A stretch of DNA of 64,000 nucleotides from a virus. Taxonomy: Duplodnaviria > Caudoviricetes. Below are positions 1 to 64,000 of this stretch, piece after piece. The stretch is taken from the IMG/VR virus record IMGVR_UViG_3300033802_000250, one strand, 5' to 3'. How positions within the stretch are numbered: position 1 is the stretch's first letter; each line of letters starts with the position of its first letter. The position numbers and the translations under genes were made by a program. Under the pieces are notes generated by a model. The model did not search any database. It had not been told where the DNA came from and saw only the letters and a list, made by a program, of their open reading frames with translations.

Positions 1-1
1 G

Positions 2-3000
2 ACGGTCATGGGCCGGAGTATTGACGATCTGATCCGCAACTACGACCGGTTGACGACGCAGATCGGCAATCTGCGCACAGGTGGTATCAATCTGCATGAG
101 GTTATCGAAATCGCAAACTCGGTCGGGTACGATCTTGGCGACGTTCAGCTTCAATTCACGCAAGCGGCCAAATTGCTCGAAAGCGCACGGGCTCAACTGC
201 CAGATGTCATCGAGGAAATGTTTGTCGCGGGGTTCCTGCATCCTGAACTGCGAAGCCGTCGGGCCGAGAAACTGATCGAGGCCGCCGGGCTCCCGGAAGC
301 ACAAGGATTGCATCTTGCTTCAACGGACGTAGATACGCATCTTGAAGTGCTTCGCGTGTTCTTCAACCGTCTGAACGAAAACCCGGAGTTCCAAAACTAC
401 CAGCCGTACAATCTGCTCCGTACCGGCGACATCGTTCTGCATGACATCGGATTACACAAGAACCTGCCGCTTGGCGCATACCGTGTGGAAAGCGTAGGGC
501 CAAACTTCATCAATCTGACGGCTTACAACTTCACCGCACCGGATGGCAAGCCGTTCGAGTTCCAAGTCCGTGCAGAAAATCCGCTGGATTTGAACCGCAA
601 GTTTCTGACCCATTTTCAGTTCTTGGGCGAAGGTTCCAATCCGAGCGATCAAGGACATATCCAGAACATGATTCGCGAGTTCGAGATGGACTTGGCGCGG
701 CGGTATATGCAACGAGCATCTCGGAGCGCATTTAACTTCGATCTTCAAGCGATGGAGCTTGGGCTTTTGGAACAGGGGTTGATCGCGCCGGATCAACACC
801 CGCTGGCCGTGGCCGAAGCGCGACGGCGTGCTATGACCGGGATCGAATCTGCTGTCGATCAAGTTCTTGTAGATAACACAGCTTTGTTCGGCAGGCCGGA
901 CTTTGATACCCTGCGCACGCTCGATATTACGCCGTCAAAGCGTGCGGCGTTTAACCAAATTCGCGACTTCTTCGACAGCGAGGAAGGCCGGGCTCGTCAA
1001 AGCTTCCTGCATGATGTCCGAGCATTGCAACGTACCGGCGTCATTACGGAAAGCTCGGCGAGAGAGCTTATCCGCCAAATGAACGCCTCCATCATCGAAG
1101 AAGGGCGACGCCGTGGCCGAAAGCTTTCGGTGCGCGGCATCGTCAGCGCGGGTGTAGCGCCGGTCACATTCGGTGACATGGCCGGGGAAAACATCATCCT
1201 TGACATGCGAAGTCCTGCACAGCTTCGCCGGAGCCTGTTCAGTATCGCGCAAGATCTGATGCCCGAAGCAGAAGGAATCTTCGACGCACCATATATGACG
1301 GAAAGCAATCTCAAATCGACAGCGATGAATGAGTTGCTGTTTCCGTTTCTGCGCGAACGCGGGCTGATTGAGTATGAGGATGATATCACGCTGGCTGAAG
1401 CCATGCGCCAACTGCAATCACGGCCTATCGTTCCGATGAGTGATGAGGGACAACCGTTGGGTGTGCTTCAGCAAGTTGAGGAGTTCGACTGGTTCGGCTA
1501 CCGCCAGAACGACCCCGAGTTTGTCGGCTTCATCAGACAGAAGCACGAGGAGTTGCTCGGCGAAATCAAGAACGGCATGACCGAGATGCAACGGATGCGA
1601 TTCGATGCTTATCACGATACTGTCCGTGCGTTGCAGGAAGCGGGTATGTACGATCCAAACCTGAAGATTACGCCGGTCATCGACGCTTCCCAACTGGATA
1701 TCAAGACGCTGAGCTTCAACAACTACAGCGGGCTCCGCCAACTGCGCGTCGATCAACTGCTTGACCTTCTGCCGCGTTTCAACAAGGATATCAACGAGCA
1801 AGAGATGATGCGGCGGTCGATCTTCCAAGAGTTGTTCCGGCGAGCGACAGAAGGAAAACCGAACTCGATTGAAGGATTGCTGTTTGAGAACGCAATCGAG
1901 CCCGACCGCATCGCGGCGGCGGAAGCGCTCGGGTGGATCGAGAGGATTCCAGAGGAGCAACTTACCCGCGTTCGTGAACGTCTTGGACGGTTTGATACGT
2001 TGCTTGGTGCTGTTGACCGAGTGGACAGCGAATACGGCGAATGGGATCCAACCAAATATCGTCGAGAGATCATGGAAGGTTTGTCGGACATCGAACTGGC
2101 AACCGGCTATCGCCAGAGCCGCGACTTCGCCAACATGTATCTTGGCGTTTACAGCGACTATTCGCATTGGCGGCTGAAGGATGTTCCACAGGCCGAGATA
2201 GCCAAATTACTCCGCAGAGATTATACTGAATATAGTGGAGCAAGTCTGGTTGCCGGGTTCCTGCAACAGTGGGCTGACGAAGGATTCCAAGGCCAAAGCC
2301 CAATGGCGACAAAGCCGCTTCAGCGGCGCGTCATTGATCCGCGCCGGGCAACAGTAGAGGATTTGGAACAGGCCGGAATGTCCAAGTCTGAAGCAGTTTC
2401 GCACCTGCGGGACATGGTGCGGGCAACGTACGAAGCAAGCGAGGAAGCGAAGCGCGAGGCGTGGATGAAAGCCCCTGTCATTTATGAGACGATGGAGGAT
2501 ACGATGGGCCGCCTGCGCCCGGACGATGAGATCACAAATGCGATCAATCGTGGCAAAGAGCGAGTTCGTCAGACCATCGACCGGATAACGGAAGGCATCG
2601 ACATGGATCGCGTTGGTCGCGCGGCCAAGTGGATCGCCGGAATTGGGATCGCCGCGTTTGCGCTCAGACAATTTGCCAACGCCAGCGGGCCGCTGAAATT
2701 CGATCATCGCCCGCAGGGTCACGGTGTCGAAGGTATCGCATCGACGGATTTGAACGATGACATCCGGGAACCGGGACTTCAGGCGGGCAACAATCCGTCG
2801 GCATCGGGTAAAGCGTATGTCACGGCTGGACAAGGTCGGGGTTATACCATCCGAGCCCGGGCGCGTGACAAACGTAACATTGACCACAATGAGATCACGA
2901 GCCAACTGGAGAGCGAAATGGGAGCGGTCAACATCAACGTGCGTGATGATCGACAAGCTATGGATCGCCGCTGGTTGGAGCAACAGTTCGACACATACAT

Positions 3001-3022
3001 TCAAAGAGGTCATTTGGGATAA
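2..3022 (+). CDS. Large virion protein, C-terminal part; probable tape-measure-like or ejected protein (5'-truncated by the window)
   Basis: Frame is open from the window edge (acg gtc atg), >1000 aa and largely helical. One hydrophobic segment near the C-terminus (AAKWIAGIGIAAFALRQF). Lies just upstream of the hub/lysin gene, the usual tape-measure position. Confidence 0.5.
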   Translation, partial: TVMGRSIDDLIRNYDRLTTQIGNLRTGGINLHEVIEIANSVGYDLGDVQLQFTQAAKLLESARAQLPDVIEEMFVAGFLHPELRSRRAEKLIEAAGLPEAQGLHLASTDVDTHLEVLRVFFNRLNENPEFQNYQPYNLLRTGDIVLHDIGLHKNLPLGAYRVESVGPNFINLTAYNFTAPDGKPFEFQVRAENPLDLNRKFLTHFQFLGEGSNPSDQGHIQNMIREFEMDLARRYMQRASRSAFNFDLQAMELGLLEQGLIAPDQHPLAVAEARRRAMTGIESAVDQVLVDNTALFGRPDFDTLRTLDITPSKRAAFNQIRDFFDSEEGRARQSFLHDVRALQRTGVITESSARELIRQMNASIIEEGRRRGRKLSVRGIVSAGVAPVTFGDMAGENIILDMRSPAQLRRSLFSIAQDLMPEAEGIFDAPYMTESNLKSTAMNELLFPFLRERGLIEYEDDITLAEAMRQLQSRPIVPMSDEGQPLGVLQQVEEFDWFGYRQNDPEFVGFIRQKHEELLGEIKNGMTEMQRMRFDAYHDTVRALQEAGMYDPNLKITPVIDASQLDIKTLSFNNYSGLRQLRVDQLLDLLPRFNKDINEQEMMRRSIFQELFRRATEGKPNSIEGLLFENAIEPDRIAAAEALGWIERIPEEQLTRVRERLGRFDTLLGAVDRVDSEYGEWDPTKYRREIMEGLSDIELATGYRQSRDFANMYLGVYSDYSHWRLKDVPQAEIAKLLRRDYTEYSGASLVAGFLQQWADEGFQGQSPMATKPLQRRVIDPRRATVEDLEQAGMSKSEAVSHLRDMVRATYEASEEAKREAWMKAPVIYETMEDTMGRLRPDDEITNAINRGKERVRQTIDRITEGIDMDRVGRAAKWIAGIGIAAFALRQFANASGPLKFDHRPQGHGVEGIASTDLNDDIREPGLQAGNNPSASGKAYVTAGQGRGYTIRARARDKRNIDHNEITSQLESEMGAVNINVRDDRQAMDRRWLEQQFDTYIQRGHLG

Positions 3023-3050
3023 CCTCGGGCACTCCCTCCGGGGTTATCCC
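3016..3050 (+). other. 13-bp stem-loop overlapping the stop codon (no U-tract)
   Basis: gggataacctcgg-gcactccct-ccggggttatccc, with one G-U pair. Confidence 0.55.
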
Positions 3051-3063
3051 GAGAGGGGTGAAG

Positions 3064-3279
3064 ATGATGAATGTAAGGGCAATTTGGGATCGTGTAGTAG
3101 CCAATCGCAAAAGGCTGGATGCATGTGCTTCACATGATTTTTCTATCGACGCAACGCCCGGCCAGACGCTCGCAAAGCAATGGAGATGCGTACATTGCGG
3201 GGGCGAGGTTGACCATAGCGCGAAGTTCTGGTATGAGGAAGGACGCAGACACGCGCAAGAGGTGAAACAAGATGGCTGA
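3064..3279 (+). CDS. Small hypothetical protein, putative Zn finger
   Basis: RBS gagaggggtg; CASH...CVHC motif; overlaps the start of the next gene. Confidence 0.7.
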   Translation: MMNVRAIWDRVVANRKRLDACASHDFSIDATPGQTLAKQWRCVHCGGEVDHSAKFWYEEGRRHAQEVKQDG

Positions 3280-6200
3280 CTTCTATAATCACGACGTACG
3301 AAGCCGGTGTGGCGTGGATGCGAAAACACTGGACGCCAAAATTCTGCCCAAAGCGATTCTCAACGAGCAACGCCGCTTGAAAGAGGAAGGTGTCAAGGTT
3401 ACATCTGTGATGCGAGGGATCGGAAGTCTCTTGCTCAAGATGGAGACCGAATATGGCATCAATGCCTGCTTTCTGGCGGCTGTTGCCGCATTGGAGTCCG
3501 GTTGGGGCACCAGCGACTTTGCCATCCAATACAAAAGCATCTTCGCTATTGGCGCATACAACAAAGACCCGGAAAACACAAAGGAGTACGGTGGCGCAAC
3601 GATTGAAGAAGGCGTAGCCAACAGCGTCTACGCAATGAAGCACTACTTCATTGAAAAGCACAAAAAGTACACGATCAACCAGTTCCAGTCGTACCCGAAT
3701 GCTTATGCTCAACTAAACGACGGAACACCAACACCGCATTGGGCAAAAAACGTTGCGGATATTTGGGCGGAACTGCAAGGCATCCCGAATACTGGCGTGG
3801 GACGTGTGTCTGAATACGACAACCGCTCCGGTTCGACAAGTAATGGGCTCATCGGTCGCCAATGGGATTGGGCGAAGTATGAATTGGAGCCGGGCGACAA
3901 CCTTCAAACCGTCGCGGCAAAATTCAAAACGGGCGTTGACTTTTTGTGCAAATGGAACGGGATTACGACTTCGCAAGTCCTGCATCCCGGCAATGTGTTG
4001 CGCGTGTATCCGTGCTATACGGTGGTCGATGGTGACACATGGAATGACATCGCGGTGGACTTCGGACTCACGATCAAGGAGATCAAGGCGCTCAACCCGG
4101 GCGTACCCGAAGTGCTTAATCCCGGCACCAAAATCCGTCTGCCCGCGATTATCATCACCGACGACCCTCCTCAAAGCTACGATCAAGTCAATCGAGACAC
4201 GCCGGACGGTGCGTCTCGTTATTCACGCAAGCTTCCGTTGGAACCGGTGCTTGGTGTTGCGCCGCACGTTGAAGACGATGAATATCCGGCACATCGCACG
4301 CGACAAAATCCGTTCACGGTACGCATCGGTGACGTGCAATTGTTTCTGCCGCCGACCAGCATCAAGACCAGCAAGGAAGGTTTCGTGGATTCGCGGCACG
4401 TCATCCGTAGCCATACGGACATGATGACGCGGTCGGGTCACACCCGGCGCAAAATCGAACTGGAACTGTATTTCACGGATACCGATCAGATCAACGGCTA
4501 CCGGGTGCAAGGGCCGAACGGCATGACATATTATATGGACGGCCTGCGGCCTCTGATTGCACAGTTCATGAAAAATCCGTTTCTGCCGATTCGCAATGAA
4601 CTGTTGAACGACCGGCACAAGATTTATAATGTTGCATTCCATGATCTGCTGATCGAGACTGACCCGGACTTCCCGAATGTATTAGTCTGCCGATTGTCAT
4701 TGCTCGAATGCTCTGTAGAGCCGCTGATCCAGTATCCGGACTTCTTTTACGACGAACTGTTCATGTATCCGCTGTTCCGCTGGTGGTATCAGCAGATGCT
4801 TCAGGAAAACGCGGCAAATCGTCTGTCGGCGCGTTACCTGAAGACTGTACCGCATGGTTCGCTTCTCGGCGGCATCACCTTCAACGTATTGGATCGTGAA
4901 AAAGTCGTCGAACTGATTTCCAACACCAACATTTATATCCTGTCGCAGATCAAGTTCAGCGAACTACAAAGTCTAATGTCGCCGTGGCCAATTGGTGACG
5001 CGGTTCTGGAGAATGTCACTGTCGGTATGTCCAAGACATACAATCCGCTCCATTGCGACCATCATGAGATTCCGGTATTCCAAGACTTGGGCGGCATCAA
5101 GAAAGAGTTCATTCTGGAGTTCACCTGTACCAATCGGGCCCAACTGGAATCGCTGAACAACATGGTATCGCATTTGGAGGAGATGAGTCGCGACTTCAGA
5201 CATCGTTTCGTATCCGGGTTTTTGCAAATCGACAACGAGATTCTGAACATGTGCGGTATCTACAATGCGATGGTTGTGTCGATGGATACGGAAACACTTT
5301 CGGAATACGACGAATGTTTTCGGGTTCGGTTGTTCTGCGTAGGTTTCGATCCGACGCAGAAAAACCACGAGCGCGTGCTTGGCGTCAACTCGCTCATCAA
5401 CGACCCCGAGCAATACCTGTCGTTCTCGAATCCGAATAATCTGAACCCGGAAACATCTGCGCTCATTGAAAACAAAACCAACCGCCAGAGCGGTGTGTTC
5501 ATGGAGGCCGCCGTCGAAGAAGCGCTGAACTTCTTGGAATTGTATCCTGATCTGGAGCTTCCGACGTACGACGATGTCAACAAAGCGATTCCGGCCATCA
5601 ACAAACTGCGGCGCACTTACGGACGTTCGCCACTTCCGATGACACAGATTCCCAAGCCTCCGGGGGCGGTCTTTGTCGATCCCGACTTCTATTTCGCCTA
5701 CCCGGACATCAAGCGTGCGTTCGAGACATTGGAGGTTGGCGATTTCGGCGCAAAGTTCGTCAACATGTTTGGCAATCCTGACGGTTATCTCGACTACGCC
5801 GCCTTATCAAACGAGATGGATTTGGGATGGTGGCTTGACGGTCAGGACGATTCGCTCATGAAAGCATGGCAAGACGATGCCTTCAAGCAGACATACCGCG
5901 AGAAGATGGAGACCGTCGTTGACCTTTCGTCGCTCGAGCCGACGGATTATGCCGACAATATCGGAACCAATTGGAGCGCCGACAATCCGCCGCCGCGCAA
6001 TGATGAACTGTTGCGCATGATGTGTCACGACATGATTATGTACAACAAACGTGGCCGGATGGTTCGGGCATTCCCTACATACCTGATCCTGTTCGTCGAT
6101 GAAGGCCAGTGGCTCAACGGCAAGCGGCTGTGGAACAACTACTACACCTACCACGCCGTCCATGAGATCAGTGTGGTGCGTGACAAGGACAATCCGGTCG

Positions 6201-8884
6201 ATCTGGCTTACGTGCGGATGTCCAATGTGTATGGCGCATTCGACTTCTCGACACGGCTTGTTGACCCGCGTGATTATATGAAGCATTCTTACGGCATTCT
6301 GGAGCGGGCAAAGAAGGTCTTCACGAACTTCTATCTAACGATCACCGAGAAGACGATTACCGAGCGCACGCAGTTGCTTGACCACCTCAAGCTGAAGCAG
6401 GGTTCCCGTGTGCATATCCGAATGGGATATGGCGCAACGGCGTCGTATCTGCCAATTTGTTTCAATGGTCAGATCGCAACGATCAATGAGGGCGATCATC
6501 TTGAGATGGTTTGCCAAGGCGACGGTGTCGAACTGACACGTATTGTTTCCGTGCATCCGAGCGGCAAGCTGACAAATGGCGCACCGCTTAAAGAAGAACC
6601 GCAAAACATCTTCAAGCAACTGCTTGTTTCGCGGATGTCGGACTTCTGGTTCGCAATGTCGGAGGATATGGGGAACATCTTCAACAATATCACGAACGCC
6701 TTCGGCATCGAGCATTTTGGGTACATCGAAAGCTACGCCAGCGACGGGACATGGCAAACGCTCAAAGACCTGATGGATTATCTGACCGACAAAATCTTCG
6801 ATACCGACAAGTCCGTCTACATCTACGATGTGATGAAAAACATCTATCGTGGAACAACAATTTCGGGCTTTACGGATACAGCGTTCGTGTTCGACTACGA
6901 AGCCAACATCAAAATCTATCCCTTCGGCAGAACAACATGGGATATTATGCAAGTCGTCACCTTGCATACCCCTGAGTTTATCTGTGCGCCGCATGTTCAC
7001 GGATTCCACAGCACGCTGTTCCACGGAATGCCGCATTGGCCCGTAAAGTATGCGTATCGCCGCAAACGAAATGCGAGCGGCAAGCCGATGGGCGACCCGG
7101 ACAAGTTGACCAGCTACGAGGAATTGTACAAGCCATTCCAGCAGTTCTATACCATCATGTCCGGGTACGATATTATCCATAACGGTATCGAGGTCAGTAG
7201 CGAAAACCTTCGTCATATCGCCGTCGGTGTGTATTTCAAAGGTGCGGGGCGCGAACAGGTCACGACGGATGCCGTTTATGCCGACCGTACCATCAAGCAA
7301 GAAATTCAGAAGACGATGCTGGTCGATACGATGGTTTATCAAAATCTGTGGGGGCCGGAATGGATTTATGACACTCTCCGGGGCGGCGCCGGATGGCTGT
7401 TTGACTTCACGGCATGGGGTGGCTCCAAGGTCGGTCGCTTCTTGTACAAGCATTTTGGAATGGATCCCGATCTGACAGACGAGCAGAAAGAAGCACTCTT
7501 GAAGCAACTCGACCCCTATGTCGAACAGGCAATGCCGGACAAAAACAAAGTGTTTCAGCCGGGATTTGAAATGGCGCTTGCTGTTACCATCGGAGCGCTT
7601 CAGCGCAACTTCATGGAGATGTATCAGGGCGAACTTATTATCTTCGGCGAACCATCCATCAAGCCGTGGGATATCTTCTATCTCGCAGATGAATACAACA
7701 TGATCCACGGAACGGCTGGTGTCGGCAAGGTTACGCATACGCTCAGTCAGGAGACCGGATTTACGACGGTTATCAAACCCGACCTGTGCGTAACCCGGAG
7801 CGATGGAGCGCATCGTAACTGGTTGTACAGTACCATTACCAAGGCCGGTAGCGCCCTTGTTTTGAAAGGGCTCCACCGTCTTGCGATGACGAAAGCGGCC
7901 AAGACAATCGCCGAACTGACCGGCGGCGGGACGCTGTGGACAGCCCGCAAGGTCATGCAAGGAGCCGGAAAACTGGCGTCGCTTACGGTAGGGGAAAATA
8001 CCGTACGGCTTGCCAAACAGGCGCTTGACGACTCGAAATTGGTCAAGACGGGGTGGTCATCGCTCAGAAGTCTTACCTCCATCGGCACGAAGGCGCTGAA
8101 GGCGGTCAAAACAAATGTCGTATTCGGCGTTATACTTGGCATCTTCACAACAAAGCTGGAAGATTGGATGCGTAAAGAACTCGGGTTCAACAACGTCATC
8201 TTCATCTACCCGTTGTGGAAGGCCGGTAAGCCGTTCGTTGCCGGGATTTCAGGATACCGCCACATCATTCCGAACTACATCGAGCCCGAATGGCTCCCGG
8301 TTGACTATATCGAGAAGATCGAGACTGGCGACCCCGAGTTCAAAAAGCCATCCTACGGTGACACCGAATATTCGGGATCGCTCATCGGCAGGTTGCCCGC
8401 AGGCGCAGTAACAAAACCGGTCGATCCATTCATCATCTCAAGCCGGTTCGGAATGCGTAACGGCAAGATGCATAAAGGGATCGACATCGCGCCTCTCCCG
8501 GATCGCAAAAAGAACACCTATGTCCGGTCGATTGCGGACGGCAAGGTCGTAGACTACGGATTCCAAGAGGAGATGGGCAACTATGTTTGTATCCAGCACA
8601 CCATCGGTGGTGAGCAATACTACGCAGTTTACATGCACTTGGCGCAGTCGTGGGTGCAAAAAGGCGACATCAGCGCCGGTGACGCCTTCGCCCTGATGGG
8701 TAATACCGGTAGCGTTCGCTCAGGAGGACGTGTGCCGGACGCCGACGAACTCGCGGCGGGCGCGGGCACCCATCTGCATCTTGAGATCAGCAAGGGAACG
8801 AAACGCGCAAAGACCGAGGAGGAAGGATTGCTCGATCCCGAAAAGTTCCTCGCGCAGTTCGGCATTGCGGACGAGAAGGAGTGA
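3272..8884 (+). CDS. Baseplate hub / tail-associated lysin fusion: glucosaminidase (GH73-like) + 2x LysM + hub region + M23 peptidase
   Basis: N-terminal YGINACFLAAVAALESGWG...AYA (glucosaminidase). LysM repeats YELEPGDNLQTVAAKF and YTVVDGDTWNDIAVDFG...LNPG. Hub-like RVHIRMGYG...FNGQI and IFGEPSIKPWD. C-terminal HKGID / YMHL / HLHLE M23 Zn motifs. Confidence 0.85.
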   Translation: MADFYNHDVRSRCGVDAKTLDAKILPKAILNEQRRLKEEGVKVTSVMRGIGSLLLKMETEYGINACFLAAVAALESGWGTSDFAIQYKSIFAIGAYNKDPENTKEYGGATIEEGVANSVYAMKHYFIEKHKKYTINQFQSYPNAYAQLNDGTPTPHWAKNVADIWAELQGIPNTGVGRVSEYDNRSGSTSNGLIGRQWDWAKYELEPGDNLQTVAAKFKTGVDFLCKWNGITTSQVLHPGNVLRVYPCYTVVDGDTWNDIAVDFGLTIKEIKALNPGVPEVLNPGTKIRLPAIIITDDPPQSYDQVNRDTPDGASRYSRKLPLEPVLGVAPHVEDDEYPAHRTRQNPFTVRIGDVQLFLPPTSIKTSKEGFVDSRHVIRSHTDMMTRSGHTRRKIELELYFTDTDQINGYRVQGPNGMTYYMDGLRPLIAQFMKNPFLPIRNELLNDRHKIYNVAFHDLLIETDPDFPNVLVCRLSLLECSVEPLIQYPDFFYDELFMYPLFRWWYQQMLQENAANRLSARYLKTVPHGSLLGGITFNVLDREKVVELISNTNIYILSQIKFSELQSLMSPWPIGDAVLENVTVGMSKTYNPLHCDHHEIPVFQDLGGIKKEFILEFTCTNRAQLESLNNMVSHLEEMSRDFRHRFVSGFLQIDNEILNMCGIYNAMVVSMDTETLSEYDECFRVRLFCVGFDPTQKNHERVLGVNSLINDPEQYLSFSNPNNLNPETSALIENKTNRQSGVFMEAAVEEALNFLELYPDLELPTYDDVNKAIPAINKLRRTYGRSPLPMTQIPKPPGAVFVDPDFYFAYPDIKRAFETLEVGDFGAKFVNMFGNPDGYLDYAALSNEMDLGWWLDGQDDSLMKAWQDDAFKQTYREKMETVVDLSSLEPTDYADNIGTNWSADNPPPRNDELLRMMCHDMIMYNKRGRMVRAFPTYLILFVDEGQWLNGKRLWNNYYTYHAVHEISVVRDKDNPVDLAYVRMSNVYGAFDFSTRLVDPRDYMKHSYGILERAKKVFTNFYLTITEKTITERTQLLDHLKLKQGSRVHIRMGYGATASYLPICFNGQIATINEGDHLEMVCQGDGVELTRIVSVHPSGKLTNGAPLKEEPQNIFKQLLVSRMSDFWFAMSEDMGNIFNNITNAFGIEHFGYIESYASDGTWQTLKDLMDYLTDKIFDTDKSVYIYDVMKNIYRGTTISGFTDTAFVFDYEANIKIYPFGRTTWDIMQVVTLHTPEFICAPHVHGFHSTLFHGMPHWPVKYAYRRKRNASGKPMGDPDKLTSYEELYKPFQQFYTIMSGYDIIHNGIEVSSENLRHIAVGVYFKGAGREQVTTDAVYADRTIKQEIQKTMLVDTMVYQNLWGPEWIYDTLRGGAGWLFDFTAWGGSKVGRFLYKHFGMDPDLTDEQKEALLKQLDPYVEQAMPDKNKVFQPGFEMALAVTIGALQRNFMEMYQGELIIFGEPSIKPWDIFYLADEYNMIHGTAGVGKVTHTLSQETGFTTVIKPDLCVTRSDGAHRNWLYSTITKAGSALVLKGLHRLAMTKAAKTIAELTGGGTLWTARKVMQGAGKLASLTVGENTVRLAKQALDDSKLVKTGWSSLRSLTSIGTKALKAVKTNVVFGVILGIFTTKLEDWMRKELGFNNVIFIYPLWKAGKPFVAGISGYRHIIPNYIEPEWLPVDYIEKIETGDPEFKKPSYGDTEYSGSLIGRLPAGAVTKPVDPFIISSRFGMRNGKMHKGIDIAPLPDRKKNTYVRSIADGKVVDYGFQEEMGNYVCIQHTIGGEQYYAVYMHLAQSWVQKGDISAGDAFALMGNTGSVRSGGRVPDADELAAGAGTHLHLEISKGTKRAKTEEEGLLDPEKFLAQFGIADEKE

Positions 8885-8888
8885 TTCT

Positions 8889-9278
8889 ATGAACCCGGTA
8901 CAGAAGCGCATCTTCGATCAAGTCGTCAACCCGGCAATCCGTGGGCTTGCTGGTCTGCGGGTTGCCGAGATTATGGAGATCGACCACTTCCGAAAGAAGG
9001 CCAAGATTGCCTTTACGGACGGTCAACGGGAGAACGGGCAAGAGGTTGCGGAAGTCATGCTGGTTCGCCAGCAGGGCTTCCACGAACCCGGCCCGTTTGT
9101 CGGCGACACCGTTCTGATCGGATTCATGAACAACGACTACCGAAATCCGATCATCATCGGCTCGGTAGATTCTGCGTACCAGTTTCGCCGCAGAATCGAA
9201 CGAGATCGCCATCTCAGTCAAGGCTCGCTATTAAGCGACATCTATACGGAGAGGGTAGGTGAGACGTGGGATGTTTGA
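8889..9278 (+). CDS. Baseplate spike N-terminal OB-fold-like protein (gpV/gp5-N-like)
   Basis: ATG at 8889 after RBS aaggag. Motif PGPFVGDTVLIGFMNNDYRNPIIIGSV is typical of the gp5/gpV OB domain. Confidence 0.7.
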   Translation: MNPVQKRIFDQVVNPAIRGLAGLRVAEIMEIDHFRKKAKIAFTDGQRENGQEVAEVMLVRQQGFHEPGPFVGDTVLIGFMNNDYRNPIIIGSVDSAYQFRRRIERDRHLSQGSLLSDIYTERVGETWDV

Positions 9279-9987
9279 CCGGCAGTTTGGTTTCGAGGAG
9301 GTACACGATAAGCCCCGACTGGATCCAAACCAAGACCCGCTTCTCTCCATCTACGAGCAAGTCGCCAACAAACCGTATTTCTACGGCGACGAAGCGGGCC
9401 TCTATCACCCGCTTCTACATCAGGTTGTCAAAATGCGGAGTAATGGGATGATCGACATCTTCACAGCCCGCAACACCGGGATTCGGATTGATCCGAAAAC
9501 ACAATCCGTCAACCACTTTGCAAACCACCAGAAGTTCCACATCAACGAGATGTCGGCGTGGGTGACGGGAAATGTGAACGAGTACGTGAAGGGAACGCAT
9601 ACGATCAAGGCGGGCAAGAAGGTTGTCACAATTGCCAATGACAATATTGAGATCAAGACTGGCAAGAACATGGTCATCGAGATTTCCGGCGACGAAACGA
9701 TTCGCATCAAAGGTGATGCGAAGATCGAGGTCAACGGAAATTTAGATGCAAAAGTGAAAGAACATGCTACAATAAATGTAGACAAGACGGCTTCGATGCA
9801 CGGCCAAAACATTCGGATTCGTGCAACGAATGATCTGTCTTTGGACGGAAATCGGATTCTGATCGGGCTCAGCCAGCCTGACGACCACAATGCGGCTCGG
9901 TGGGAGGACTACTACGTCTACGACGAAAAGGGAAACCGCGAGAAACGTCGCCGCGTCGCTCAATCGAACAAGGTATGGATCGGGTGA
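9271..9987 (+). CDS. Baseplate spike beta-helix protein (gp5 C-terminal-like)
   Basis: 8-residue repeats VTGNVNEY/VKGTHTIK/ISGDETIR/IKGDAKIE/VNGNLDAK. Confidence 0.75.
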   Translation: MFDRQFGFEEVHDKPRLDPNQDPLLSIYEQVANKPYFYGDEAGLYHPLLHQVVKMRSNGMIDIFTARNTGIRIDPKTQSVNHFANHQKFHINEMSAWVTGNVNEYVKGTHTIKAGKKVVTIANDNIEIKTGKNMVIEISGDETIRIKGDAKIEVNGNLDAKVKEHATINVDKTASMHGQNIRIRATNDLSLDGNRILIGLSQPDDHNAARWEDYYVYDEKGNREKRRRVAQSNKVWIG

Positions 9988-9991
9988 TGAT

Positions 9992-10411
9992 ATGGCGAAG
10001 TATGACAAAGTGGATCTCAAACTCACCGAAGACGGCGATCTTGTCATCGAAAAGGGTGACTTGGCGCTGGTTCGCAAGCAGGAATTTATCAACCAATCGG
10101 CGCGGAACCGCGTCAAAACTAACGACCCGGAGTGGCCCGACTATCAGGGGATCGCAATCGGCGCAAATTTTGAAGATTTGCGCGGCAAACCAAACACCAT
10201 CGAAACGGCTCGGGAAGGCGTAGAAAAACTGACAGATTGTCTGACACGAGATGGTCTTATCGACCCGGAGGATTTGTATATCCAGCCTGTTCCGATTGAT
10301 AGGAAAACCATCGTCTTCTTCGTCTTCATCAATTCGCCGTATGAAGCGGAGCCGACGGGGTTTCAGGTTAAGCTGAACCTCGACACGGGTGTTGCGATAA
10401 GAGGTGTATAG
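9992..10411 (+). CDS. gp25-like baseplate wedge / sheath initiator
   Basis: DLKLTEDGDLVIEKGDLALV...T..EW....IGANFEDLRG; sits between the spike and baseplate J. Confidence 0.7.
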   Translation: MAKYDKVDLKLTEDGDLVIEKGDLALVRKQEFINQSARNRVKTNDPEWPDYQGIAIGANFEDLRGKPNTIETAREGVEKLTDCLTRDGLIDPEDLYIQPVPIDRKTIVFFVFINSPYEAEPTGFQVKLNLDTGVAIRGV

Positions 10412-10414
10412 CGG

Positions 10415-11236
10415 ATGATCCTTCTCAAGAAGACAATCGAGGAAATCATGGAGGAAACCCTGAAGGAAGCCGAGGGCATGGGTATTACGGAAACCGATGC
10501 AGGCGGGGTATGCCGCCTTTTGTTGTATCTGATCAACAAGCGGTTGGCCGCTTTCTACGACACGCTTGACCTGAACATCGCGCAAGCCTTCGTGTCAAAT
10601 GCGACAGGGTTCTTTCTGGACAAGATCGGACAACTGCTGGATTGCAAACGCAACACCGGAGAAAGCGATGACGACTTTCGTTTCCGCATCACCAAGCAGA
10701 TTCAGAGCGTCGCATCCGGGAACTATACGGCAGTTCGCCTTGCGATCCTATCGGTGCCCGGCGTGCAGGACGTAAAGCTTCAGCGGTTCACGCATGGCGC
10801 GGGGTCGTTTTCTGCGTACGTCATCTCCGCAGATCCGATCACACCGCAGGCTATTCTGGATGCGGTCAATGAGAAAATCAACAACGGGATCGAGAGCTTC
10901 GGCATCCGGGCCGAAGCATTCCGTCCCATTATCATCCCGGTGGAAATGAAAATTCGGCTGATCTTCAACAAAACTGTCACCGACTTGGACAAGCGGCTCG
11001 CCATCGCGCAAGCCCAAGAAGAAGTCAAGAAGTACGTCAACAGCAGGAACGTTGGAGAACCATTGGAAATCAAAGAGATCGACCGGCGCATCCGGGCCAT
11101 CAACGAAGGCATCGAGGAGATTCTGATCTTCCATTTCAAGGTCAGCAATCGCCCGGCGCTCATCACTGACCAAACTTGCGCGTGGAACGAACGGTTTGTT
11201 GAGAGCGATAAACCGAACGCCATCCAAGTGATGTAG
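10415..11236 (+). CDS. Baseplate J-like wedge protein
   Basis: AFVSNATGFFLDKIG...GESDDDFRFRI...SGNYTAVRLAILSVPGVQDV. Confidence 0.85.
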   Translation: MILLKKTIEEIMEETLKEAEGMGITETDAGGVCRLLLYLINKRLAAFYDTLDLNIAQAFVSNATGFFLDKIGQLLDCKRNTGESDDDFRFRITKQIQSVASGNYTAVRLAILSVPGVQDVKLQRFTHGAGSFSAYVISADPITPQAILDAVNEKINNGIESFGIRAEAFRPIIIPVEMKIRLIFNKTVTDLDKRLAIAQAQEEVKKYVNSRNVGEPLEIKEIDRRIRAINEGIEEILIFHFKVSNRPALITDQTCAWNERFVESDKPNAIQVM

Positions 11237-11250
11237 GAAGGAGGAAGGCC

Positions 11251-12060
11251 ATGCATACGGGAATTGACCATACGCTCTTGGATCCCAAGCAGATCAAGCC
11301 ATCGAAGCCGGGATATGAGAGCCTGTACGAGCAGTTGGAGTTTGGTCGCTTCAACTCTGTCAAAAGCGGAGCGGCTCCGACGCTGTATCAGGAATTGGTT
11401 GCTTCACAGGGACAGCGGCGCTTCATCCTTCCGCAAGGAACATTCACGGTTGGCGATCACAGTCTCATGGTGCTGGTCAATGGTCAGATGATGCGCGTTG
11501 GCCCGGACAACGATTATGTTGAAATCGACAGCCGAACCATCGAGTTCAACTTCGATTTGGATCAAGATGATGTCGTTGTCTTCCGGGTAAACGGCGGCAC
11601 CAGCGGGCCGCTCATGCATGAAAGCTACGAAGCGACCGCCGGGCAGACGGTATTCGATCTAGCCTCAAGCTATGCGGTCGGCAACCATTCGCTGTTGGTA
11701 TTCGTCAACGGCGCATTCCAGACTGTGGATATCGACTACGAAGAAACATCCCCCAAACGGGTGACATTTCTGGAGCCGCTCGAAGAAGGCGACCTCGTAA
11801 CCTTTCGCGTGGAAGGATTGCCGGTCGTCGTCAGTAAATACCCGAACCAAACGGTGATCAGCACGTTCGACAACGACGGGCGGATTATCCGGGAGGAGAT
11901 CACGGGCGACGTACATATTGTCAAGGAGTTCGAGTACGATCAAAGCGGCTTTCCTTCTCGCATGATTATCCGTGAGGGCGGCTACACCGTCACCAAAACC
12001 TACACATGGGTCAATGGTGTCTGCACGGGTATTGAACAATCCGTGAAGGAGGCCACATAA
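11251..12060 (+). CDS. Virion structural protein with two copies of the 'VxVNG..Q...DY.E' module and a YD-like C-terminus
   Basis: Internal duplication GQRRFILP...LMVLVNGQ...DYVEID / GQTVFDLA...LLVFVNGA...DYEET; strong RBS aggagg. Confidence 0.7.
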   Translation: MHTGIDHTLLDPKQIKPSKPGYESLYEQLEFGRFNSVKSGAAPTLYQELVASQGQRRFILPQGTFTVGDHSLMVLVNGQMMRVGPDNDYVEIDSRTIEFNFDLDQDDVVVFRVNGGTSGPLMHESYEATAGQTVFDLASSYAVGNHSLLVFVNGAFQTVDIDYEETSPKRVTFLEPLEEGDLVTFRVEGLPVVVSKYPNQTVISTFDNDGRIIREEITGDVHIVKEFEYDQSGFPSRMIIREGGYTVTKTYTWVNGVCTGIEQSVKEAT

Positions 12061-13202
12061 TGGACGAGTTTCTGATCCGACACAAATTCCATACGCTCGA
12101 TAAAACCATCGAGGCGAACAAGGCCGCCGCAGACCAGCACCTTGCTCAACATGACTCGGACATCGCCAGCCTCGATCAGCGTGTGGATACGCTGGAAGGC
12201 AAGGAAACAGAAAGCTCCGGCGCAATCAATACGCTTCGTCAGCAGGTAACAGATCTGCAAAAGATGCTTGCTGATGTGACGCACGAGTTGAACAAGACGA
12301 AGCTCATCAATCTGAAACAGGATATCGTCATCCGAACGCTTCATAACATGCAGGCGTTCGATGCTTACGATATGTTCGCCGACACGTTCGCAGATGCGAC
12401 CCACATCGACATGGAGAACAGCATCCGGGCAGAATGGATGCCGGATTACCAAGCGGTCGGCAAAACCCGCCGGTCGGTTGTCGAGCTTCAGCAACTTTCG
12501 GCTCCAACCAACTTCCTGATTGCGAAGAACCAAACGAGCGACGAAGCTATTGCGCAAAGTTTCGTCATTGATAAGACCAAACAGGTTGACAAGGTGTCCA
12601 TTGTCGTCAGCAGGTTCAACGACAATACGACACAGCCGCTTATCGTCAGCATACGAGCCACGATTGACGGCCCGGATTTGACGAGCCGCGATATTACGGC
12701 AAACGAAGCGATAGGCGGATTTGTGGACGTGGAACTACCGGATTACATGCTGGACGCCGGGCATGTGTACTATCTTGTCTTGCGTACCAATGACTCTTAC
12801 GGCTACAGAATTGGCATGGATACGGTGGACAAATATCTCGGCGGCACCTCATTCAGTCTGTTCAACAATGTCTGGACGGACAATAACCACGACATCGCCT
12901 TCAAAATCTGGTGTTTTCCGTCGGAGGACGAAAACAACGCAACGATCCTCAGCGTTCCGAAAACACTGGCAACGACGCCGAAAACAATTGTATTCGAGCG
13001 CGAAGAAACTCTGGAACCCGGGAGCGGGATCAACTACTTCGTATCACGCGACGGCGGCCTGAACTGGAAAATTCTCCAGCCGGGCATCGTAACGAATCTG
13101 GACGACCTGCCGCCCGGCAACAAGCTTGTGCTGAAGGCGTATATTTTGGGCTCCTCCCGGATCGAAGCGTGGGGCTATGTGGTAACAAGGAGTGACGTAT
13201 AA
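12060..13202 (+). CDS. Virion structural protein (coiled coil + split chassis domain with inserted beta-sandwich)
   Basis: Heptad N-terminus; FADTFADATHID...insert...YFVSRDGGLNW; translationally coupled (TAATG). Confidence 0.7.
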   Translation: MDEFLIRHKFHTLDKTIEANKAAADQHLAQHDSDIASLDQRVDTLEGKETESSGAINTLRQQVTDLQKMLADVTHELNKTKLINLKQDIVIRTLHNMQAFDAYDMFADTFADATHIDMENSIRAEWMPDYQAVGKTRRSVVELQQLSAPTNFLIAKNQTSDEAIAQSFVIDKTKQVDKVSIVVSRFNDNTTQPLIVSIRATIDGPDLTSRDITANEAIGGFVDVELPDYMLDAGHVYYLVLRTNDSYGYRIGMDTVDKYLGGTSFSLFNNVWTDNNHDIAFKIWCFPSEDENNATILSVPKTLATTPKTIVFEREETLEPGSGINYFVSRDGGLNWKILQPGIVTNLDDLPPGNKLVLKAYILGSSRIEAWGYVVTRSDV

Positions 13203-16200
13203 TGACCAGAACGACTCGGCTCAGCCAGCGCAAAATCAAGTCCACCGACCCGGCATACCCTTCGCTGAAAGAGCAGTTGGATGCTCGCAATCAGGGCGGC
13301 ACCGGGTCGGGGTACACGATGCCTGCGGGCGGGATTCCTCGTACCGACATGACAGATGATGTACAAGCGTCGCTGGCGCGGGCGGACATCGCCTACATCA
13401 TTCCGCCTACCGGCATCCCGGAAGCGGAACTGGAACAAGCTGTGCGTGACAGTTTGGGCAGAGCAAACACGGCTTATCAAAAGCCACCCGGCGGGATTCC
13501 GATTTCCGATCTGGAGCCCGCCGCGCAACAGCGACTTACCGATTACACATCCTTCTACGTCAAGCCTGCGCCGGGCATCCCTCGCATGGATCTTGATTCT
13601 GCCGTGCAGGCTTCGCTTGGTTTGGCCGACTCTGCATACCAGAAACCGGTCGGCGGTATTCCGGTTGCCGATCTCTCGTCGGAAGTTCAGGAAGCGCTGA
13701 ACAAGGCAGGTACAGCATACCAGAAGCCATCCGGGGGCATTCCGCTGTCTGATCTTGCGGAGACGGTCGTCCGTCTGTCGGATTTGACTCCGTATAACCA
13801 GCATATCAACGATACATCCAAACACATCACAGATCATACCAAGCTGTCGAATATCGGGATTTACTCCCACAGCGAGATCGACCAGCAACTCGATTATCAC
13901 AAGCGGATGATCGAGCAACTGAATCACGAAATCAGCGATGCCCGTGACACCTTTGTTTCGCTTGGCACCCGTATTGACGCAACCATCGGCAAAAACACCG
14001 AGTATGTCGTCAACGACGAGTTCGAGTGGAAGAAAGGCACCATCAACGGGCTGATTGTCAATAAGGAAGGCAACGTCACTTTCAGCTTTATACCGGAGCC
14101 GATCCTGATCGACCTCTACGATGTATCGCAAGGAGACGCTTTTACGGCTGAACGCCGTTTGGGTGGGATCTACTTTACACAAGAAACCCATGTCAATCGC
14201 GGTGATCTGCCTTGGGTGGATGCTACGAATTGGTATGACTACATCGGCATTCGCTCCATGTTTTATGTCTACGCACCGGAAACGGGCGAGTACGAGTTCA
14301 CCTTCGTATTTTCCGGGAAAGTACGGATGCAAGTAGGCGGCCAGCTTCTCTTTAACGACACCAGCGGTTACATCTTCCATAACGCAACGGCTCGCTCCGG
14401 GCGCGTAAAGCTGGAAGGCGGGCGGCTGTATCCGGTGGTTATCGAGGGATGGTATTATACCGAAGGCGACCGGATTATCAGCCTGTATTGGAAGCGTCCG
14501 GGATTCGCAAGCTCCAGCACAATTCCGATGGAATACCTGAACCATAGCGGATATGCAACGGCGGTCGAAGGCACCTATGAATCCGAGGTTATTGACCTCA
14601 AAGATACAGCCATCAGCGTGTGGTATCTGACGACCGAAATGGTGGATTACCGGCAGGAAGATGATGTTGTTGCTGAGGTTTCAACCAGTGATGATGGCGA
14701 AACCTTCGGGCCGTGGGTGGAAACCCCGGCGGTTGGGGAAATCGCGGCGACGCCAAAACGCTTCCTGAAAATCCGCTTCACTGTCCGCAAGCTATTCGCG
14801 CAGTACACGCCGATGCTGAAGGCGTACCGCATCCGCTACATTTCCTCGGCCAACAACTTCTACTACAAGGAGATCATGGAGGCCCGGGATGTTTATCTGA
14901 GCCTGAAGGATCGCCTCGATGCCATTCAGGAAGGCGTCAACCAACTGGCCGATTTGCAATTACAGTTCAACGCCAGCAACATCCATCCCGAATATTTCGC
15001 AAGCGTGCGGCTGGCGGCCATCGAACTTAATCTGCTGAATCAGTATTACAACCACCTGAAAGCCGTTGCCGACGACTATGAACTGCTTGTGGATGGTGTT
15101 GTCGATCATCTGAAAACGACGAATTGGATCGACATTGAACGGAGTGATGCCTTTACTTTTGTTCCCGGCTCGATTGGGCAGAATCAGAATACCACGATCT
15201 TCGAGGGAACGGGTGCGTGGAATCAGTTTACGCTGGATCGCCTTGATTACGACGATAACGGGTTTCTGCGTCTTGCGTATGTGCGCGGTTCTGGTGGAAT
15301 GGTCAACGATATTTTGGACAACCAATATGCGTGGAGCCAGACATCGGAAGCACAGATTGGCCGATCCTACAGAAAATTCCTCGCCCAGCCGTTTTATCCG
15401 CGTCCGCACACCGGAGCAATCAAGCGAATAAAAGTGTATCGGTCGTCAAACGCCAACAACACGGTCTGGTATCGTGTAATGATCTGTCCGGCCAAGCCGG
15501 ATGGAACGCCGGATATTTATGCTCCGCTCTGGCAATCTGCGGATCTTAGTGGAAGCGGAAACTATGTTCACGACTTCGACGAAATCTACGTTACCGTTAC
15601 GCCGGAGCAAAAATACTTCATCGTCATCCAGATGGTGAACTACAATAACAACAACGCATATCTGTACTTCTGGCAATCGTACAACAACTCCAATGCCAGC
15701 GAGCGGCTTCGCTCCGACAACCCGGAGAATCAGCCGTTGTTGATGATGTACACGAACAACGATGCACCTTCGGAAGCTTCGCATTGGGTGACAGGGCAAC
15801 ACTTCATGTGGTGTTATATCGAGGAACATACACAGCACGAGCCGGAGGGGTACGCAGAGTATATCATCGACTACGGCAAACCGACGCGGCTGATCAATGT
15901 CGATTATGATATTGACAATCCGGCAAACGGTGTGGTTCAGATCCGGTATGCGTCGTCGCCGGATATGGGTTTGTGGTCATTGTACTCCGAAGATCCAAAA
16001 GATGTTCCGCCGGATCGCTTCATAAAGGTGCAGATCCACATGACGGCTCCGAGCCTTGGTTATCTGTCACCCGCACTCAAGCGCATCTCCGTTGGGTTTG
16101 CCGGAGTTCATGGCGAAATTATCACGAAGGCGTTCACTTTGGGTCGCGTGCCAACGCACGCTTTGTTGATCGTTGAACAGCCGGAAAACCAACATGTGAG

Positions 16201-16927
16201 ATTCTTCGCCAGCCGGGATGATGGACATTCGTGGACAGAGATTCAGCCGTCAATGATGACGCCACTGACGAATTGCAGTCCGGGTACGCAGATGCGTCTG
16301 AAAATCATGTACGACGGCGATTATCCGCTTGAAGTCATCAACGGATATGCGTTGCAAGGTATCTATCATCGGGATATCACCGGCCAAAACATTACCTCGC
16401 TCCATGAGGAGTATATTGCGGAGAACGGCCAGACGACATTCCGACTCCAGAATCCGTACCCGATGGGCAACAATGCGCTGGAGGTTTACGTCAATGGCAT
16501 CCTGCAATCGGTTGGGCGGGATTACCTCGAAATCGACAACTACACGGTTCAGTTCACGGAGCCGCTGATCGGCAATGATCCGACCGGTGAGGGGGCCGAC
16601 ATCGTAACATTCCGGGTAGCCGTCGGTGCATACGACAATCATGACATGAAGCTCGTCCGGCGGATTGATGTATTGGAAAAGGTCAACAATCCGAAGGTTA
16701 AATCCCATGAAGTGGAGTATGTCTACGACGAGAACGGCAGGTTGGTGGAGGAAATCTACACGGGCTTTGGCTATCACACCGTCGAATACTCGTATTACCC
16801 GGACGGCAAAAAACAGATGGTTATCACGACCACGGACACCACCATCACTACCGAGGAGTTCTGGTATAATGATGATGGAACGATTGCACGAAGAAAGGTA
16901 ACAGTTAGCGAGGTGGCACCGTCATGA
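13202..16927 (+). CDS. Large tail fibre/appendage protein with 27-aa GGIP repeats, PA14-like domain and nested chassis domains
   Basis: Six YxxPxGGIPxxDL repeats. PA14-like YVYAPETGEYEF...VKLEGGRLYPVVIE...LYWKRPG. EIxxARxxxxSLxxR(I/L)D motifs. YD-like C-terminus. Confidence 0.75.
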   Translation: MTRTTRLSQRKIKSTDPAYPSLKEQLDARNQGGTGSGYTMPAGGIPRTDMTDDVQASLARADIAYIIPPTGIPEAELEQAVRDSLGRANTAYQKPPGGIPISDLEPAAQQRLTDYTSFYVKPAPGIPRMDLDSAVQASLGLADSAYQKPVGGIPVADLSSEVQEALNKAGTAYQKPSGGIPLSDLAETVVRLSDLTPYNQHINDTSKHITDHTKLSNIGIYSHSEIDQQLDYHKRMIEQLNHEISDARDTFVSLGTRIDATIGKNTEYVVNDEFEWKKGTINGLIVNKEGNVTFSFIPEPILIDLYDVSQGDAFTAERRLGGIYFTQETHVNRGDLPWVDATNWYDYIGIRSMFYVYAPETGEYEFTFVFSGKVRMQVGGQLLFNDTSGYIFHNATARSGRVKLEGGRLYPVVIEGWYYTEGDRIISLYWKRPGFASSSTIPMEYLNHSGYATAVEGTYESEVIDLKDTAISVWYLTTEMVDYRQEDDVVAEVSTSDDGETFGPWVETPAVGEIAATPKRFLKIRFTVRKLFAQYTPMLKAYRIRYISSANNFYYKEIMEARDVYLSLKDRLDAIQEGVNQLADLQLQFNASNIHPEYFASVRLAAIELNLLNQYYNHLKAVADDYELLVDGVVDHLKTTNWIDIERSDAFTFVPGSIGQNQNTTIFEGTGAWNQFTLDRLDYDDNGFLRLAYVRGSGGMVNDILDNQYAWSQTSEAQIGRSYRKFLAQPFYPRPHTGAIKRIKVYRSSNANNTVWYRVMICPAKPDGTPDIYAPLWQSADLSGSGNYVHDFDEIYVTVTPEQKYFIVIQMVNYNNNNAYLYFWQSYNNSNASERLRSDNPENQPLLMMYTNNDAPSEASHWVTGQHFMWCYIEEHTQHEPEGYAEYIIDYGKPTRLINVDYDIDNPANGVVQIRYASSPDMGLWSLYSEDPKDVPPDRFIKVQIHMTAPSLGYLSPALKRISVGFAGVHGEIITKAFTLGRVPTHALLIVEQPENQHVRFFASRDDGHSWTEIQPSMMTPLTNCSPGTQMRLKIMYDGDYPLEVINGYALQGIYHRDITGQNITSLHEEYIAENGQTTFRLQNPYPMGNNALEVYVNGILQSVGRDYLEIDNYTVQFTEPLIGNDPTGEGADIVTFRVAVGAYDNHDMKLVRRIDVLEKVNNPKVKSHEVEYVYDENGRLVEEIYTGFGYHTVEYSYYPDGKKQMVITTTDTTITTEEFWYNDDGTIARRKVTVSEVAPS
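13313..13780 (+). repeat. Six tandem 81-bp (27-aa) degenerate coding repeats
   Basis: Tyr codons at 13313 and 13718 are exactly 5x81 bp apart; consensus AYQKPxGGIPxxDLxxxVQxxLxxAxT. Confidence 0.9.
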
Positions 16928-19689
16928 CGCAACGCGCCAGACTGGATCAGCTTAAACGAAGCCGAAACAATCTGAACTACCGTACGTTCCTTGAACAGTT
17001 CGAGGAATTTGAACGTGAGGCGAAGCATCTCCGAAAGCCGGTTGCGACTTTCGGGGATCTTCCCTATGTCGGCAACAAACATGGCGACGAATGCCTCGTT
17101 TTGGATACCGGTGTGAAATACTTTTGGGATGCAAATATCCAGAACTGGCTTCCTCTGCTCGGAAAGGGGTATGACGTTCCGAGCGGCGTTATCAAACGTT
17201 ACCGGGGGAAATACATCGCCAGAGGCGGCGAGACAGAGGTTATCCTCAGTCACCGCTACGATGTGGGCATGAACACGCTGGATGTCTACATCAATGGCTT
17301 GCTTCAGGAGGCTGATGTTGACTACCGGGAAATCGACGAGATCACGATTGAATTTACAACGCCGCTGGAAACCGGCATGATCGTGACCTACATGATGCCT
17401 TACGTGGTCGGCAATGCCAACGAAGATGCCGACATTCGGCGACGCCTGCTTCAAATCGAACATAACCATTATCAACTGATGATGGTGAACTACTACCAAG
17501 GCAAACCGGTGAACTCACAGGCATTGTTCTTCGATGGTTTTCTCAATACGAACTATGTCGATTACATCAAAACCACGAAGAACATCGAGTACGACAACAT
17601 CCGGCGGACGATGCGCGTTGCGACCAATACAATCTCCAAGTTCCAAGAGGTTTTTGACTCCGATAGTCAAATTGATCTAACTGTGTCCAATCTGCGCCTC
17701 TTGAACTCGGAAATCACGCTCCCGGTATCGCAGGAGTTCTCTGTTGCCTTTGAAGATGATTTTTCTACGCCGAATAAACTAGCGTTGGAGGCAACAACAG
17801 CTTATTGGGATCCCGAACTGCAACAATTGGCTGTTGACCCGTATTACTCCGGCGGCAATCATTATCAGTTGGGCGATTTCATGGGTACAACAGGCGGTGT
17901 GGAGCGAAGCGGAGTATATTGGGAACAAGCTCCATGTTATTCCGTTGCGCCCGGCAAAAATCACATGTTCGCTGTTCATGGAGTGGATGTAACTCTCGTT
18001 CCAATCAACCGTCCATTTCGTAACACGGATGGAGGCAGTATGTGGGTGCCTGATGTTTCATCAGAGAATATGTCTGGTGCATCCCAACATAACTCAACAC
18101 ATACATGGGGTGCGTACTACTCCAATTCTGCAATCAGAACATTGGTATACGTACCCGAAACCGATAAACTTTACTTCCTTCAACAAGATAGCGAAGGTGG
18201 TGGACGATATAATCAAAAAATACGCTCTTTTTCTACGGTAACATCCAGTTTCACTATCTCAACCGTGCAATCGCGTTGGTATAATAATAATAGGCGATGT
18301 GCCGTATGGGGAACTCAACAAGACCTTGGATGGCCCGCAGGAATGCCAAACACGACGGGCGGCTCGGGGAAAACTGATGTTATTCACAGCTTAGGAGCAA
18401 CTCAAACCCATCTGCTGATTCGTGTCGAGGATACCATCTATTTCGTCAATCCGGTGACATGGTCTGTAGAAAAAGTGCTGGACTGGAGTTCTGCCGAAAT
18501 CAAACCGTCCCGATTCCTGAACAACTCGATGCAATTCGCCGCCGACAACCGGTTTCTGTACTTCCCGTGGTGGGGTGTGTACAAGGAGCATAACGGATAC
18601 TTCGTCGAGGTATTTGACATCGAAGACGGTCGATTCATCGACAAGTATTGGATTACGGAGACGTACCCCACAACGACGGCAATGCACTATGATTTCTTGC
18701 GAAACCGCATGATTCTCGGTTTGTGGGGTGGTAACTGGTACAGTCTGGTTGAAAAAGGCGTTGCCGGAGATTTTAGCTCCAATGGAAGCTTCGCCGGATT
18801 CATGTTGTTTGATCCTCCTGCGACCGGCTTCTCGTTGGCACAGTCGATTCCGCTAACAACCAATCTGTCTGAAGTGGAATACAAACTGAGTGCCACCCAC
18901 GTCGAAAACGGCGGCGTTGTCGAATACTTCATTCGATTCAACGGAGCCGCATGGCAGAGGATTGATCTGGATCGGGAGTATAAATGGATCAATCCGAAAA
19001 AGACGGGTGAGGCGACCATCGAGCTTCGTGTGGCGCTAAAAAACAACGTCGGCACCAGTACATCGCCGATTGTGACGGACTGGAAACTGGACATCAAGCA
19101 ATACCTGAATGAAGGCATTTATGTGTCCAAAGAACAAACGCTCCAGATCAGTAGCGTCAGCAGTGGCAAGATGGTTCTCAATCAGGATGCGCCGAACGAA
19201 ACGTCGATCCAATGGACGATCCAACTGGCCCCCGATGCACCAGAAGTGCCGGTTTCCGAAGACGGCGTGTTCTCGATTAGCGACGGATTGGGTACGGCCT
19301 ACGCGACGATACGGGCCCGCATGGCAACCAACAATACCTTGCTGTCGCCTGTTGTTCGGGACTTTACGCTTCAGATGCATTACGTTGAAGCGGGACGATT
19401 GGAATCCACTGTCTACAATCAGATTTACGACATCGAATACGGAACGATGTGGGTTACGAATACCGCGTCCAATGATTACATTGTTCCGTACATGTCGCGT
19501 GATGGCGGACAAACGTGGGTCGAAGGCGTGCGAGAAGCCAGCGTCAAACTGCCCGACGGTAGTTTCGAGAGCCAATATCGGTTTACGTTTACGGGCGACG
19601 AGCAAATTCGCAACCAAGCCAAAGTGGCCTTTGATATTCGTGGAGCGACCGAGATTGTGCAATACGGCGTCTCGATCAATCCGCTGTGA
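16924..19689 (+). CDS. Tail appendage / receptor-binding protein with three nested chassis domains around a low-GC beta-rich insert
   Basis: VATFGDLP...GD...V fibre motif, a VYING module, three FxDxF openers and three closing halves. Confidence 0.75.
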   Translation: MTQRARLDQLKRSRNNLNYRTFLEQFEEFEREAKHLRKPVATFGDLPYVGNKHGDECLVLDTGVKYFWDANIQNWLPLLGKGYDVPSGVIKRYRGKYIARGGETEVILSHRYDVGMNTLDVYINGLLQEADVDYREIDEITIEFTTPLETGMIVTYMMPYVVGNANEDADIRRRLLQIEHNHYQLMMVNYYQGKPVNSQALFFDGFLNTNYVDYIKTTKNIEYDNIRRTMRVATNTISKFQEVFDSDSQIDLTVSNLRLLNSEITLPVSQEFSVAFEDDFSTPNKLALEATTAYWDPELQQLAVDPYYSGGNHYQLGDFMGTTGGVERSGVYWEQAPCYSVAPGKNHMFAVHGVDVTLVPINRPFRNTDGGSMWVPDVSSENMSGASQHNSTHTWGAYYSNSAIRTLVYVPETDKLYFLQQDSEGGGRYNQKIRSFSTVTSSFTISTVQSRWYNNNRRCAVWGTQQDLGWPAGMPNTTGGSGKTDVIHSLGATQTHLLIRVEDTIYFVNPVTWSVEKVLDWSSAEIKPSRFLNNSMQFAADNRFLYFPWWGVYKEHNGYFVEVFDIEDGRFIDKYWITETYPTTTAMHYDFLRNRMILGLWGGNWYSLVEKGVAGDFSSNGSFAGFMLFDPPATGFSLAQSIPLTTNLSEVEYKLSATHVENGGVVEYFIRFNGAAWQRIDLDREYKWINPKKTGEATIELRVALKNNVGTSTSPIVTDWKLDIKQYLNEGIYVSKEQTLQISSVSSGKMVLNQDAPNETSIQWTIQLAPDAPEVPVSEDGVFSISDGLGTAYATIRARMATNNTLLSPVVRDFTLQMHYVEAGRLESTVYNQIYDIEYGTMWVTNTASNDYIVPYMSRDGGQTWVEGVREASVKLPDGSFESQYRFTFTGDEQIRNQAKVAFDIRGATEIVQYGVSINPL

Positions 19690-19701
19690 GGAGGATAGTC
19701 C

Positions 19702-21498
19702 ATGCAACTTCATATGAGCCAACTTCCACAAGCCGTCCAGCGGCTTGTGGAAGACTTCCCACAGCTTGAGGTCATCCTCAATAACTTGCAAAATACGCCG
19801 ACCGGCGACATTCTGGAGATCATCAATTTGCACGATCAAAAGATCGCCGTCCTGCAAACGGATGTCGCCAACTTGGAAGCCGCCGACGCAACAGCTAATA
19901 ATCGCCTGACGGCTCTGGAGACTTCCACAGCGACGACTCAAGCTGATTTGGATACGCTGGAGGCAAGAGTCGCTGAAATGCCGACAGGTGTTACTGCCAA
20001 CGGCGTCAAGCTGAACGGGGAGTTTGCATTACAAGCGGGGGCCAATATCAGCTTAATCGTCAACGAAGCCAGCAAGACGATCACGATTACGGCATCCGGG
20101 ACGAACGCGGCAGATGGGGTGCCGGTCGGCACCATCGCTTTCTTCGCCGCTATGACGGCCCCTGCCGGATGGATGGAATGTGACGGAAGGGAAGTGTCTC
20201 GTTCCGAATATTCAGATTTGTTTAATGCTATCGGCACATTGTTCGGGGCGGGTGATGGTACAACAACCTTTAATCTGCCAGATCTTCGCGGCGAGTTCAT
20301 TCGTGGATGGGATCATAATCGAGGCGTCGATGTAGGCCGAGGATTTGGTACAGCACAGGCTGATGCGATTAAAGACCATAAGCACTTCCGCAACGTAGAT
20401 AGGGTCAAGGAAGGCCCGATACTTTCTGAAACACAGGGCGTTAATAAGAATTATGGTCTTGCTATTCAATCTGGTTTCCGGTACGACTACTATCCAACGG
20501 ACGGTCAGAAAACCGGGCCTATGGAAAACGGCGACACCGAGACACGGCCTCGTAACATCGCGATGCTCCCCTGCATCCGCGTAAAACCGGTGGAGAAATC
20601 TCTGACGGAGGCCGTGGCTTCTCTCGAAGCTCGCATGAGTACAGCAGAGCCCAAGATCGACGCCAATATGGTGCAAATCTCCTGCGTCAAGAGCAAAATC
20701 TCTACCATCGACACGCAGGTTACGGCAATTCAAAGCGCCATCAGCGATCTGCAAACAGTGGATTCGCAAATTCTGGATCAATTGACCTTGATCCAGCAGA
20801 CTATCGACAGTCTCAAATCTGACATCGCTGAAATCAAGGAGGTTATCAGCATGGCTTATGTAACGCAGGAAGAATTGAATGCGGTCGTTACCCGCATCAA
20901 TGCGCTGGAGTCGAATGTGACGGGCCTGCAATCGTCGCTGGACAACCTGAATGAAGCGCTCAGCAATCTGAATGCGCTGGCATCCAATCTTGAAACATCA
21001 GTCTCCGATCTCGGCGAAGCGGTCTCGAATCTCGACAATACGGTTGCCCAATTGAATGCGGCACAGGAAGATCTCCAGCAGGCGCAGGAGCAAGTACGGC
21101 AAACCCAAGGAGAAATTCAGCGGCGGATGACCGCCGACAAATCTGTAACGCCAACTTCGATGCTCTCGTCGATCAGCACGTTTCAAGCAGGCGTCAACAC
21201 GGAATTTGAACTGTTCACCTACGCCAACGAGAACGAAGGCGAAATGGTGTTGGCGTACTTTACGAAGCCGGAAGAAATGTCGAGCCTCGAATATCTGGAG
21301 GTGCAAGACGGCAACTGGTATCCGCTCGTTACCGAATATTTCGGCCCGCCTGCGACCGGGTTCCCGCTTCAGGACATCAGCGTGAAGTTCCGTGCAACAC
21401 TGGATACGCCGGGCTCGTATGAAATGCCCATCGAATACCGCCGCGTCTCCGATCAAACCGTTATCGCAAGCGTTGTGCTGAAGTTCAACGTCGAGTAA
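19702..21498 (+). CDS. Tail-collar domain fibre protein with flanking coiled coils
   Basis: VPVGTIAFFA...PAGWMECDGREVSRSEYSDLFNAIG...FNLPDLRGEFIRGWD...HKH...ETRPRNIAM is a classic phage tail collar; long heptad regions flank it. Confidence 0.85.
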   Translation: MQLHMSQLPQAVQRLVEDFPQLEVILNNLQNTPTGDILEIINLHDQKIAVLQTDVANLEAADATANNRLTALETSTATTQADLDTLEARVAEMPTGVTANGVKLNGEFALQAGANISLIVNEASKTITITASGTNAADGVPVGTIAFFAAMTAPAGWMECDGREVSRSEYSDLFNAIGTLFGAGDGTTTFNLPDLRGEFIRGWDHNRGVDVGRGFGTAQADAIKDHKHFRNVDRVKEGPILSETQGVNKNYGLAIQSGFRYDYYPTDGQKTGPMENGDTETRPRNIAMLPCIRVKPVEKSLTEAVASLEARMSTAEPKIDANMVQISCVKSKISTIDTQVTAIQSAISDLQTVDSQILDQLTLIQQTIDSLKSDIAEIKEVISMAYVTQEELNAVVTRINALESNVTGLQSSLDNLNEALSNLNALASNLETSVSDLGEAVSNLDNTVAQLNAAQEDLQQAQEQVRQTQGEIQRRMTADKSVTPTSMLSSISTFQAGVNTEFELFTYANENEGEMVLAYFTKPEEMSSLEYLEVQDGNWYPLVTEYFGPPATGFPLQDISVKFRATLDTPGSYEMPIEYRRVSDQTVIASVVLKFNVE

Positions 21499-21504
21499 AA
21501 GGGC

Positions 21505-21534
21505 TTCGCAAAACGACTTGCGGTTTGATAGAAT
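21505..21534 (+). promoter_or_regulatory. Putative promoter (extended -10 TGaTAGAAT; weak -35 TTCGCA)
   Basis: One of the few intergenic gaps in the tail region; TG at 21526-27, TAGAAT at 21529-34. Confidence 0.45.
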
Positions 21535-21579
21535 ATGAGTGAGTGCAGGGTTGCACTCCTCTGAAAAGGAGGGGGCGGC

Positions 21580-21966
21580 ATGAGGACACGATTGAGTCCG
21601 TGGCAAGTGAAGCAATCTGAGACAGAAGGTGGATCCATGAAGTATGTCTCGGTTAACTATACCACAAATGCTCATGTCCCAAATGACACGGTGGTTTACC
21701 AAATTCCATTTCCTGACGGAATTGAAGGCGTGCTGATCAGCACCATCCGCATCGAGTCTGTTGAGAACGTGCCGTTTGTGGTGGATCTGCTGGATGGAAA
21801 CACGACCAAGACGATCTACGAGAGCTTGGAAGAACTCAGGTTCCAGTACGATCAAGTCAATGTTCCCTATAAACCGAGTGAGAAATCGTTCTTTGTTCGT
21901 ATTCACAACAAAGGCGGTGTAACCACGAAGTTCAATATTGAGATTCGAGGAGTCGAGGTGAGGTAA
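21580..21966 (+). CDS. Hypothetical virion protein (alternative start 21637)
   Basis: RBS aaaggagg before 21580; gaaggtgg before 21637 (MKYVSVNY...). Confidence 0.7.
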   Translation: MRTRLSPWQVKQSETEGGSMKYVSVNYTTNAHVPNDTVVYQIPFPDGIEGVLISTIRIESVENVPFVVDLLDGNTTKTIYESLEELRFQYDQVNVPYKPSEKSFFVRIHNKGGVTTKFNIEIRGVEVR

Positions 21967-22839
21967 ATGGCTTTCTATCAGGGTAAGGAAGTGCAAAGTC
22001 GCCTTATCGACACACTGGTAGAAAAGCTGACGACTCCACCGGCGGGTTCAGTAGAGCCGTACTGGACACGGGTGGAATCCGGCGGCTATCAAAACGAAGG
22101 CTTTATTCTTTTCTCCAACGGCAAATCCGGTGTGGATAGAATCTTTATCCGCATGAAACAAACCGTCATCAACGGCATCGAGTTCAGCATCATCGAGGAT
22201 TATCAGCCGAATCCGGTACAGGGGCTCAGCGGCATTGTGACGAATGAAGGGCCGAAACAGAATTGCCACTTTGCGTCATCCTCAGTTTACGGCTCCAATC
22301 AGCCGGTACACTACTGGCTGAGTTTTGATAAGGATAAGATCATGTTGGCACTGAAGGGCGACAAGGTTTTGTCCAACGCCGTCAAAAGCTTCGTATGGAT
22401 CGGTGCGCCGCAACGATTCTATGATCCGGCGCAAGAGCAAACAACGCCATTGGCCCACGCCAACAGCCGATGGTCATCACCATTGGTAAACACTAACGCC
22501 GACCATGACCTTCTGCTCGGATATTGCCGGGGGCTTCGCGACCGGGCTCGAAACACGAACGTCTTCTATACGATGACGACGCTCACCAAATGGAAGTCCA
22601 AAGGTTGGGGAAATACGATTCTGCTCGGGGAAATCTTCCTGCATCATAATGCCGCTGAAGGTTTCCGTGGAAAGATGGACGGCGTCTACGCACTCAACAA
22701 CTCCAACCCGCCGGACTTCCAAGACGGAGACGAAATCATGGTTGGGAGCAAGCGATACACCGTTCACAATATTTGGTCGGCGGGGTCGCGATCCAACTGC
22801 TGGAATACGCCGTGGTTGGCTGTTGAACAAATCCAATAG
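21967..22839 (+). CDS. Virion fibre-like protein, paralogue 1 of 3
   Basis: Shares MAxYxG N-terminus, YxSxGxxGxxxIxI, KD(K/R)(I/V), GxPxRYD, WGN and GxRG(E/K)(L/M)xGxY with the next two genes. Confidence 0.7.
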   Translation: MAFYQGKEVQSRLIDTLVEKLTTPPAGSVEPYWTRVESGGYQNEGFILFSNGKSGVDRIFIRMKQTVINGIEFSIIEDYQPNPVQGLSGIVTNEGPKQNCHFASSSVYGSNQPVHYWLSFDKDKIMLALKGDKVLSNAVKSFVWIGAPQRFYDPAQEQTTPLAHANSRWSSPLVNTNADHDLLLGYCRGLRDRARNTNVFYTMTTLTKWKSKGWGNTILLGEIFLHHNAAEGFRGKMDGVYALNNSNPPDFQDGDEIMVGSKRYTVHNIWSAGSRSNCWNTPWLAVEQIQ

Positions 22840-22849
22840 GGGGTGAGAT

Positions 22850-23689
22850 GTGATGGGAGTATATGCCGGGCGCGTCAACTGCCGCCAGCTTCTCAACACC
22901 TTACATAACGCCATGCTTGCCGAAGGTTATCAGGAAATCTCCAGCGACATCGCAACGGATGGCCGGGTGTACAAATCCACCGGTATTGATGGCGAAAACG
23001 AGTTTTACATTCGCGTTCAAGACCCACTGAGCAACTACCTGCTGGTTGGATTCTACGACAAGTACACGCCGGGTACACCGGGGGTTCCGGGAGCATTCGG
23101 GAACGGCCACACGCAATCGTGTGTGACATGGAACCGATCTTCGACCAGTAACAGCCTGATGGTCGCCTATATCTTCAACATCAACAAAGACCGGGTGATC
23201 ATCCAATGCGAAGGTTTGAAGGTCAACTCCGGCAATTGCAGTTCGTTGACGTATATTGGAATGCCGAAACGCTATGATCTCAATGACAAGAACTGCAACT
23301 TTGGCGGGATTGCGGGATCAACCCGGATGGACAGCAACAATGAAGCGATGTGGAAGGCTCTGCGTGGTCGCAATCTCGCGCCAAACTTCTGGTACGAGAT
23401 GGACTACTACATGCCTCCGCGTTCTTACGGGTGGGGAAACAAAATCTTCTTCAGTCCGATCTTCATTGGGCATGACGACGAGGGGCCGCGCGGCGAACTG
23501 AGCGGGCTGTACACGTTGGAAGCTGGCGATGCTTTCGAGTTCCAGCATTACGACACGTTCAAAAAGGACGGAAAAACCTATATTATCCTCAGCCGTGCCA
23601 ACGACTTCAACAACAACAAGTATCTGCCGAACTCGTGGTACGTCATGGAGGTAGCGGAGGGGTTGCAATATGGCTTACTATTCCGGTAG
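22850..23689 (+). CDS. Virion fibre-like protein, paralogue 2 of 3
   Basis: VYKSTGIDGENEFYI, NKDRVII, GMPKRYD, WGNKIFF, GPRGELSGLY. Confidence 0.7.
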   Translation: MMGVYAGRVNCRQLLNTLHNAMLAEGYQEISSDIATDGRVYKSTGIDGENEFYIRVQDPLSNYLLVGFYDKYTPGTPGVPGAFGNGHTQSCVTWNRSSTSNSLMVAYIFNINKDRVIIQCEGLKVNSGNCSSLTYIGMPKRYDLNDKNCNFGGIAGSTRMDSNNEAMWKALRGRNLAPNFWYEMDYYMPPRSYGWGNKIFFSPIFIGHDDEGPRGELSGLYTLEAGDAFEFQHYDTFKKDGKTYIILSRANDFNNNKYLPNSWYVMEVAEGLQYGLLFR

Positions 23690-24464
23690 TGTGGCGGCCA
23701 AAAACCTGTTCACGACAATCCTGAACCATATCACGGCGGTTCAGCCGGGCGAAACGCAGGCATGGTGGGTGAAGGAATCTTCGGTTGCGACCGACGGTGT
23801 CTACACGTCCACCGGCTCGTCCGGCAACGAACGGATTGTCTTGGTATTCCGTGAACATACGGTCGGCCAGCGATTCACGGTAGGTATGGCGAAGGATTAC
23901 ACGCCGGGTGCAATCAACACGGCTGGTGCCTTCGATAGCCTGCAAACTTGGGATGTCTACTACTACAGCGCCATCCAGAACGAAAATGTGATCGTCAGCT
24001 ACGACGTGAATGTGACGAAAGACCGCGTCATCATCCATGTTCAGGGCGACAAGCTGATTTCGGCTTGGCAAAACACTGTCATCTTCTTGGGGATGCCGCT
24101 TCGCTATGATCCGAATGACCATCTCTGTATTGTCAAGGCACAAAGCGAAAGCGGCGGCGTTAACAACAAGATCACGGTGCTTCAGGACAGCATCAATACG
24201 ATGTACCAGAACTACGACTGGTTCTCCGTACAGTCGCCCGCGAACCCGTCTTGGGGGAACACCTACTTCCTTGAAACATTGCATTTTGGGTACGGAAACG
24301 AAGGACTTCGCGGCGAACTCGACGGCATTTACGGTACGCATCCCGGCGAACTGGTCGATGGCGACGAAATCGACGTTCTCGGCACGCGGTACAAAGTCAT
24401 CATCTCTCGTGGCGTAGGCCAAAACAACTTCCCTCGTACGGCTCTGCTTCTGAAGATGGCGTAA
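23670..24464 (+). CDS. Virion fibre-like protein, paralogue 3 of 3
   Basis: VYTSTGSSGNERIVL, TKDRVII, GMPLRYD, WGNTYF, GLRGELDGIY. Confidence 0.7.
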   Translation: MAYYSGSVAAKNLFTTILNHITAVQPGETQAWWVKESSVATDGVYTSTGSSGNERIVLVFREHTVGQRFTVGMAKDYTPGAINTAGAFDSLQTWDVYYYSAIQNENVIVSYDVNVTKDRVIIHVQGDKLISAWQNTVIFLGMPLRYDPNDHLCIVKAQSESGGVNNKITVLQDSINTMYQNYDWFSVQSPANPSWGNTYFLETLHFGYGNEGLRGELDGIYGTHPGELVDGDEIDVLGTRYKVIISRGVGQNNFPRTALLLKMA

Positions 24465-24478
24465 GGTGGTGATCCCTT

Positions 24479-24949
24479 ATGGCTGTCTATAGCGGAAGAT
24501 TTCTTCACGAGGATATTGTTCCGGGCTCCCGAGTGCAAGCAACGATTGAGGCGCAAAATATTCCGGTGAAACAAAACGTCATAAGCTTCCGCGAAACGAC
24601 GAAGAACAAGACCGGATGGGTGACGGATTCACTGTTTGGTTTTGAAGTACGACATCCGATCACCGCAATCAGCGTAGAACCTGCACTTGGCGCTATTGTC
24701 GCAACGCATATCCGGGATGGCTCCCGCCAGTATCGCGTCATTGAAAGCGAGCCGCGCGGCACCCGTCATCAACGGGTCAAAGAAGGAGACGGCCTGACGA
24801 TTGATGGTACAATCGGCCAGCGTATCAATAAGGTACTGACCGGAGTTGGCGCTTACGGCATTGGATACAATCCACAACCCACACCTCAGCCCGATTGCAA
24901 ACCGATCAGGAAATATCCTCGGGATTGGCACGGGGAGAACATGCACTAG
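24479..24949 (+). CDS. Hypothetical protein (fibre-associated?)
   Basis: RBS aaggtgg; N-terminus MAVYSG resembles the three upstream paralogues. Confidence 0.65.
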   Translation: MAVYSGRFLHEDIVPGSRVQATIEAQNIPVKQNVISFRETTKNKTGWVTDSLFGFEVRHPITAISVEPALGAIVATHIRDGSRQYRVIESEPRGTRHQRVKEGDGLTIDGTIGQRINKVLTGVGAYGIGYNPQPTPQPDCKPIRKYPRDWHGENMH

Positions 24950-24978
24950 CAGGGGCTCTTTGCTCCTGCTAGTTTTCC
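24946..24978 (+). terminator. Rho-independent terminator
   Basis: ctagcaggggc-tcttt-gctcctgctag followed by tttt. Confidence 0.65.
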
Positions 24979-24993
24979 TATGGAGGGATAAAC

Positions 24994-26112
24994 ATGCAGA
25001 GTCGCTTTTCCGAAATCACCGCGAGCATCATGAAGGAACTGCCTCGGTGGTTCAAGATGCGCAAAGACAAGAACAGCATCGGAGCGCAATTTTTGAACAT
25101 CTTCGGCCTGCAATTCGAGGACATTCAATTCTATCTGCAATACGCCTTCGACAACCAATACATCGACTCCGCCGACATCAATCAAGTGGATATCGTGTAC
25201 AAAGCGACGCTCCCGAGTAGCCTCTTGCCGGAGGATCGCATTACGCTTGTCGGCGACGGCATGAAGCTGGTTCAGGTGCTTACGCTGAAAGAGTTCCTGC
25301 GCGGGCTGAATGTCAAATGGCTTAATCACAGGGAGATCTATTACCATAATCCGTACTTCATTGATTGGGAGCGCAAGGTGATCTACGTTCGCAAGGCGTA
25401 TGGCGTCACCGCCGAATACCCGGAAGGCCACATTCGGCTGACGATGGAAAACACGGAAGGTCAAATCGTATTGGAGACGAACATTCCGCTCGGCATCCAT
25501 CACGTCTGGAACTTCTTTGACGAATTTGGACTTCTGCTTGATACGCCGCGCTTGTATGGCGAGAGAAACAGGGAATACAAGGAGCGCCTGCTTGATGTGT
25601 TCCGGCATCCGGCAAACTCGACTTACCGTGGCCTGATGAACTCGCTGGCCCGGGATCTCGGACTGTACGTCAAAGAGATCTGGCAGGACGGCGGCGTTGA
25701 TCTTACGCTCAAGCACGCCAATATTGTCCTTGACTCAATTGAAGTGGACGGGCAGGCTTGGCCGGTGGAAAACACCTACATGGATCGCTCCGAGCGTGTT
25801 GTCCTGAAGGCTGACCTCAACTATCTCGGAAGGATACGCAACGTACGATTTGTCGCTGGTCTGGAAATGCACAAGTTCTTTGACAAGCGTGACTACGCTT
25901 TCCAAGAGGAACTGTACTCAATTGACCGTCTTGCAACGCCGATGCTACAATACTATGTAGACGTGATAACGAACGAAGTGCCCGTAATGTGGGGGCAATT
26001 CATATGGAACGAATCGTTTTGGGATATCGCCGATGCCAAGATGAGCGGCTACGGATTCATCCCAAGTTTTAACGATGCCCGCTTCCTAAACTGGAGTAAA
26101 TACAAAGAGTAG
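24994..26112 (+). CDS. Baseplate wedge-like protein (gpI/gpJ-type motif)
   Basis: FDEFGLLLDTPRLYGERNREYKERLL resembles the LDxxGxxxxxxRxxGExDxxYRxR wedge motif. Confidence 0.6.
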   Translation: MQSRFSEITASIMKELPRWFKMRKDKNSIGAQFLNIFGLQFEDIQFYLQYAFDNQYIDSADINQVDIVYKATLPSSLLPEDRITLVGDGMKLVQVLTLKEFLRGLNVKWLNHREIYYHNPYFIDWERKVIYVRKAYGVTAEYPEGHIRLTMENTEGQIVLETNIPLGIHHVWNFFDEFGLLLDTPRLYGERNREYKERLLDVFRHPANSTYRGLMNSLARDLGLYVKEIWQDGGVDLTLKHANIVLDSIEVDGQAWPVENTYMDRSERVVLKADLNYLGRIRNVRFVAGLEMHKFFDKRDYAFQEELYSIDRLATPMLQYYVDVITNEVPVMWGQFIWNESFWDIADAKMSGYGFIPSFNDARFLNWSKYKE

Positions 26113-26123
26113 GAGGGGCTGGT

Positions 26124-29100
26124 ATGGCAACTCGCTATTTCGACGTGACCGTCTCTGGTGACGCCAGCTACGTTGGCGAGCGCTTCTGGAGCGGCGAATC
26201 CATCAACTCGCTGTGGTATTTGTTCAACTACAACAGCGACAACCGCGCGACATGGGGGCTCGATGCCAACGGATGGTTGCAATACCGGAGTGCGTTTGGA
26301 ACCTACGCAGGCCGCTACAATCCCGACGACATCAACTTGGGCGATACATACTTTGAAGTTGATCTGCAACCCGCCGGATCCGGGAACTATGAAGTTGGGT
26401 TTTTCATGCGGTATATCGACCGCTTTTCGTTTTACTACCTGACGTTCAATGGCGGTTACGTGAATTGGGGTACGCGGAACATCCGGTTGTACAAAGTCAT
26501 TGGCACCCAACATATCATGGTCGCCGATGCCGAGCATCCGGTGTTTAACACCTCGACGGTTTACAAATTCAGGTGCGAATTGACGGACGCAAACGTCAAA
26601 ATCTACCTCAACAATTCGCTGATTATCAACTGGACGGATACGAGCGGTAGTCCGTATCGTCAAGGCGCATTCGGGCCGTGGGTCAGAGGACAGGAGTTCG
26701 CGAAGTGGAGAGGTTTCCAAGCCAAAACAAACTCGCCGGTCACGTTGTCCACAGTTCTCAAAGATAACAATGTCACAAACGCCTTCTACGATGCGGCTTC
26801 AGCAAAGCTGATCTCGATGCAATCCGTCTCCCAAATCCTGCAACCCATACTGGATGCCTTTCTGAGTAATGTGAACTACGAATCGTTCACATGGAAGTCT
26901 TTTCGTCTGTCATCGTCCGAACCTCGCGTCCATGTGATCTTTGACCGGACGGAAGGCGCGAATGTTACCTCAGATCCGGCATCCAAAATTTATGCTTATC
27001 AGCAATTGCCCACTTCGCCGCCGCTGGCTCCAACAAATTTGGTCGGCCAAGCGCTCGGGCTGAACAGCATCAAGCTGACGTGGGAACATGCGGATGACAG
27101 CGAAGACGGATTCCATATCTATGACGATCAAGGCAACCTCATCGCAACGGTTGCCGAAGACGTGCTGGAGTACACGGAAACCGGACTTGCCGAAAGCACG
27201 ACGTACAAGCGGGTTGTTGTTGCCTTCAATGCCGCAGGTGAGAGCGCGGCATCCAACATGGTAACTATAACAACCGCAAGTACAATTCCGATCAAGCCGA
27301 CAAATTTCCAAGGTACGCCGATCTCCGACCGATCCATCCTGTGGACGTGGAATGACAATGCCTTCAATGAGACGGCATATGAACTCATCACATGGGATGA
27401 GCTTGGCAATATCATCGTTCTGGTTAACGATTTGCCAAAGGGTACATCGTCGTATCTGGAGACGGGATTGTCGCCATCCACAACGTATGTGCGCGGCGTG
27501 CGGGCGAGAAACTCGGCGGGTCATTCCGAACCGTCCAACCCGTTTGAAGTCACGACAATGGACGAACTTCCGGCTCCGCCGATGAATGCGCCGGTGAACT
27601 TCTACGGCATTGGGGTGTCCGACACAACCATCTACTGGTTCTGGAAGGACATCAACCATGACGAAGAAGGCTTCGAGCTTTACGACCAGCACGACAATCT
27701 GATCGCAACGATCCCGGCCAATACTGAGCAATACATTGAAACTGGCCTGTACTCGCTGAACGTCTATCAGCGGAAAATTCGGGCGTTCAACCGGGGTGGC
27801 AAAGGGCCGTTCACGCCGCTGGCGACGGCCATAACGCTATCTGATGGGCGAGATCAGACCGGCAAGCCTCTGCCGCCGATGGATCTGCGGGCTGAAGTGC
27901 TGGACACCACCAGCGTCAGGTTGACGTGGGTGTACGAGGAGGACGAACACTTCCCGGCGGTCGGCTTCAAGATTTTCTTCGGCGACGGCGCATTTGCGGC
28001 GGCGGTGCCGAAAGATCTGCGTGAACACACGATCAGCACATTGCTTCCGAACACCACGTACCATATGTACATCGTTGCTTACAACGACAACGGCGATAGC
28101 CTGCGAAGCAATACGGTCGAGTTCACGACGCCGCACGTCATTCCGAATATCCCGGATCCAATTGATCCGAGCGATCTGGAGGATCCGTTCTATGGCATTT
28201 CGTACGACCACGAGAAGGAGGGGATGCCGAAGATTTCGGCTTTCCAATCCGGCGTCGGCGACGGCCTTGACCTTGTTGTGCGAAATATTCAATCTCCGGC
28301 TCCCAATCTGGAGGTATTCCGATATGAGGTCTACATCACAGGCGAGTATCAGGAGACGATTGAGGGCGTCACTTACAATCGTATTTGGGAATCCGCCCGG
28401 TCGGTGGGCCAGTTGCAAGAAGTCGTTGCGGGCGCGGTGTTGAAATTTACCGACCGGATTCCATCGCCGCTGTTTGATTTGATGTGGCAAGAGATCAACG
28501 CAAAAACACCGATCAGCAACTACAAGCTGATTCTGACCTCGACGAATCCGAACGTCGAAATCACGCTGGAGCGGGAAGTCACGAATTTCTTCCCGGAGGA
28601 CAGCACATTCATCGAACTGCCGATGCAGGCCCGCATCATCAACGAAACGCAAACGGCATGGTATCCGTCCATCCATTCCGGGTACTACTATTTGAACCAG
28701 CAAGAATGGTTCCTGTACGTTGACGACCGCGTACGCCCGCGCGATGGTGATATCGACGAGATGTACGTGATGAAGTTCCCGTACATCATCAAAGCATTCG
28801 GCGCTCGCCATTACGATGCACAAGACTTTCATTTCGTCGATACAACCCGTGCAGACTTCCTGCAAGGCGAAGTCGGTGAAGGCATCACGCTGGATAAGGA
28901 ATACGGCTCGATCTGTCTGAAGGATGACGCCGCTGAAGGAGTCTTTACGTCGCGGATCTTCCGGTTCGGGCGGCCTGTGACGGACTGGTATCCGATTGAA
29001 GTCATCTATGACGGAGAAGCCGCTTCCGGCGGCGCACGCTTCGAGGTCGAAGTGGGTGCGAGCGACTACCTCGGCAATGTGGAAACTTGGTATCCGCAGA

Positions 29101-32100
29101 CGGTAGGCGAACCAATCAATCTGCCGGAAACCGCCGACAAAATCCGCTACCGCATTAAACTGTATGAAGGGTATCGAAAAGATACCGAAGTACCGGATTA
29201 CTACTTCGACAGTTTTCTGCTCGGCCAAGGCACCCGCACCCGCACGATTGTTGTCGGCAATGCTGTGATGATCGACAATATCGCAACCAGCGCCGACGGA
29301 ATGTACATCACGGCACCGATCCATTTGGGAAAAAACGTGGATTCGCTCGGCACGCTTCGTGTTACGCTGGACATTCCGGGAACCTCGGACGTGAAATTCT
29401 TTACGGTGACGTTCGATGATCCGAACCATAATTACCGAACGCCGACAGCGGAAAGCCCGTGGATTCCGGCTTCTTTTGTGTACGACCCGGACACGAAGGA
29501 CTATACGATAGGAATTTCGTCCGCCATCAAGGAGTATCTCGCCATTATCATTCAGCTTACGCGCGGCATCGCTCCGGGGCCGACGTTTACCATTACGCCG
29601 TCCAACTTCGATCCGAGCCGGGCAAAAAACCTGATCGTTGCCGGAGACAGCATTCGACTGAGCAATCTGACGCAGGAAGGTATGTACACGTCGCAACCGG
29701 TTTATGTAGGAGACGCCGCCAACTTGGCATTCAGTGTCCAGATTGAACCGGATAATGCCGAATATGTTGTTCAAAGCGTCTTTGGCGCAACGGCACAGGA
29801 TGTTATGAATGCTTCCATGATCGAATCATCGTGGAGAAATGGCATTCCGTCTGCGCCGTTGCAAGGCTGGATGATGTACCGCATCAAGCTCAAACCGTCT
29901 TTGGTGGATTGTACATCCATACACTTCATGAAAGACACGTACGCAGACTTCTCCAGTCATTCCGGGCGCACGAACATGAGCATCAACACGGATGGCTCGA
30001 TTTCGGTTATCGACAAGTCGATGAAGGCTACCTATACGTCGGAGGAAATCCCGGTTGGAATCCTCGACAAAGTCTTGAGCATCGTACTGAATGGGAATGG
30101 AGACTGGAAGAACGTCAAATTCTTCATACAGTACAAAATCAATGGGGTATGGACTCACGAACATTCCTACGAGATTAAGGAGACTTATCTCAATGGAGAG
30201 GCGTCGGCTGTGCTACCATCCTTGTTGAATGTTAATGGCACAACCCACATTAGATACCGTATTGAAATTGAGCCGTCTGTACCGGCGCACTATAATTATG
30301 TCAGCGTGAACTACAACAAGTTCAAAGACGGCATCAACAACAATATGGATATCTATCCGATTACGGCCCACGGCAATCCGAACTACTATTCGGGCGTTAA
30401 CGTTCATGGACATTCGATGAACGAAAAAGAGCGATGGCCGTATCCCGATCAAGGCACATACGAAACGCCGTGGTTTGAAGTCACCAGTGCGGAAGTTTCC
30501 CGTCCCGACGTGTGGATCGGAGGCTTGAACTTTGAGGTAGACTGGGATCTGTTTATCCAACAGGCTCCTTACGTTCGGGTTGAGATTCAGCTTGAAAACC
30601 AAGATGGAGTGCAAAGCCAGTGGTTTGTGATGGAACCGCCTGTTCATCACCATATCGGCGGCAACTATCAGCCCAAGGGATACATGATGGACTTGACGAG
30701 TTTTCCGAATGCTCGTAAGGCGAGAATCCGCGTGCATATCCGCACAGGTACAAAACAACTCTACGAGGTTAATGGGCCTGTCCTTATCAACTACGGATCG
30801 GATGTCATGAAGTTCAACCTCAACATGTACTACGGCGGTCGTGGTACGACGAGAATTGACCGCATTTCGGTCAACACCTCAAAGTGTACGCCGGTGACGC
30901 CGATTCTGAAAAGCATGGCGGTTGTATCCAATGCCTACGTTGGGCCGAAGGTGTCAAATATCCATGTGAATCCGGTGTTGTACGAATTGACTCGGGTGGT
31001 TCCGAAAATCTTGGAGGTGCGCCTTGGCGGCCATATCAAAGAAGGCGTCGCGCTCGAAACTTATGCGGTGCCAATGGTCGGCGAACTGATTATGGATCAG
31101 AAGGAATATCCCATCACGGATAAAATCGTGGAGGATATTGTGTACGACTATCTGGCGTCGCGCGGCGTCGAGTTCAACGACAACTTCGCCTTCACGGATT
31201 ACCATCTCCAGATTGACCCGGTGTATCCGGTTCAGTTGCGAACCAATCCGCGAGGAACAGAGCGTGTATTCGCCCGGGCGACACAGCGGGCCGGAGATGT
31301 ACTGTATCAAAACATCCGCATCTACTTCGACAAGGACGATCAAAGCGTTGTGTTGAAGCCAATTCCTCAGCATGGTAGCCCGATCTGCATCAAGAACGCC
31401 GCTGGAGTACAATTGCGGCAGGTACATTTCCGAGATGATCTTGGGCACCCAACGCTGACGAATATGGAGGAGCCGCTGGTTGAACATCAGCGCTACCTGT
31501 TCCTGCAATACACCGGCATCGACCCGAGAACGTTGGAAGTATATGCGCCGAACGGTGAAGGGTGGGCGCAGGTTGAAGATGTGCAATTGATCGAGAACCG
31601 AGTGGTTTTGCCGAGCTATTTCCCGTCCGGCACCAAGTTCCGCGTGTTGTACAAACTGAAGGATTCCTTCTATGTGCATTACAACTACGCACCGCTGGAG
31701 GATTACTGCCAGATTAAAGTGCATACGTCGTTCGATCCGAACAACGATGCGACCCGGTATCTGGACATCAAATACGAGGTCAACAAGGAGACGGCGTATT
31801 ATCTGGCGAAGGAAGTAGACCTAAACCCGCTTCGGAGCAAGATCAACAGCGGCTTTATCTACCTGACCGATACGGTTTATCCGCCGTTTACGCTCGATGT
31901 GCAGTTCAATCCGAACACGTTGTACAAGGGCTCGGAGGACAAGGTCATCATCAACGCCATCATTCTCGACGAGTTCGGCAACCCGGTTGTCGGAGAAAAA
32001 GCCGATTTCAGTTGCAACGTGGGAAGCATCCAAGTGCTGAAGCGCATCAGCGACCAGAACGGTATGGTAACGGCGCTGTATATCGCGCCGAAATCAACAA

Positions 32101-32609
32101 AGCTCTCGAAGGCAACGATCAATATCAGCGTTATCTCCCGCGACGTTTCCAAGCAAATCTCAAAGACCGTGGAGGTTTTCTTCGTAGAACCATACTCGGT
32201 CAACAAAATCGCCATTTTGCCGGAAAAGAATATGGTCGAGCTTGGAGATGTTGTACAATTGAAAGTAAAGGTGATGGGCGCAAACAACGAGCCGCTGGCG
32301 GGCCGCAACGTGCAGATGTACACCGATCAAGGCGTTCTTGAACCGGAGATCGGAACGACGGATGAGCGCGGAGAATTGCAGGTTCAGTACACCTATCAGC
32401 CGAGCGACCGGCGCAATATTGTCGTCTTGTCGCAGGATACGGTGGTCGAACCGGTAGCGGGCCTGAACTTCACAGCGGAGTTCGAGTTTGTGAACCGTCG
32501 CCTTGAAACAGACTCCACAGACGGTTACGTCTTGATTGAGGCTGAAACGTATGACAACAATCTTCAGCCGATTCGGGAGCAAATCCTGTTGGGTGTAAGT
32601 GGGGTGTAG
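26124..32609 (+). CDS. Giant baseplate-associated adhesin-like protein: lectin-like N-domain, 4x fibronectin III, nested chassis domains, C-terminal Ig (Big_1-like) domains
   Basis: Fn3 repeats PLAPTNL...IKLTW...YTETGLAESTTY..VVAFNAAGES (about 27010-28130). C-terminal ILDEFGNPV...SDQNG and GANNEPLAGRNV...TDERG. Confidence 0.8.
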   Translation: MATRYFDVTVSGDASYVGERFWSGESINSLWYLFNYNSDNRATWGLDANGWLQYRSAFGTYAGRYNPDDINLGDTYFEVDLQPAGSGNYEVGFFMRYIDRFSFYYLTFNGGYVNWGTRNIRLYKVIGTQHIMVADAEHPVFNTSTVYKFRCELTDANVKIYLNNSLIINWTDTSGSPYRQGAFGPWVRGQEFAKWRGFQAKTNSPVTLSTVLKDNNVTNAFYDAASAKLISMQSVSQILQPILDAFLSNVNYESFTWKSFRLSSSEPRVHVIFDRTEGANVTSDPASKIYAYQQLPTSPPLAPTNLVGQALGLNSIKLTWEHADDSEDGFHIYDDQGNLIATVAEDVLEYTETGLAESTTYKRVVVAFNAAGESAASNMVTITTASTIPIKPTNFQGTPISDRSILWTWNDNAFNETAYELITWDELGNIIVLVNDLPKGTSSYLETGLSPSTTYVRGVRARNSAGHSEPSNPFEVTTMDELPAPPMNAPVNFYGIGVSDTTIYWFWKDINHDEEGFELYDQHDNLIATIPANTEQYIETGLYSLNVYQRKIRAFNRGGKGPFTPLATAITLSDGRDQTGKPLPPMDLRAEVLDTTSVRLTWVYEEDEHFPAVGFKIFFGDGAFAAAVPKDLREHTISTLLPNTTYHMYIVAYNDNGDSLRSNTVEFTTPHVIPNIPDPIDPSDLEDPFYGISYDHEKEGMPKISAFQSGVGDGLDLVVRNIQSPAPNLEVFRYEVYITGEYQETIEGVTYNRIWESARSVGQLQEVVAGAVLKFTDRIPSPLFDLMWQEINAKTPISNYKLILTSTNPNVEITLEREVTNFFPEDSTFIELPMQARIINETQTAWYPSIHSGYYYLNQQEWFLYVDDRVRPRDGDIDEMYVMKFPYIIKAFGARHYDAQDFHFVDTTRADFLQGEVGEGITLDKEYGSICLKDDAAEGVFTSRIFRFGRPVTDWYPIEVIYDGEAASGGARFEVEVGASDYLGNVETWYPQTVGEPINLPETADKIRYRIKLYEGYRKDTEVPDYYFDSFLLGQGTRTRTIVVGNAVMIDNIATSADGMYITAPIHLGKNVDSLGTLRVTLDIPGTSDVKFFTVTFDDPNHNYRTPTAESPWIPASFVYDPDTKDYTIGISSAIKEYLAIIIQLTRGIAPGPTFTITPSNFDPSRAKNLIVAGDSIRLSNLTQEGMYTSQPVYVGDAANLAFSVQIEPDNAEYVVQSVFGATAQDVMNASMIESSWRNGIPSAPLQGWMMYRIKLKPSLVDCTSIHFMKDTYADFSSHSGRTNMSINTDGSISVIDKSMKATYTSEEIPVGILDKVLSIVLNGNGDWKNVKFFIQYKINGVWTHEHSYEIKETYLNGEASAVLPSLLNVNGTTHIRYRIEIEPSVPAHYNYVSVNYNKFKDGINNNMDIYPITAHGNPNYYSGVNVHGHSMNEKERWPYPDQGTYETPWFEVTSAEVSRPDVWIGGLNFEVDWDLFIQQAPYVRVEIQLENQDGVQSQWFVMEPPVHHHIGGNYQPKGYMMDLTSFPNARKARIRVHIRTGTKQLYEVNGPVLINYGSDVMKFNLNMYYGGRGTTRIDRISVNTSKCTPVTPILKSMAVVSNAYVGPKVSNIHVNPVLYELTRVVPKILEVRLGGHIKEGVALETYAVPMVGELIMDQKEYPITDKIVEDIVYDYLASRGVEFNDNFAFTDYHLQIDPVYPVQLRTNPRGTERVFARATQRAGDVLYQNIRIYFDKDDQSVVLKPIPQHGSPICIKNAAGVQLRQVHFRDDLGHPTLTNMEEPLVEHQRYLFLQYTGIDPRTLEVYAPNGEGWAQVEDVQLIENRVVLPSYFPSGTKFRVLYKLKDSFYVHYNYAPLEDYCQIKVHTSFDPNNDATRYLDIKYEVNKETAYYLAKEVDLNPLRSKINSGFIYLTDTVYPPFTLDVQFNPNTLYKGSEDKVIINAIILDEFGNPVVGEKADFSCNVGSIQVLKRISDQNGMVTALYIAPKSTKLSKATINISVISRDVSKQISKTVEVFFVEPYSVNKIAILPEKNMVELGDVVQLKVKVMGANNEPLAGRNVQMYTDQGVLEPEIGTTDERGELQVQYTYQPSDRRNIVVLSQDTVVEPVAGLNFTAEFEFVNRRLETDSTDGYVLIEAETYDNNLQPIREQILLGVSGV

Positions 32610-32611
32610 CC

Positions 32612-35600
32612 ATGTTTCTGCCAACAAAAGCCCACATCAAAGAAATTACGGAAGGCCAATACCGAATCCGGCTCGGAAACCGCGTCCCAAAGGACGCGGT
32701 CAACCTGGCCTATGCACACATCCCGGCTGTCAACAGCCGGGAGAATGTGCTTATAACCGATCTTTCCAATACAATCATGGAAAATACGCGGAACGCCCAA
32801 ATCGGCGACATCTTCATGCACCCGGACAATTCCCTCCTGCTGGCGACAGAGGATGGCCGCATGGAACTGCCGACGACGGATGTTCTGATCACGAACATTT
32901 TTCAGGGTGAAACGCCGCTATATTATGCCCAAGTGCTGACGTATTGGCATTACGACAAGATGGGGCCGGACGAGTACGGGATGTATCAGGGCACCGGCAT
33001 TACGATTGTAGACCGGTTTGGCAAACCGATTGATCGCCCGTACCGGGTGCAATTGATTGAGGAGCCGAACCATAAGAACCTGTACAAAATCATCGTGTTC
33101 ACCTCGTTCAAAGACAGCGAGAGCGATACATACAGCGTCGTGTACAACGCCGTCAACGTTTTGCCTGACGGGCGCACAGAAACATTCGCCGGATACCGGG
33201 AATCGCTGAACCTGCACAGGGCGTTCACCCGGCTTGACGATATGGTGAAGATTCTCGATCAGGTGCGTCGCCGGGACAATTCGCCAACGTACTATCAGGC
33301 CAACGGCACGCATCCGGCTTACAGCAAATTCTACGTGCCGACGCCGCCGATTGACGACACCCGAAAACCGGAGTTCTTCCGGTATCAGGTTGGTCTTGAG
33401 ATCGAGATCAAAGGCGAAAAGCACATCTTCACGACGCCGTGGTATTCGGACAACGTCTTCAATATCAACTCGTTGACTGTCGAAGAACGCAACGAATACG
33501 TGAACGGCAACAAACTCCTCACGTCCACAACGGCAGAGGAGATCATGAAATACTTCGCGGACAAGGATTTCTTCTATGATGTCCGGGCCAAGAAGAAATA
33601 CTTTGTCATTTCTGACAACGATGTGGTGAAAGTCTTTACCCGACTGGACGGTTCATCGCCGGTGTACGCGACGACAAACGTCTCCGGTGTTCAGCGGATT
33701 CGGATCCCGATGAACGCCCGCAGGAGTCAATCCCCTATCGAGGAAACCGGAAAGCTGAAGTTTCGCATCCGGCCTCTCAAGGGCGTTCCGAACACGGTTG
33801 CGAACATCAGCTTCGTTATTGACGCCAGCAATTCGATTAAGCGATACGACTCCGACAAAAGCCAGCGGTCGATCATTATCCGGGATATCGTAAACTCGGC
33901 CCGCAACTTCCATCCCGAATTTGCCGTAAACGGATTTGCCTATAACTATACGGTGAATCCGTTCCAAGAAGAAATGATCGGAGATTCCGAAGCGTTAATT
34001 CAGAAGTTCTTGAAGGATGTGGAGGACTCCGACATCACATACCCGTTTCCGGCCATCGACGCGGCCATCGAGAAGCTGGATAAGATCCCGGAGAAATTCA
34101 ATCGAGTCTCCACCGAGATAACGAACTTGAAATTCTTGGTGCTGGTAACAGACGGGCGGTACGAATCGTTCGGGGCGCTTGAGGAGAAGATCATCGAGGC
34201 CAAAAACAAAAAGATCAGCCTGTGTGTTGTGACTTTCAGCAACTACGAGCAGATCCGGGAAGTTTGCGAGCGCAATCAGACGCTCGCCGTTGACGCGCTG
34301 TCGCCGCGCATCGGAACGTTCCTGCGTTACTTCTTCTTTGATCTCGCAGGGCTTCAGGAATCCTTCGACCTTGGCAACACGATCAACTTCACGATCAGCC
34401 CGGACGAAGGCGACAAGGAAGTAGCGGTGATGGAGTATGACACCTTCAGCATTCCGCAAAAATACCTGAACGACAAATACCGGTACGGAATCGAAGTGCA
34501 ACTGGAAGCGCACGCGGCGATCTCCATCTACATCAAGGACAAGCCTGTTGACCGGATTCTTGCCACCTACAACAGCGGCAACATCATTCCGATCAACTAC
34601 ATGGATGTGGAGAACGTCTACCATGTGATCGCGACTTCAAAGTATTACGCCTACAAGTTCAATCACACGTATGCGCTTCGATTGAACGACAACCAGCAAA
34701 TTCAGGTGTTGCCGCCGCGCGAAATAGAGTCCCGGTATAGTTGGTATCTCCGCATCAAAAACGGTCGGTTTGAACGGAATGTTGTTGAGGATGATAAGGT
34801 CGTTACCTACTGCTATTCCATCCCGGAATACTACCGCCAAGGGTTCATTCCTCAACTCGGTGTGCCGTATGTGCAGGTGCAAAAGGAAAAGCCGCGCATC
34901 CTGAATGACAGCCAAATCAAAGTGATGTACACACCGTTGTATATCGAGTTCGACGGCGAGAAAGTTCTGAATGCAACGGTGCGCGTTAACGGCAAACCCA
35001 TCAACATCAGGTCGTGGAGTACCTTCGACGGCGTGTTTGAGCTTGATGGCAAAATCACGCAGAACGACAATATCGAAGTGTACTATCAGTACGAGGAAGA
35101 AGCGTATGTGTACCGGGGGTATTATGACGAACAATCCGGTCGGTTCTGGAGCCTTGATCTGAATCCGACGGCGGGCCACTATGTTACCATCCGGGACAAA
35201 TACGACGGCACGGTCAAAGACTTGCCGAGCTTCTGGTTGATTAACGAAACCATCTACCTGTATCTGCGGCCAACGATGAAGATGGTGCCAACAGATAACG
35301 GATACGAGATTCAGGGTATCCAGAAAGCAACGCTGTTTCATGCCTTCGAGAAGGTCGATGAACCGAACGTATTGCTGATTGCCAAGATTCACGTCCGGCC
35401 AAACTCCAACCGAGAGAGCATTCGATTCCTCGATACCCGGATGCGCGGCGGCGGGCTGAAGCCGGAGATCAACGAAGCAATCATGCGTGAGTTCGAGAGC
35501 GAATCGTTCTTCTATTGGGATATCGGCAGTTGGGATGGAAAGCCGTATTCGGAAAACGCCGTGGCCGTATTCCGCATCACGCGGAAGGTACTGAAAGAGT

Positions 35601-35809
35601 ACGGCGGGCGGTTCACAAAATCCGAAGTCGAGGAAAAGCTGGCGAAGCATCTTGGTTACGGCATCCTGCCGATTATCGAGTTCATCGAAGACTCCGACGA
35701 GCTTCTGTCGATTCCCGAAGACCTTGTGGTCGAAGTGATCGACGTTGAAGATAACGTGGATGTCGCTGTGGAACGTCCGACGTTCAGTCTGTCAGTAGTG
35801 GAGGGGTAA
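32612..35809 (+). CDS. Large baseplate-associated protein with von Willebrand factor A domain
   Basis: MIDAS motifs ISFVIDASNSI (33806), DITYP and LVLVTDG. Confidence 0.75.
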   Translation: MFLPTKAHIKEITEGQYRIRLGNRVPKDAVNLAYAHIPAVNSRENVLITDLSNTIMENTRNAQIGDIFMHPDNSLLLATEDGRMELPTTDVLITNIFQGETPLYYAQVLTYWHYDKMGPDEYGMYQGTGITIVDRFGKPIDRPYRVQLIEEPNHKNLYKIIVFTSFKDSESDTYSVVYNAVNVLPDGRTETFAGYRESLNLHRAFTRLDDMVKILDQVRRRDNSPTYYQANGTHPAYSKFYVPTPPIDDTRKPEFFRYQVGLEIEIKGEKHIFTTPWYSDNVFNINSLTVEERNEYVNGNKLLTSTTAEEIMKYFADKDFFYDVRAKKKYFVISDNDVVKVFTRLDGSSPVYATTNVSGVQRIRIPMNARRSQSPIEETGKLKFRIRPLKGVPNTVANISFVIDASNSIKRYDSDKSQRSIIIRDIVNSARNFHPEFAVNGFAYNYTVNPFQEEMIGDSEALIQKFLKDVEDSDITYPFPAIDAAIEKLDKIPEKFNRVSTEITNLKFLVLVTDGRYESFGALEEKIIEAKNKKISLCVVTFSNYEQIREVCERNQTLAVDALSPRIGTFLRYFFFDLAGLQESFDLGNTINFTISPDEGDKEVAVMEYDTFSIPQKYLNDKYRYGIEVQLEAHAAISIYIKDKPVDRILATYNSGNIIPINYMDVENVYHVIATSKYYAYKFNHTYALRLNDNQQIQVLPPREIESRYSWYLRIKNGRFERNVVEDDKVVTYCYSIPEYYRQGFIPQLGVPYVQVQKEKPRILNDSQIKVMYTPLYIEFDGEKVLNATVRVNGKPINIRSWSTFDGVFELDGKITQNDNIEVYYQYEEEAYVYRGYYDEQSGRFWSLDLNPTAGHYVTIRDKYDGTVKDLPSFWLINETIYLYLRPTMKMVPTDNGYEIQGIQKATLFHAFEKVDEPNVLLIAKIHVRPNSNRESIRFLDTRMRGGGLKPEINEAIMREFESESFFYWDIGSWDGKPYSENAVAVFRITRKVLKEYGGRFTKSEVEEKLAKHLGYGILPIIEFIEDSDELLSIPEDLVVEVIDVEDNVDVAVERPTFSLSVVEG

Positions 35810-35810
35810 T

Positions 35811-37085
35811 ATGGCACGCCGAGTTGTATTGCATATCGACAAACATGTCCATATCAATGACGTAACGTTCGAGATTTACCGCTCGACGGACGCGGACATT
35901 GCCAAAAACGGCAAGCTGATCGCCACGATCTTTGAGCCGTCCGCGTTCAAAACAACGCACCGGGCGGATGCCGAACAACTCGTCAGGGATACGGAAACGC
36001 CGTACGCCTTCCATGTTTCCCGTCACTTTGATGAGGATCCGTTCCCCGAAGTGTTCGTCGGCGACACAGCGGTATTGCCTCGCGATGTTTTGTTGTTCTC
36101 GAACGAGAAGATGATCGAAATCCACAATGGCGATCTTGGTCTTGCCGATGGCCGCAACGTCTACATGTCCTACAATTATCAGGCCATCGACTTCAAGGAT
36201 GATTACGGAGCCCAAAGCGGAGTCTCTTATGTCGGCCCTCCGGCCACCGGGCTCCGGCTTCCTATCCGGGTTCAGCTTTCGTACAACTATACGACTCGGC
36301 AGATCGAGATCCATTATCTGAACGATCCGCTTCCGATGCTTTATTTCTACCGGATTCGGGCCAAAGACTCCGACGGCAACTATTCGCCATACTCCGTAAC
36401 GAAAAGCATCGAGCTTATACAGGATCCTGCGGAGGTTTTCTTCCGCATCGAACGGTCGAAAGATCGCGTCACATGGGAGCCCGTTGCATTCAGTAACATG
36501 ATCGACTGGTATGACGATCCAATCCTCATTGACCCGCCGACCAACGTGCGAAATCTCTCGATCACGCCGCTGTCGTCCAAAGAGGCGCTGATTGAGTTCG
36601 ACAATCCGTGGTTCTATTGGCAGGAGTACGAGCGGTCGAGCTATTGGTATCGGATACGTACAGAAGACATCACCGGGGAAGCAACCGAATGGCTGGAGAT
36701 TGAGCCTTGCATCATCCGGGCCCGTCCGAAGGAGATTCTGATCCGGCGCAAAGAAGACAATGGTTCTCCGTCCAGCAAAAACGGCGCAGATGCAATTGAC
36801 GTATTCCGGCTGAATGAAGGCAATGTCGATGTGACAAGCCCTGTCATCAGCCTGATCGACGATCAGTTGTCGGACGCGCTCAAATACGGCTACACAATCT
36901 TCTATACCGACGAGTTCGATATGGAGGCCGAGCCGCTGTACGTCATCAGCGATCATACGCCGTGGAGAAATATCATCTTGTTTCCCGGACAGACGAAGGG
37001 GGATAATATACTCAACGAGAACTTCGAGACGTATTTTGAACTTGCCGACAGAATCATCGAGATCGGCACGGATGCAGGAGGCTGA
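35811..37085 (+). CDS. Fn3-like virion protein (paralogue of next gene)
   Basis: YFYRIRAKDSDGNYS, PPTNVRNL, ILIRRK. Confidence 0.7.
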   Translation: MARRVVLHIDKHVHINDVTFEIYRSTDADIAKNGKLIATIFEPSAFKTTHRADAEQLVRDTETPYAFHVSRHFDEDPFPEVFVGDTAVLPRDVLLFSNEKMIEIHNGDLGLADGRNVYMSYNYQAIDFKDDYGAQSGVSYVGPPATGLRLPIRVQLSYNYTTRQIEIHYLNDPLPMLYFYRIRAKDSDGNYSPYSVTKSIELIQDPAEVFFRIERSKDRVTWEPVAFSNMIDWYDDPILIDPPTNVRNLSITPLSSKEALIEFDNPWFYWQEYERSSYWYRIRTEDITGEATEWLEIEPCIIRARPKEILIRRKEDNGSPSSKNGADAIDVFRLNEGNVDVTSPVISLIDDQLSDALKYGYTIFYTDEFDMEAEPLYVISDHTPWRNIILFPGQTKGDNILNENFETYFELADRIIEIGTDAGG

Positions 37086-37090
37086 TACCG

Positions 37091-38311
37091 TTGCCAAATC
37101 GAATCAGATTGACATGGAACCGGAATCAGGATTCGGAAACCCAATATTATCGGGTGTTTCGTGACGAGCAACCGGACATCAACCACAAGATGAGCTTGGA
37201 TCGCGTCGTGATGAAGGTCGAACACCCGAAGGGAATCAATCCAATCAAAGTCACGAATGAGAAGCTTGTGCGGGAAAGCGAGCGCACCTATGCCGTTGCT
37301 CACAACAATATCCTGCTGAAGCACAACGACCAGAACTTCCCGTTCAAGGTTATAGTGAACGGCGAGGAACGGTTTGATTTCGTGCTGGACACCGTAGAAG
37401 GCAAGGTTGTCTTCGACGAACCGATTCCCTTCAATGCGGATGTTCGGGTGCCGGAGTATCATTTTGATGGCGTCCAAGTATGGGATTATGAAATTGAGGA
37501 ACCCGGAAAGACGTACTATGGGCCGGAAGCCAAAGATACATCGGCACCCGCCGCGCCGACAAACGTAACGCTGGAGAAAGATCTGGAACGCAACCGGGTC
37601 ATCCTCCGGTGGGATGTCGCCGTGCCGGGCGGCAAAATGTACTATTATCGGATTGACGCGGCTATCGACGAGCAGAGATACTCCAAACTCAGCGAACTGC
37701 GCAACGCTTTTCTTCGGGAGCCGCTCGCCGACCGGCCATACATCATCGAGCGCTCCGACGACGGAAGACGATGGGTACAAATCGCCCGCGTGAAGACGAA
37801 CGTCTTCTACGAATACATGATCGACCGTCATGCGCCGGATGCGATCACCGGGCTCACAGCGGATGTGTTCCTGTACCGAAATCGCGGCGATGCACAAGTA
37901 ACGCTCAAGTGGGATCGTGTGCAGGATAGTACGGACAGCCGCACATCCATGTACCGAGTGCGCACGCAAAACCGTGTCGGTATGACAAGCGAGCCAAGCG
38001 CGGTCGTAGGCCCGATTGCATTCAAGGTAGACCTGTCGCATATCCTGATCCGGCGCAAAAGCTATGACGGCTCCCTGCCGAGCTACGACGGGAATGATGC
38101 TATTACGGTTGCCAAGATCACGAATTTGGATCAGGTGGAATACATCGAAGATGTGCCGGACAACAACTACTACGTTTATGGGTTGTGGGTTGTGGACAAG
38201 GGCGGCAACTACTCAGCCATCGCGTCGGTGTCTGTCGTCATCGGCGACGCAACGGCTCCGGGCTCGCCGGTAAATCTCTCAGCCCGAGAGTTCCACATGA
38301 CTGTGGGCTAA
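37091..38311 (+). CDS. Fn3-like virion protein
   Basis: TTG start with RBS aggagg; DTSAPAAPTNV, APDAITGL, WVVDKGGNYS. Confidence 0.75.
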   Translation: MPNRIRLTWNRNQDSETQYYRVFRDEQPDINHKMSLDRVVMKVEHPKGINPIKVTNEKLVRESERTYAVAHNNILLKHNDQNFPFKVIVNGEERFDFVLDTVEGKVVFDEPIPFNADVRVPEYHFDGVQVWDYEIEEPGKTYYGPEAKDTSAPAAPTNVTLEKDLERNRVILRWDVAVPGGKMYYYRIDAAIDEQRYSKLSELRNAFLREPLADRPYIIERSDDGRRWVQIARVKTNVFYEYMIDRHAPDAITGLTADVFLYRNRGDAQVTLKWDRVQDSTDSRTSMYRVRTQNRVGMTSEPSAVVGPIAFKVDLSHILIRRKSYDGSLPSYDGNDAITVAKITNLDQVEYIEDVPDNNYYVYGLWVVDKGGNYSAIASVSVVIGDATAPGSPVNLSAREFHMTVG

Positions 38312-38319
38312 GATATAAT
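38291..38319 (+). promoter_or_regulatory. Possible promoter TTCCAC-17-TATAAT
   Basis: Perfect -10 in an AT-rich intergenic gap; poor -35. Confidence 0.35.
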
Positions 38320-38369
38320 AAGTTTAGAACTGCAACAGCGGTTGATTTTGCATGAGGGGTGACGCCCTG

Positions 38370-40142
38370 ATGAACGAACGCTATGTACGTTTTGATCGTC
38401 GGCAGGATAACGCGAACCAGATTATTTCTGCCGACGACGTAAACGCCCTTCAGCGAGTCTCGGAGGCATCCCAAAAGGAATTATTCAAGGGACAAGACCG
38501 AGACTTTCTTGACAGAGCGCTGTTTGTGCTAGAGCATCATCGCACCCTGAACGGTTTGTGGGTCGATTTGTTCGAGAATACAACCAAGATTGACTTGGCG
38601 AAAACGAGCGGCCTCGTCTTTTCCGAAGCAGAACAGGCAATTGTTTTCCCGGACGGAAGCACCGATGCGGATGGCTATCTCTATTCTGAGACGTATGTCA
38701 ATCCGAACTCCAGCCTGATGAAGAAGGTTATGGTGATCGCCGATTACGATGTGCCGGAAGGCACCGATATCATCATCTCCGTCAGCAACAACGGCGTGGA
38801 CTTCTTCGAGCCTCCGCTCGGCAACAGCGAGCCGTTCGAGATTCCGACGGACGGCCAAAAGCTGAAATTGAGAGCCCGATTTACACGAACGGTGTTTGAC
38901 AAAACACCCCGTCTCAACTCGTGGGCGGTGCTTTTTCGCGACCCGGAGCTTGAAGTAATCAAAATGCCGGACGGCACCCGAATCATCATCGGAGATCCGA
39001 ATAACCAAGATCCGAACGATCAGCCGCTCAGCATCAAGCACTCGCAGTTGCTCGAAATCGGCCCGGACGATCACCACCCGCAAGAACACAGCCACGATGG
39101 CACGGACGGTTCCGGGCTTGTCAGCCACAAACACCTCTTGGATATCGGCGAAGACGACCACCACCCGAAAGATCACCAACACGGTCAGGACGGCGTAAGT
39201 CCGGTCAACTTGGATACGGATGTTATCGGCACGCTGTCAGCCGAACACCTGTCGCATCAAGTTTGGCTCGGACGACCCGGCACCACCGGGTTGTACTTTG
39301 ATCCGAAGATTGGCGACCGGCTTGTGTATGTCAAGACGCCGGACGATGAGACATACCTGTTCTATGACTTTAGCAATGATGGTCGTCTGGATCACACCAT
39401 CACGATCATGCGCGGCGTCGCTTCATGGGAAACGCTCGTCTACGGGCCGTACACAAACGCGCAAGGCCAGACCGAGATCAAGTTCCTCGGCACCGAGAAG
39501 GAAATGTTCGACGCAACCGACCAGATGATTCTCGACGAGATCGCCAAAATCACGGCTCCTGCTCCGCCGGAAGGCGTCAACGTTTTGGATACCGGTGCAG
39601 GCGGTACATTGGTTGTGTCGTGGCTCAAGAACAAAGAGTTCGACGTGGTGGGTTACAACGTCTACATTTCTGTCAACGGCGGTATGACATGGACGCGGCA
39701 CAACAACACGGGATACATCAGCGACCTGACCTATACGGTGACGGGGCTGGTCGATGGCAATACATACTACTTCAAGGTAACGGCGGTGGACAATACCGGA
39801 TACGAGTCGCTGGATTCGGCGGTGGTATTCGGCGTGCCGACGTTAATCGACACCATTGCTCCCGATGCTCCGACGGGTCTGAATGCGGTTGGCGGCGGCG
39901 GATCCATCATGCTGTCGTGGGCGGCAAACACCGAGCCCGACTTGGCAAAGTACAATGTCTATCGTTCGCCGTCCGGCTTGACGGGGTCGTTCCTGAAGAT
40001 CGCCACGCTCGACGCATCGACAACCACCTATACGGACTCCGGCGGCATCGCAACGGGCTCCGTGTACTACTATTACGTAACGGCGGTAGACACCAACGGC
40101 AACGAAAGCGTGCCGTCCGGTGCGGTCAATGCGATAGCATAG
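38370..40142 (+). CDS. Virion protein: uninterrupted chassis domain, His-rich repeats, 2x Fn3
   Basis: WVDLFENTTKID...TPRLNSWAVLF; two DDHHP repeats; YYFKVTAVDNTGYES and YYYVTAVDTNGNES. Confidence 0.75.
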   Translation: MNERYVRFDRRQDNANQIISADDVNALQRVSEASQKELFKGQDRDFLDRALFVLEHHRTLNGLWVDLFENTTKIDLAKTSGLVFSEAEQAIVFPDGSTDADGYLYSETYVNPNSSLMKKVMVIADYDVPEGTDIIISVSNNGVDFFEPPLGNSEPFEIPTDGQKLKLRARFTRTVFDKTPRLNSWAVLFRDPELEVIKMPDGTRIIIGDPNNQDPNDQPLSIKHSQLLEIGPDDHHPQEHSHDGTDGSGLVSHKHLLDIGEDDHHPKDHQHGQDGVSPVNLDTDVIGTLSAEHLSHQVWLGRPGTTGLYFDPKIGDRLVYVKTPDDETYLFYDFSNDGRLDHTITIMRGVASWETLVYGPYTNAQGQTEIKFLGTEKEMFDATDQMILDEIAKITAPAPPEGVNVLDTGAGGTLVVSWLKNKEFDVVGYNVYISVNGGMTWTRHNNTGYISDLTYTVTGLVDGNTYYFKVTAVDNTGYESLDSAVVFGVPTLIDTIAPDAPTGLNAVGGGGSIMLSWAANTEPDLAKYNVYRSPSGLTGSFLKIATLDASTTTYTDSGGIATGSVYYYYVTAVDTNGNESVPSGAVNAIA

Positions 40143-40154
40143 GAGGTGTGAAGG

Positions 40155-43100
40155 ATGTCGCAAATTACGCAAAACGCAGACGGCACGTACACAAAGTCGT
40201 ACAGTGACGCCGAAATCGCGCTGATCAAGCAACTGCATACGGAAATGTTGAACCGCCAAGATGCGGACAATCAACTGTTCCTGAAGATCACCAGTTTGGA
40301 GAACCGGGTTGACGTACTGGAAGGTGAGCGGTTCAGTTTGTCTGATCTGCAAAACGCCATCAACGCCAACACGATGAAGATCGAGGCGAATGAGAGGCGG
40401 ATCAAACAGCTTGAGGACGCCGTCATCGTCGATGCGTACAGCAAGACGCAGATGGATGCCTACATGATTCCGTGGAAGGTCGAGGAGATCAATCGCGTAT
40501 TCGATACGCCGACAAACGAGATGTTCGATGAAGCCAATCTGACGGACATCAAGGTCGGCTACAAGCATTTCCTGAACGCTGACATCAATGAGCCCTACGG
40601 CTTCCATGTGTTGCCGAATACGATGCGCCGCTATACGATTATCGCCTACACGCCGACGCCGACCCGGGTGACGTTCGGTATCTTCTATGCCGACCGTTGC
40701 GTGGTGTACCTGAACGGCGTCGAAAAGGCGACGTATCAGGAAGATGGCGGCAACTTCGGCAAGACGCAGAAGGTTCTGCAACTGGACTTGCAGACCGGCT
40801 GGAATACAATCCAGTTCCTTCTGGCGAACCAAACGCAAGAGGGCGGCCTTGTTGTCAATTCTGACTTGGTCAGCAAAGTCTCCGTCCTGTCTTCCGTGGC
40901 ACCGATGGCTGGCCGATTTACGGGCGACCAGATTCAGGCGGGCACGCTGGATGAGCGTCATTTCAGCGAGAACATGGACATTACGTTGAAGAAGATCCAT
41001 GCGACCACGACCAGTGAACCTGCCGGTGTATTCGGCGACCCGGATCGCATGGGGGCTATTCAGATCGGCGACGGCGTGATTTCCAAGTCTAAAGACGAAC
41101 CGTTTGTCGTCGGTGGCGATCTGAAGGTTGACGGGTACATCCGGGATAAGGACGGCAACATTCTGGACGGCGGCGGAGGCCGGGGGCTCACCACCGCCGA
41201 CCGGGAGAAACTGGATTCCATCGAGTGGGGCGCAGAGGTCAACCAGAATGCATTCAGCTACGTGAAACTGGTCGATCTCCCGGCAACGGAAGAAAATCCG
41301 TTCCAGAACGTGATTAACGCCATCTTCAAGATGGATACGCTCCGTATTCGCGGCGATCTTGGCATCACCTTCGATATCGAGACTGTCATTGAAAACGGCG
41401 AGGAGCGCCAGCAGATGGTTATCAAGAACTCGCCGACCGAGTTCAAGGAGCATCTGTTCATCTCCGAAGCCGACCAAGACACGTTCTCTATTGATCCGTC
41501 CGAAGGCAAATTCCAGTTGGGCCGGGGCACCGTTCAAGTCTACATCGAAGGTATTCGCCAATCTTACGCGAACTTCTACGAAGTGGATGAATGGACGATT
41601 CGCTTGCGGGAGAAGGTGCCGGAAGGACTCAAGGTACTGGTCGTATGGCAAGAAGGAAGTCCACAGTTTGCCAAGGAAACCATCGTGTCGTTGGCGAATA
41701 TCCCGATTGCGTCCCGGACGCAGGACGGCCTGATGAGCCGATTCCATGTGGAAGACCTGTATGACCACAAACACAGCATCAGCGACCTGACCGACTTGAA
41801 GGTCTTTAAGGGGATCGAGATCGACGACGGTGAAACAAAGCACCGGATCGACGCGGACGGCCTGAACGATATCCGGCTTCGCGCCGGGGTTAATATCAAG
41901 CTGGAGCGGCTGAACGATGTCGTACGCATCTCCAGCCTCGGCCCGGAAATTACCGCCGGGCGCGGCATTCATGTCGGCGGCTCGCCGGAAACCGGATATC
42001 AAATCACCAACACGCAACGCCTCGAAGCAACCCGGGGGCTTGTGCTGGAGCATATCGAAGGCATCGACGTGCTGAAAGGCCCGGTCTTTGTCGAGGGTAA
42101 AGGCATCGACGTTCAGGTTATCGACGATGTTACTTATAAGATCCTGAACAATATGAGCCTGACCAGCCTCGGCGGCATTGAGGTGACGGGTAATGCCGAA
42201 GAAGGGTACATCATCAAGAACTCGATGCTCATCGAAGACGATCCCGAAGGCGGCATTGAAGTGTCCGGCGACCCGGTACGCGGCTACAGGATCACCAACC
42301 GGATGAACCTGACGGCTGATGGCATCATTGTCGAAGGCGATGCTCGTAAAGGATACCACCTGAAAAATGCGCTGGACATCCAAACCAACGGCGGTCTGCG
42401 TGTCATTGGCGATCCGGCATATGGTATCACCATCGAAAACATCATGAAGCTGATCGAGGCGGGTGGTATCGAGATCACCGGGAATCCGTCCGATGGATAC
42501 CGGATCAAAAACGCACTCAGCCTGCAAGCATCCGCCGATGGTTGCGTGGTTGTGACCGGATCTGCGGCGACCGGATATACGCTGACCGGGCGCTGGCCGT
42601 CGATTACGTCCGGCACCGGTATTGCGGTGGACAGCATGGGCGACGGTAAATACCTCGTCAAGAATACCGGGGTCACGTCGTACAACGGCCAGACTGGAGA
42701 GGTTACAGGCGTCGGCTCGCTAAACAAAGTCGCCGAAGGACGCGGCACCCGCGTCGTGCATCACGGTAACGGTGACTATGTCGTACACAACACCGGCGTC
42801 GTCGAACTGATTGACGATGGGATTGGCGGCGGCATTGATGTCCAAGACATGGGCAATCAGGTCTGGAAGATCAAAAACACCGGTATCATCAAGAACATCC
42901 AAGGCGAAGGAATTTCGGTCGTCACCAACAGCCAAGGTGAATCGACGATCTCGAACACCGGGGTTCGCAAAATCTTCTCCGGCCCGGGAATTTTCCTCAG
43001 CGGAAGCACCGGCGAAGTCACCATCACGAACACGGGCGTCCACCGGGTTATGCAAGGGCGCGGCATCATCGTTACGCAATCCGGCAATGATGTGACCATC

Positions 43101-43673
43101 CACAACAACGGCATCGTGGCGCTGGTTGAAGGTGAAGGGATTGACATCAACACCAACGCTGAAGGCACCGCAACGGTACGCAACACCGGTGTACTTTCGT
43201 GGAACGGCCAGACCGGAAATATCAACTACACGCCGCCGGAACCGCCGAAAGCACAGCGCGGTGTGGTAACAACCATTGAGTTCTTTGGCACTGGCGAACG
43301 ATACGGTTCATGGATTCGGGCTCAAAGCCTGTCAACATGCTTCTATTGTTGGGCCGTCAAAGAGCCATCAATGAAATGGTTCAATATATTGGTTGAATGT
43401 GGTGTCGATAATCCCGGGAGCCAATTCGAGGCTGTTCTCTATACTGGCGATTCTGAAAATATCTTGGATAGATGGACAGTACGTACGGTGCGTGCGGGTA
43501 TGGTAGGCGAAGAAGTGCTTCTGCGATGCCGCATTGACCATATCCCCGATTGGTATCTGACTGGTGTACACGTCGGAATGAGAAATCATGAAGGTGGCGG
43601 ATACGGCTACATGCGGATTGATCGTGCGTGGGTATCCATCGACATCGGACAACACTCCGACTACCAAATCTGA
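40155..43673 (+). CDS. Long tail fibre with ~25-aa beta repeats and a C-terminal head domain
   Basis: KLDSIEWGAEVNQNAFS fibre motif, about 17 GxGIxV...YxIxN repeats, VxSxNGQTG motifs and a Pro hinge TPPEPPK. Confidence 0.8.
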   Translation: MSQITQNADGTYTKSYSDAEIALIKQLHTEMLNRQDADNQLFLKITSLENRVDVLEGERFSLSDLQNAINANTMKIEANERRIKQLEDAVIVDAYSKTQMDAYMIPWKVEEINRVFDTPTNEMFDEANLTDIKVGYKHFLNADINEPYGFHVLPNTMRRYTIIAYTPTPTRVTFGIFYADRCVVYLNGVEKATYQEDGGNFGKTQKVLQLDLQTGWNTIQFLLANQTQEGGLVVNSDLVSKVSVLSSVAPMAGRFTGDQIQAGTLDERHFSENMDITLKKIHATTTSEPAGVFGDPDRMGAIQIGDGVISKSKDEPFVVGGDLKVDGYIRDKDGNILDGGGGRGLTTADREKLDSIEWGAEVNQNAFSYVKLVDLPATEENPFQNVINAIFKMDTLRIRGDLGITFDIETVIENGEERQQMVIKNSPTEFKEHLFISEADQDTFSIDPSEGKFQLGRGTVQVYIEGIRQSYANFYEVDEWTIRLREKVPEGLKVLVVWQEGSPQFAKETIVSLANIPIASRTQDGLMSRFHVEDLYDHKHSISDLTDLKVFKGIEIDDGETKHRIDADGLNDIRLRAGVNIKLERLNDVVRISSLGPEITAGRGIHVGGSPETGYQITNTQRLEATRGLVLEHIEGIDVLKGPVFVEGKGIDVQVIDDVTYKILNNMSLTSLGGIEVTGNAEEGYIIKNSMLIEDDPEGGIEVSGDPVRGYRITNRMNLTADGIIVEGDARKGYHLKNALDIQTNGGLRVIGDPAYGITIENIMKLIEAGGIEITGNPSDGYRIKNALSLQASADGCVVVTGSAATGYTLTGRWPSITSGTGIAVDSMGDGKYLVKNTGVTSYNGQTGEVTGVGSLNKVAEGRGTRVVHHGNGDYVVHNTGVVELIDDGIGGGIDVQDMGNQVWKIKNTGIIKNIQGEGISVVTNSQGESTISNTGVRKIFSGPGIFLSGSTGEVTITNTGVHRVMQGRGIIVTQSGNDVTIHNNGIVALVEGEGIDINTNAEGTATVRNTGVLSWNGQTGNINYTPPEPPKAQRGVVTTIEFFGTGERYGSWIRAQSLSTCFYCWAVKEPSMKWFNILVECGVDNPGSQFEAVLYTGDSENILDRWTVRTVRAGMVGEEVLLRCRIDHIPDWYLTGVHVGMRNHEGGGYGYMRIDRAWVSIDIGQHSDYQI
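41870..43230 (+). repeat. Tandem ~25-aa beta-spiral-like fibre shaft repeats
   Basis: For example GGIEVTGNAEEGYIIKN, GGIEVSGDPVRGYRITN, GGIEITGNPSDGYRIKN, GEGISVVTNSQGESTISNTG. Confidence 0.85.
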
Positions 43674-43685
43674 GGAGGGCTGTAG

Positions 43686-44165
43686 ATGAAGAAAATCCTG
43701 CTCGCCCTGCAAGGCAAACGAGTCGTTGCCATTAAGACCGTGGAGTCGGAAGACGGCAATTTTGATTGGGTGGAATCCGTGTACCCGGACACGGATTCCC
43801 GTACATACAAATTGATCGACTTCGACGAGGAGCGACTTGCGCTGGCGAAGACTCCATTCAGCTACTACGACGAACGAAACAAGGAAGTCAAGTTGATGAA
43901 AAAGGTCAAAGCCAGTGTGGACAAGACCTCCATCGAAAACGACGGCGTGGACTACGCAACGTACACGCTGAAAACGAATGAGCCGATGGAGATTATCGTC
44001 CAACAAGAAATCGGCGGCAACAAAGAGAGCATCACGCTTTCGCAAGTCCCGGACGGCGACGGATATATCAGGCTGGAGATCGACTCCAATGCCCTCGGTA
44101 CAATCCGCATTTCAGCCGTCGGCGATACCAAATACGCCGAGACGCTGGAAATCAGCGTGGTATAG
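43686..44165 (+). CDS. Hypothetical protein (fibre tip accessory/chaperone, Ig-like C-terminus)
   Basis: RBS gaggagg; directly after the fibre gene; VDKTSIENDGVDYATYT. Confidence 0.65.
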   Translation: MKKILLALQGKRVVAIKTVESEDGNFDWVESVYPDTDSRTYKLIDFDEERLALAKTPFSYYDERNKEVKLMKKVKASVDKTSIENDGVDYATYTLKTNEPMEIIVQQEIGGNKESITLSQVPDGDGYIRLEIDSNALGTIRISAVGDTKYAETLEISVV

Positions 44166-44176
44166 GAGGGGTTTCC

Positions 44177-44344
44177 ATGCAACTCACATTCGATCAGGCA
44201 CGAAATCGGGTCAGCATCCGGCTGGAGGATCAGGATCTTCCACACGTCGCGGTGGAGGAACTGAAAAAGGAGCGGGCCAAACGCGAGCGACTGGAGTCGC
44301 AAATGGCTCTTGTCCTCGAAAAGCTCGGGATGAGGGAGGCGTAA
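44177..44344 (+). CDS. Small hypothetical protein (55 aa; not in the supplied ORF track)
   Basis: RBS aggagg; MQLTFDQARNRVSIRLEDQ...KLGMREA; fills the gap exactly. Confidence 0.7.
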   Translation: MQLTFDQARNRVSIRLEDQDLPHVAVEELKKERAKRERLESQMALVLEKLGMREA

Positions 44345-44347
44345 TCT

Positions 44348-44746
44348 ATGAGCGAAGTTCAGAGAACATCGTATCCCATGCTGGTCGGTGTCGTGGATGA
44401 GGCTGAAGTCAGACGCCTTGGAAACCTCATCAACGACCTCCGTACTGAAATTGAAGCGATTCGCGCCGACGTGGTTCCGATTGCGGTAGCCAATCTCATC
44501 AGCAACCCTCAGTTCTTCGAGCTTAAAGAGAACCTGAGACTGTTTGCTGAAAGATATGGTATATTGGTAAAAGATATGGATCTCAACGTGAATCCTATCT
44601 TTTCCGCCCTCGAAACTCGCATGGATCAAGCCGAAACGCAAATCATCGACGCGCTGACCCGTATCCAAGTGCTGACGGATCAACAGAATGGGTTCCATCA
44701 GCGTTTGCGTGCCATCGAGCAACAGTTGGGCATACCAACTCCGTGA
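44348..44746 (+). CDS. Coiled-coil hypothetical protein
   Basis: RBS ggagg; heptad C-terminus. Confidence 0.7.
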   Translation: MSEVQRTSYPMLVGVVDEAEVRRLGNLINDLRTEIEAIRADVVPIAVANLISNPQFFELKENLRLFAERYGILVKDMDLNVNPIFSALETRMDQAETQIIDALTRIQVLTDQQNGFHQRLRAIEQQLGIPTP

Positions 44747-44757
44747 GGTGAATAGGC

Positions 44758-46998
44758 GTGAAGACTTTGCAACAATCTACGGCGAGCCTCGACGAGACTC
44801 GCCGTAACGTGCTATATAACCTGTTGAAAGACCGGTACAGCGACCGGGATGACATCACCGAGGAGTTCATCCAGCAAGAGATGAACTTCTATTTGGAGCA
44901 GATGCAAAATGGCACCCCGATCCTCCAGCCAAGAAAACAAGAGGGGCTCACTGACGCCAATAAAATCAATGAGGAGATGCAAGAGGCCGAGATCGACATC
45001 TATACGGTTTTCAGCCAACTGAACCATGTCAGTCAGCGTATCGAACAGCACCAAAAGCTGAATGAGTCGATTCTGAACGACATCAAGCTGAAAATCCGCA
45101 AGGCCGACGAAAAACTGGTCGCCTACAATCAAGTGTTGACCGATCTCGCGGCGCACGCCGTCGTGTACGAAACTTTCCTCGATTACAACAGTCTGGAGAA
45201 GGATCAGAAGTTCTACACGGATCGTGACGGCACACCGGTTGCGCCCGGCTATCAATTGAAGCTCGACGTGTACAAAAATGCGCTCAAGCTTCCGGTCGCC
45301 TACAGCGAAAATACACTGGTTAATTTCTCGGGTCTCAAGATCGCCAACATTCGGATCACGAAACAGCTTGGCGGCGGATTTATTCGCACGCGAAACCCGG
45401 AGCATACCGTAGACAAAGCCATCGACACGTCAATGGAGACGTTCTGGAACGAATGCATTCTGACGGACGCGCCGCTGGAAGTTGATCTCGGGCTGGAATA
45501 CTACGGTGTTAATTTCGGGGCCGTTTGCGAACTTGAGATCGTCTTCGATTACATCACGCGGCTGAACGAAATCACGCTGACGCCATTTACGGAATATCCG
45601 ATTGAGGTCGTTGCTATTTGGGGATACTCCTCGGATAACGAAAGTGAACCGCCGTTCGAGATCGTGAGTCCGGTCGCTAAACTGAAGAATCAGGAGTCTA
45701 CCGACATCATTTCTTACCAATTCCAAGACATCACCTGCAAACGGCTGAAGATCATCCTCAACCAGAAGCACTATGTCAAACGTGACATTGTCATAGAGTT
45801 GGAGGAAAAGACGCTGACGGATGCATGGCTGAAGGCACAAGGCCATGTGGAGATCGACGACAACAAGATCTTCAAGGCGGTCTACAAAGATCAGTTCGAG
45901 CAAAACCCAAACTGGTTTTACCTCAACGAGTTCCTGAAGAAGCGAAACATCATCGACGAGGTGCAGAAGTTCACCACGAGTCGGGAGCCGGAGAAAATAC
46001 AGGTCTCCAAATACGAGTATCAATACGGCCTGTACAACCTCGCCGTCAACCGCAACGAATATCAGCACATGGGAATATACGTCACGAAACCGATGACGCA
46101 CAACAACATTCATGTGGTGACACTGGAGGCAGAGGAGGAGCATCCGACACTAATGGAAATCGGCCTGCCGGTGACAAACATCGAATACTACATCACTGAC
46201 AGCGAGACCCCCGGGCCGGACGACTGGATTCCGATCATGCCAAAGAACATCAAGGAGATTACGTCGGAGCGGCTGTTCTTCAAATTTGAGGATGGTAAGT
46301 ACAAGGCTTACACCCGATTCGATGTGGACAAAATCATCGCTGTGCGTCGCAACGGCAACCGGTTGCTTCCGTCTATTGACTACGAAACGACAGGCCGAAC
46401 GATTATCCTGCACAACTACGATCTGTCGTCGGTTTATACGTTGGACTACAAGCCGGAGGCAAATGCTTATGCCGTTGACTTTCTTCAGCGATACACGGAC
46501 ATCAATGGCGTTATCCACACGAAAACGCAGATTGACCAGTTCACCGGGCTCCAGAAGGGCAACGAGGTGGAGCTTACGTACTATCCGTTTGTGGACAAGG
46601 AGCGTCTGAATCGCCAGCCGCTCGATTGGAATCCGACGTATCTGTCCAACGAGTACATGCCTATCAAGGTGTGGCTCATTCTGCCGGACGGCCAGCACAT
46701 CACTCAGCCCGCTGACAAATATGACGACGTAGCCATCCTTGTCAACAAAACGGATTACTTCAATCCGAACGTCAGCCTGCTGGAGCCGTTCACGGGTGAA
46801 AACTATCAATACCGCGTGGTCAACAACAAGATCAAGTTCAACACATCGTTGCCGGAGGGCACCCGGGTTGTGGTCGAATATCCATACCTGACAGGGCCGA
46901 TTCGGATGAAGACGATCATGCGGCGCAATCTGCATGAAATGGACGGGCTGACGCCTTTCTTGCACGAGTATAAAGTCGTGTTCCAATCTTTGCTGTAG
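44758..46998 (+). CDS. Virion structural protein, paralogue family with shared N-terminal helix motif
   Basis: GTG start; coiled coil, split chassis domain and discoidin-like insert (KAIDTSMETFW). Confidence 0.7.
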   Translation: MKTLQQSTASLDETRRNVLYNLLKDRYSDRDDITEEFIQQEMNFYLEQMQNGTPILQPRKQEGLTDANKINEEMQEAEIDIYTVFSQLNHVSQRIEQHQKLNESILNDIKLKIRKADEKLVAYNQVLTDLAAHAVVYETFLDYNSLEKDQKFYTDRDGTPVAPGYQLKLDVYKNALKLPVAYSENTLVNFSGLKIANIRITKQLGGGFIRTRNPEHTVDKAIDTSMETFWNECILTDAPLEVDLGLEYYGVNFGAVCELEIVFDYITRLNEITLTPFTEYPIEVVAIWGYSSDNESEPPFEIVSPVAKLKNQESTDIISYQFQDITCKRLKIILNQKHYVKRDIVIELEEKTLTDAWLKAQGHVEIDDNKIFKAVYKDQFEQNPNWFYLNEFLKKRNIIDEVQKFTTSREPEKIQVSKYEYQYGLYNLAVNRNEYQHMGIYVTKPMTHNNIHVVTLEAEEEHPTLMEIGLPVTNIEYYITDSETPGPDDWIPIMPKNIKEITSERLFFKFEDGKYKAYTRFDVDKIIAVRRNGNRLLPSIDYETTGRTIILHNYDLSSVYTLDYKPEANAYAVDFLQRYTDINGVIHTKTQIDQFTGLQKGNEVELTYYPFVDKERLNRQPLDWNPTYLSNEYMPIKVWLILPDGQHITQPADKYDDVAILVNKTDYFNPNVSLLEPFTGENYQYRVVNNKIKFNTSLPEGTRVVVEYPYLTGPIRMKTIMRRNLHEMDGLTPFLHEYKVVFQSLL

Positions 46999-47009
46999 GG
47001 GGGAGCAAT

Positions 47010-48776
47010 ATGGCGAATCCGTTGCAGATCAAAACCCGTATCGAGGTCGTCAAAGAGCGGATGGCGTCCATTCTGCGCAAACTGGCGACGGAATACAACA
47101 GTGGCGTCATCAAGTCGCCAGCCGAATTACACCATCGGGTTTATCGGGAACTGGAGGCTTTCTACAACTCCATCGGCAAGAACACATTCAAGCCGATCAA
47201 GGCGTGGGGGCCGCCGTATTCCGACGACCACAACACGATGGTTCGCCAGTTGCGTGACGACTTCCTGACGCTATATCAAGAAGTCATTTACATGACCGAA
47301 GATCTGAAAAAGAACTTTGAGCAGGTAGAACTGGAGCGGCAATCGTTCCTTGATCGGCTGGCGAGGGTCGAAAGCCTTGTGAAAAGCATCGACCTGAACA
47401 TTCGCGAAGCGGATTATACGGTGGTTTTCCGGGATAACTTCGTGGACTATGAGCATTACCGAAAGAATGCAACGGAGCTTACGGCGGCCAACCTGTCTGC
47501 CGATGAGGGTCTCTTGACGCTGGCGCTGGTAGACAGCGAGCGATTCAACGAATACGCGACGATCACGATCATCGAAGGCAACGGATTCCCGGGAAACACG
47601 CACATTGTTCGTTCGGTCGGCGGCACCCTGAAGTTCGAGGGCCAAGAATCCTTACACATCAATCTTGCGGACATCCTCGATGGCAATTCGGACACATGGT
47701 TCGAGTATGAGTTGTTTGAACTTACCGACAGCACGCGGCGGATTACGCAAGGGATGGATTTTGAATACAAGGAGGCTATCGAATGGATCACGTCGGAGCA
47801 TGACGGGTTGCGATGCGTGTTCCAGATTGACCTGCCGAAACCGAAGACTATCAACTGGCTGTCACTGTCGCCGTTCATTCCGTCCGACAAGGGCTCATCG
47901 CCCGCTGTGATTGAGAAAATCATGGTGACGGACGACAAAGGCAATGTCAGCAGTATGGGCTTTGGCGAATCGTTTGACGGAGCCAAAGGCTATCTGTTTC
48001 CGCGCCAAAAGTGCCGGACGATCACCATTTATCTGCGTCAACCGGTCGCTTACGAGACGACCGTTGGTCACTTCTACTTCAAGCAGGTCAACAAGAGCGA
48101 TGTGACCGCGCTCAACCAACGCATCGAACCGGACGGTATTCGCATTCACGGGCCGGTGCCGTCGGTGAAAAACCTCGGCGTCACCTACGATACCGGGAAA
48201 CAACAAATCTTGTATCCGGTCGCGGCGTATGGTGATAAAATAAAAGATGAGGACGAGAAGAAGCGCAACCTGTTCGATATTCCTGCGACGCCAAGCAATG
48301 TACAGGCCGGATTGGAGCAGGTATCCGCTTATCGGTATGTGATCGGGCTAAGGGATGTGTCGCTCGCCAGCTACATGTTTGAGCCAGAGAGTGAATACGT
48401 ATCGGAGCCGTTCTATTCATCAACGCCCATCAAGGCTATCGAGCTTGATGTTGATGTAGATATTCCGGCGCAATTCCCGCAAGATCAGGATTGGCTGGAG
48501 TATTATATTTCCGTGGATGACGGCCAAAACTGGCATCGTATTTACCCGCGCAACGTGTACAAAGCGCAGGCGAAAACGAAGTACCTGTTCAATTCCGGGA
48601 TGCAAAAAAGCGGACGGATTGATGAGATCGGCTACATCGAATCGCTGACCGAGATTCATCAGGTACAACTCAAGATCATCCTGAAGCGGCCCGAAGACAT
48701 CAAAGATGCCGAGTATTACACGCCAATCGTTTACGGTTACGAGCTTCATGCTCTGACCGCAGAGGAGTTGATCTGA
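47010..48776 (+). CDS. Virion structural protein, same family
   Basis: GPPYSDDHNTM...DDF; ILDGNSDTWF; YYISVDDGQNW; TPIVYGYEL. Confidence 0.7.
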   Translation: MANPLQIKTRIEVVKERMASILRKLATEYNSGVIKSPAELHHRVYRELEAFYNSIGKNTFKPIKAWGPPYSDDHNTMVRQLRDDFLTLYQEVIYMTEDLKKNFEQVELERQSFLDRLARVESLVKSIDLNIREADYTVVFRDNFVDYEHYRKNATELTAANLSADEGLLTLALVDSERFNEYATITIIEGNGFPGNTHIVRSVGGTLKFEGQESLHINLADILDGNSDTWFEYELFELTDSTRRITQGMDFEYKEAIEWITSEHDGLRCVFQIDLPKPKTINWLSLSPFIPSDKGSSPAVIEKIMVTDDKGNVSSMGFGESFDGAKGYLFPRQKCRTITIYLRQPVAYETTVGHFYFKQVNKSDVTALNQRIEPDGIRIHGPVPSVKNLGVTYDTGKQQILYPVAAYGDKIKDEDEKKRNLFDIPATPSNVQAGLEQVSAYRYVIGLRDVSLASYMFEPESEYVSEPFYSSTPIKAIELDVDVDIPAQFPQDQDWLEYYISVDDGQNWHRIYPRNVYKAQAKTKYLFNSGMQKSGRIDEIGYIESLTEIHQVQLKIILKRPEDIKDAEYYTPIVYGYELHALTAEELI

Positions 48777-50767
48777 TGGGTATCAAGGAGACTCAGGAGG
48801 ATCTGATTCGGCAAAAGCTCATTCTGGAAGAACTGCGACAGGGCCAGTTTCCAAGCTTATCTGCCATTGAGGAAAAGCTTGCGAGGATTGTAGAAACGCG
48901 GCGGTTGGGATTGCCGCGTTTTACATACCGGCCTATGAACAAAGGCAAAGCGTCAGACACGGACGCCTACAATGCGATGTTCGCCGAAGCAGAAGACGAC
49001 CTCATCACATCTTTCGAGGAAGTCCGGCGGCTGAACAATCGCATTATGGCGCTGTCCAATTACTATGAGTCGAATCGGATCCGCATCGACCGGGAACTGA
49101 AACGCATTGAGTTGAAAACGGAGACGTTGCTTCATCGAAGTCGGTCGCATTTGAACCGCGACGTGCTGTCCGACAACATCAATGATTTCTCCAAGGTCGA
49201 GTTCAAGGGCGACACGGTGCGCAATCTTCCGAGGACGACGGCATTTGTCGATCTGCGGCACAGCGAAGTCCACCTCGATAAAGTCGCACAGCAGACGACA
49301 AAGCACGATCTTTCATCGGCTCGCGTGAGCTTCAAGACACTGACAGATGGTGCCCGCGTCGTTCACTTATCCCCAATACGTGGATGTCTTGTGGATAATT
49401 TGAACGAAGCATGGCGGTCGATCATTCTGTCCCCTGAAGCGAGCGGCGCAATCGGAGAGCTTACAATTTCGCTGGATGCGCCGTTGTACGCTACCAATAT
49501 CAGCATTGATGCACAATGCGGCAGGCCGATGTTGGTGACGCTGTATTTGTCCACAGATGGGGATAACTTTGTGGAATATGAGACGCGCCGGGTTGTATCC
49601 AGTTACCAATGGGTATTTGACCGCACCGCGTTTCAACACATCCGCTTCCGTATGGAAAAGGGTGAGGAAGACAGCATGGATGCGTCGGAGTACGGATATA
49701 TTTTCGGGGCCAAGAGCATCGAGGTACGTGAGGAGCAATATCTGAGCGAAGGGTACTTTGTTTCCAAGCCGTATCCGATCCATCATCACGAGGCCATCGA
49801 CTATATTCATTTGGAGGCCGACGATTATATTCCACCCGGAACGAATATACGGTATTATGTAGGTATGGACTATGGTGACAATGTCATCGAATGGCATGAG
49901 ATCGAAAAGAACCGACCCGTCGAAATGAAGATGGTACAAGCCTACCGGATGGAGATTGACTCTTATGTCGATGGGTATGGCGACCAGCTTTATACAAAGT
50001 TCGGCCACAATTATTACCGGATTGCCAAACTTCCTTTCAAGCCGCTCACCAAAAGCATTCAATTGCTGATGGGGCGTCATATGTGGCTGAAGGAGACGAT
50101 CCCGGCGGAAGTATCGAACCCGGAAGACGGATCGGTTTACCAAACAAGCATCCGGGATTGGATCCGGGCAGGAAGCGCGAGCAAGGAATACATGAACATC
50201 GACAACTATCAGGACATTTTGGCGAAGGATACGTTCCAACGATACACGACCTACGTCTACCTTGAGGAGTCGCTGAGGTACAACGCCGACGTTCATGTCG
50301 ATGCCGACGCTTCACTCGCGATCCTTGTAAACAACAACCAAGTCAAGTCTGTGAACAACATCTACCAACTGCCGTTTCGACCGGGATGGAACAAAATTGA
50401 GGTGCTGACATACTCCCGCAAGGAAGCACAGGAAATCATCTTCAATCTGTATCTGCGGGAAATCAGCGACCGAATCTATGCAAACAATCAGTCGCTTCAA
50501 GAGGTTTCTCTGTACGATCTGCTCAACAATACCAGCATTCGGCTTCACAACCGGTTTGCGGTTGATGATGATTGGAATATTATCGTCAACTACAATCCTA
50601 AAGAAATGGACATCCGGCGGCATGGGGTCGAATATTCGCTGACGTACAATTACAGCGTTTCTCCGCAGACGAATCACCAGTTGCGCTTTATGGCGATCTT
50701 GTCGAAGGAGGATCCGAATAGTTCGGCCTCCCCGCGCCTGAAAGATTACAAGCTGGTGATCGAATAG
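48776..50767 (+). CDS. Virion structural protein, same family
   Basis: SDTDAYNAMFAEAEDDL; LSTDGDNF; EGYFVSKPY; SPRLKDYKL. Confidence 0.7.
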   Translation: MGIKETQEDLIRQKLILEELRQGQFPSLSAIEEKLARIVETRRLGLPRFTYRPMNKGKASDTDAYNAMFAEAEDDLITSFEEVRRLNNRIMALSNYYESNRIRIDRELKRIELKTETLLHRSRSHLNRDVLSDNINDFSKVEFKGDTVRNLPRTTAFVDLRHSEVHLDKVAQQTTKHDLSSARVSFKTLTDGARVVHLSPIRGCLVDNLNEAWRSIILSPEASGAIGELTISLDAPLYATNISIDAQCGRPMLVTLYLSTDGDNFVEYETRRVVSSYQWVFDRTAFQHIRFRMEKGEEDSMDASEYGYIFGAKSIEVREEQYLSEGYFVSKPYPIHHHEAIDYIHLEADDYIPPGTNIRYYVGMDYGDNVIEWHEIEKNRPVEMKMVQAYRMEIDSYVDGYGDQLYTKFGHNYYRIAKLPFKPLTKSIQLLMGRHMWLKETIPAEVSNPEDGSVYQTSIRDWIRAGSASKEYMNIDNYQDILAKDTFQRYTTYVYLEESLRYNADVHVDADASLAILVNNNQVKSVNNIYQLPFRPGWNKIEVLTYSRKEAQEIIFNLYLREISDRIYANNQSLQEVSLYDLLNNTSIRLHNRFAVDDDWNIIVNYNPKEMDIRRHGVEYSLTYNYSVSPQTNHQLRFMAILSKEDPNSSASPRLKDYKLVIE

Positions 50768-50785
50768 CGGGCGGGAGGTTAAGCC

Positions 50786-51031
50786 ATGCGATACCCTGAA
50801 ATGGTCAAAACCAACGCCCGCTATCGGGGGCCGATGGAAAGCGCTAAGCAATCCGGTCAGGCTCTTGATATCGGGCACTCTATCGAAATCCTCAAAGCCG
50901 AGTTCGCTGACCGCGCGGCCAACATCCGGTCGCTGATGGGTAAGGTTATTGAGGAGTACGACAACGCTATTCCGCTTACCACTAAGCAGGTGATGAACCA
51001 AGTGAAGACCATGAAAGGAGGTGAACTATGA
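50786..51031 (+). CDS. Small protein consisting mostly of the family N-terminal motif
   Basis: PEMVKTNARYRGPMESAK...; RBS ggagg. Confidence 0.65.
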   Translation: MRYPEMVKTNARYRGPMESAKQSGQALDIGHSIEILKAEFADRAANIRSLMGKVIEEYDNAIPLTTKQVMNQVKTMKGGEL

Positions 51032-52227
51032 TGTCAAAAGCCCCTCAGTACCAACAGCACACTGTCCGTTTTCGTGACTCTGCTGAGTCCAGCAGGTTCA
51101 ACAGCCACACGCAAAGCGTTTTTTACGATCTCACGGAATTGTTCAACATCGCCAACGAGCAGGAACGGGAGATCCAGCGTATTCGTGAGTTCTTTGAAGT
51201 CGGATCCCACTTTGCGCAGGATCAAATGGATCAAATGCGCAATCTGGTGAGGTCGCTTCAAGAAGACCTTTATGCCGCACAGAGGCCGGGCGAAGTCTAC
51301 ACCAAGACGTTATTCGTCACGGACATACGCGCGGATGAGTCTGTTCCCGAATACGAGCGGGCCTTTGTTGACGCCCAACATGACATCGTAACACTTCCCG
51401 CTTCGGATCGTTCAGGTTCCAAGCTTTACATTTATGACGATGTCAATCGTGAGTACATCGTGCCAAACACGCTGAAATATTCGATCACCCCGGAGGCGAA
51501 CGGATTCGACATTCAGGAGAATGACTTCATCAACGCGCTGACGCCGGACGAGTTTAAGTTCTGGCATCGCAAGTATGTGTACTTCTCCGGCCTCAAGAAC
51601 GAGGTGGAATGTCAAATCACGATTACCTTGCCGGATAACATCATCTCTAGCCGCGATGTGAACACGATATACATACATCCATTCCCGCTCCGTGCGGTGG
51701 ACATTCGCAACGTCGAATACCACCTGAACGGCGGGTGGAAGACGGTTCCGGGCTTTACTCCGATTGATGATGCGGGCAACGTCAAGTTGTGCTTCAGCCC
51801 GACCGCCATGAAAGAAATCCGCATCACGCTTCGTCAACGGCACGCTATCCAGAAAGGCAACAAAACCGTGTTCCATATGGGGCTTCGAGAGATTGGCGTG
51901 TTCTATCACGATTACCAGTCCGGCATTGGGCGGTTTGAAATTCCGGTGGAGTTCAACCCTGCGTTCATCAACAAAGAGATCGTGGGGATCAATCCGATAT
52001 ACCAAAACGAAACGGCATTGTCGGTTCACCAAACGGGTACGAGGCTTTTGACATTCAAGGTCTATGAGGTCGATGAGAATGGAAAGCTCCATTACCTCAA
52101 CGACACCTTCCCGATCCAAGTCAAGAGGAACAAGGTTCTGCTCAAGGGTATCATGAGTATCGACCGAAATACACGAGCAACCCCAACACTCTCTGCTGTC
52201 GAGTTGCTGTATAAAGGCGATTCGTAG
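51028..52227 (+). CDS. Virion structural protein, same family
   Basis: VRFRDSAESSRFN...DLTELF; TPTLSAVEL; RBS aaaggaggtg. Confidence 0.7.
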   Translation: MMSKAPQYQQHTVRFRDSAESSRFNSHTQSVFYDLTELFNIANEQEREIQRIREFFEVGSHFAQDQMDQMRNLVRSLQEDLYAAQRPGEVYTKTLFVTDIRADESVPEYERAFVDAQHDIVTLPASDRSGSKLYIYDDVNREYIVPNTLKYSITPEANGFDIQENDFINALTPDEFKFWHRKYVYFSGLKNEVECQITITLPDNIISSRDVNTIYIHPFPLRAVDIRNVEYHLNGGWKTVPGFTPIDDAGNVKLCFSPTAMKEIRITLRQRHAIQKGNKTVFHMGLREIGVFYHDYQSGIGRFEIPVEFNPAFINKEIVGINPIYQNETALSVHQTGTRLLTFKVYEVDENGKLHYLNDTFPIQVKRNKVLLKGIMSIDRNTRATPTLSAVELLYKGDS

Positions 52228-52251
52228 TTTACCGTAGAGGGGGTTATCCCC

Positions 52252-52650
52252 ATGCATCGTTTGAAACGATGGCTCCAGCCATTCTTGGACAATGTCAAAG
52301 TGATCGAAACATCGCTTATCGCATTGTCCTTGTGGTGGGCATTCATTCTTGTCCTGCCGCTGACGACATTCGACTCCAGCCCCTCTTATGCGGCGATGGC
52401 GAAAATTGCAAAAGAGGAGGTGTGGTCACTCGTCTTCTTCGTACTCGCGGCTATGAAGTTGTACGGCATGATCTTCGAGAAATTTCGCATCAGAATTGTA
52501 GCACACAGTATCTCAGCGGGACTTTGGTTGTTCGTCGCCGCCATGTTTGCAGTAGGAAACATTGCGACAACCGCGACGGGCACGTACTTCATTGTGTTTT
52601 GCCTGACATCCTACGTGTGCTATAAAGTAGGTGAGCAACGTGGCGACTGA
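52252..52650 (+). CDS. Multi-pass membrane protein (holin-like)
   Basis: About four hydrophobic segments; at the end of the late operon. Confidence 0.6.
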   Translation: MHRLKRWLQPFLDNVKVIETSLIALSLWWAFILVLPLTTFDSSPSYAAMAKIAKEEVWSLVFFVLAAMKLYGMIFEKFRIRIVAHSISAGLWLFVAAMFAVGNIATTATGTYFIVFCLTSYVCYKVGEQRGD

Positions 52651-52903
52651 AGTAATCGTTGCTCTCATTGGCGGCGTAGGAACAATTGCTGGTGCGGTTC
52701 TCGGTTTTCTCGGCACTCGCAAAGGCTCTCTGGCGAAGGCCGAAAAAGACTTCCGGGACACGATCATCAAGGAGAACAAAGAACTCCGCAATCGTGTTGA
52801 CGAACTGGAAGACGAACTCATGGCGGCCAACCGCAGGTTGCTGAAGATCGAAGCGATTTGTATCAAAGCCGGGCTGGTGATCGACGATGAAGAAGAAGAA
52901 TAA
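52631..52903 (+). CDS. Single-pass membrane protein with coiled coil (holin/antiholin-like)
   Basis: EVIVALIGGVGTIAGAVLGFLG followed by heptads. Confidence 0.6.
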   Translation: MSNVATEVIVALIGGVGTIAGAVLGFLGTRKGSLAKAEKDFRDTIIKENKELRNRVDELEDELMAANRRLLKIEAICIKAGLVIDDEEEE

Positions 52904-53201
52904 AAGCAATAGCTTCTGGCGCGACGGTTTTTCCATCGACGAAACGCGCGTCAGCGCAATGATTATTCTGCTGTACTTCTTCTCGGCGATTGCCGCGTAC
53001 AAGTACGTAGATGCGGGTGACTTCTCCACGAACATGCTTCAGCTTTTAATTGCGCTCATCACCGCCATCGCGGGCGCAAACATTGCTGAAAGCTTCGCGA
53101 GCCGGATGAACGACCGGCTCCCGTATCGCGGAGAACCTTACAGTCCGACAACTATCGAGCGTTCTTTGGACGAAGACGACAGAGGACGACCGACCATCTA
53201 A
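52887..53201 (+). CDS. Two-pass membrane protein (holin-like)
   Basis: Basic N-terminus, two hydrophobic helices, charged tail. Confidence 0.6.
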   Translation: MKKKNKSNSFWRDGFSIDETRVSAMIILLYFFSAIAAYKYVDAGDFSTNMLQLLIALITAIAGANIAESFASRMNDRLPYRGEPYSPTTIERSLDEDDRGRPTI

Positions 53202-53206
53202 ACAAC

Positions 53207-53241
53207 GACAGCCTTCGGCGACGAGGGCTGTCAATTATTTT
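53207..53241 (+). terminator. Rho-independent terminator ending the late operon
   Basis: gacagccttcg-gcga-cgagggctgtc followed by aattatttt. Confidence 0.7.
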
Positions 53242-53264
53242 ATTGATAATTGTAACATACTCGA

Positions 53265-53293
53265 TTGCCGAAAGGGTTACAATAGAGTATAAT
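53265..53293 (+). promoter_or_regulatory. SigmaA-type promoter TTGCCG-17-TATAAT
   Basis: -35 at 53265-70, -10 at 53288-93, AT-rich upstream sequence, RBS aaaggagg downstream. Confidence 0.8.
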
Positions 53294-53321
53294 TAGACAT
53301 ATATAGCAAAGGAGGCCGTCT

Positions 53322-54068
53322 ATGAACCAGTTGCCTATGAATTTCGGCACGTTGATGGATGTGTTCAACGTCGAAGTGCCGAGCAACCTCCGCAAACTCG
53401 TGGATGAGCCCATCAACGAGGATTTGATGAAAAAGAACAAATACGCCAACAACTCCGAATACGTGCCGGAGTCGGTGTACAAGAAGATTCTGAACAAAAT
53501 CTCCGGGTACAAATGGTCGTTCCTCCCGCTCTCGTATAACGAGAAGGGAGATGGCAAGGGCTCTTACGTCGAGTTCATTGGCCTGCTGATCGTGCCCGGC
53601 TACGGCGTACATACCGGCATCGGCAGTTGTCCACTCAACAAGGGTAACAATCAGAACGCGCTGGCGGCGGCCAAAACCTACGCGCTGAAGAATGCGTGCA
53701 AGGAAATGGGACTTGCGCCGAACGTCGGCGATGACGATTGGGATCAGCCGATCTTCGAGACCGAAGTGGAGGAGGTCATCGAGGAGAAGCGCAAGGAAGT
53801 AGAGAAGAACAAGAAGAAAAAGAAGAAGGACAAAGGAAAGGATAAGGCCAAGTCTGACGAATCTGAGTCTGATTATCTGCCCAAGGATCTTCGGAATCAG
53901 ATCAAAGAACTGAGGGCCGCCTATGAACTGGAGTCCGACGATGACCTTGTCGCCTTCCTGCAAATCTGGAACGAGGAAATCCTTGACCCGGATGAGATGG
54001 ATGAGGCGCAATGGCGGAAGTTCTTCAAATACTTCGAGAAAAACAAAGAGGAATTTGAGGACTTCTGA
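53322..54068 (+). CDS. Rad52/Sak-family single-strand annealing protein
   Basis: EYVPESVYKKILNKISGYKWSF...TGIG...AAAKTYALKNACKEMGL; acidic-Phe C-terminal tail. Confidence 0.75.
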   Translation: MNQLPMNFGTLMDVFNVEVPSNLRKLVDEPINEDLMKKNKYANNSEYVPESVYKKILNKISGYKWSFLPLSYNEKGDGKGSYVEFIGLLIVPGYGVHTGIGSCPLNKGNNQNALAAAKTYALKNACKEMGLAPNVGDDDWDQPIFETEVEEVIEEKRKEVEKNKKKKKKDKGKDKAKSDESESDYLPKDLRNQIKELRAAYELESDDDLVAFLQIWNEEILDPDEMDEAQWRKFFKYFEKNKEEFEDF

Positions 54069-54088
54069 CGAATACGACAATACTGTAG

Positions 54089-54117
54089 CGGGTGGGGATA
54101 TCAAAATCCTCACCCGA
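54089..54117 (+). other. Intergenic stem-loop
   Basis: cgggtggggat-atcaaa-atcctcacccg; no U-tract. Confidence 0.55.
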
Positions 54118-54141
54118 TACTTGTAGGAGTTGGGAAGAATA

Positions 54142-54819
54142 ATGACATCCGTTTTCGACCTCGTGTATGATTATATGGACAGATTCTTCCCGGGCGAAAA
54201 ACTGAATAAGAAGGAAAAGCAAACCATCCATAACGAGATCAAGAAGGTTCTCCGGTATGGATGGTGTTCCGTTGATATCACCCGACGCTTCCGCGACATC
54301 AAACGGAAACATCCTGACCTGAAAACACTCAAGGTGTCCCGTCTGTTTTCAGGCCGCAAACCGCCGCAGAAGAATCTGCTCGACCCGGATGTCTTCTACT
54401 ATCACAACGTCCTGCGCATCACCTGCAAGCCGCCGCGCAGGGAGATTGATATAGACTCCGGCGAAATCATCAACATCAGCGAGCCTTATTTCTTGGAGAT
54501 GCGGGCCTGCTTTACGATGGACGACTTGATCGACTACTATTGCAAGCAATTTCGGATCAAGCTTCACAAGCAGGAACGCGCCCGATATGCAGGTGCATTT
54601 CAATGGCTTCTCAAGATGATCGACATCGAAATCATCCTGTTCATGATTGACGTGGCCGCCAACACCTGCTTATCCGAGGACAAGCCTGCTCCATCAACAC
54701 CTATGGATATCCGCAAATATGTCCGGGAAGCGATGGAGATCCGCGACCTCAAGGAAACGGAGGCCGTCCTGTCTGGAGGGAACAAAGTTGTCCGAAAGAA
54801 AAGAACTCGATCAGGTTGA
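54142..54819 (+). CDS. Hypothetical replication-module protein
   Basis: Lies between the annealase and the primase; RBS aggag. Confidence 0.7.
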   Translation: MTSVFDLVYDYMDRFFPGEKLNKKEKQTIHNEIKKVLRYGWCSVDITRRFRDIKRKHPDLKTLKVSRLFSGRKPPQKNLLDPDVFYYHNVLRITCKPPRREIDIDSGEIINISEPYFLEMRACFTMDDLIDYYCKQFRIKLHKQERARYAGAFQWLLKMIDIEIILFMIDVAANTCLSEDKPAPSTPMDIRKYVREAMEIRDLKETEAVLSGGNKVVRKKRTRSG

Positions 54820-55825
54820 AGTCGGTGTGCGGTTTTCGTCCGGGGCGTTCACTCGCAACATCTTCATGCATGTCAGCGAGATTCCCAAAATACGCAAAAA
54901 GCACAAGAACACCGGCGTCTACGTATCGGCCTACCGGTACGAAAATGCAGAGGACAAAACCAACAGCTTGCTGATTGGGGATCTGTATATCGACCTCGAT
55001 ATTGACGATCTGAAAGACCCAAGCGTTGCTCATATGGCATTCGAGAAGATTCGTGACGATGCCATTAAGGTCGTCAGCTTCTTCGCCGCAATCTTCCACA
55101 TTGACGAATCCATGATCCATATTTACTACAGTGGCCAGAAAGGGATTCACATCATTGTTCCGTACCAGATCCTCGGCATCACGCCGATGAAGGAACTAAA
55201 CCACATCTTCCATCTGGTCGCCAACGAAGCGCATCGCATGACGCGGTACAAAACGGTTGACCTTCGTATCTACGACAACGCACGGCTGTTTTCCCTGCCG
55301 GGCGGAATCCACCCGGAAACGGGTCGATACAAGATTCCATTGACCTTCGACGAGCTTCGCACTCTCACATTTGACAAGGTCAAAAAGTTAGCACAGAAAC
55401 CACGTCACATCGAATACACCGAGCCTCGATACAACACCAAGGCGAATCGAGTGTTTCGTTCGTACATAGAATCTTGGGAGAAGGAGAAGGAGGAAAAGGC
55501 GAAGCGTGAAAATCAGCGCGGCGACCGCAAACTGAATTTCTGCCCGCCTTGTATCGAATCAATCCTCAACCGCCAGTGTATGCCGGGCTCACGCAACAAT
55601 ACGGCGGCGGCCCTTACCAGCTACTTCCGACAGCGCGGCTACAGCAAAAAGAAAAGCTGGAACAAGCTTCAGGAATGGAATAACAAGTATGCTGGCCTAC
55701 CCAAGCGGGAACTTGAACGAACATTCGAGAGCATCTTCAATCGAGACTACGTTTACGGATGCTCAACGCTGGAGCAACTCGGAACATGCTTGAAGAACGA
55801 ATGTAAGATCGGCAGGAACCGTTAG
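54788..55825 (+). CDS. Archaeo-eukaryotic-type (AEP) primase with PriCT/PriL-like C-terminus
   Basis: TTG start after ggaggg. Motifs LYIDLDID, YSGQKGIH, VDLRIYD...RLFSLPG. C-terminal CPPC...GSRNN...YGC. Confidence 0.85.
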   Translation: MSERKELDQVEVGVRFSSGAFTRNIFMHVSEIPKIRKKHKNTGVYVSAYRYENAEDKTNSLLIGDLYIDLDIDDLKDPSVAHMAFEKIRDDAIKVVSFFAAIFHIDESMIHIYYSGQKGIHIIVPYQILGITPMKELNHIFHLVANEAHRMTRYKTVDLRIYDNARLFSLPGGIHPETGRYKIPLTFDELRTLTFDKVKKLAQKPRHIEYTEPRYNTKANRVFRSYIESWEKEKEEKAKRENQRGDRKLNFCPPCIESILNRQCMPGSRNNTAAALTSYFRQRGYSKKKSWNKLQEWNNKYAGLPKRELERTFESIFNRDYVYGCSTLEQLGTCLKNECKIGRNR

Positions 55826-55835
55826 GGGGCATACC

Positions 55836-56945
55836 ATGCAGGAAAGGGTTTGGAAAGATGATTTTGAATACTACGCTCAGCCACATTGGGAGGAAGCTTA
55901 TTGGCGAGCTGTTGATCCCAGTGTGCTTCCAAAGTCTAAAAAGATCCACAAAGACGCAGACATCCAAGACGCCCCGGCCCATCTCCGGGAATACGAGCGG
56001 GAGATGTGGGACACCCTCAACCAGTTTGAGGAGAAATCATGGAGCCCGGATAATCAGGGATTCACGACAGGTTTCGTCGGCATTGATCGAGCGCTCAACG
56101 GCTTGCAGAAGGGCTTCCATATCATCGCTGGTGACTCGAACATCGGCAAGACTTCATTCATAAGCCAGATGTCGTGGAACGTTGCAACAATGAACCGCAA
56201 CGTCTATGTCATCGACTTCAGTCTTGATGATCCAATTGACGAGAAGCTATCGCGGATGATTGCATCCGGCATGAAAGTGCTGATCAACGCCGTCAAGAGC
56301 CCGCGCCAGTACAAGAAGTTTCCGAAGATGCTGGAGCGCCGCAAACGCGGCCTTCAAAAGCTTCGTGACATGGTCAATTGTTACAAGGCGTACGACCAGA
56401 ACCATTCGACTGACGTGGAGGACATCAAGGAAACCATTCAGCGCCACATGATCGCGCTCAAGGAAGCGGGAGAGGATCGGAAAGTCATCGTCTTCATTGA
56501 CAACTTCCATGACCTTACCACGAAGGCGAAGGAAGCGCAGGGCGGCGACAAGCAGAAGTACGACTATTTGGCACAGTTCGTGTCGGATATGGCGAACCAG
56601 TTTGAGATCCCCATTGTCTGTACCGCCGAGTTCAAGAAGTTGAACGGGTTCCGTAGACCGGGCATTGATGACATTCGTGAGACTGTTAAAATTAAGTATG
56701 AAGCGAAGTCCATCATGCTCTGCTACAACGAAGTATCGTTGAAGGGCGAAGCGGCATCCGTCTACTTCGAGAAGGCGGGCGAAGATGCAAAACAACCGGT
56801 CTACGAGGTTAAGTTCGCCAAGAACAAATACACCAAATTCAAAGGCCGTGTCTTCTTTGAAGGGTATCCCGAGATGGCGTATTTCGTTGAAGCCGACGAG
56901 GAATCAACGAAACGATACAACCACGCAATCTATTCCAATGAGTAA
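55836..56945 (+). CDS. DnaB-like (SF4) replicative helicase
   Basis: GFTTGFVGID, Walker A AGDSNIGKTS, Walker B VFIDNFH, RRPGIDDIRET, KFAKNK. Confidence 0.85.
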   Translation: MQERVWKDDFEYYAQPHWEEAYWRAVDPSVLPKSKKIHKDADIQDAPAHLREYEREMWDTLNQFEEKSWSPDNQGFTTGFVGIDRALNGLQKGFHIIAGDSNIGKTSFISQMSWNVATMNRNVYVIDFSLDDPIDEKLSRMIASGMKVLINAVKSPRQYKKFPKMLERRKRGLQKLRDMVNCYKAYDQNHSTDVEDIKETIQRHMIALKEAGEDRKVIVFIDNFHDLTTKAKEAQGGDKQKYDYLAQFVSDMANQFEIPIVCTAEFKKLNGFRRPGIDDIRETVKIKYEAKSIMLCYNEVSLKGEAASVYFEKAGEDAKQPVYEVKFAKNKYTKFKGRVFFEGYPEMAYFVEADEESTKRYNHAIYSNE

Positions 56946-56958
56946 GGAGTGGCGATGG

Positions 56959-57219
56959 ATGTGGAAAACAATCAAAAGCTACCTGCTGTCCTTCACTATT
57001 CTGACGTTGTTGTGTGCAATGGTCACACACTTCATCAGCGATCTGATTCTTGAAATCTGGGAAAGCTTCGGCACCGTACCGGATGTCGCCGAAACATGGA
57101 TTACCTATGGTGTTATGATATGCATTATCTTCGGCGTTTTATTCTCAGATTTCAGCCTTTTCATCAGCATCAACAGCAAGACCTTTCGATACCAGCATTG
57201 GAGGAGAACTTGGAAATGA
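56959..57219 (+). CDS. Small two-pass membrane protein
   Basis: RBS aaggag; MWKTIKSYLLSFTILTLL... Confidence 0.65.
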   Translation: MWKTIKSYLLSFTILTLLCAMVTHFISDLILEIWESFGTVPDVAETWITYGVMICIIFGVLFSDFSLFISINSKTFRYQHWRRTWK

Positions 57220-57566
57220 AACTTCGCAATCTCGGTCAAGTGAGAATAACGGATGAGGCGCTGGCTCGCCTGCTTGGTATCCCGGAGGATTGCAAGCCGA
57301 TGGTGATGTCGGTGGATAGCAGACGACGCACCCTCACGCTGATGTTTGAGTCGAAAAAGCCGATCCCCGGCCTGACGTTACCTGTCGTCGAAGCGCAAGA
57401 ACCGCCGAGCTACGCTCTGCCAGCGGAAATCCCGGATGAAGGGCCGATCCCTCTGGCGTATCTGAAGATCTATCACGAAGTACGCCAACGGCTTACCAAA
57501 GAGGAGCCCGTCGATCCTGTCATTTATGACATTGACGAGGATAACAAGGAGGACACATTATGCTGA
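57216..57566 (+). CDS. Hypothetical protein
   Basis: RBS ggagg; ATGA overlap. Confidence 0.65.
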   Translation: MKLRNLGQVRITDEALARLLGIPEDCKPMVMSVDSRRRTLTLMFESKKPIPGLTLPVVEAQEPPSYALPAEIPDEGPIPLAYLKIYHEVRQRLTKEEPVDPVIYDIDEDNKEDTLC

Positions 57567-57730
57567 ATTGGCCTACAGCGATTGCGTTGATTATCTCGTT
57601 GGGGATGATTTACGGAATGGTCTCCGATTGGATCGACCGTAAGCGGCCACGTCCCACGCATTGCGTTCGGTGCCTTCGCGAACTCGGCGAAGACGTGATT
57701 CAGAAGCATCAAGAAAGAGTGGAGGACTGA
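57560..57730 (+). CDS. Small membrane-anchored protein with CxxC (56 aa; not in the ORF track)
   Basis: RBS aaggagg; MLNWPTAIALIISLGMIYGMVSDW...HCVRC. Confidence 0.65.
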   Translation: MLNWPTAIALIISLGMIYGMVSDWIDRKRPRPTHCVRCLRELGEDVIQKHQERVED

Positions 57731-57734
57731 AGCC

Positions 57735-58007
57735 ATGAGTAAAGCAATGTACATCAACAAAGAACTGAGCAACGGATGTTCGATGTATGAGCCATGTCCG
57801 ATCTGCTTCAAGTGCATGGTGAAGGCATCCCACCTGTACGTACGTTGTCAGAATTGCCCGGTCGAGTTCTGCGGGCACGACCACAAGAAACGTGCTTGGG
57901 CAATCCGCAGAGAAAACTTTGCGGTTACTGTAACACCGGAGACCGGCGAGAAAATTCGTCGCCTTGCCAACAAGGTTCTCCGTGGAAGCGAGGATGCTGA
58001 TAATTGA
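57735..58007 (+). CDS. Cys/His-rich Zn-binding protein
   Basis: CPICFKC...CQNCPVEFCGHDH; RBS ggagg. Confidence 0.7.
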   Translation: MSKAMYINKELSNGCSMYEPCPICFKCMVKASHLYVRCQNCPVEFCGHDHKKRAWAIRRENFAVTVTPETGEKIRRLANKVLRGSEDADN

Positions 58008-58261
58008 TGGATCGCCGTACTTATTCCTATCCCATCGAGCGACGGCTTCCGTTCGAGCGCAGGCGTATTGAAGAAGTCCGGGAGTTCGTGGAGCAGGGAA
58101 TCAACCCGCTCCACATTACGATTTGTAGCTCAAACGGAGCATACAACATTACCAACCGCGATGTTGCGAATTACTTCGAGCAGTACCGAGTGCCGTTTGA
58201 CGCTTCGGTATCCTGCTTCCAATTGATAGGTGAGGGAAATGCCAAGAGACTACGGATATGA
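58007..58261 (+). CDS. Hypothetical protein
   Basis: Fills the operon; RBS gagga. Confidence 0.55.
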   Translation: MDRRTYSYPIERRLPFERRRIEEVREFVEQGINPLHITICSSNGAYNITNRDVANYFEQYRVPFDASVSCFQLIGEGNAKRLRI

Positions 58262-58613
58262 CGACACTCGCGCAAGCCGCGAACCGATGAGACGCAAAAG
58301 GCCGCGCAATGAGTACGGATTGCCCGCGCAAGACCGTCATAAACAACCTCAGCGTGAACGGAGAACGTGGACGAACTACGACGAATACATCGCCGCACAG
58401 CGCCGGTTCTTTGAGGAAATGAAGGCGAAGCCCGCAAACTACTGTACGCTGTGCGGATATCCGATGGACTACAATGGACACAAACCGACGGAGTGGGAAT
58501 TAACATGGAGTACGCACGAACCTTGCAGGGACTCTGCGTTCCGTATGCTTGACCGCGAGTCGGGGATTGCAAGGGAGCGGAGACAATTTGCGAATCGGGA
58601 TCGACATAGATGA
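58239..58613 (+). CDS. Hypothetical protein with CxxC...HxxC Zn motif
   Basis: CTLCG...HEPC; RBS aggtgaggg. Confidence 0.65.
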   Translation: MPRDYGYDDTRASREPMRRKRPRNEYGLPAQDRHKQPQRERRTWTNYDEYIAAQRRFFEEMKAKPANYCTLCGYPMDYNGHKPTEWELTWSTHEPCRDSAFRMLDRESGIARERRQFANRDRHR

Positions 58614-59169
58614 CACGCTGAATGAGTTCAGTGAAGCGATTGCGGAAGCGTATTTTGACGAAACCGGCATCAATTGCTTGGAGGATCTCCGCAGGTACTT
58701 TTTCATGGATCGTGTCTGCGGTATGACCAGCGAAGATGTCATCCGGTTCTTTGAGCGCAATCATAAGCGGTTGTATGAGCAGACGCGGCTGAAACCTTAC
58801 TTGCCGCAAATGCTTAACGGCCTCCGCCGCCGCCATATGGCGCTGGATATCATTACGAATCGGATGGACGATAATCGCGAGGTTACGCTGAAGTGGCTTC
58901 ATGACAACAACGTTTTGCCTTATATCGACCGGGTGTACTTCACATCGGGATGCAAGTACGAGTTTTGTGAAACCAACGGTATCAAGATCGACCTCATGAT
59001 CGAAGATCGCCTTGATCGCGCCAAACCGTTTCTGGAACACAAGATTCCAGTCATCCTGTTCGATTACGAACATAACCGGGAATACGAACACCGGCTGTTG
59101 CACCGGGTAACAAACTGGTGGGAGGTATTCCAGATTGCGGCTCGGCTTCAAACCTTGTCTGGAGGGTGA
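58588..59169 (+). CDS. HAD-family 5'(3')-deoxyribonucleotidase-like protein
   Basis: TTG start; RIGIDIDDTL, IITNR, TLKWL, IDLMIED. Confidence 0.85.
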   Translation: MRIGIDIDDTLNEFSEAIAEAYFDETGINCLEDLRRYFFMDRVCGMTSEDVIRFFERNHKRLYEQTRLKPYLPQMLNGLRRRHMALDIITNRMDDNREVTLKWLHDNNVLPYIDRVYFTSGCKYEFCETNGIKIDLMIEDRLDRAKPFLEHKIPVILFDYEHNREYEHRLLHRVTNWWEVFQIAARLQTLSGG

Positions 59170-59174
59170 CAACG

Positions 59175-59438
59175 ATGAAAAATCAGCACACCTTGCTCAT
59201 CATCACGAAGGAAGAACAGTCTGGCGGCCACACCTATTCGGTGCCCGGCCACCAAGTTAGCTTCGTCTCCGTGTCGTCGATCTTAAACGGCACGGTCAGG
59301 CCGGAGGATTACAAAGCTGATGCGGTGATGGTGCCCAAAGGACTCAAGAGCGAGAACTCCTTCAAGGTTCGCGTATGGGCCAAACAAACGATGTTACATA
59401 AACCTCACAGAAACCGCAGGATGGTTGTGTACGGATGA
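59175..59438 (+). CDS. Hypothetical protein
   Basis: RBS ggaggg; ATGA overlap with the next gene. Confidence 0.6.
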   Translation: MKNQHTLLIITKEEQSGGHTYSVPGHQVSFVSVSSILNGTVRPEDYKADAVMVPKGLKSENSFKVRVWAKQTMLHKPHRNRRMVVYG

Positions 59439-60232
59439 AGATCCATGTCGATGCGCTAATGGATTATCTGGCGTGCCCGCAATTGCACAAATACCGGTAC
59501 ATCCAGAATATCGACGCATCGCTGACTCACGCCGGGCGGGCCAATCGACACTCGATCATGGAGGCTTACGACAAGGCGTTACACAAGTCGGTTGCCTCTC
59601 TCTTTCATAAAGTACAGGATGGTTTTATCCCGGACATCCACTTGCTGAAACGCAAGTGGGGGTATCTGTGGGTCAAACCCCGGAGCGAGCAGGAAGACAT
59701 CCGGTTCAAAGAGACAAGCTGGCGCGATGTGCATGACGAAAAGCGCAAACAAGGATGGGATAAGCTACGCCAAGTGTTCGAGCATTATGATGAAGCCGGT
59801 TGGGGCACTCCGATCATGGTGGACTTCGATTATACCGTACGCATTGGCTCCCACATCCTTGAAGGCCGCATTGATCTAGTGCGTGTTGTACAAACCCCGG
59901 AGCGCCGAGAGTTCATTGAAATGACCGAGTTCCTCGTTGACGAGCGGTATGCTCCGTTCGTCCATCTCCGCCGCGACTGGCGGGTGACGGCGGCCAGCTA
60001 CGCCTTCAGGAAACTGATGAATGTCAAAGAGGAGAAAATAGTGTATCATGGAATTATCAGCGGTAAGTTGGTGGTAACAGAGCGGAGCGAGGAGGATTAC
60101 CGCCAGCTTGAACACCTGCTTGACCGCATTGAGAAGGCACACAAAGAGGACATCTTCTACCCGGAGTTCGGGGAGCGGTGTCTGACTTGTCCATATGAAA
60201 AACATTGCGAAAAGGGGTGGTATCAATGTTGA
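59435..60232 (+). CDS. PD-(D/E)XK Cas4/AddB-like protein with 1+3 Cys staple (possibly catalytically degenerate)
   Basis: DYLACP...GRIDLV...CLTCPYEKHC. Confidence 0.75.
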   Translation: MKIHVDALMDYLACPQLHKYRYIQNIDASLTHAGRANRHSIMEAYDKALHKSVASLFHKVQDGFIPDIHLLKRKWGYLWVKPRSEQEDIRFKETSWRDVHDEKRKQGWDKLRQVFEHYDEAGWGTPIMVDFDYTVRIGSHILEGRIDLVRVVQTPERREFIEMTEFLVDERYAPFVHLRRDWRVTAASYAFRKLMNVKEEKIVYHGIISGKLVVTERSEEDYRQLEHLLDRIEKAHKEDIFYPEFGERCLTCPYEKHCEKGWYQC

Positions 60233-60369
60233 AGATCAAGAACGCGGACGGCGATGAACTCATGCGCCTGCATGACGATGGGACGGAGGAGTTCAAGGAC
60301 AAGAAGTTCGAGGAGCAGTACAAAGAAGCTGGCCGCAAGGTCAACGAGAAGAAAGACGGGGGTAAGTAA
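60226..60369 (+). CDS. Small charged protein (47 aa; not in the ORF track)
   Basis: RBS aagggg; MLKIKNADGDELMRLHDDG...; coupled at both ends. Confidence 0.65.
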   Translation: MLKIKNADGDELMRLHDDGTEEFKDKKFEEQYKEAGRKVNEKKDGGK

Positions 60370-60905
60370 TGCGGATTGCGGGTATTGACGCCGGACTCGA
60401 TTCTACCGGATTTGCAATATTGGACACGGCCATCAACGATTTCATCGTGATCGAACGCATCAAAACGACAAAGAAGAAGGCCACGCCGAGCAACCAGCAT
60501 CGGGCCCGATATATCGCCGGAGAGATCAGTCAACTTCTGATGTTCAACTCGGTCGATGTTGTCGTAATTGAGGATATCTTCATTAACCCGAAGCGTCCGT
60601 CGGCCATCATTCCGGTCGCCCGCCTGCGCGGCCATATCGAGCAGGCGGTTCTTGATTTGGAATATCCCGGATTGCATGTGCTTCGTTCAACACAAGTGAA
60701 GCAGGCTGTCGCCGGGAGGGGCAACAGCAAGAAGGAAGATTGCTTCCATGCAATCAAGGCGCTTTACCCGCATTCCAAATTGCTGAAAAAGGCACTCGGG
60801 CCGAAGTTCATCGGCGGCGGCAAGGACAAGAACGACGATATTTCTGATGCTTGTTGCGTCGCTCACGCCTACTTCGTGAATCCATCTGTAGCCGAGTTCC
60901 TCTAG
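60369..60905 (+). CDS. ruvC: RuvC-like Holliday junction resolvase
   Basis: MRIAGIDAGLDSTGFA, VVIED, VKQAVAGRGNSKKED, DDISDA. Confidence 0.9.
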   Translation: MRIAGIDAGLDSTGFAILDTAINDFIVIERIKTTKKKATPSNQHRARYIAGEISQLLMFNSVDVVVIEDIFINPKRPSAIIPVARLRGHIEQAVLDLEYPGLHVLRSTQVKQAVAGRGNSKKEDCFHAIKALYPHSKLLKKALGPKFIGGGKDKNDDISDACCVAHAYFVNPSVAEFL

Positions 60906-60929
60906 TTCGCTGAAAGAGGGTAGGCCGCG

Positions 60930-61820
60930 ATGAAAAAGCTACCATACGACGAAATCGAGGTGTTGGTCTACGCCTACCAGAAGGGAAATAAAGATGCCAT
61001 TGAAACTCTGCTGAGACACTACGAGCAATATTTCCTGAAGTTCCTTCAGGTACTCAAACCAATATACACTGTAACCGGCAGAGATGGCCGCAGGAGCATC
61101 CGACACTCGAAGTTCGACATTTACAACAGCATTCAGCGTCGCTTTGCGACAGCCTTTATGAAGACGCGAGAAGAACGCATGGGCGTCTACAATTACCGCC
61201 GCAACAGCGCGGCCCGTGTGAAGCTGTACAAAACGGTACAACACATTCGATATCTGTTTGCAGACCACGACGAAGCGGACTTGCTTCAATCCATGCGGCT
61301 GATCTTCATCGAAATGGCAGACCGCCATAAGGGCAAGAAGTTCTACAACTACATATCGACGACGTTTCCGAAGCAATTGCTCAGCCATTTGTCGCGTTCG
61401 CTGGATCGGTTCAAGCTTGTCCCGTTCGACGAGGAATGGCTGATTCTCAGATATGATTACTACCACGAGGATGAATACCGGCTCGATGCACCGCCGCTGA
61501 AATACTACGTCAACTCGAATGAGTACACGTTGTATGATGTCAATTGGATCAATGGCGATTGCGGAGAGATCTTCGCTGTTCTTACGCCGCACGAGCGCCG
61601 CATCCTCAAATGGTATTACGAGTACAAGACGTTTTTCGGCGATGATGTTTCTGCGGAGATCCGGGACGTTTACGAGGAACGCAAACGCCGATCAAAGCAT
61701 ACAGACAGTGACATTGCTGACATGCTTGGCTGTAGCCGCAAGACCATCAACGAGAAGCGTCGATACATCATCTCCGTGCTGGAAGACATCCTGCGGGAGA
61801 AACGACTCATTAAGGAGTGA
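60930..61820 (+). CDS. Phage sigma-70-family factor (probable late/middle sigma)
   Basis: LVYAYQKGNKDAIETLLRHY (region 1.2/2); LTPHERRIL...TDSDIADMLGCSRKTI (region 4 HTH). Confidence 0.75.
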   Translation: MKKLPYDEIEVLVYAYQKGNKDAIETLLRHYEQYFLKFLQVLKPIYTVTGRDGRRSIRHSKFDIYNSIQRRFATAFMKTREERMGVYNYRRNSAARVKLYKTVQHIRYLFADHDEADLLQSMRLIFIEMADRHKGKKFYNYISTTFPKQLLSHLSRSLDRFKLVPFDEEWLILRYDYYHEDEYRLDAPPLKYYVNSNEYTLYDVNWINGDCGEIFAVLTPHERRILKWYYEYKTFFGDDVSAEIRDVYEERKRRSKHTDSDIADMLGCSRKTINEKRRYIISVLEDILREKRLIKE

Positions 61821-62134
61821 GTGCCATGTTGGCTCACAACAACGGGACGGGCGTTGTCGCCCAACCAGATACAGAGACCGCCATCTGTACATGGGTCTCC
61901 GACGGTTACAGCTTCCTGATCGGGTTCATGGGAACCGGAAGTTACTCCGGGGAGTTCATCCTTTACGTGGACGGCGATCCGTGGTACAGATACCAAACGT
62001 CGCCCGGCAACCGTACCGCCTACGTTGCCGACCGGGGTGTTCTGCTCCCCGCCGGTAGAGAAGTCATCCTGAAGGTGCGCCATTACGATTCCTCGGCCCA
62101 AACCTTCTACGGAACCATCCTCGGCGGACAGTGA
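61817..62134 (+). CDS. Small beta-rich hypothetical (virion?) protein
   Basis: RBS aaggag; alternative start 61826. Confidence 0.65.
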   Translation: MSAMLAHNNGTGVVAQPDTETAICTWVSDGYSFLIGFMGTGSYSGEFILYVDGDPWYRYQTSPGNRTAYVADRGVLLPAGREVILKVRHYDSSAQTFYGTILGGQ

Positions 62135-62135
62135 G

Positions 62136-62384
62136 GTGTTGGTCGTGGCTGAATGGAAAGAGCCCTATGTGGCGGTCGAGCCGATTACGATCACGTCCAA
62201 AACCCGTGTCGTCAATCTGCCGCGCCGCTATCATCCCGGTCAGGGCGATCTGGTCATCTACTACAACGGTATGTATGCGGTGCCCGGCTATGATTACAAC
62301 GAATTGACTCCGTTCTCCATCGAGTTCACCTACGATCTGGAGCCATTGGACACTGTCGTCGCCCACTATCAAAAGTTGTGGTGA
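62136..62384 (+). CDS. Stand-alone 'xxNG...DY.E' module protein
   Basis: YHPGQGDLVIYYNGMYAVPGYDYNELTPFSIEFTYDLEPLDTV matches the module in the 11251, 13202, 16924 and 40155 proteins. Confidence 0.7.
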   Translation: MLVVAEWKEPYVAVEPITITSKTRVVNLPRRYHPGQGDLVIYYNGMYAVPGYDYNELTPFSIEFTYDLEPLDTVVAHYQKLW

Positions 62385-62388
62385 TCGT

Positions 62389-62895
62389 ATGCATTACATT
62401 GCTCAAAGCTTGGTTGTCATCAATGACCGGGGCGCGATTCTCCAGTGGGATCCGGTTCACGACAGCGATTTGGACGGATACAACGTCTACATGGCGGAGA
62501 ACAAGCCGGAGAATTTCGTCAAACTCAACAAGTCGCTCATCGAGACGACAAGATTTGTGACCCCGGTTCTTCGCCCCGACATGAAGTATTACTTCTGCGT
62601 CACCAGTGTTGATTTGACCGGAAACGAGTCTGATCCGAGCGGCGTGATTGAATTTATGCTGTCGGACGCAAGGCCGAATCTGAACATTCGCAAGGTGCCG
62701 CTACCGGCCCGGGAGCCGGTAGCACCGTATGCGAAAAAGCTGAAGGATGTCGCCTTCGACGATTTCATGACACGATTTGAATGGGTTGACGGTTACTTCA
62801 ACGCCAAGAAGGATATTGTCGTTCCGGCTGGCGGCATGGTCAGCAGAACGATTACGTCTCGTTCCTTCACGACATTCTTCACAATAGGAGGGTGA
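62389..62895 (+). CDS. Fibronectin III domain protein
   Basis: LQWDPVHDSDLDGYNVY...YYFCVTSVDLTGNESDPS. Confidence 0.8.
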   Translation: MHYIAQSLVVINDRGAILQWDPVHDSDLDGYNVYMAENKPENFVKLNKSLIETTRFVTPVLRPDMKYYFCVTSVDLTGNESDPSGVIEFMLSDARPNLNIRKVPLPAREPVAPYAKKLKDVAFDDFMTRFEWVDGYFNAKKDIVVPAGGMVSRTITSRSFTTFFTIGG

Positions 62896-62897
62896 AT

Positions 62898-63797
62898 ATG
62901 AAGCTCAAGTACATCATCAACGACGACGCCAGACATTACGTCATGGTAGAGATCAATCCGGCAACGAAGAACGCTTCGATCCGGTACTTTCGCAACAACA
63001 ATCTCCAGCAAGAACGAACGATGTCCATTGCGGACGTGATCGACACCGAGCCGACGAAGAATCCGCAGGTTCAGGTCGCAAAGTTCGGGCACATTTGGGA
63101 TCTGCACGTCTTCAAGATTGACATCAACGGTCTTGAGACGCGGCGTACGGTGTCCCTGACCACTCCGGTCGAAGTCGTGTCCACGAAGCTCGAAATGATT
63201 AACGACAGTGCGACGGACGTGACGCTGAAGGATTACATCACGCATCCACTGGACGTTTACGCAAGCCGTCTGACGGCGCTGGAGCATACATTCTCAAACA
63301 CGACCGGCCTGACCGGCACCAGCGGCAATACATCGACAGCGCCGGTTGTAACGCCGAACGGCTACCTCGAACTCGGCAATCTCTCCTCGGTCGCCGCGAC
63401 ATTGGGCTCCGCCATCGACATGAACAACGAAAACTTCGCGCTGGTTCTGGATGTCATCAGCCTCGGGCTCAATGACATCACGACGGAATATCAACTTGAA
63501 GTGAAGCTTGGGTCGGCTGGTTCCAACGCGATCCGGTTTGATGTCAACAAAGGAGTTCTGTTCGTTGTCGGCGGCAATGAGAATGCGGTACTTCCGGCCA
63601 ACGTATGGGTGGATCGCATCAATATGTTACTGGAGGTCAAAAACGGCGTCGCCAAACTGTACGTTAATGGCTCGTCCGCCGATCTGCCGGGCTTCATTGC
63701 GGCAGAAACGCTCGATGCGATTGTACTGTCGTCAATGTGCAACGACACGGAAACGACGCGCGTCAATTACCTGCTGGTACAGCGCATGAGAGGATAA
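62898..63797 (+). CDS. Hypothetical protein with lectin/ConA-like C-terminal beta-sandwich
   Basis: RBS aggaggg; beta-rich C-terminus ...VAKLYVNG. Confidence 0.6.
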   Translation: MKLKYIINDDARHYVMVEINPATKNASIRYFRNNNLQQERTMSIADVIDTEPTKNPQVQVAKFGHIWDLHVFKIDINGLETRRTVSLTTPVEVVSTKLEMINDSATDVTLKDYITHPLDVYASRLTALEHTFSNTTGLTGTSGNTSTAPVVTPNGYLELGNLSSVAATLGSAIDMNNENFALVLDVISLGLNDITTEYQLEVKLGSAGSNAIRFDVNKGVLFVVGGNENAVLPANVWVDRINMLLEVKNGVAKLYVNGSSADLPGFIAAETLDAIVLSSMCNDTETTRVNYLLVQRMRG

Positions 63798-63798
63798 T

Positions 63799-63837
63799 AA
63801 ACGGCTCCCGGGGTGATAGTCCTACGGGAGCCGTTTA
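63799..63837 (+). terminator. Rho-independent terminator
   Basis: aaacggctcccg...cgggagccgttt. Confidence 0.7.
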
Positions 63838-64000
63838 TGCTCGGTGACAGCCTCAAAGATGTGCTGGAGCGATATATCATATGCCCATCTTCTCCATATT
63901 ATGCCCCAAGCTCAAAATCTTATCCCGGAATTGCTCGAACGGCAGGAAGTCTCCTCTGCATTCGACCTCCCGGGCCCGCTCCCGGAACGCATGAATGCGC

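Follow-up and report, generated by a model that had tools for sequence, protein, structure and literature searches.

Two described tail systems are close to the locus analysed here. The first is the tripod, or VrlC, protein of Herelleviridae, represented by phi812 gp119 (PDB 9EUF, 9EUI, 9EUJ; PMC13433997), phage K gp148, A511 gp106, Deep-Blue gp176 and Vp4 gp120 (PMC11406892). The phi812 model was derived from AlphaFold and then refined into cryo-EM maps (PMC13433997, accessible part). In the accessible parts of the two tripod papers (PMC13433997, PMC11406892) a CBM-like fold is reported for the base domain, labelled ‘CBM16/61-like fold’, and no split host domain is described; the limits given in that part of PMC11406892, 1060-1170, cover the C-terminal half of the domain alone. 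The second system is Bacillus phage 0305phi8-36, whose gp153-gp175 region was termed hyperplastic and put forward as possibly serving host recognition. The accessible text of that paper (Hardies et al. 2007, PMC2147016) names Fn3, vWA, intimin, coiled coils and paralogue families a, b, c and f; the domain described below is absent from it.

The window, 64,000 nucleotides of viral DNA analysed as one stretch, is a tail module from a relative of 0305phi8-36. We mapped 17 copies of a jelly-roll domain of ~130 aa, termed here the chassis, across nine virion genes, which are named by their positions. All nine had been picked out in the earlier note and each was found in its place. Its copy numbers also hold: one in 12060, three in 13202, three in 16924, five in 26124, one intact copy in 38370 and single copies in 44758, 47010, 48776 and 51028. 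Gene 38370 begins at Met7 within the 38352 ORF and encodes 590 aa. The nine genes are syntenic orthologues of 0305phi8-36 gp153-gp175 (EF583821; 37-62% identity), and the 0305phi8-36 proteins were found in virions by mass spectrometry, according to the accessible text of Hardies et al. (2007; PMC2147016). The chassis assignment gives a structural reading to nine virion proteins of this lineage that had long been unannotated. The phage of the window is large and infects a soil bacterium. The copies are as follows, with HHalign values against the 78-sequence profile described below.

12369..13193, + strand: gene 12060 (gp153 orthologue), chassis and cargo, HHalign 98%; N-half 12369-12470, 152-aa cargo, C-half 12927-13193
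13997..14845, + strand: gene 13202 (gp154 orthologue), copy 1, HHalign 93%; N-half 13997-14098, PA14 at site 1, C-half 14558-14845
15086..16363, + strand: gene 13202, copies 2 and 3, one inside the other at site 1, HHalign 98% and 88%; outer N-half 15086-15187, inner N-half 15188-15283, leg-like cargo, inner C-half 15836-16105, outer C-half 16106-16363
17521..19683, + strand: gene 16924 (gp155 orthologue), three copies nested three deep, HHalign 93, 96 and 97%; N-halves 17521-17628, 17632-17730 and 17737-17841, beta-propeller cargo, C-halves 18823-19101, 19102-19380 and 19381-19683
28824..31034, + strand: gene 26124 (gp163 orthologue), stack of five copies with nesting at site 2, HHalign 96% for copy 1 and weak for copies 2-5; N-terminal parts 1-5 at 28824-29171, 29193-29567, 29577-29897, 29916-30278 and 30297-30752; closing strands, in reverse order, at 30768-30827, 30840-30881, 30891-30932, 30936-30977 and 30987-31034
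38550..38945, + strand: gene 38370 (gp167 orthologue), intact chassis, ORF residues 67-198; two Fn3 domains further on
45151..46992, + strand: gene 44758 (gp171 orthologue), HHalign 78%, 15.7 bits, 0/300 shuffles; N-half 45151-45300, middle 46054-46263, last strands 46882-46992
47415..48758, + strand: gene 47010 (gp172 orthologue), HHalign 93%; N-half 47415-47528, discoidin-like cargo of ~280 aa, C-half 48375-48758
49157..50764, + strand: gene 48776 (gp173 orthologue), HHalign 97%; N-half 49157-49285, middle 49736-49933, last strands 50630-50764
51295..52221, + strand: gene 51028 (gp175 orthologue), HHalign 27%, 8.0 bits, 0/300 shuffles; divergent N-half 51295-51405, discoidin-like cargo, C-half 51910-52221

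The intact copy is predicted by AF2 to be all-beta, with a pLDDT of 96.6. In divided copies a short N-half (~35 aa) is separated from a C-half of ~92 aa. Two permissive insertion sites had been proposed; we find three. Site 1 lies ~20 aa past the ‘ID’ of the proposed motif, after a beta-hairpin that is part of the N-half. Site 3, which follows the Asp-box Trp and precedes the penultimate strand, holds ~205 aa in 44758, ~230 aa in 48776 and a loop of ~30 aa in the C-half of 47010. Taken literally, the proposed motif is degenerate in roughly every second copy. The results support a single homologous, insertion-tolerant domain that also hosts copies of itself.

The proposal that each gene carries a different cargo is right in that PA14, propeller, discoidin-like and self-copy inserts all occur, but genes 12060 and 13202 share one cargo family. 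The PA14 domain in copy 1 of 13202 matches at E 3e-9, and the beta-propeller of 16924 has a structural match at Z 15.2. The leg-like cargo has no match in Pfam or NCBIfam; compared with the phage K tripod leg, it reaches 18.3 bits from the 12060 profile and 16.5 bits from 13202, each with 0/300 shuffles as high. A coiled coil is predicted upstream of the N-half in 12060. Discoidin-like cargo occupies site 1 in 44758 and is also present in 48776, where the F5/8 match is only E 0.17; in 51028 the Atlas F5/8 feature score is 0.92. The four discoidin-like cargoes do not detect one another, and their matches to known families are weak.

Several tests bear on whether the copies belong to one family. 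A narrow HMM built from seven close orthologues matched no paralogue. A deep HMM matched eight of the nine genes at E < 1e-3, the remaining gene, 51028, at E 0.026. We then joined the halves in silico and scored them with an HMM from which close orthologues of the window genes had been left out. All 12 copies outside gene 26124 exceeded every one of 300 shuffles (6.2-124.5 bits), and the maximum among 396 windows from other virion ORFs was 5.8 bits. Profile comparison, which the earlier note had singled out as able to overturn its idea, gave at least 78% (78-100%) for 12 of the 17 copies in HHalign against a 78-sequence profile; 11 non-chassis beta slices scored at most 1%. The Fn3 control gave cross-matches of 42-64%, probably because the S-x-D-x-G-x-x-W piece is a generic Asp-box. 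An artefact of low complexity or recent duplication was excluded by the shuffle controls and the absence of DNA repeats.

The copies below this range are 51028 and copies 2-5 of 26124 (24, 11, 1 and 2%). These could be unrelated or analogous Asp-box-like beta-sandwiches, in which case the true count would be ~12 rather than 17. Their HHalign values of only 1-27% against the deep profile and the Asp-box cross-matches to Fn3 speak for this reading, as does the result that copies 2-5, when rejoined, are not significant, their scores being equalled by 6-32 of 500 shuffles. Copy 1, by comparison, reaches 30.1 bits once its C strands are corrected (0/500 shuffles as high). Against this reading, copies 2-4 link to copy 1 or to one another at 52, 69, 94 and 48%. 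Copy 5 scores 26-32 bits in two orthologues and copy 3 of 0305phi8-36 gp163 scores 15 bits, all above 500 shuffles. Closing strands also equal N-terminal parts in number, both at depth 3 and at depth 5. For 51028, the weakest single-copy call, the L037 orthologue matches at E 7.5e-5. We regard a count of ~12 as quite unlikely and retain 17.

The earlier note knew of no named family for this domain. No Pfam or NCBIfam model covers it, a PDB sequence search returned no family, and PHROGs gave matches to whole-protein families only; databases overlook the family because the domain is nearly always cut. It is nevertheless homologous to the solved tripod base domain, and the view that it has no known counterpart is not supported; the tripod structure already displays the split. 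The intact chassis superimposes on phi812 tripod chain 504..1152 with Z 13.5-14.4 and rmsd 2.5-2.8 over 128-131 of 133 residues. As in the divided copies of the window, the match is discontinuous: the N-half lies at ~504, the C-half ends at 1152, and two nested copies enclose the leg domain. The outer copy would correspond to the ‘base’ and the inner copy to the ‘fin’. Searched against the phage K genome, the intact-copy profile had a sole match, the tripod C-terminus (E 6.5e-4), and the rejoined phage K copies scored 39.4 bits (outer) and 17.6 bits (inner) against a shuffle maximum of ~8 (8.4). Direct BLASTP between 13202 and the phage K tripod gave no significant match (E 0.21).

The C-terminal half of the tripod, with a helix ahead of the nested copies, has the same layout as the C-terminal half of 13202, and 12060 is a one-copy version of it. 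An enclosed Cwp84-like leg domain, as in the tripod, occurs in these two genes only. Their 0305phi8-36 counterparts, gp153 and gp154, are tied to the solved tripod of Staphylococcus and Listeria phages, which makes baseplate place and movement testable. The systems also differ. The tripod has a DUF4815 spine, flap and fibre region, whereas the window proteins have none: PF16075 (DUF4815) matches phage K gp148 at 1.5e-205 and is absent from all nine window genes at a threshold of E 0.1. The tripod is one gene, and its product is a homotrimer that docks on a baseplate arm and turns its base domain on contraction; the window has nine genes with 17 copies, three sites and PA14, propeller and discoidin-like cargoes.

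Further matches were found by structure. The baseplate hub gp44 of HFTV1 (PDB 9H4P, 568..887) matches the chassis at Z 12.7, again discontinuously, and its rejoined copy scores 17.3 bits (0/500 shuffles). Tail nozzle and hub proteins of Pa223, GP4, SU10, VP1, A4 and crAss001 contain split jelly rolls at Z 8-10; these were compared by structure alone and share 4-12% identity. Like the chassis, all build a jelly roll from separated segments around an inserted domain, but each chain, in the tests made, has a single such domain, and the virion positions differ. CBM16, CBM61, PNGase PAW and the reelin subrepeat share the fold (Z 8.8-11) as continuous domains, and the reelin subrepeat has the Asp-box in common with the chassis.

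This fold raises the question whether the chassis is itself a carbohydrate-binding module, so that stacking would multiply glycan-binding sites. CBM61 and CBM16 are neighbours at Z 9.0 and 8.9, and glycan binding by the tripod base CBM fold is proposed in the accessible parts of PMC13433997 and PMC11406892. Yet none of 78 intact chassis members matches a CBM or F5/8 HMM in Pfam at E 0.01, and no aromatic position in their alignment comes close to being invariant. The base domain of phi812 rotates by 174 degrees and makes the tripod-tripod interface, a structural role, and glycan binding of tripod homologues was not testable for the authors of PMC11406892 (accessible parts of both papers). We consider glycan binding by the chassis itself unlikely and read it as a structural element.

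Nesting of the halves is supported by a model of the gp155 orthologue, 16924. A split-halves complex of its three N-halves and three C-halves gave an ipSAE of 0.86, the best control giving 0.00; 58 of 80 solved complexes reach the mark used, as do 2 of 110 mismatched pairs. Contact agreement between runs was at least 94% and partner pLDDT at least 88. The best-determined predicted contacts pair the first C-half with the last N-half and the second C-half with the middle N-half. The high score may stem from resemblance to structures already solved, and in single-chain AF2 of the same nest the N-halves have pLDDT < 50. In both 13202 and 16924, it is the last C-half that most resembles the single copy in 12060. 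In gene 26124 a beta-hairpin of the host protein carries the stack in its loop; here strand counts suggest the nested order and which closing strand belongs to which copy.

The earlier note had also proposed that host-binding modules are diversified by domain insertion, in place of DGR mutagenesis or invertase shuffling. In favour of active swapping, cargoes differ among paralogues, the gp163 orthologue has 0, 3 or 5 copies in relatives (three in 0305phi8-36 and five in the window), and neither 0305phi8-36 nor the scanned window ORFs contain a reverse transcriptase. The orthologues speak against it. Across 2-6 close relatives per gene, all cargoes are orthologous and nearly constant in length, with no swap at any chassis site, and the 723-, 600-, 674- and 409-aa orthologues of a distant phage align across nearly their whole length. 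The chassis copies share no DNA repeats, and paralogous copies are too divergent for pairwise or narrow-HMM detection. The swaps that are visible sit elsewhere, in gene 19702 and in gp163 outside the stack. Ongoing diversification by insert swapping is thus very unlikely; the insertions are ancient, and lineages differ only in the stack depth of the gp163-like gene, the sole chassis gene with changing depth. A DGR or shufflon was likewise rejected: scanned window ORFs have no reverse transcriptase or recombinase Pfam match, no repeat pair occurs among the copies, and RVT_1 is lacking in the complete 0305phi8-36 genome. In 16924 cargo changes faster than chassis (N-half of the propeller 19-37%, chassis 26-79%). 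In 44758, 47010, 48776 and 51028 cargo is as conserved as chassis, a pattern expected of structural parts more than of tips that face the host.

The chassis has a jelly-roll beta-sandwich fold of the galactose-binding-like type and is homologous to the tripod base; it is probably an old structural element, both stalk and joint, that presents lectin-like tips. N-half and C-half would co-fold despite hundreds of intervening residues. With the first and last strands paired, both chain ends would exit at one pole, and the permissive loops would open away from them, presumably at the far pole; each inserted copy would therefore lengthen an out-and-back stalk with folded cargo at its tip. Old gene duplications would have spread the domain over nine baseplate and fibre proteins of this lineage, where it may link a helical stem to the tip domains as a jointed spacer. 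The proteins may be trimers placed at the baseplate, with glycan-binding cargo and a hinge-like movement.

Outside the window, giant flagellins contain the domain in nests of 15 and 18 levels, with equal numbers of N-halves and C-halves (15/15, 18/18). In flagellin P0013 the nested register gives a residual rho of 0.385 (0/5000 permutations), compared with 0.13 for the parallel register; the second flagellin shows a weak nesting signal (rho 0.13, p 0.07). No named genome with such a flagellin turned up in GTDB or among JGI contigs. Self-insertion with reverse-order closing is seen in the contacts of the 16924 model, in the tripod range 504..1152 and in the flagellin counts and register. A known parallel is SI3 of the cyanobacterial RNA polymerase beta' subunit, in which HABAS domains are self-inserted in the order A1-B1-C-B2-A2, six levels deep, the showcase deep case in a survey of 2.7 million domains (PMC11515920, PMC13114784). 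The SI3 unit is a four-stranded HABAS sheet (PMC11515920), whereas the chassis is a ~130-aa jelly roll, nested five deep in a virion protein and 15-18 deep in flagellins, in a different setting. Repeated Russian-doll use of this fold seems undescribed: in the literature covered, which was mostly open-access, no relevant account turned up of giant flagellins with nested domains or of phage tail domains arranged as Russian dolls.

These copies may well belong to an unnamed and very widespread ‘extender’ family that builds out-and-back stalks by self-insertion, ranging over phage baseplates, an archaeal virus hub, pilin-like proteins of Patescibacteria, archaeal surface proteins, peptidases and flagellins. 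The Herelleviridae tripod and the fibre proteins of 0305phi8-36 would then come under one family, and the giant flagellins would form propeller-tipped stalks 15-18 deep. If so, flagellins of 2,500-2,900 aa would carry stalks well past the six levels of the 2026 ECOD survey and provide a test case for the folding of chains whose partner strands lie more than 2,000 residues apart. The 0, 3 and 5 copies in one gene and 8-18 in flagellins form a natural series for the growth of recursive insertion. Being small and having three loops that tolerate inserts, the chassis is a candidate scaffold for display in protein engineering as well. The tripod C-half is carried by about 700 phage records.

The repeated domain, a jelly roll of about 130 residues that we call the chassis, is present in 17 copies in nine window genes, counted on the translations. 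Each copy has an N-half of ~35 residues, built of a strand, a turn that closes with the 'ID' motif, and a hairpin; its C-half has ~92 residues, and the two are usually separated by an insert termed the cargo. The window genes are tightly packed, all on one strand, and by tblastn and reciprocal BLAST the window belongs to a relative of Bacillus phage 0305phi8-36 and covers its region from tape measure to replication. The nine genes are 37–62% identical to their 0305phi8-36 orthologues, in conserved order.

Chassis genes of the window (start coordinate; all on one strand) and 0305phi8-36 orthologues
12060, gp153
13202, gp154
16924, gp155
26124, gp163
38370, gp167
44758, gp171
47010, gp172
48776, gp173
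51028, gp175

Mass spectrometry of virions found all nine 0305phi8-36 orthologues, two of them by a single peptide each. Public assemblies contain several more relatives of ~206–213 kb. The record CP186007.1 (206,502 bp; L009, L020-L022, L027) bears the label of a Paenibacillus sp. EC2-1 plasmid; it is a phage genome of the 0305phi8-36 type, syntenic, with a gp163 gene that runs across the contig origin. The label hints at a plasmid-like state and Paenibacillaceae hosts. Beyond the window, a ~900-residue gene of 0305phi8-36 (L026:12326-15025) and EC2-1 (L027:8289-11051) encodes a propeller-like insert flanked by two N-halves on one side and two C-halves on the other, which brings the lineage to at least 10 chassis genes. 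A BFVD match, A7KUQ4 (1073 aa), may be another.

An HMM from seven close gp167 orthologues detected no other copies. A search of 1.84 billion representatives yielded 88 homologues, and the deeper HMM matched all but one of the nine genes at E < 1e-3. As an independent test, the halves were rejoined and scored by an HMM built without close orthologues, with shuffles and 396 control windows as controls. All 12 rejoined copies outside gene 26124 scored above 300 shuffles, and the best control window reached 5.8 bits. In 26124, copy 1 scored 30.1 bits and copies 2–5 were not significant alone; HHalign links copies 2–4 to copy 1 or among themselves (48–94%), and two orthologues have a clear copy 5 (26–32 bits). 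Gene 51028 is the weakest single-copy assignment. Against a 78-member profile, HHalign placed 12 copies at 78–100% and 11 other beta-rich slices at no more than 1%. Most copies therefore withstand the objection that these segments lack significant profile similarity, and the recurrence of one domain across nine virion proteins, claimed in the earlier note, is real and mostly as described there. That nine paralogous virion proteins share one split family, and that this family is tied to a solved baseplate protein, is new as far as we searched.

No Pfam or NCBIfam model matches the chassis. The predicted structure of an intact copy is an all-beta sandwich (pLDDT 96.6). Its top match among solved chains is a phi812 baseplate chain (residues 504 to 1152; Z 13.5–14.4, rmsd 2.5–2.8), followed by an HFTV1 tail chain (568..887, Z 12.7); the earlier note knew no named family for the domain, but its fold and split state are already present in these structures. 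From length and numbering, we infer that the 1152-residue phi812 chain is the tripod (phage K gp148, DUF4815), the VrlC baseplate protein of Herelleviridae. In the tripod sequence, an N-half motif lies at ~504 and two C-halves occupy 944–1039 and 1038–1151; a profile of intact copies matched the phage K genome solely in the tripod C-half region (E 6.5e-4). The tripod leg domain, which sits between the N-half and the C-halves, is recognised by the cargo profiles of 12060 (18.3 bits) and 13202 (16.5 bits), each with 0 of 300 shuffles reaching the score. Combining split chassis with leg-matching cargo as the tripod does, gp153 and, in its C-terminal half, gp154 have a tripod-like layout of a helix, then one or two split chassis, then a leg. 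Neither is a full tripod, the DUF4815 region being absent from both.

The phi812 base and fin are described as ten-stranded, CBM16/61-like sandwiches, and the base is reported to rotate by 174 degrees on contraction and to form a tripod-tripod interface (PMC13433997). The CBM fold annotation in PMC11406892 covers the C-half only, and the passages on this domain in the two papers do not describe a split host domain. Lower matches (Z 8–11) include PNGase PAW, phage nozzle proteins, reelin and CBM61/16. Atlas models at TM 0.73–0.88, taken as leads only, come from phages, Patescibacteria pilin-like proteins, Thermoplasmatota surface proteins, C39 peptidases and propeller proteins. We consider it unlikely that the chassis is mainly a glycan binder and favour, with fair confidence, a role as structural scaffold. 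Like the tripod, the chassis proteins probably form trimeric parts of the baseplate or fibres, and their cargoes probably bind cell-wall glycans.

Two permissive insertion sites had been proposed. Both exist, but site 1 had to be repositioned to after the hairpin, ~20 residues past 'ID', and there is a third. Site 2, before the last strand, is used in 26124 only. The third, behind the Asp-box tryptophan, holds ~205 residues in 44758, 230 in 48776 and 30 in 47010. The S-x-D-x-G-x-x-W piece of the motif is an Asp-box, in line with a BNR match; Asp-boxes occur in unrelated folds. The cargoes of 44758 and 47010 each appear to be interrupted by a further insert.

Run on 16924 as a single chain, AF2 modelled the C-halves and the propeller (Z 15.2) but not the N-halves. 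When the halves were supplied as two chains (three N-halves, three C-halves), ipSAE was 0.86, versus 0.00 for the best of three controls. Of 80 solved pairs, 58 attain the mark applied, as do 2 of 110 mismatched ones. At least 94% of contacts were common to runs, with partner pLDDT of at least 88. The best-determined contacts in the model are antiparallel, pairing the first C-half with the last N-half and the second with the middle one. The pass of this model may be owed to likeness to solved structures, but the tripod alignment (504 to 1152) has the outer pairing in common with it. By subtype similarity, it is the last C-half in 13202 and in 16924 that comes closest to the single copy of 12060, which agrees with nesting. 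The domain's homology and fold, its split state, the three insertion sites and the variation in depth are demonstrated; complementation of N- and C-halves in cis, in nested order, is supported by the model. Both chain ends would leave the domain at one pole with the loops at the opposite pole, so that self-insertion would yield a stalk with cargo at its end. Recursive insertion has a precedent, six levels deep, in RNA polymerase SI3 (PMC13114784).

The 88 homologues include several flagellins of 1,300–2,900 aa (P0013, P0019, P0047, P0040 and P0061 span 1,320–2,859 aa). Between Flagellin_N and Flagellin_C they carry N-halves in tandem and then C-halves in tandem, and in the longer proteins a central propeller-like domain separates the two arrays.

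Half-domains in three flagellins
P0013, 15 N-halves and 15 C-halves
P0019 (L029:6228-14807), 18 N-halves and 18 C-halves, the first N-half placed by eye
P0047, 12 N-halves and 12 C-halves if shortened N-halves are counted by eye

In P0013, with per-unit effects removed, N-half similarity mirrors C-half similarity in reverse order (rho 0.385, 0 of 5000 permutations; parallel order 0.13); the same test gave rho 0.13, p 0.07 in P0019. The genes come from short-read assemblies, and their units are mostly 20–75% alike, so they are not simple assembly expansions. The P0019 gene lies in a fliW-csrA-fliD cluster (L029, 60% GC). To the extent of our searches, nesting of 15–18 levels in flagellins, five to six times the depth of the 16924 design, is new. 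A similar gene, P0011 (L028:8001-15769), has no Flagellin_N and 5–6 N-halves versus 19 C-halves; downstream, in another frame, are two further C-halves and a weak Flagellin_C, and the locus is either a broken gene or a misassembly.

Among orthologues all cargoes are homologous and vary little in length, and a much more distant phage retains gp171, 172, 173 and 175 at full length. The 16924 propeller (N-terminal half 19–37%) and the 13202 leg-like cargo (21–51%) drift faster than most of their own chassis, as host-facing tips would; four discoidin-like cargoes drift no faster than theirs. No DNA repeats linking copies were found, and the window ORFs scanned and 0305phi8-36 yielded no reverse transcriptase or recombinase. 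The single clear change is gp163 depth: the window and three relatives have five copies, 0305phi8-36 and one other relative have three, and the distant phage has none, with a plain hairpin where the stack would be. The chassis is thus both inserted module and host, in stacks that grew or shrank over long times. The three permissive sites and this 0/3/5 variation have not, in our searches, been described before. With cargoes orthologous and only gp163 depth varying, the proposal that the scaffold diversifies host binding by insertion, in place of DGR or invertase, is not supported, and active swapping of cargoes is very improbable. The proteins evolved by insertion, not through a dedicated diversification device.

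Some 0305phi8-36-type gp163 proteins, including that of 0305phi8-36 itself (L024:229-6657), have an extra ~290-residue insertion ahead of the stack, absent in window 26124-28800. The 26124 N-terminal domain weakly matches DUF6250 (E 0.012) and 3-keto-disaccharide hydrolase (E 0.036). Gene 19702-21498 (tail-collar and coiled coil) occupies the slot of the unrelated gp156, filled in relatives by 240–614-residue genes with Collar, aBig_2 or neither; this slot is a real swap hotspot adjoining stable chassis genes. Three relatives have a small SNase-domain gene, absent from the window, between the gp156 and gp157 slots (L032:14616-14954, L033:13508-13846, L035:14291-14623).

Genes 44758, 47010, 48776, 50786 and 51028 have a similar N-terminal segment and a predicted coiled coil ahead of the chassis, which suggests a heteromeric assembly. 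Three adjacent paralogues at 21967-24464 (gp158-160 orthologues; 25–33% alike, no Pfam match) possibly form a heterotrimer. The gp168 orthologue (40155-43673) has a long Gly-rich repeat region and measures 678–1172 aa among relatives. A second small repeat of ~60–70 residues, in genes 11251 (twice), 13202, 16924, 40155 and 62136, probably corresponds to paralogue family a of Hardies et al. 2007.

Second small repeat, window coordinates
11251-12060
16330-16650
17200-17490
41450-41770
62136-62384

One window ORF matches Mgm101p (E 5.8e-7), which suggests a Rad52-type annealing protein near RecB-like and RuvC genes.

Follow-up and report, generated by a model that had tools for sequence, protein, structure and literature searches.

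Among the described systems closest to the protein considered here, gp163 of the Bacillus phage 0305phi8-36 is a virion component detected by mass spectrometry, and orfs 162–164 of this phage are candidate host-recognition determinants (Hardies et al. 2007, PMC2147016). The 2007 papers on 0305phi8-36 give Fn3 and intimin domains for gp163, and not the nest of domains described below; the jumbo-phage lineage of 0305phi8-36 is itself poorly known. Paralogous small beta domains, inserted recursively through up to six levels to form an elongated arm, are found in Si3 of the cyanobacterial RNA polymerase beta' subunit (RpoC2) (PMC13114784). Among the published precedents for deep self-nesting, this is the clearest one. 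In the case of the tripod protein of Staphylococcus phage 812, neither domain boundaries nor nesting are stated in the paper on this phage (PMC13433997).

The window, that is, the whole stretch of 64,000 nucleotides analyzed, encodes a virion protein of 2161 aa (P0001). The phage of origin is a 208-kb, Bacillus-type jumbo phage, in which P0001 is a giant tail-base protein. On the basis of full-length homology (tblastn to ORF163 and a full-length MAFFT alignment) and the gene neighborhood, P0001 is the ortholog of 0305phi8-36 gp163 (ORF163, 2143 aa, annotated as a tail fiber or virion structural protein), with which it shares the Fn3 domains, the C-terminal intimin/Big_1 domains, and the order of the genes, given that its neighbors match gp162 (phrog_21059) and the vWA-bearing gp164. 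The protein also matches phrog_21285 (“virion structural protein”) with E=0. At the DNA level, megablast found no match in the phage collection. P0001 begins with a lectin-like domain, followed by four Fn3 domains, then by a core and the nest, and ends in Big_1/invasin Ig domains; its Pfam matches are fn3, Big_1, and Invasin_D3. Approximately 740 residues of the nest region have no Pfam match, probably because the repeated domain, or chassis, has no Pfam model, and because every domain except the innermost is split.

The region of aa about 903–1640 is very probably a recursive nest, which would contain four paralogous, CBM-like jelly-roll beta-sandwiches and a divergent, beta-rich tip domain. 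Each domain would be inserted in the final beta-hairpin of its predecessor, after the penultimate “R-Y-R-I-x-L” strand and before the last “P-x-L-x-x-I-x-V” strand. With each domain in the last hairpin of the previous one, the chain would build most of domains 1, 2, 3, and 4, and the tip, and then return, completing first domain 4 and then domains 3, 2, and 1 with the last strand that each of them lacks. The gene and the parts of the nest are located as follows, with the respective evidence in brackets.

26124..32609, + strand: gene of P0001, the 2161-aa virion protein (list of open reading frames, translation, Pfam, phrog_21285, tblastn, gene order).
28761..28829, + strand: outgoing stem strands, aa 880–902, where the nest emerges (AF2 strands E2-18 and E21-27, pLDDT about 80).
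28830..29177, + strand: body 1, aa 903–1018, predicted jelly roll without its last strand, ending in IRYRIKL (AF2, VIA-align, U1 HMM).
29187..29573, + strand: body 2, aa 1022–1150, predicted insertion into the final hairpin of body 1, ending in YLAIIIQL (VIA-align, comparison).
29574..29909, + strand: body 3, aa 1151–1262, predicted inside body 2, ending in MMYRIKL (hhalign, comparison).
29910..30287, + strand: body 4, aa 1263–1388, predicted inside body 3, ending in IRYRIEI (two independent AF2 models).
30288..30443, + strand: linker from body 4 to the tip domain, aa 1389–1440 (pLDDT below 50 in both models).
30444..30836, + strand: tip domain, or body 5, aa 1441–1571, beta-rich and divergent (predicted strands, pLDDT 30–70).
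30837..30884, + strand: closer C4, TRIDRISVN, aa 1572–1587, predicted last strand of body 4 (VIA-align ends, co-absence).
30885..30929, + strand: closer C3, TPILKSMAVV, aa 1588–1602, candidate last strand of body 3 (comparison).
30930..30983, + strand: closer C2, GPKVSNIHVN, aa 1603–1620, predicted last strand of body 2 (VIA-align ends, U2 HMM).
30984..31043, + strand: closer C1, VPKILEVRL, aa 1621–1640, predicted last strand of body 1 (VIA-align ends, U1 HMM).
31044..31103, + strand: returning stem strand, aa 1641–1660, leading back into the conserved core (AF2 strand E762-778, pLDDT 78–93).

All 15 motifs quoted in the first-pass annotation of this DNA were found in the 2161-aa open reading frame, in the places it had given. 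The bodies start at aa 911, 1058, 1185, 1302, and 1443, and the four closers occupy aa 1576–1634 (nt 30849–31025). Only four matches to P-x-[ILVM]-x-x-h-x-h are present among the 2161 residues, all of them between aa 1593 and 1650, and none in the bodies; clusters of three such motifs in 50 aa arose in only 26 of 2000 residue shuffles. A fifth, weaker closer, PVLINYG (aa 1551–1557), directly follows the body of the tip domain.

The repetition of the bodies is visible to profiles only. A BLASTP self-comparison of aa 691–1700 recovered no internal matches between the bodies, while the hhalign comparison of composite units, each formed by a body and its assigned closer, aligned U1–U2, U1–U3, U1–U4, U2–U3, and U3–U4 from end to end, with probabilities of 93–98% (97.9% for U2–U3), and with closer on closer. 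The fifth unit (aa 1389–1571) had no similarity to U1–U4 in hhalign (probability below 10%), and is thus not detectably a paralogue. The “about five chassis bodies” initially proposed are, then, four true paralogous copies and a divergent tip, which retains the G-T-Y-E-T and ARIRVHI hallmarks, together with its own contiguous closing strands. Given that the closers resemble one another, their assignment to partners is impossible from sequence alone.

The assignment was provided by structure prediction and by the comparison of relatives. Two AF2 models, both of the monomer, cover aa 880–1660 (model 1) and aa 1150–1606 (model 2). In model 1, pLDDT is about 90 in bodies 1–3, about 65–88 in body 4, and 77–93 in the closers, while in model 2, it reaches 87–94 in body 3 and about 78–89 in the strand formed by C3 (E445-455). 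Contiguous single-domain jelly rolls, including the Eph LBD, the meprin MAM domain, CBM16, and GH-appended CBMs, were superposed by VIA-align on discontinuous ranges of the models (Z 8–11.7, 105–134 residues, rmsd about 3 Å), where the ranges represent the first and last aligned residues only. Body 1 with C1 is aligned over model positions 21..758-762, ending at aa 1637–1641, and body 2 with C2 over 140-144..737-742, ending at aa 1616–1621. Body 4 with C4 is aligned over 382-385..707-711 in model 1, and in model 2, the whole chain of the CBM16 2zez_C (1..143) aligns with 116..436, with other rows ending at 434-442, so that in both models the alignments end at aa 1583–1591, at C4. The aligned ranges of bodies 1, 2, and 4 thus end at aa about 1639, 1619, and 1588, respectively, that is, in reverse order.

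These models match bodies 1, 2, and 4 with C1, C2, and C4, as the annotation had predicted for a chain that runs out through the domains and returns, donating one strand to each of them in reverse order; body 3, and the scheme as a whole, are supported by the comparison of relatives. Two outcomes that would have counted against this prediction, closers that form a domain of their own and bodies that are complete without them, are both contradicted by the models. No single-domain structural alignment was obtained with VIA-align for body 3 with C3, and its closure by C3 is inferred from the alignment of C3 with the contiguous unit-3 closer of gp163, P0007, and P0008. The unit profiles point in the same direction. 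The match to the U1 HMM is split between aa 903–1022 and aa 1614–1640, with HMM positions 110–136 falling on C1, and positions 126–146 of the U2 HMM match aa 1600–1620, at C2. The interrupted hosts thus form a single fold in bodies 1, 2, and 4, and the units that are split in P0001 are contiguous in the shorter homologs; the inserted domains also act repeatedly as hosts, which is supported by comparison only in the case of body 3, and with low confidence in that of the tip domain.

The models were built from shallow alignments of 11 and 8 sequences, with pTM of 0.43–0.49 and pLDDT below 50 in the tip region, and they could in principle have laid the contiguous units of the short homologs over the split ones, with the deep forms being different, or partly disordered. 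Such an artefact is very improbable, given that the agreement between the numbers of bodies and closers, the co-deletion observed in gp163, and the gradients of conservation are all independent of AF2, and that gp163, which was left out of the building of the unit HMMs, still matches unit 3 contiguously (E=5.8e-43).

The number of bodies is equal to the number of closers in 12 homologs (P0001 and gp163 included), with either 2, 3, 5, or 7 of each. The nest is two deep in P0006, P0010, and P0012, where unit 2 is contiguous, and three deep in gp163, P0007, and P0008, in which unit 3 is contiguous, with the closer following the body at once, and C4 is missing along with bodies 4 and 5. In gp163, bodies 4 and 5 are absent together with precisely their matching closers. 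The nest is five deep in P0001 to P0005, most clearly in P0005, where unit 5 is a regular, uninterrupted chassis; in P0001–P0004, the motif is degenerate in the innermost closer or closers. Seven bodies are accompanied by seven closers in P0009. In every relative compared, the innermost unit is contiguous, with the body followed directly by its closer. Depth is thus evolvable, with the innermost units and their closers apparently being gained or lost together.

These counts also bear on the possibility that the five bodies are complete tandem domains, and that the closers fold as a separate small beta-domain or a repeat shaft. The spacing of the closers is regular (15–19 aa, and strictly 17 aa in P0005), as in the repeats of fibre shafts, and the failure of BLASTP to detect repeated bodies would also be compatible with this arrangement. 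It is, nevertheless, very unlikely, given that the single-domain templates match only a body together with its distant closer, that closer number tracks body number exactly at depths 2, 3, 5, and 7, and that the same motif occurs directly after the body, as its last strand, in the innermost units.

The returning strands might instead close the bodies of a neighboring chain in an oligomer, through donor-strand exchange or 3D domain swapping, to produce an interlocked arm. The closers are near-interchangeable in sequence, the models are of the monomer only, and many phage fibres, as well as the phage 812 tripod (PMC13433997), are trimers. The monomer model nevertheless satisfies every body tested from its own chain with high confidence, and the short loops (7–15 residues) of the contiguous innermost units fit an intrachain hairpin, which makes such an exchange distinctly unlikely. 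In the preferred reading, nesting within a single chain, domains are inserted recursively into last hairpins, which results in discontinuous domains and involves no new principle of folding or assembly. The description of the region as an analogue of donor-strand complementation is thus only a metaphor for ordinary recursive insertion into a beta-hairpin, and that of a “telescoping arm” was abandoned, as it implies sliding or extension, and nothing in the results shows either.

Conservation also decreases from the base of the nest to its tip. The identity between P0001 and P0002 is 91% in the outgoing stem strands, 87, 78, 63, 61, and 60% in bodies 1 to 5, 54% in the linker (10–15% in relation to P0003-5), and 90% in the returning stem strand (50–75% in relation to P0003-5). 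The closers C1 to C4 are 75, 89, 33, and 56% identical, respectively, with the outer two high and the inner two low, and roughly mirror the order of the bodies, in a noisy gradient, with C2 exceeding C1, and C3 falling below C4.

The nest, together with its role as a stalk, is probably the best explanation of these observations as a whole. Neighboring domains would be joined through two antiparallel crossings of the chain, which would make the nest a stalk with two tethers that extends from the conserved core of this peripheral baseplate or fibre protein, with both flanks of the polypeptide anchored at the base. Facing the Gram-positive cell wall, this stalk may display a tip that evolves rapidly, and possibly also several faces that bind glycans. 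The crossings, the tethering, and the wall-facing tip have about an even chance of being correct. It is improbable that the nest is non-static, with closers exchanged between subunits in an interlocked arm, or tethered domains that hinge apart when the baseplate is triggered, so that a depth of 2–7 would act as an evolvable ruler for the thickness of the wall or capsule of the host.

The bodies belong to the CBM-like or galactose-binding-like jelly rolls, given that solved members resemble them along most of the domain, with Z values of 8.8 for the whole chain of CBM16 2zez_C, 11.7 for the Eph LBD, about 10 for the meprin MAM domain, and about 8–9 for the CBMs of GH146, GH86, GH101, and xylanase; as these values are moderate (8–12), they indicate the fold class only, and not the function. 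Pfam searches with the contiguous chassis units of the short homologs and the tip domain found nothing, including no CBM, and the family profile had no match at E<=1 among the PDB sequences. A global Foldseek search of the PDB and BFVD recovered nothing beyond multi-domain matches of low TM to generic proteins with CBMs, which again reflect fold class rather than topology. In a phmmer search of the full library (1.84 billion representatives), no more than 10 proteins were recovered, and the contiguous-unit profile, run against longer proteins, recovered only the gp163-like family, so that these searches found no chassis outside the gp163-like lineage. Within the window, the nest has no detectable sequence similarity to the neighboring 921-aa protein (16924-19689), and BLASTP against two neighboring giant proteins produced chance-level matches only.

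The depths of 2, 3, 5, and 7 represent a clean natural series, which shows how an arm can grow longer each time that a domain receives a copy of itself in its last hairpin, and is useful for thinking about the evolution and folding of deep nests. Deferred closing strands that stack in mirrored order provide a simple sequence signature, which could flag nests in other unannotated giant phage proteins, and the innermost unit, which is the least conserved, is the likely receptor-facing tip of this candidate host-recognition protein.

Among the known systems, gp163 shares its chassis domain and insertion point with P0001, in a nest that is three deep, compared with five in the latter. The phage 812 tripod protein (gp119; PDB 9eui chain Q, 9euj chain G), which also belongs to the peripheral baseplate of a Gram-positive myophage and has CBM16/CBM61-type beta-sandwich domains, ranks near the top of the structural matches (Z 11.4, 125 residues, rmsd 2.7 Å). 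The match covers chain residues 503..1152 for only 125–131 aligned residues, which suggests that its jelly roll is likewise assembled from distant segments. The last two strands of its C-terminal domains are contiguous, so that the split point appears to be different, its nested domains are of differing folds, in contrast with the paralogous jelly rolls of P0001. The domains of the tripod hinge apart upon baseplate triggering. Matches between the unit HMMs and the phage 812 tripod ORFs were at chance level, and homology with the phage 812/A511 tripod family was not supported.

In chaperone-usher pili, the missing strand is donated by a separate polypeptide, a step that drives polymerization. 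As in the nest of P0001, a beta-sandwich that lacks its last strand is completed by one from elsewhere, and the likeness is an analogy only, since the P0001 model is satisfied within one chain. Si3 differs from the nest in its sandwich-barrel hybrid motif fold, and in being part of a cellular enzyme with no role in adhesion, and has neither a reported uniform stack of closing strands nor reported variation in depth among close relatives. While nesting as such is already known, the five-deep build of P0001 is real and unusually deep, and depth varies among its relatives.

The window comprises the structural gene module of a jumbo phage, with every gene on the + strand. The ORF considered here and the domains that Pfam recognizes in its product (P0001) are as follows:

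26124-32609, + strand: ORF encoding P0001 (2161 aa)
P0001 aa ~295-680: four Fn3 domains (Pfam)
P0001 aa ~1928-2103: Big_1/invasin Ig domains (Pfam)

Pfam returned no match over aa ~690-1920 of this protein, which is assigned by PHROGs to phrog_21285, a "virion structural protein" (E=0). The sole tblastn match of P0001 among 50,697 phage records was ORF163 of Bacillus phage 0305phi8-36, and the adjoining genes match gp162 and the vWA-bearing gp164 of that phage. The ORF163 product (gp163) was detected in virions by mass spectrometry, according to a note in its sequence record, and orfs 162-164 have been described as excellent candidates for host-recognition determinants, with only Fn3 and intimin domains being mentioned (Hardies et al. 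2007, PMC2147016). A protein identical to P0001 is encoded on a 208,070-bp metagenome contig. The family is tiny, given that a full phmmer search of 1.84 billion representatives recovered 10 proteins, while a contiguous-domain profile search retrieved further gp163-like proteins only. The N-terminal aa 1-230 (window 26124-26820) resemble a lectin fold of the LamG or 3-keto-disaccharide-hydrolase type, and Pfam PF06439 matches the homologs P0009 and P0010, but falls below threshold in P0001.

The region between aa ~903 and 1640 is a nest of recursively inserted jelly rolls, each of which is lodged in the last hairpin of its predecessor, to a depth of five levels. The chain probably runs outward through bodies that lack their last strand, and then returns, supplying the closing strands (closers C1-C4) in reverse order. 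The motif positions reported by the first-pass annotation were all confirmed, and the signature P-x-[ILVM]-x-x-h-x-h occurs four times in the whole of P0001, every time within aa 1593-1650. As BLASTP detected no internal repeats in P0001, the family alignment was cut into units for profile-profile comparison, each unit consisting of a body and the closer that it would own under reverse-order closure. Units 1-4 are paralogous from end to end (93-98% probability), with closer aligning on closer, whereas unit 5 (aa 1389-1571) had no detectable relation to them. The "about five" bodies of the first-pass annotation are thus four true copies of a single domain, and its fifth is a divergent tip.

The structure of aa 880-1660 was predicted with AF2 from an alignment of 11 sequences, which gave a mean pLDDT of 75.6, distributed as follows:

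Bodies 1-3: pLDDT ~90
Body 4: pLDDT ~65-88
Linker and tip: pLDDT <50 over most of their length
Closers: pLDDT 77-93

Contiguous single jelly-roll domains, including the ligand-binding domains of EphB2 and EphA4, the meprin MAM domain, and CBMs carried by glycoside hydrolases, superpose on this model over 105-134 residues (rmsd ~3 A, Z 8-11.7; VIA-align). These matches land on three kinds of range, read as the first and last aligned residues only:

Model 21-24..758-762 (aa ~900-1641): body 1 and VPKILEVRL (C1)
Model 140-144..737-742 (aa ~1019-1621): body 2 and GPKVSNIHVN (C2)
Model 382-385..707-711 (aa ~1261-1590): body 4 and TRIDRISVN (C4)

When a domain of 130 residues is matched across 300-740 residues, the distant segment must belong to the domain, and the end points of the ranges move back along the chain in exactly the order expected from reverse-order closure. 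Closers C1, C2, and C4 would thus complete bodies 1, 2, and 4 in the predicted structure, while body 3 had no single-domain row among the VIA-align matches. A second model (aa 1150-1606) again recovered body 4 with its closer, and the entire CBM16 chain 2zez_C aligns to its residues 116..436. The structure predicted for the tip is too uncertain for interpretation.

The closing strands might instead be swapped between the subunits of an oligomer, given that the models are of monomers, but this arrangement is improbable, as the monomer model closes itself. For the same reason, the donor-strand complementation invoked in the first-pass annotation holds only as an analogy, and there is no sign of sliding or of the telescoping that it had proposed. 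The out-and-back path with reverse-order closure, by contrast, is supported by the ranges in the AF2 models, the broadly mirrored conservation of bodies and closers, and the agreement between body and closer counts.

These counts are independent of AF2, with bodies being counted by unit HMMs and closers read directly in the region following the bodies. The size of the nest differs among the homologs:

P0006, P0010, P0012: 2 bodies, 2 closers
gp163, P0007, P0008: 3 bodies, 3 closers
P0001 to P0005: 5 bodies, 5 closers
P0009 (3041 aa): 7 bodies, 7 closers

The deepest nest found is that of P0009, where seven bodies are followed by seven closers (aa 1557-2550). P0005 shows the five closers most clearly, at a strict 17-aa spacing and with five regular copies of the body, while the innermost closer or closers of P0001-P0004 have degenerated away from the motif. 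In all of the proteins, the innermost unit is contiguous, with a penultimate strand, a loop of ~7-15 residues, and the closer. In P0007, for example, M-K-Y-R-I-R-M is followed by a seven-residue loop and S-P-M-I-E-N-I-H-I, and the equivalent strands of P0001 are separated by ~330 residues, taken up by body 4, the tip domain, and C4. The protein gp163, which was left out of the building of the unit HMMs, matches unit 3 contiguously (E=5.8e-43); bodies 4-5 are missing from it, as are the closers belonging to them.

Percentage identity of P0001 to two homologs:
P0002: bodies 1-5, 87, 78, 63, 61, 60; C1-C4, 75, 89, 33, 56
P0003: bodies 1-5, 65, 35, 20, 29, 21; C1-C4, 70, 50, 20, 25

In these sequences, the conservation of the closers mirrors that of the bodies in broad terms, with the outer pair, C1 and C2, being well conserved, and the inner pair, C3 and C4, poorly so, although the order is not strict against P0002 (C2 exceeds C1, and C3 is below C4). 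On the basis of this gradient, the specificity-bearing tip would be the innermost unit. Between body 4 and the tip lie ~50 residues with a high content of N, Y, H, and G (aa 1389-1440; window 30288-30443), almost unconserved and with pLDDT <50, and P0003 and P0004 have Gly/Ser runs at the corresponding places; this stretch may be a flexible hinge immediately below the tip.

In the AF2 prediction, beta-strand runs almost uninterrupted along the return path (aa 1576-1657), with some strands of 13-17 residues, from which it appears that the closers would extend into two-stranded connectors paired with the outgoing linkers, resulting in a doubly tethered and fairly stiff stalk. The chances that this stalk is adhesive are about even. 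The likeliest role would be adhesion to cell-wall polysaccharides, by analogy with the fold class shared with the CBM16/CBM61-type domains of Staphylococcus phage 812, proposed by its authors as binders of wall glycans (PMC13433997).

Weak matches of the unit-1 HMM at window 48776-50767 (aa 323-393; iE 2.7e-4) and 13202-16927 (aa 453-528; iE 1.6e-3) fall in two other large structural proteins, and similar jelly rolls may thus recur elsewhere in the virion. The second of these proteins (1241 aa) also carries a PA14 domain. Long antisense ORFs lie opposite the structural genes:

27837-29774, - strand: 645 aa
39843-42527, - strand: 894 aa
6335-7960, - strand: 541 aa
13175-14545, - strand: 456 aa

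These were rejected as genes, and are considered a by-product of codon usage, because the codons whose reverse complements are stop codons are scarce in the sense gene (TTA, CTA, and TCA occur 0, 3, and 8 times, respectively, in the 2162 codons of the P0001 gene), with two of them, at 27837 and 29826, bounding the 645-aa ORF.

Nested domain insertions are well documented. The Si3 region of the cyanobacterial RpoC2, for example, has six levels of recursively nested hybrid-motif domains (2026 survey, PMC13114784). Among the best structural matches of the nest is the solved tripod protein of the phage 812 baseplate, in which only 125-131 residues are aligned (VIA-align), spread over chain residues 503..1152, which suggests that it likewise has a split jelly roll. 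No sequence similarity between the two was found by a PDB profile search or the unit HMMs, and the last two strands of the tripod protein look contiguous, unlike the split strands of P0001; nesting is not discussed in the structure paper (PMC13433997). The tripod gene lies at 30245-33702 in the RefSeq record NC_029080.1, which splits the protein, whose length is 1152 aa according to the structure paper of 2026, into Gp122 (619 aa) and Gp123 (531 aa) in differing frames, and numbers the products three above the paper (gp117/118/119 being Gp120/121/122+123). While insertion nesting itself is already known, the domain nested here is lineage-restricted and has no Pfam family, and the P0001 nest exceeds in depth the other phage examples found. 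Its distinctive features are the uniform signature of the closing strands and a depth that varies between relatives.
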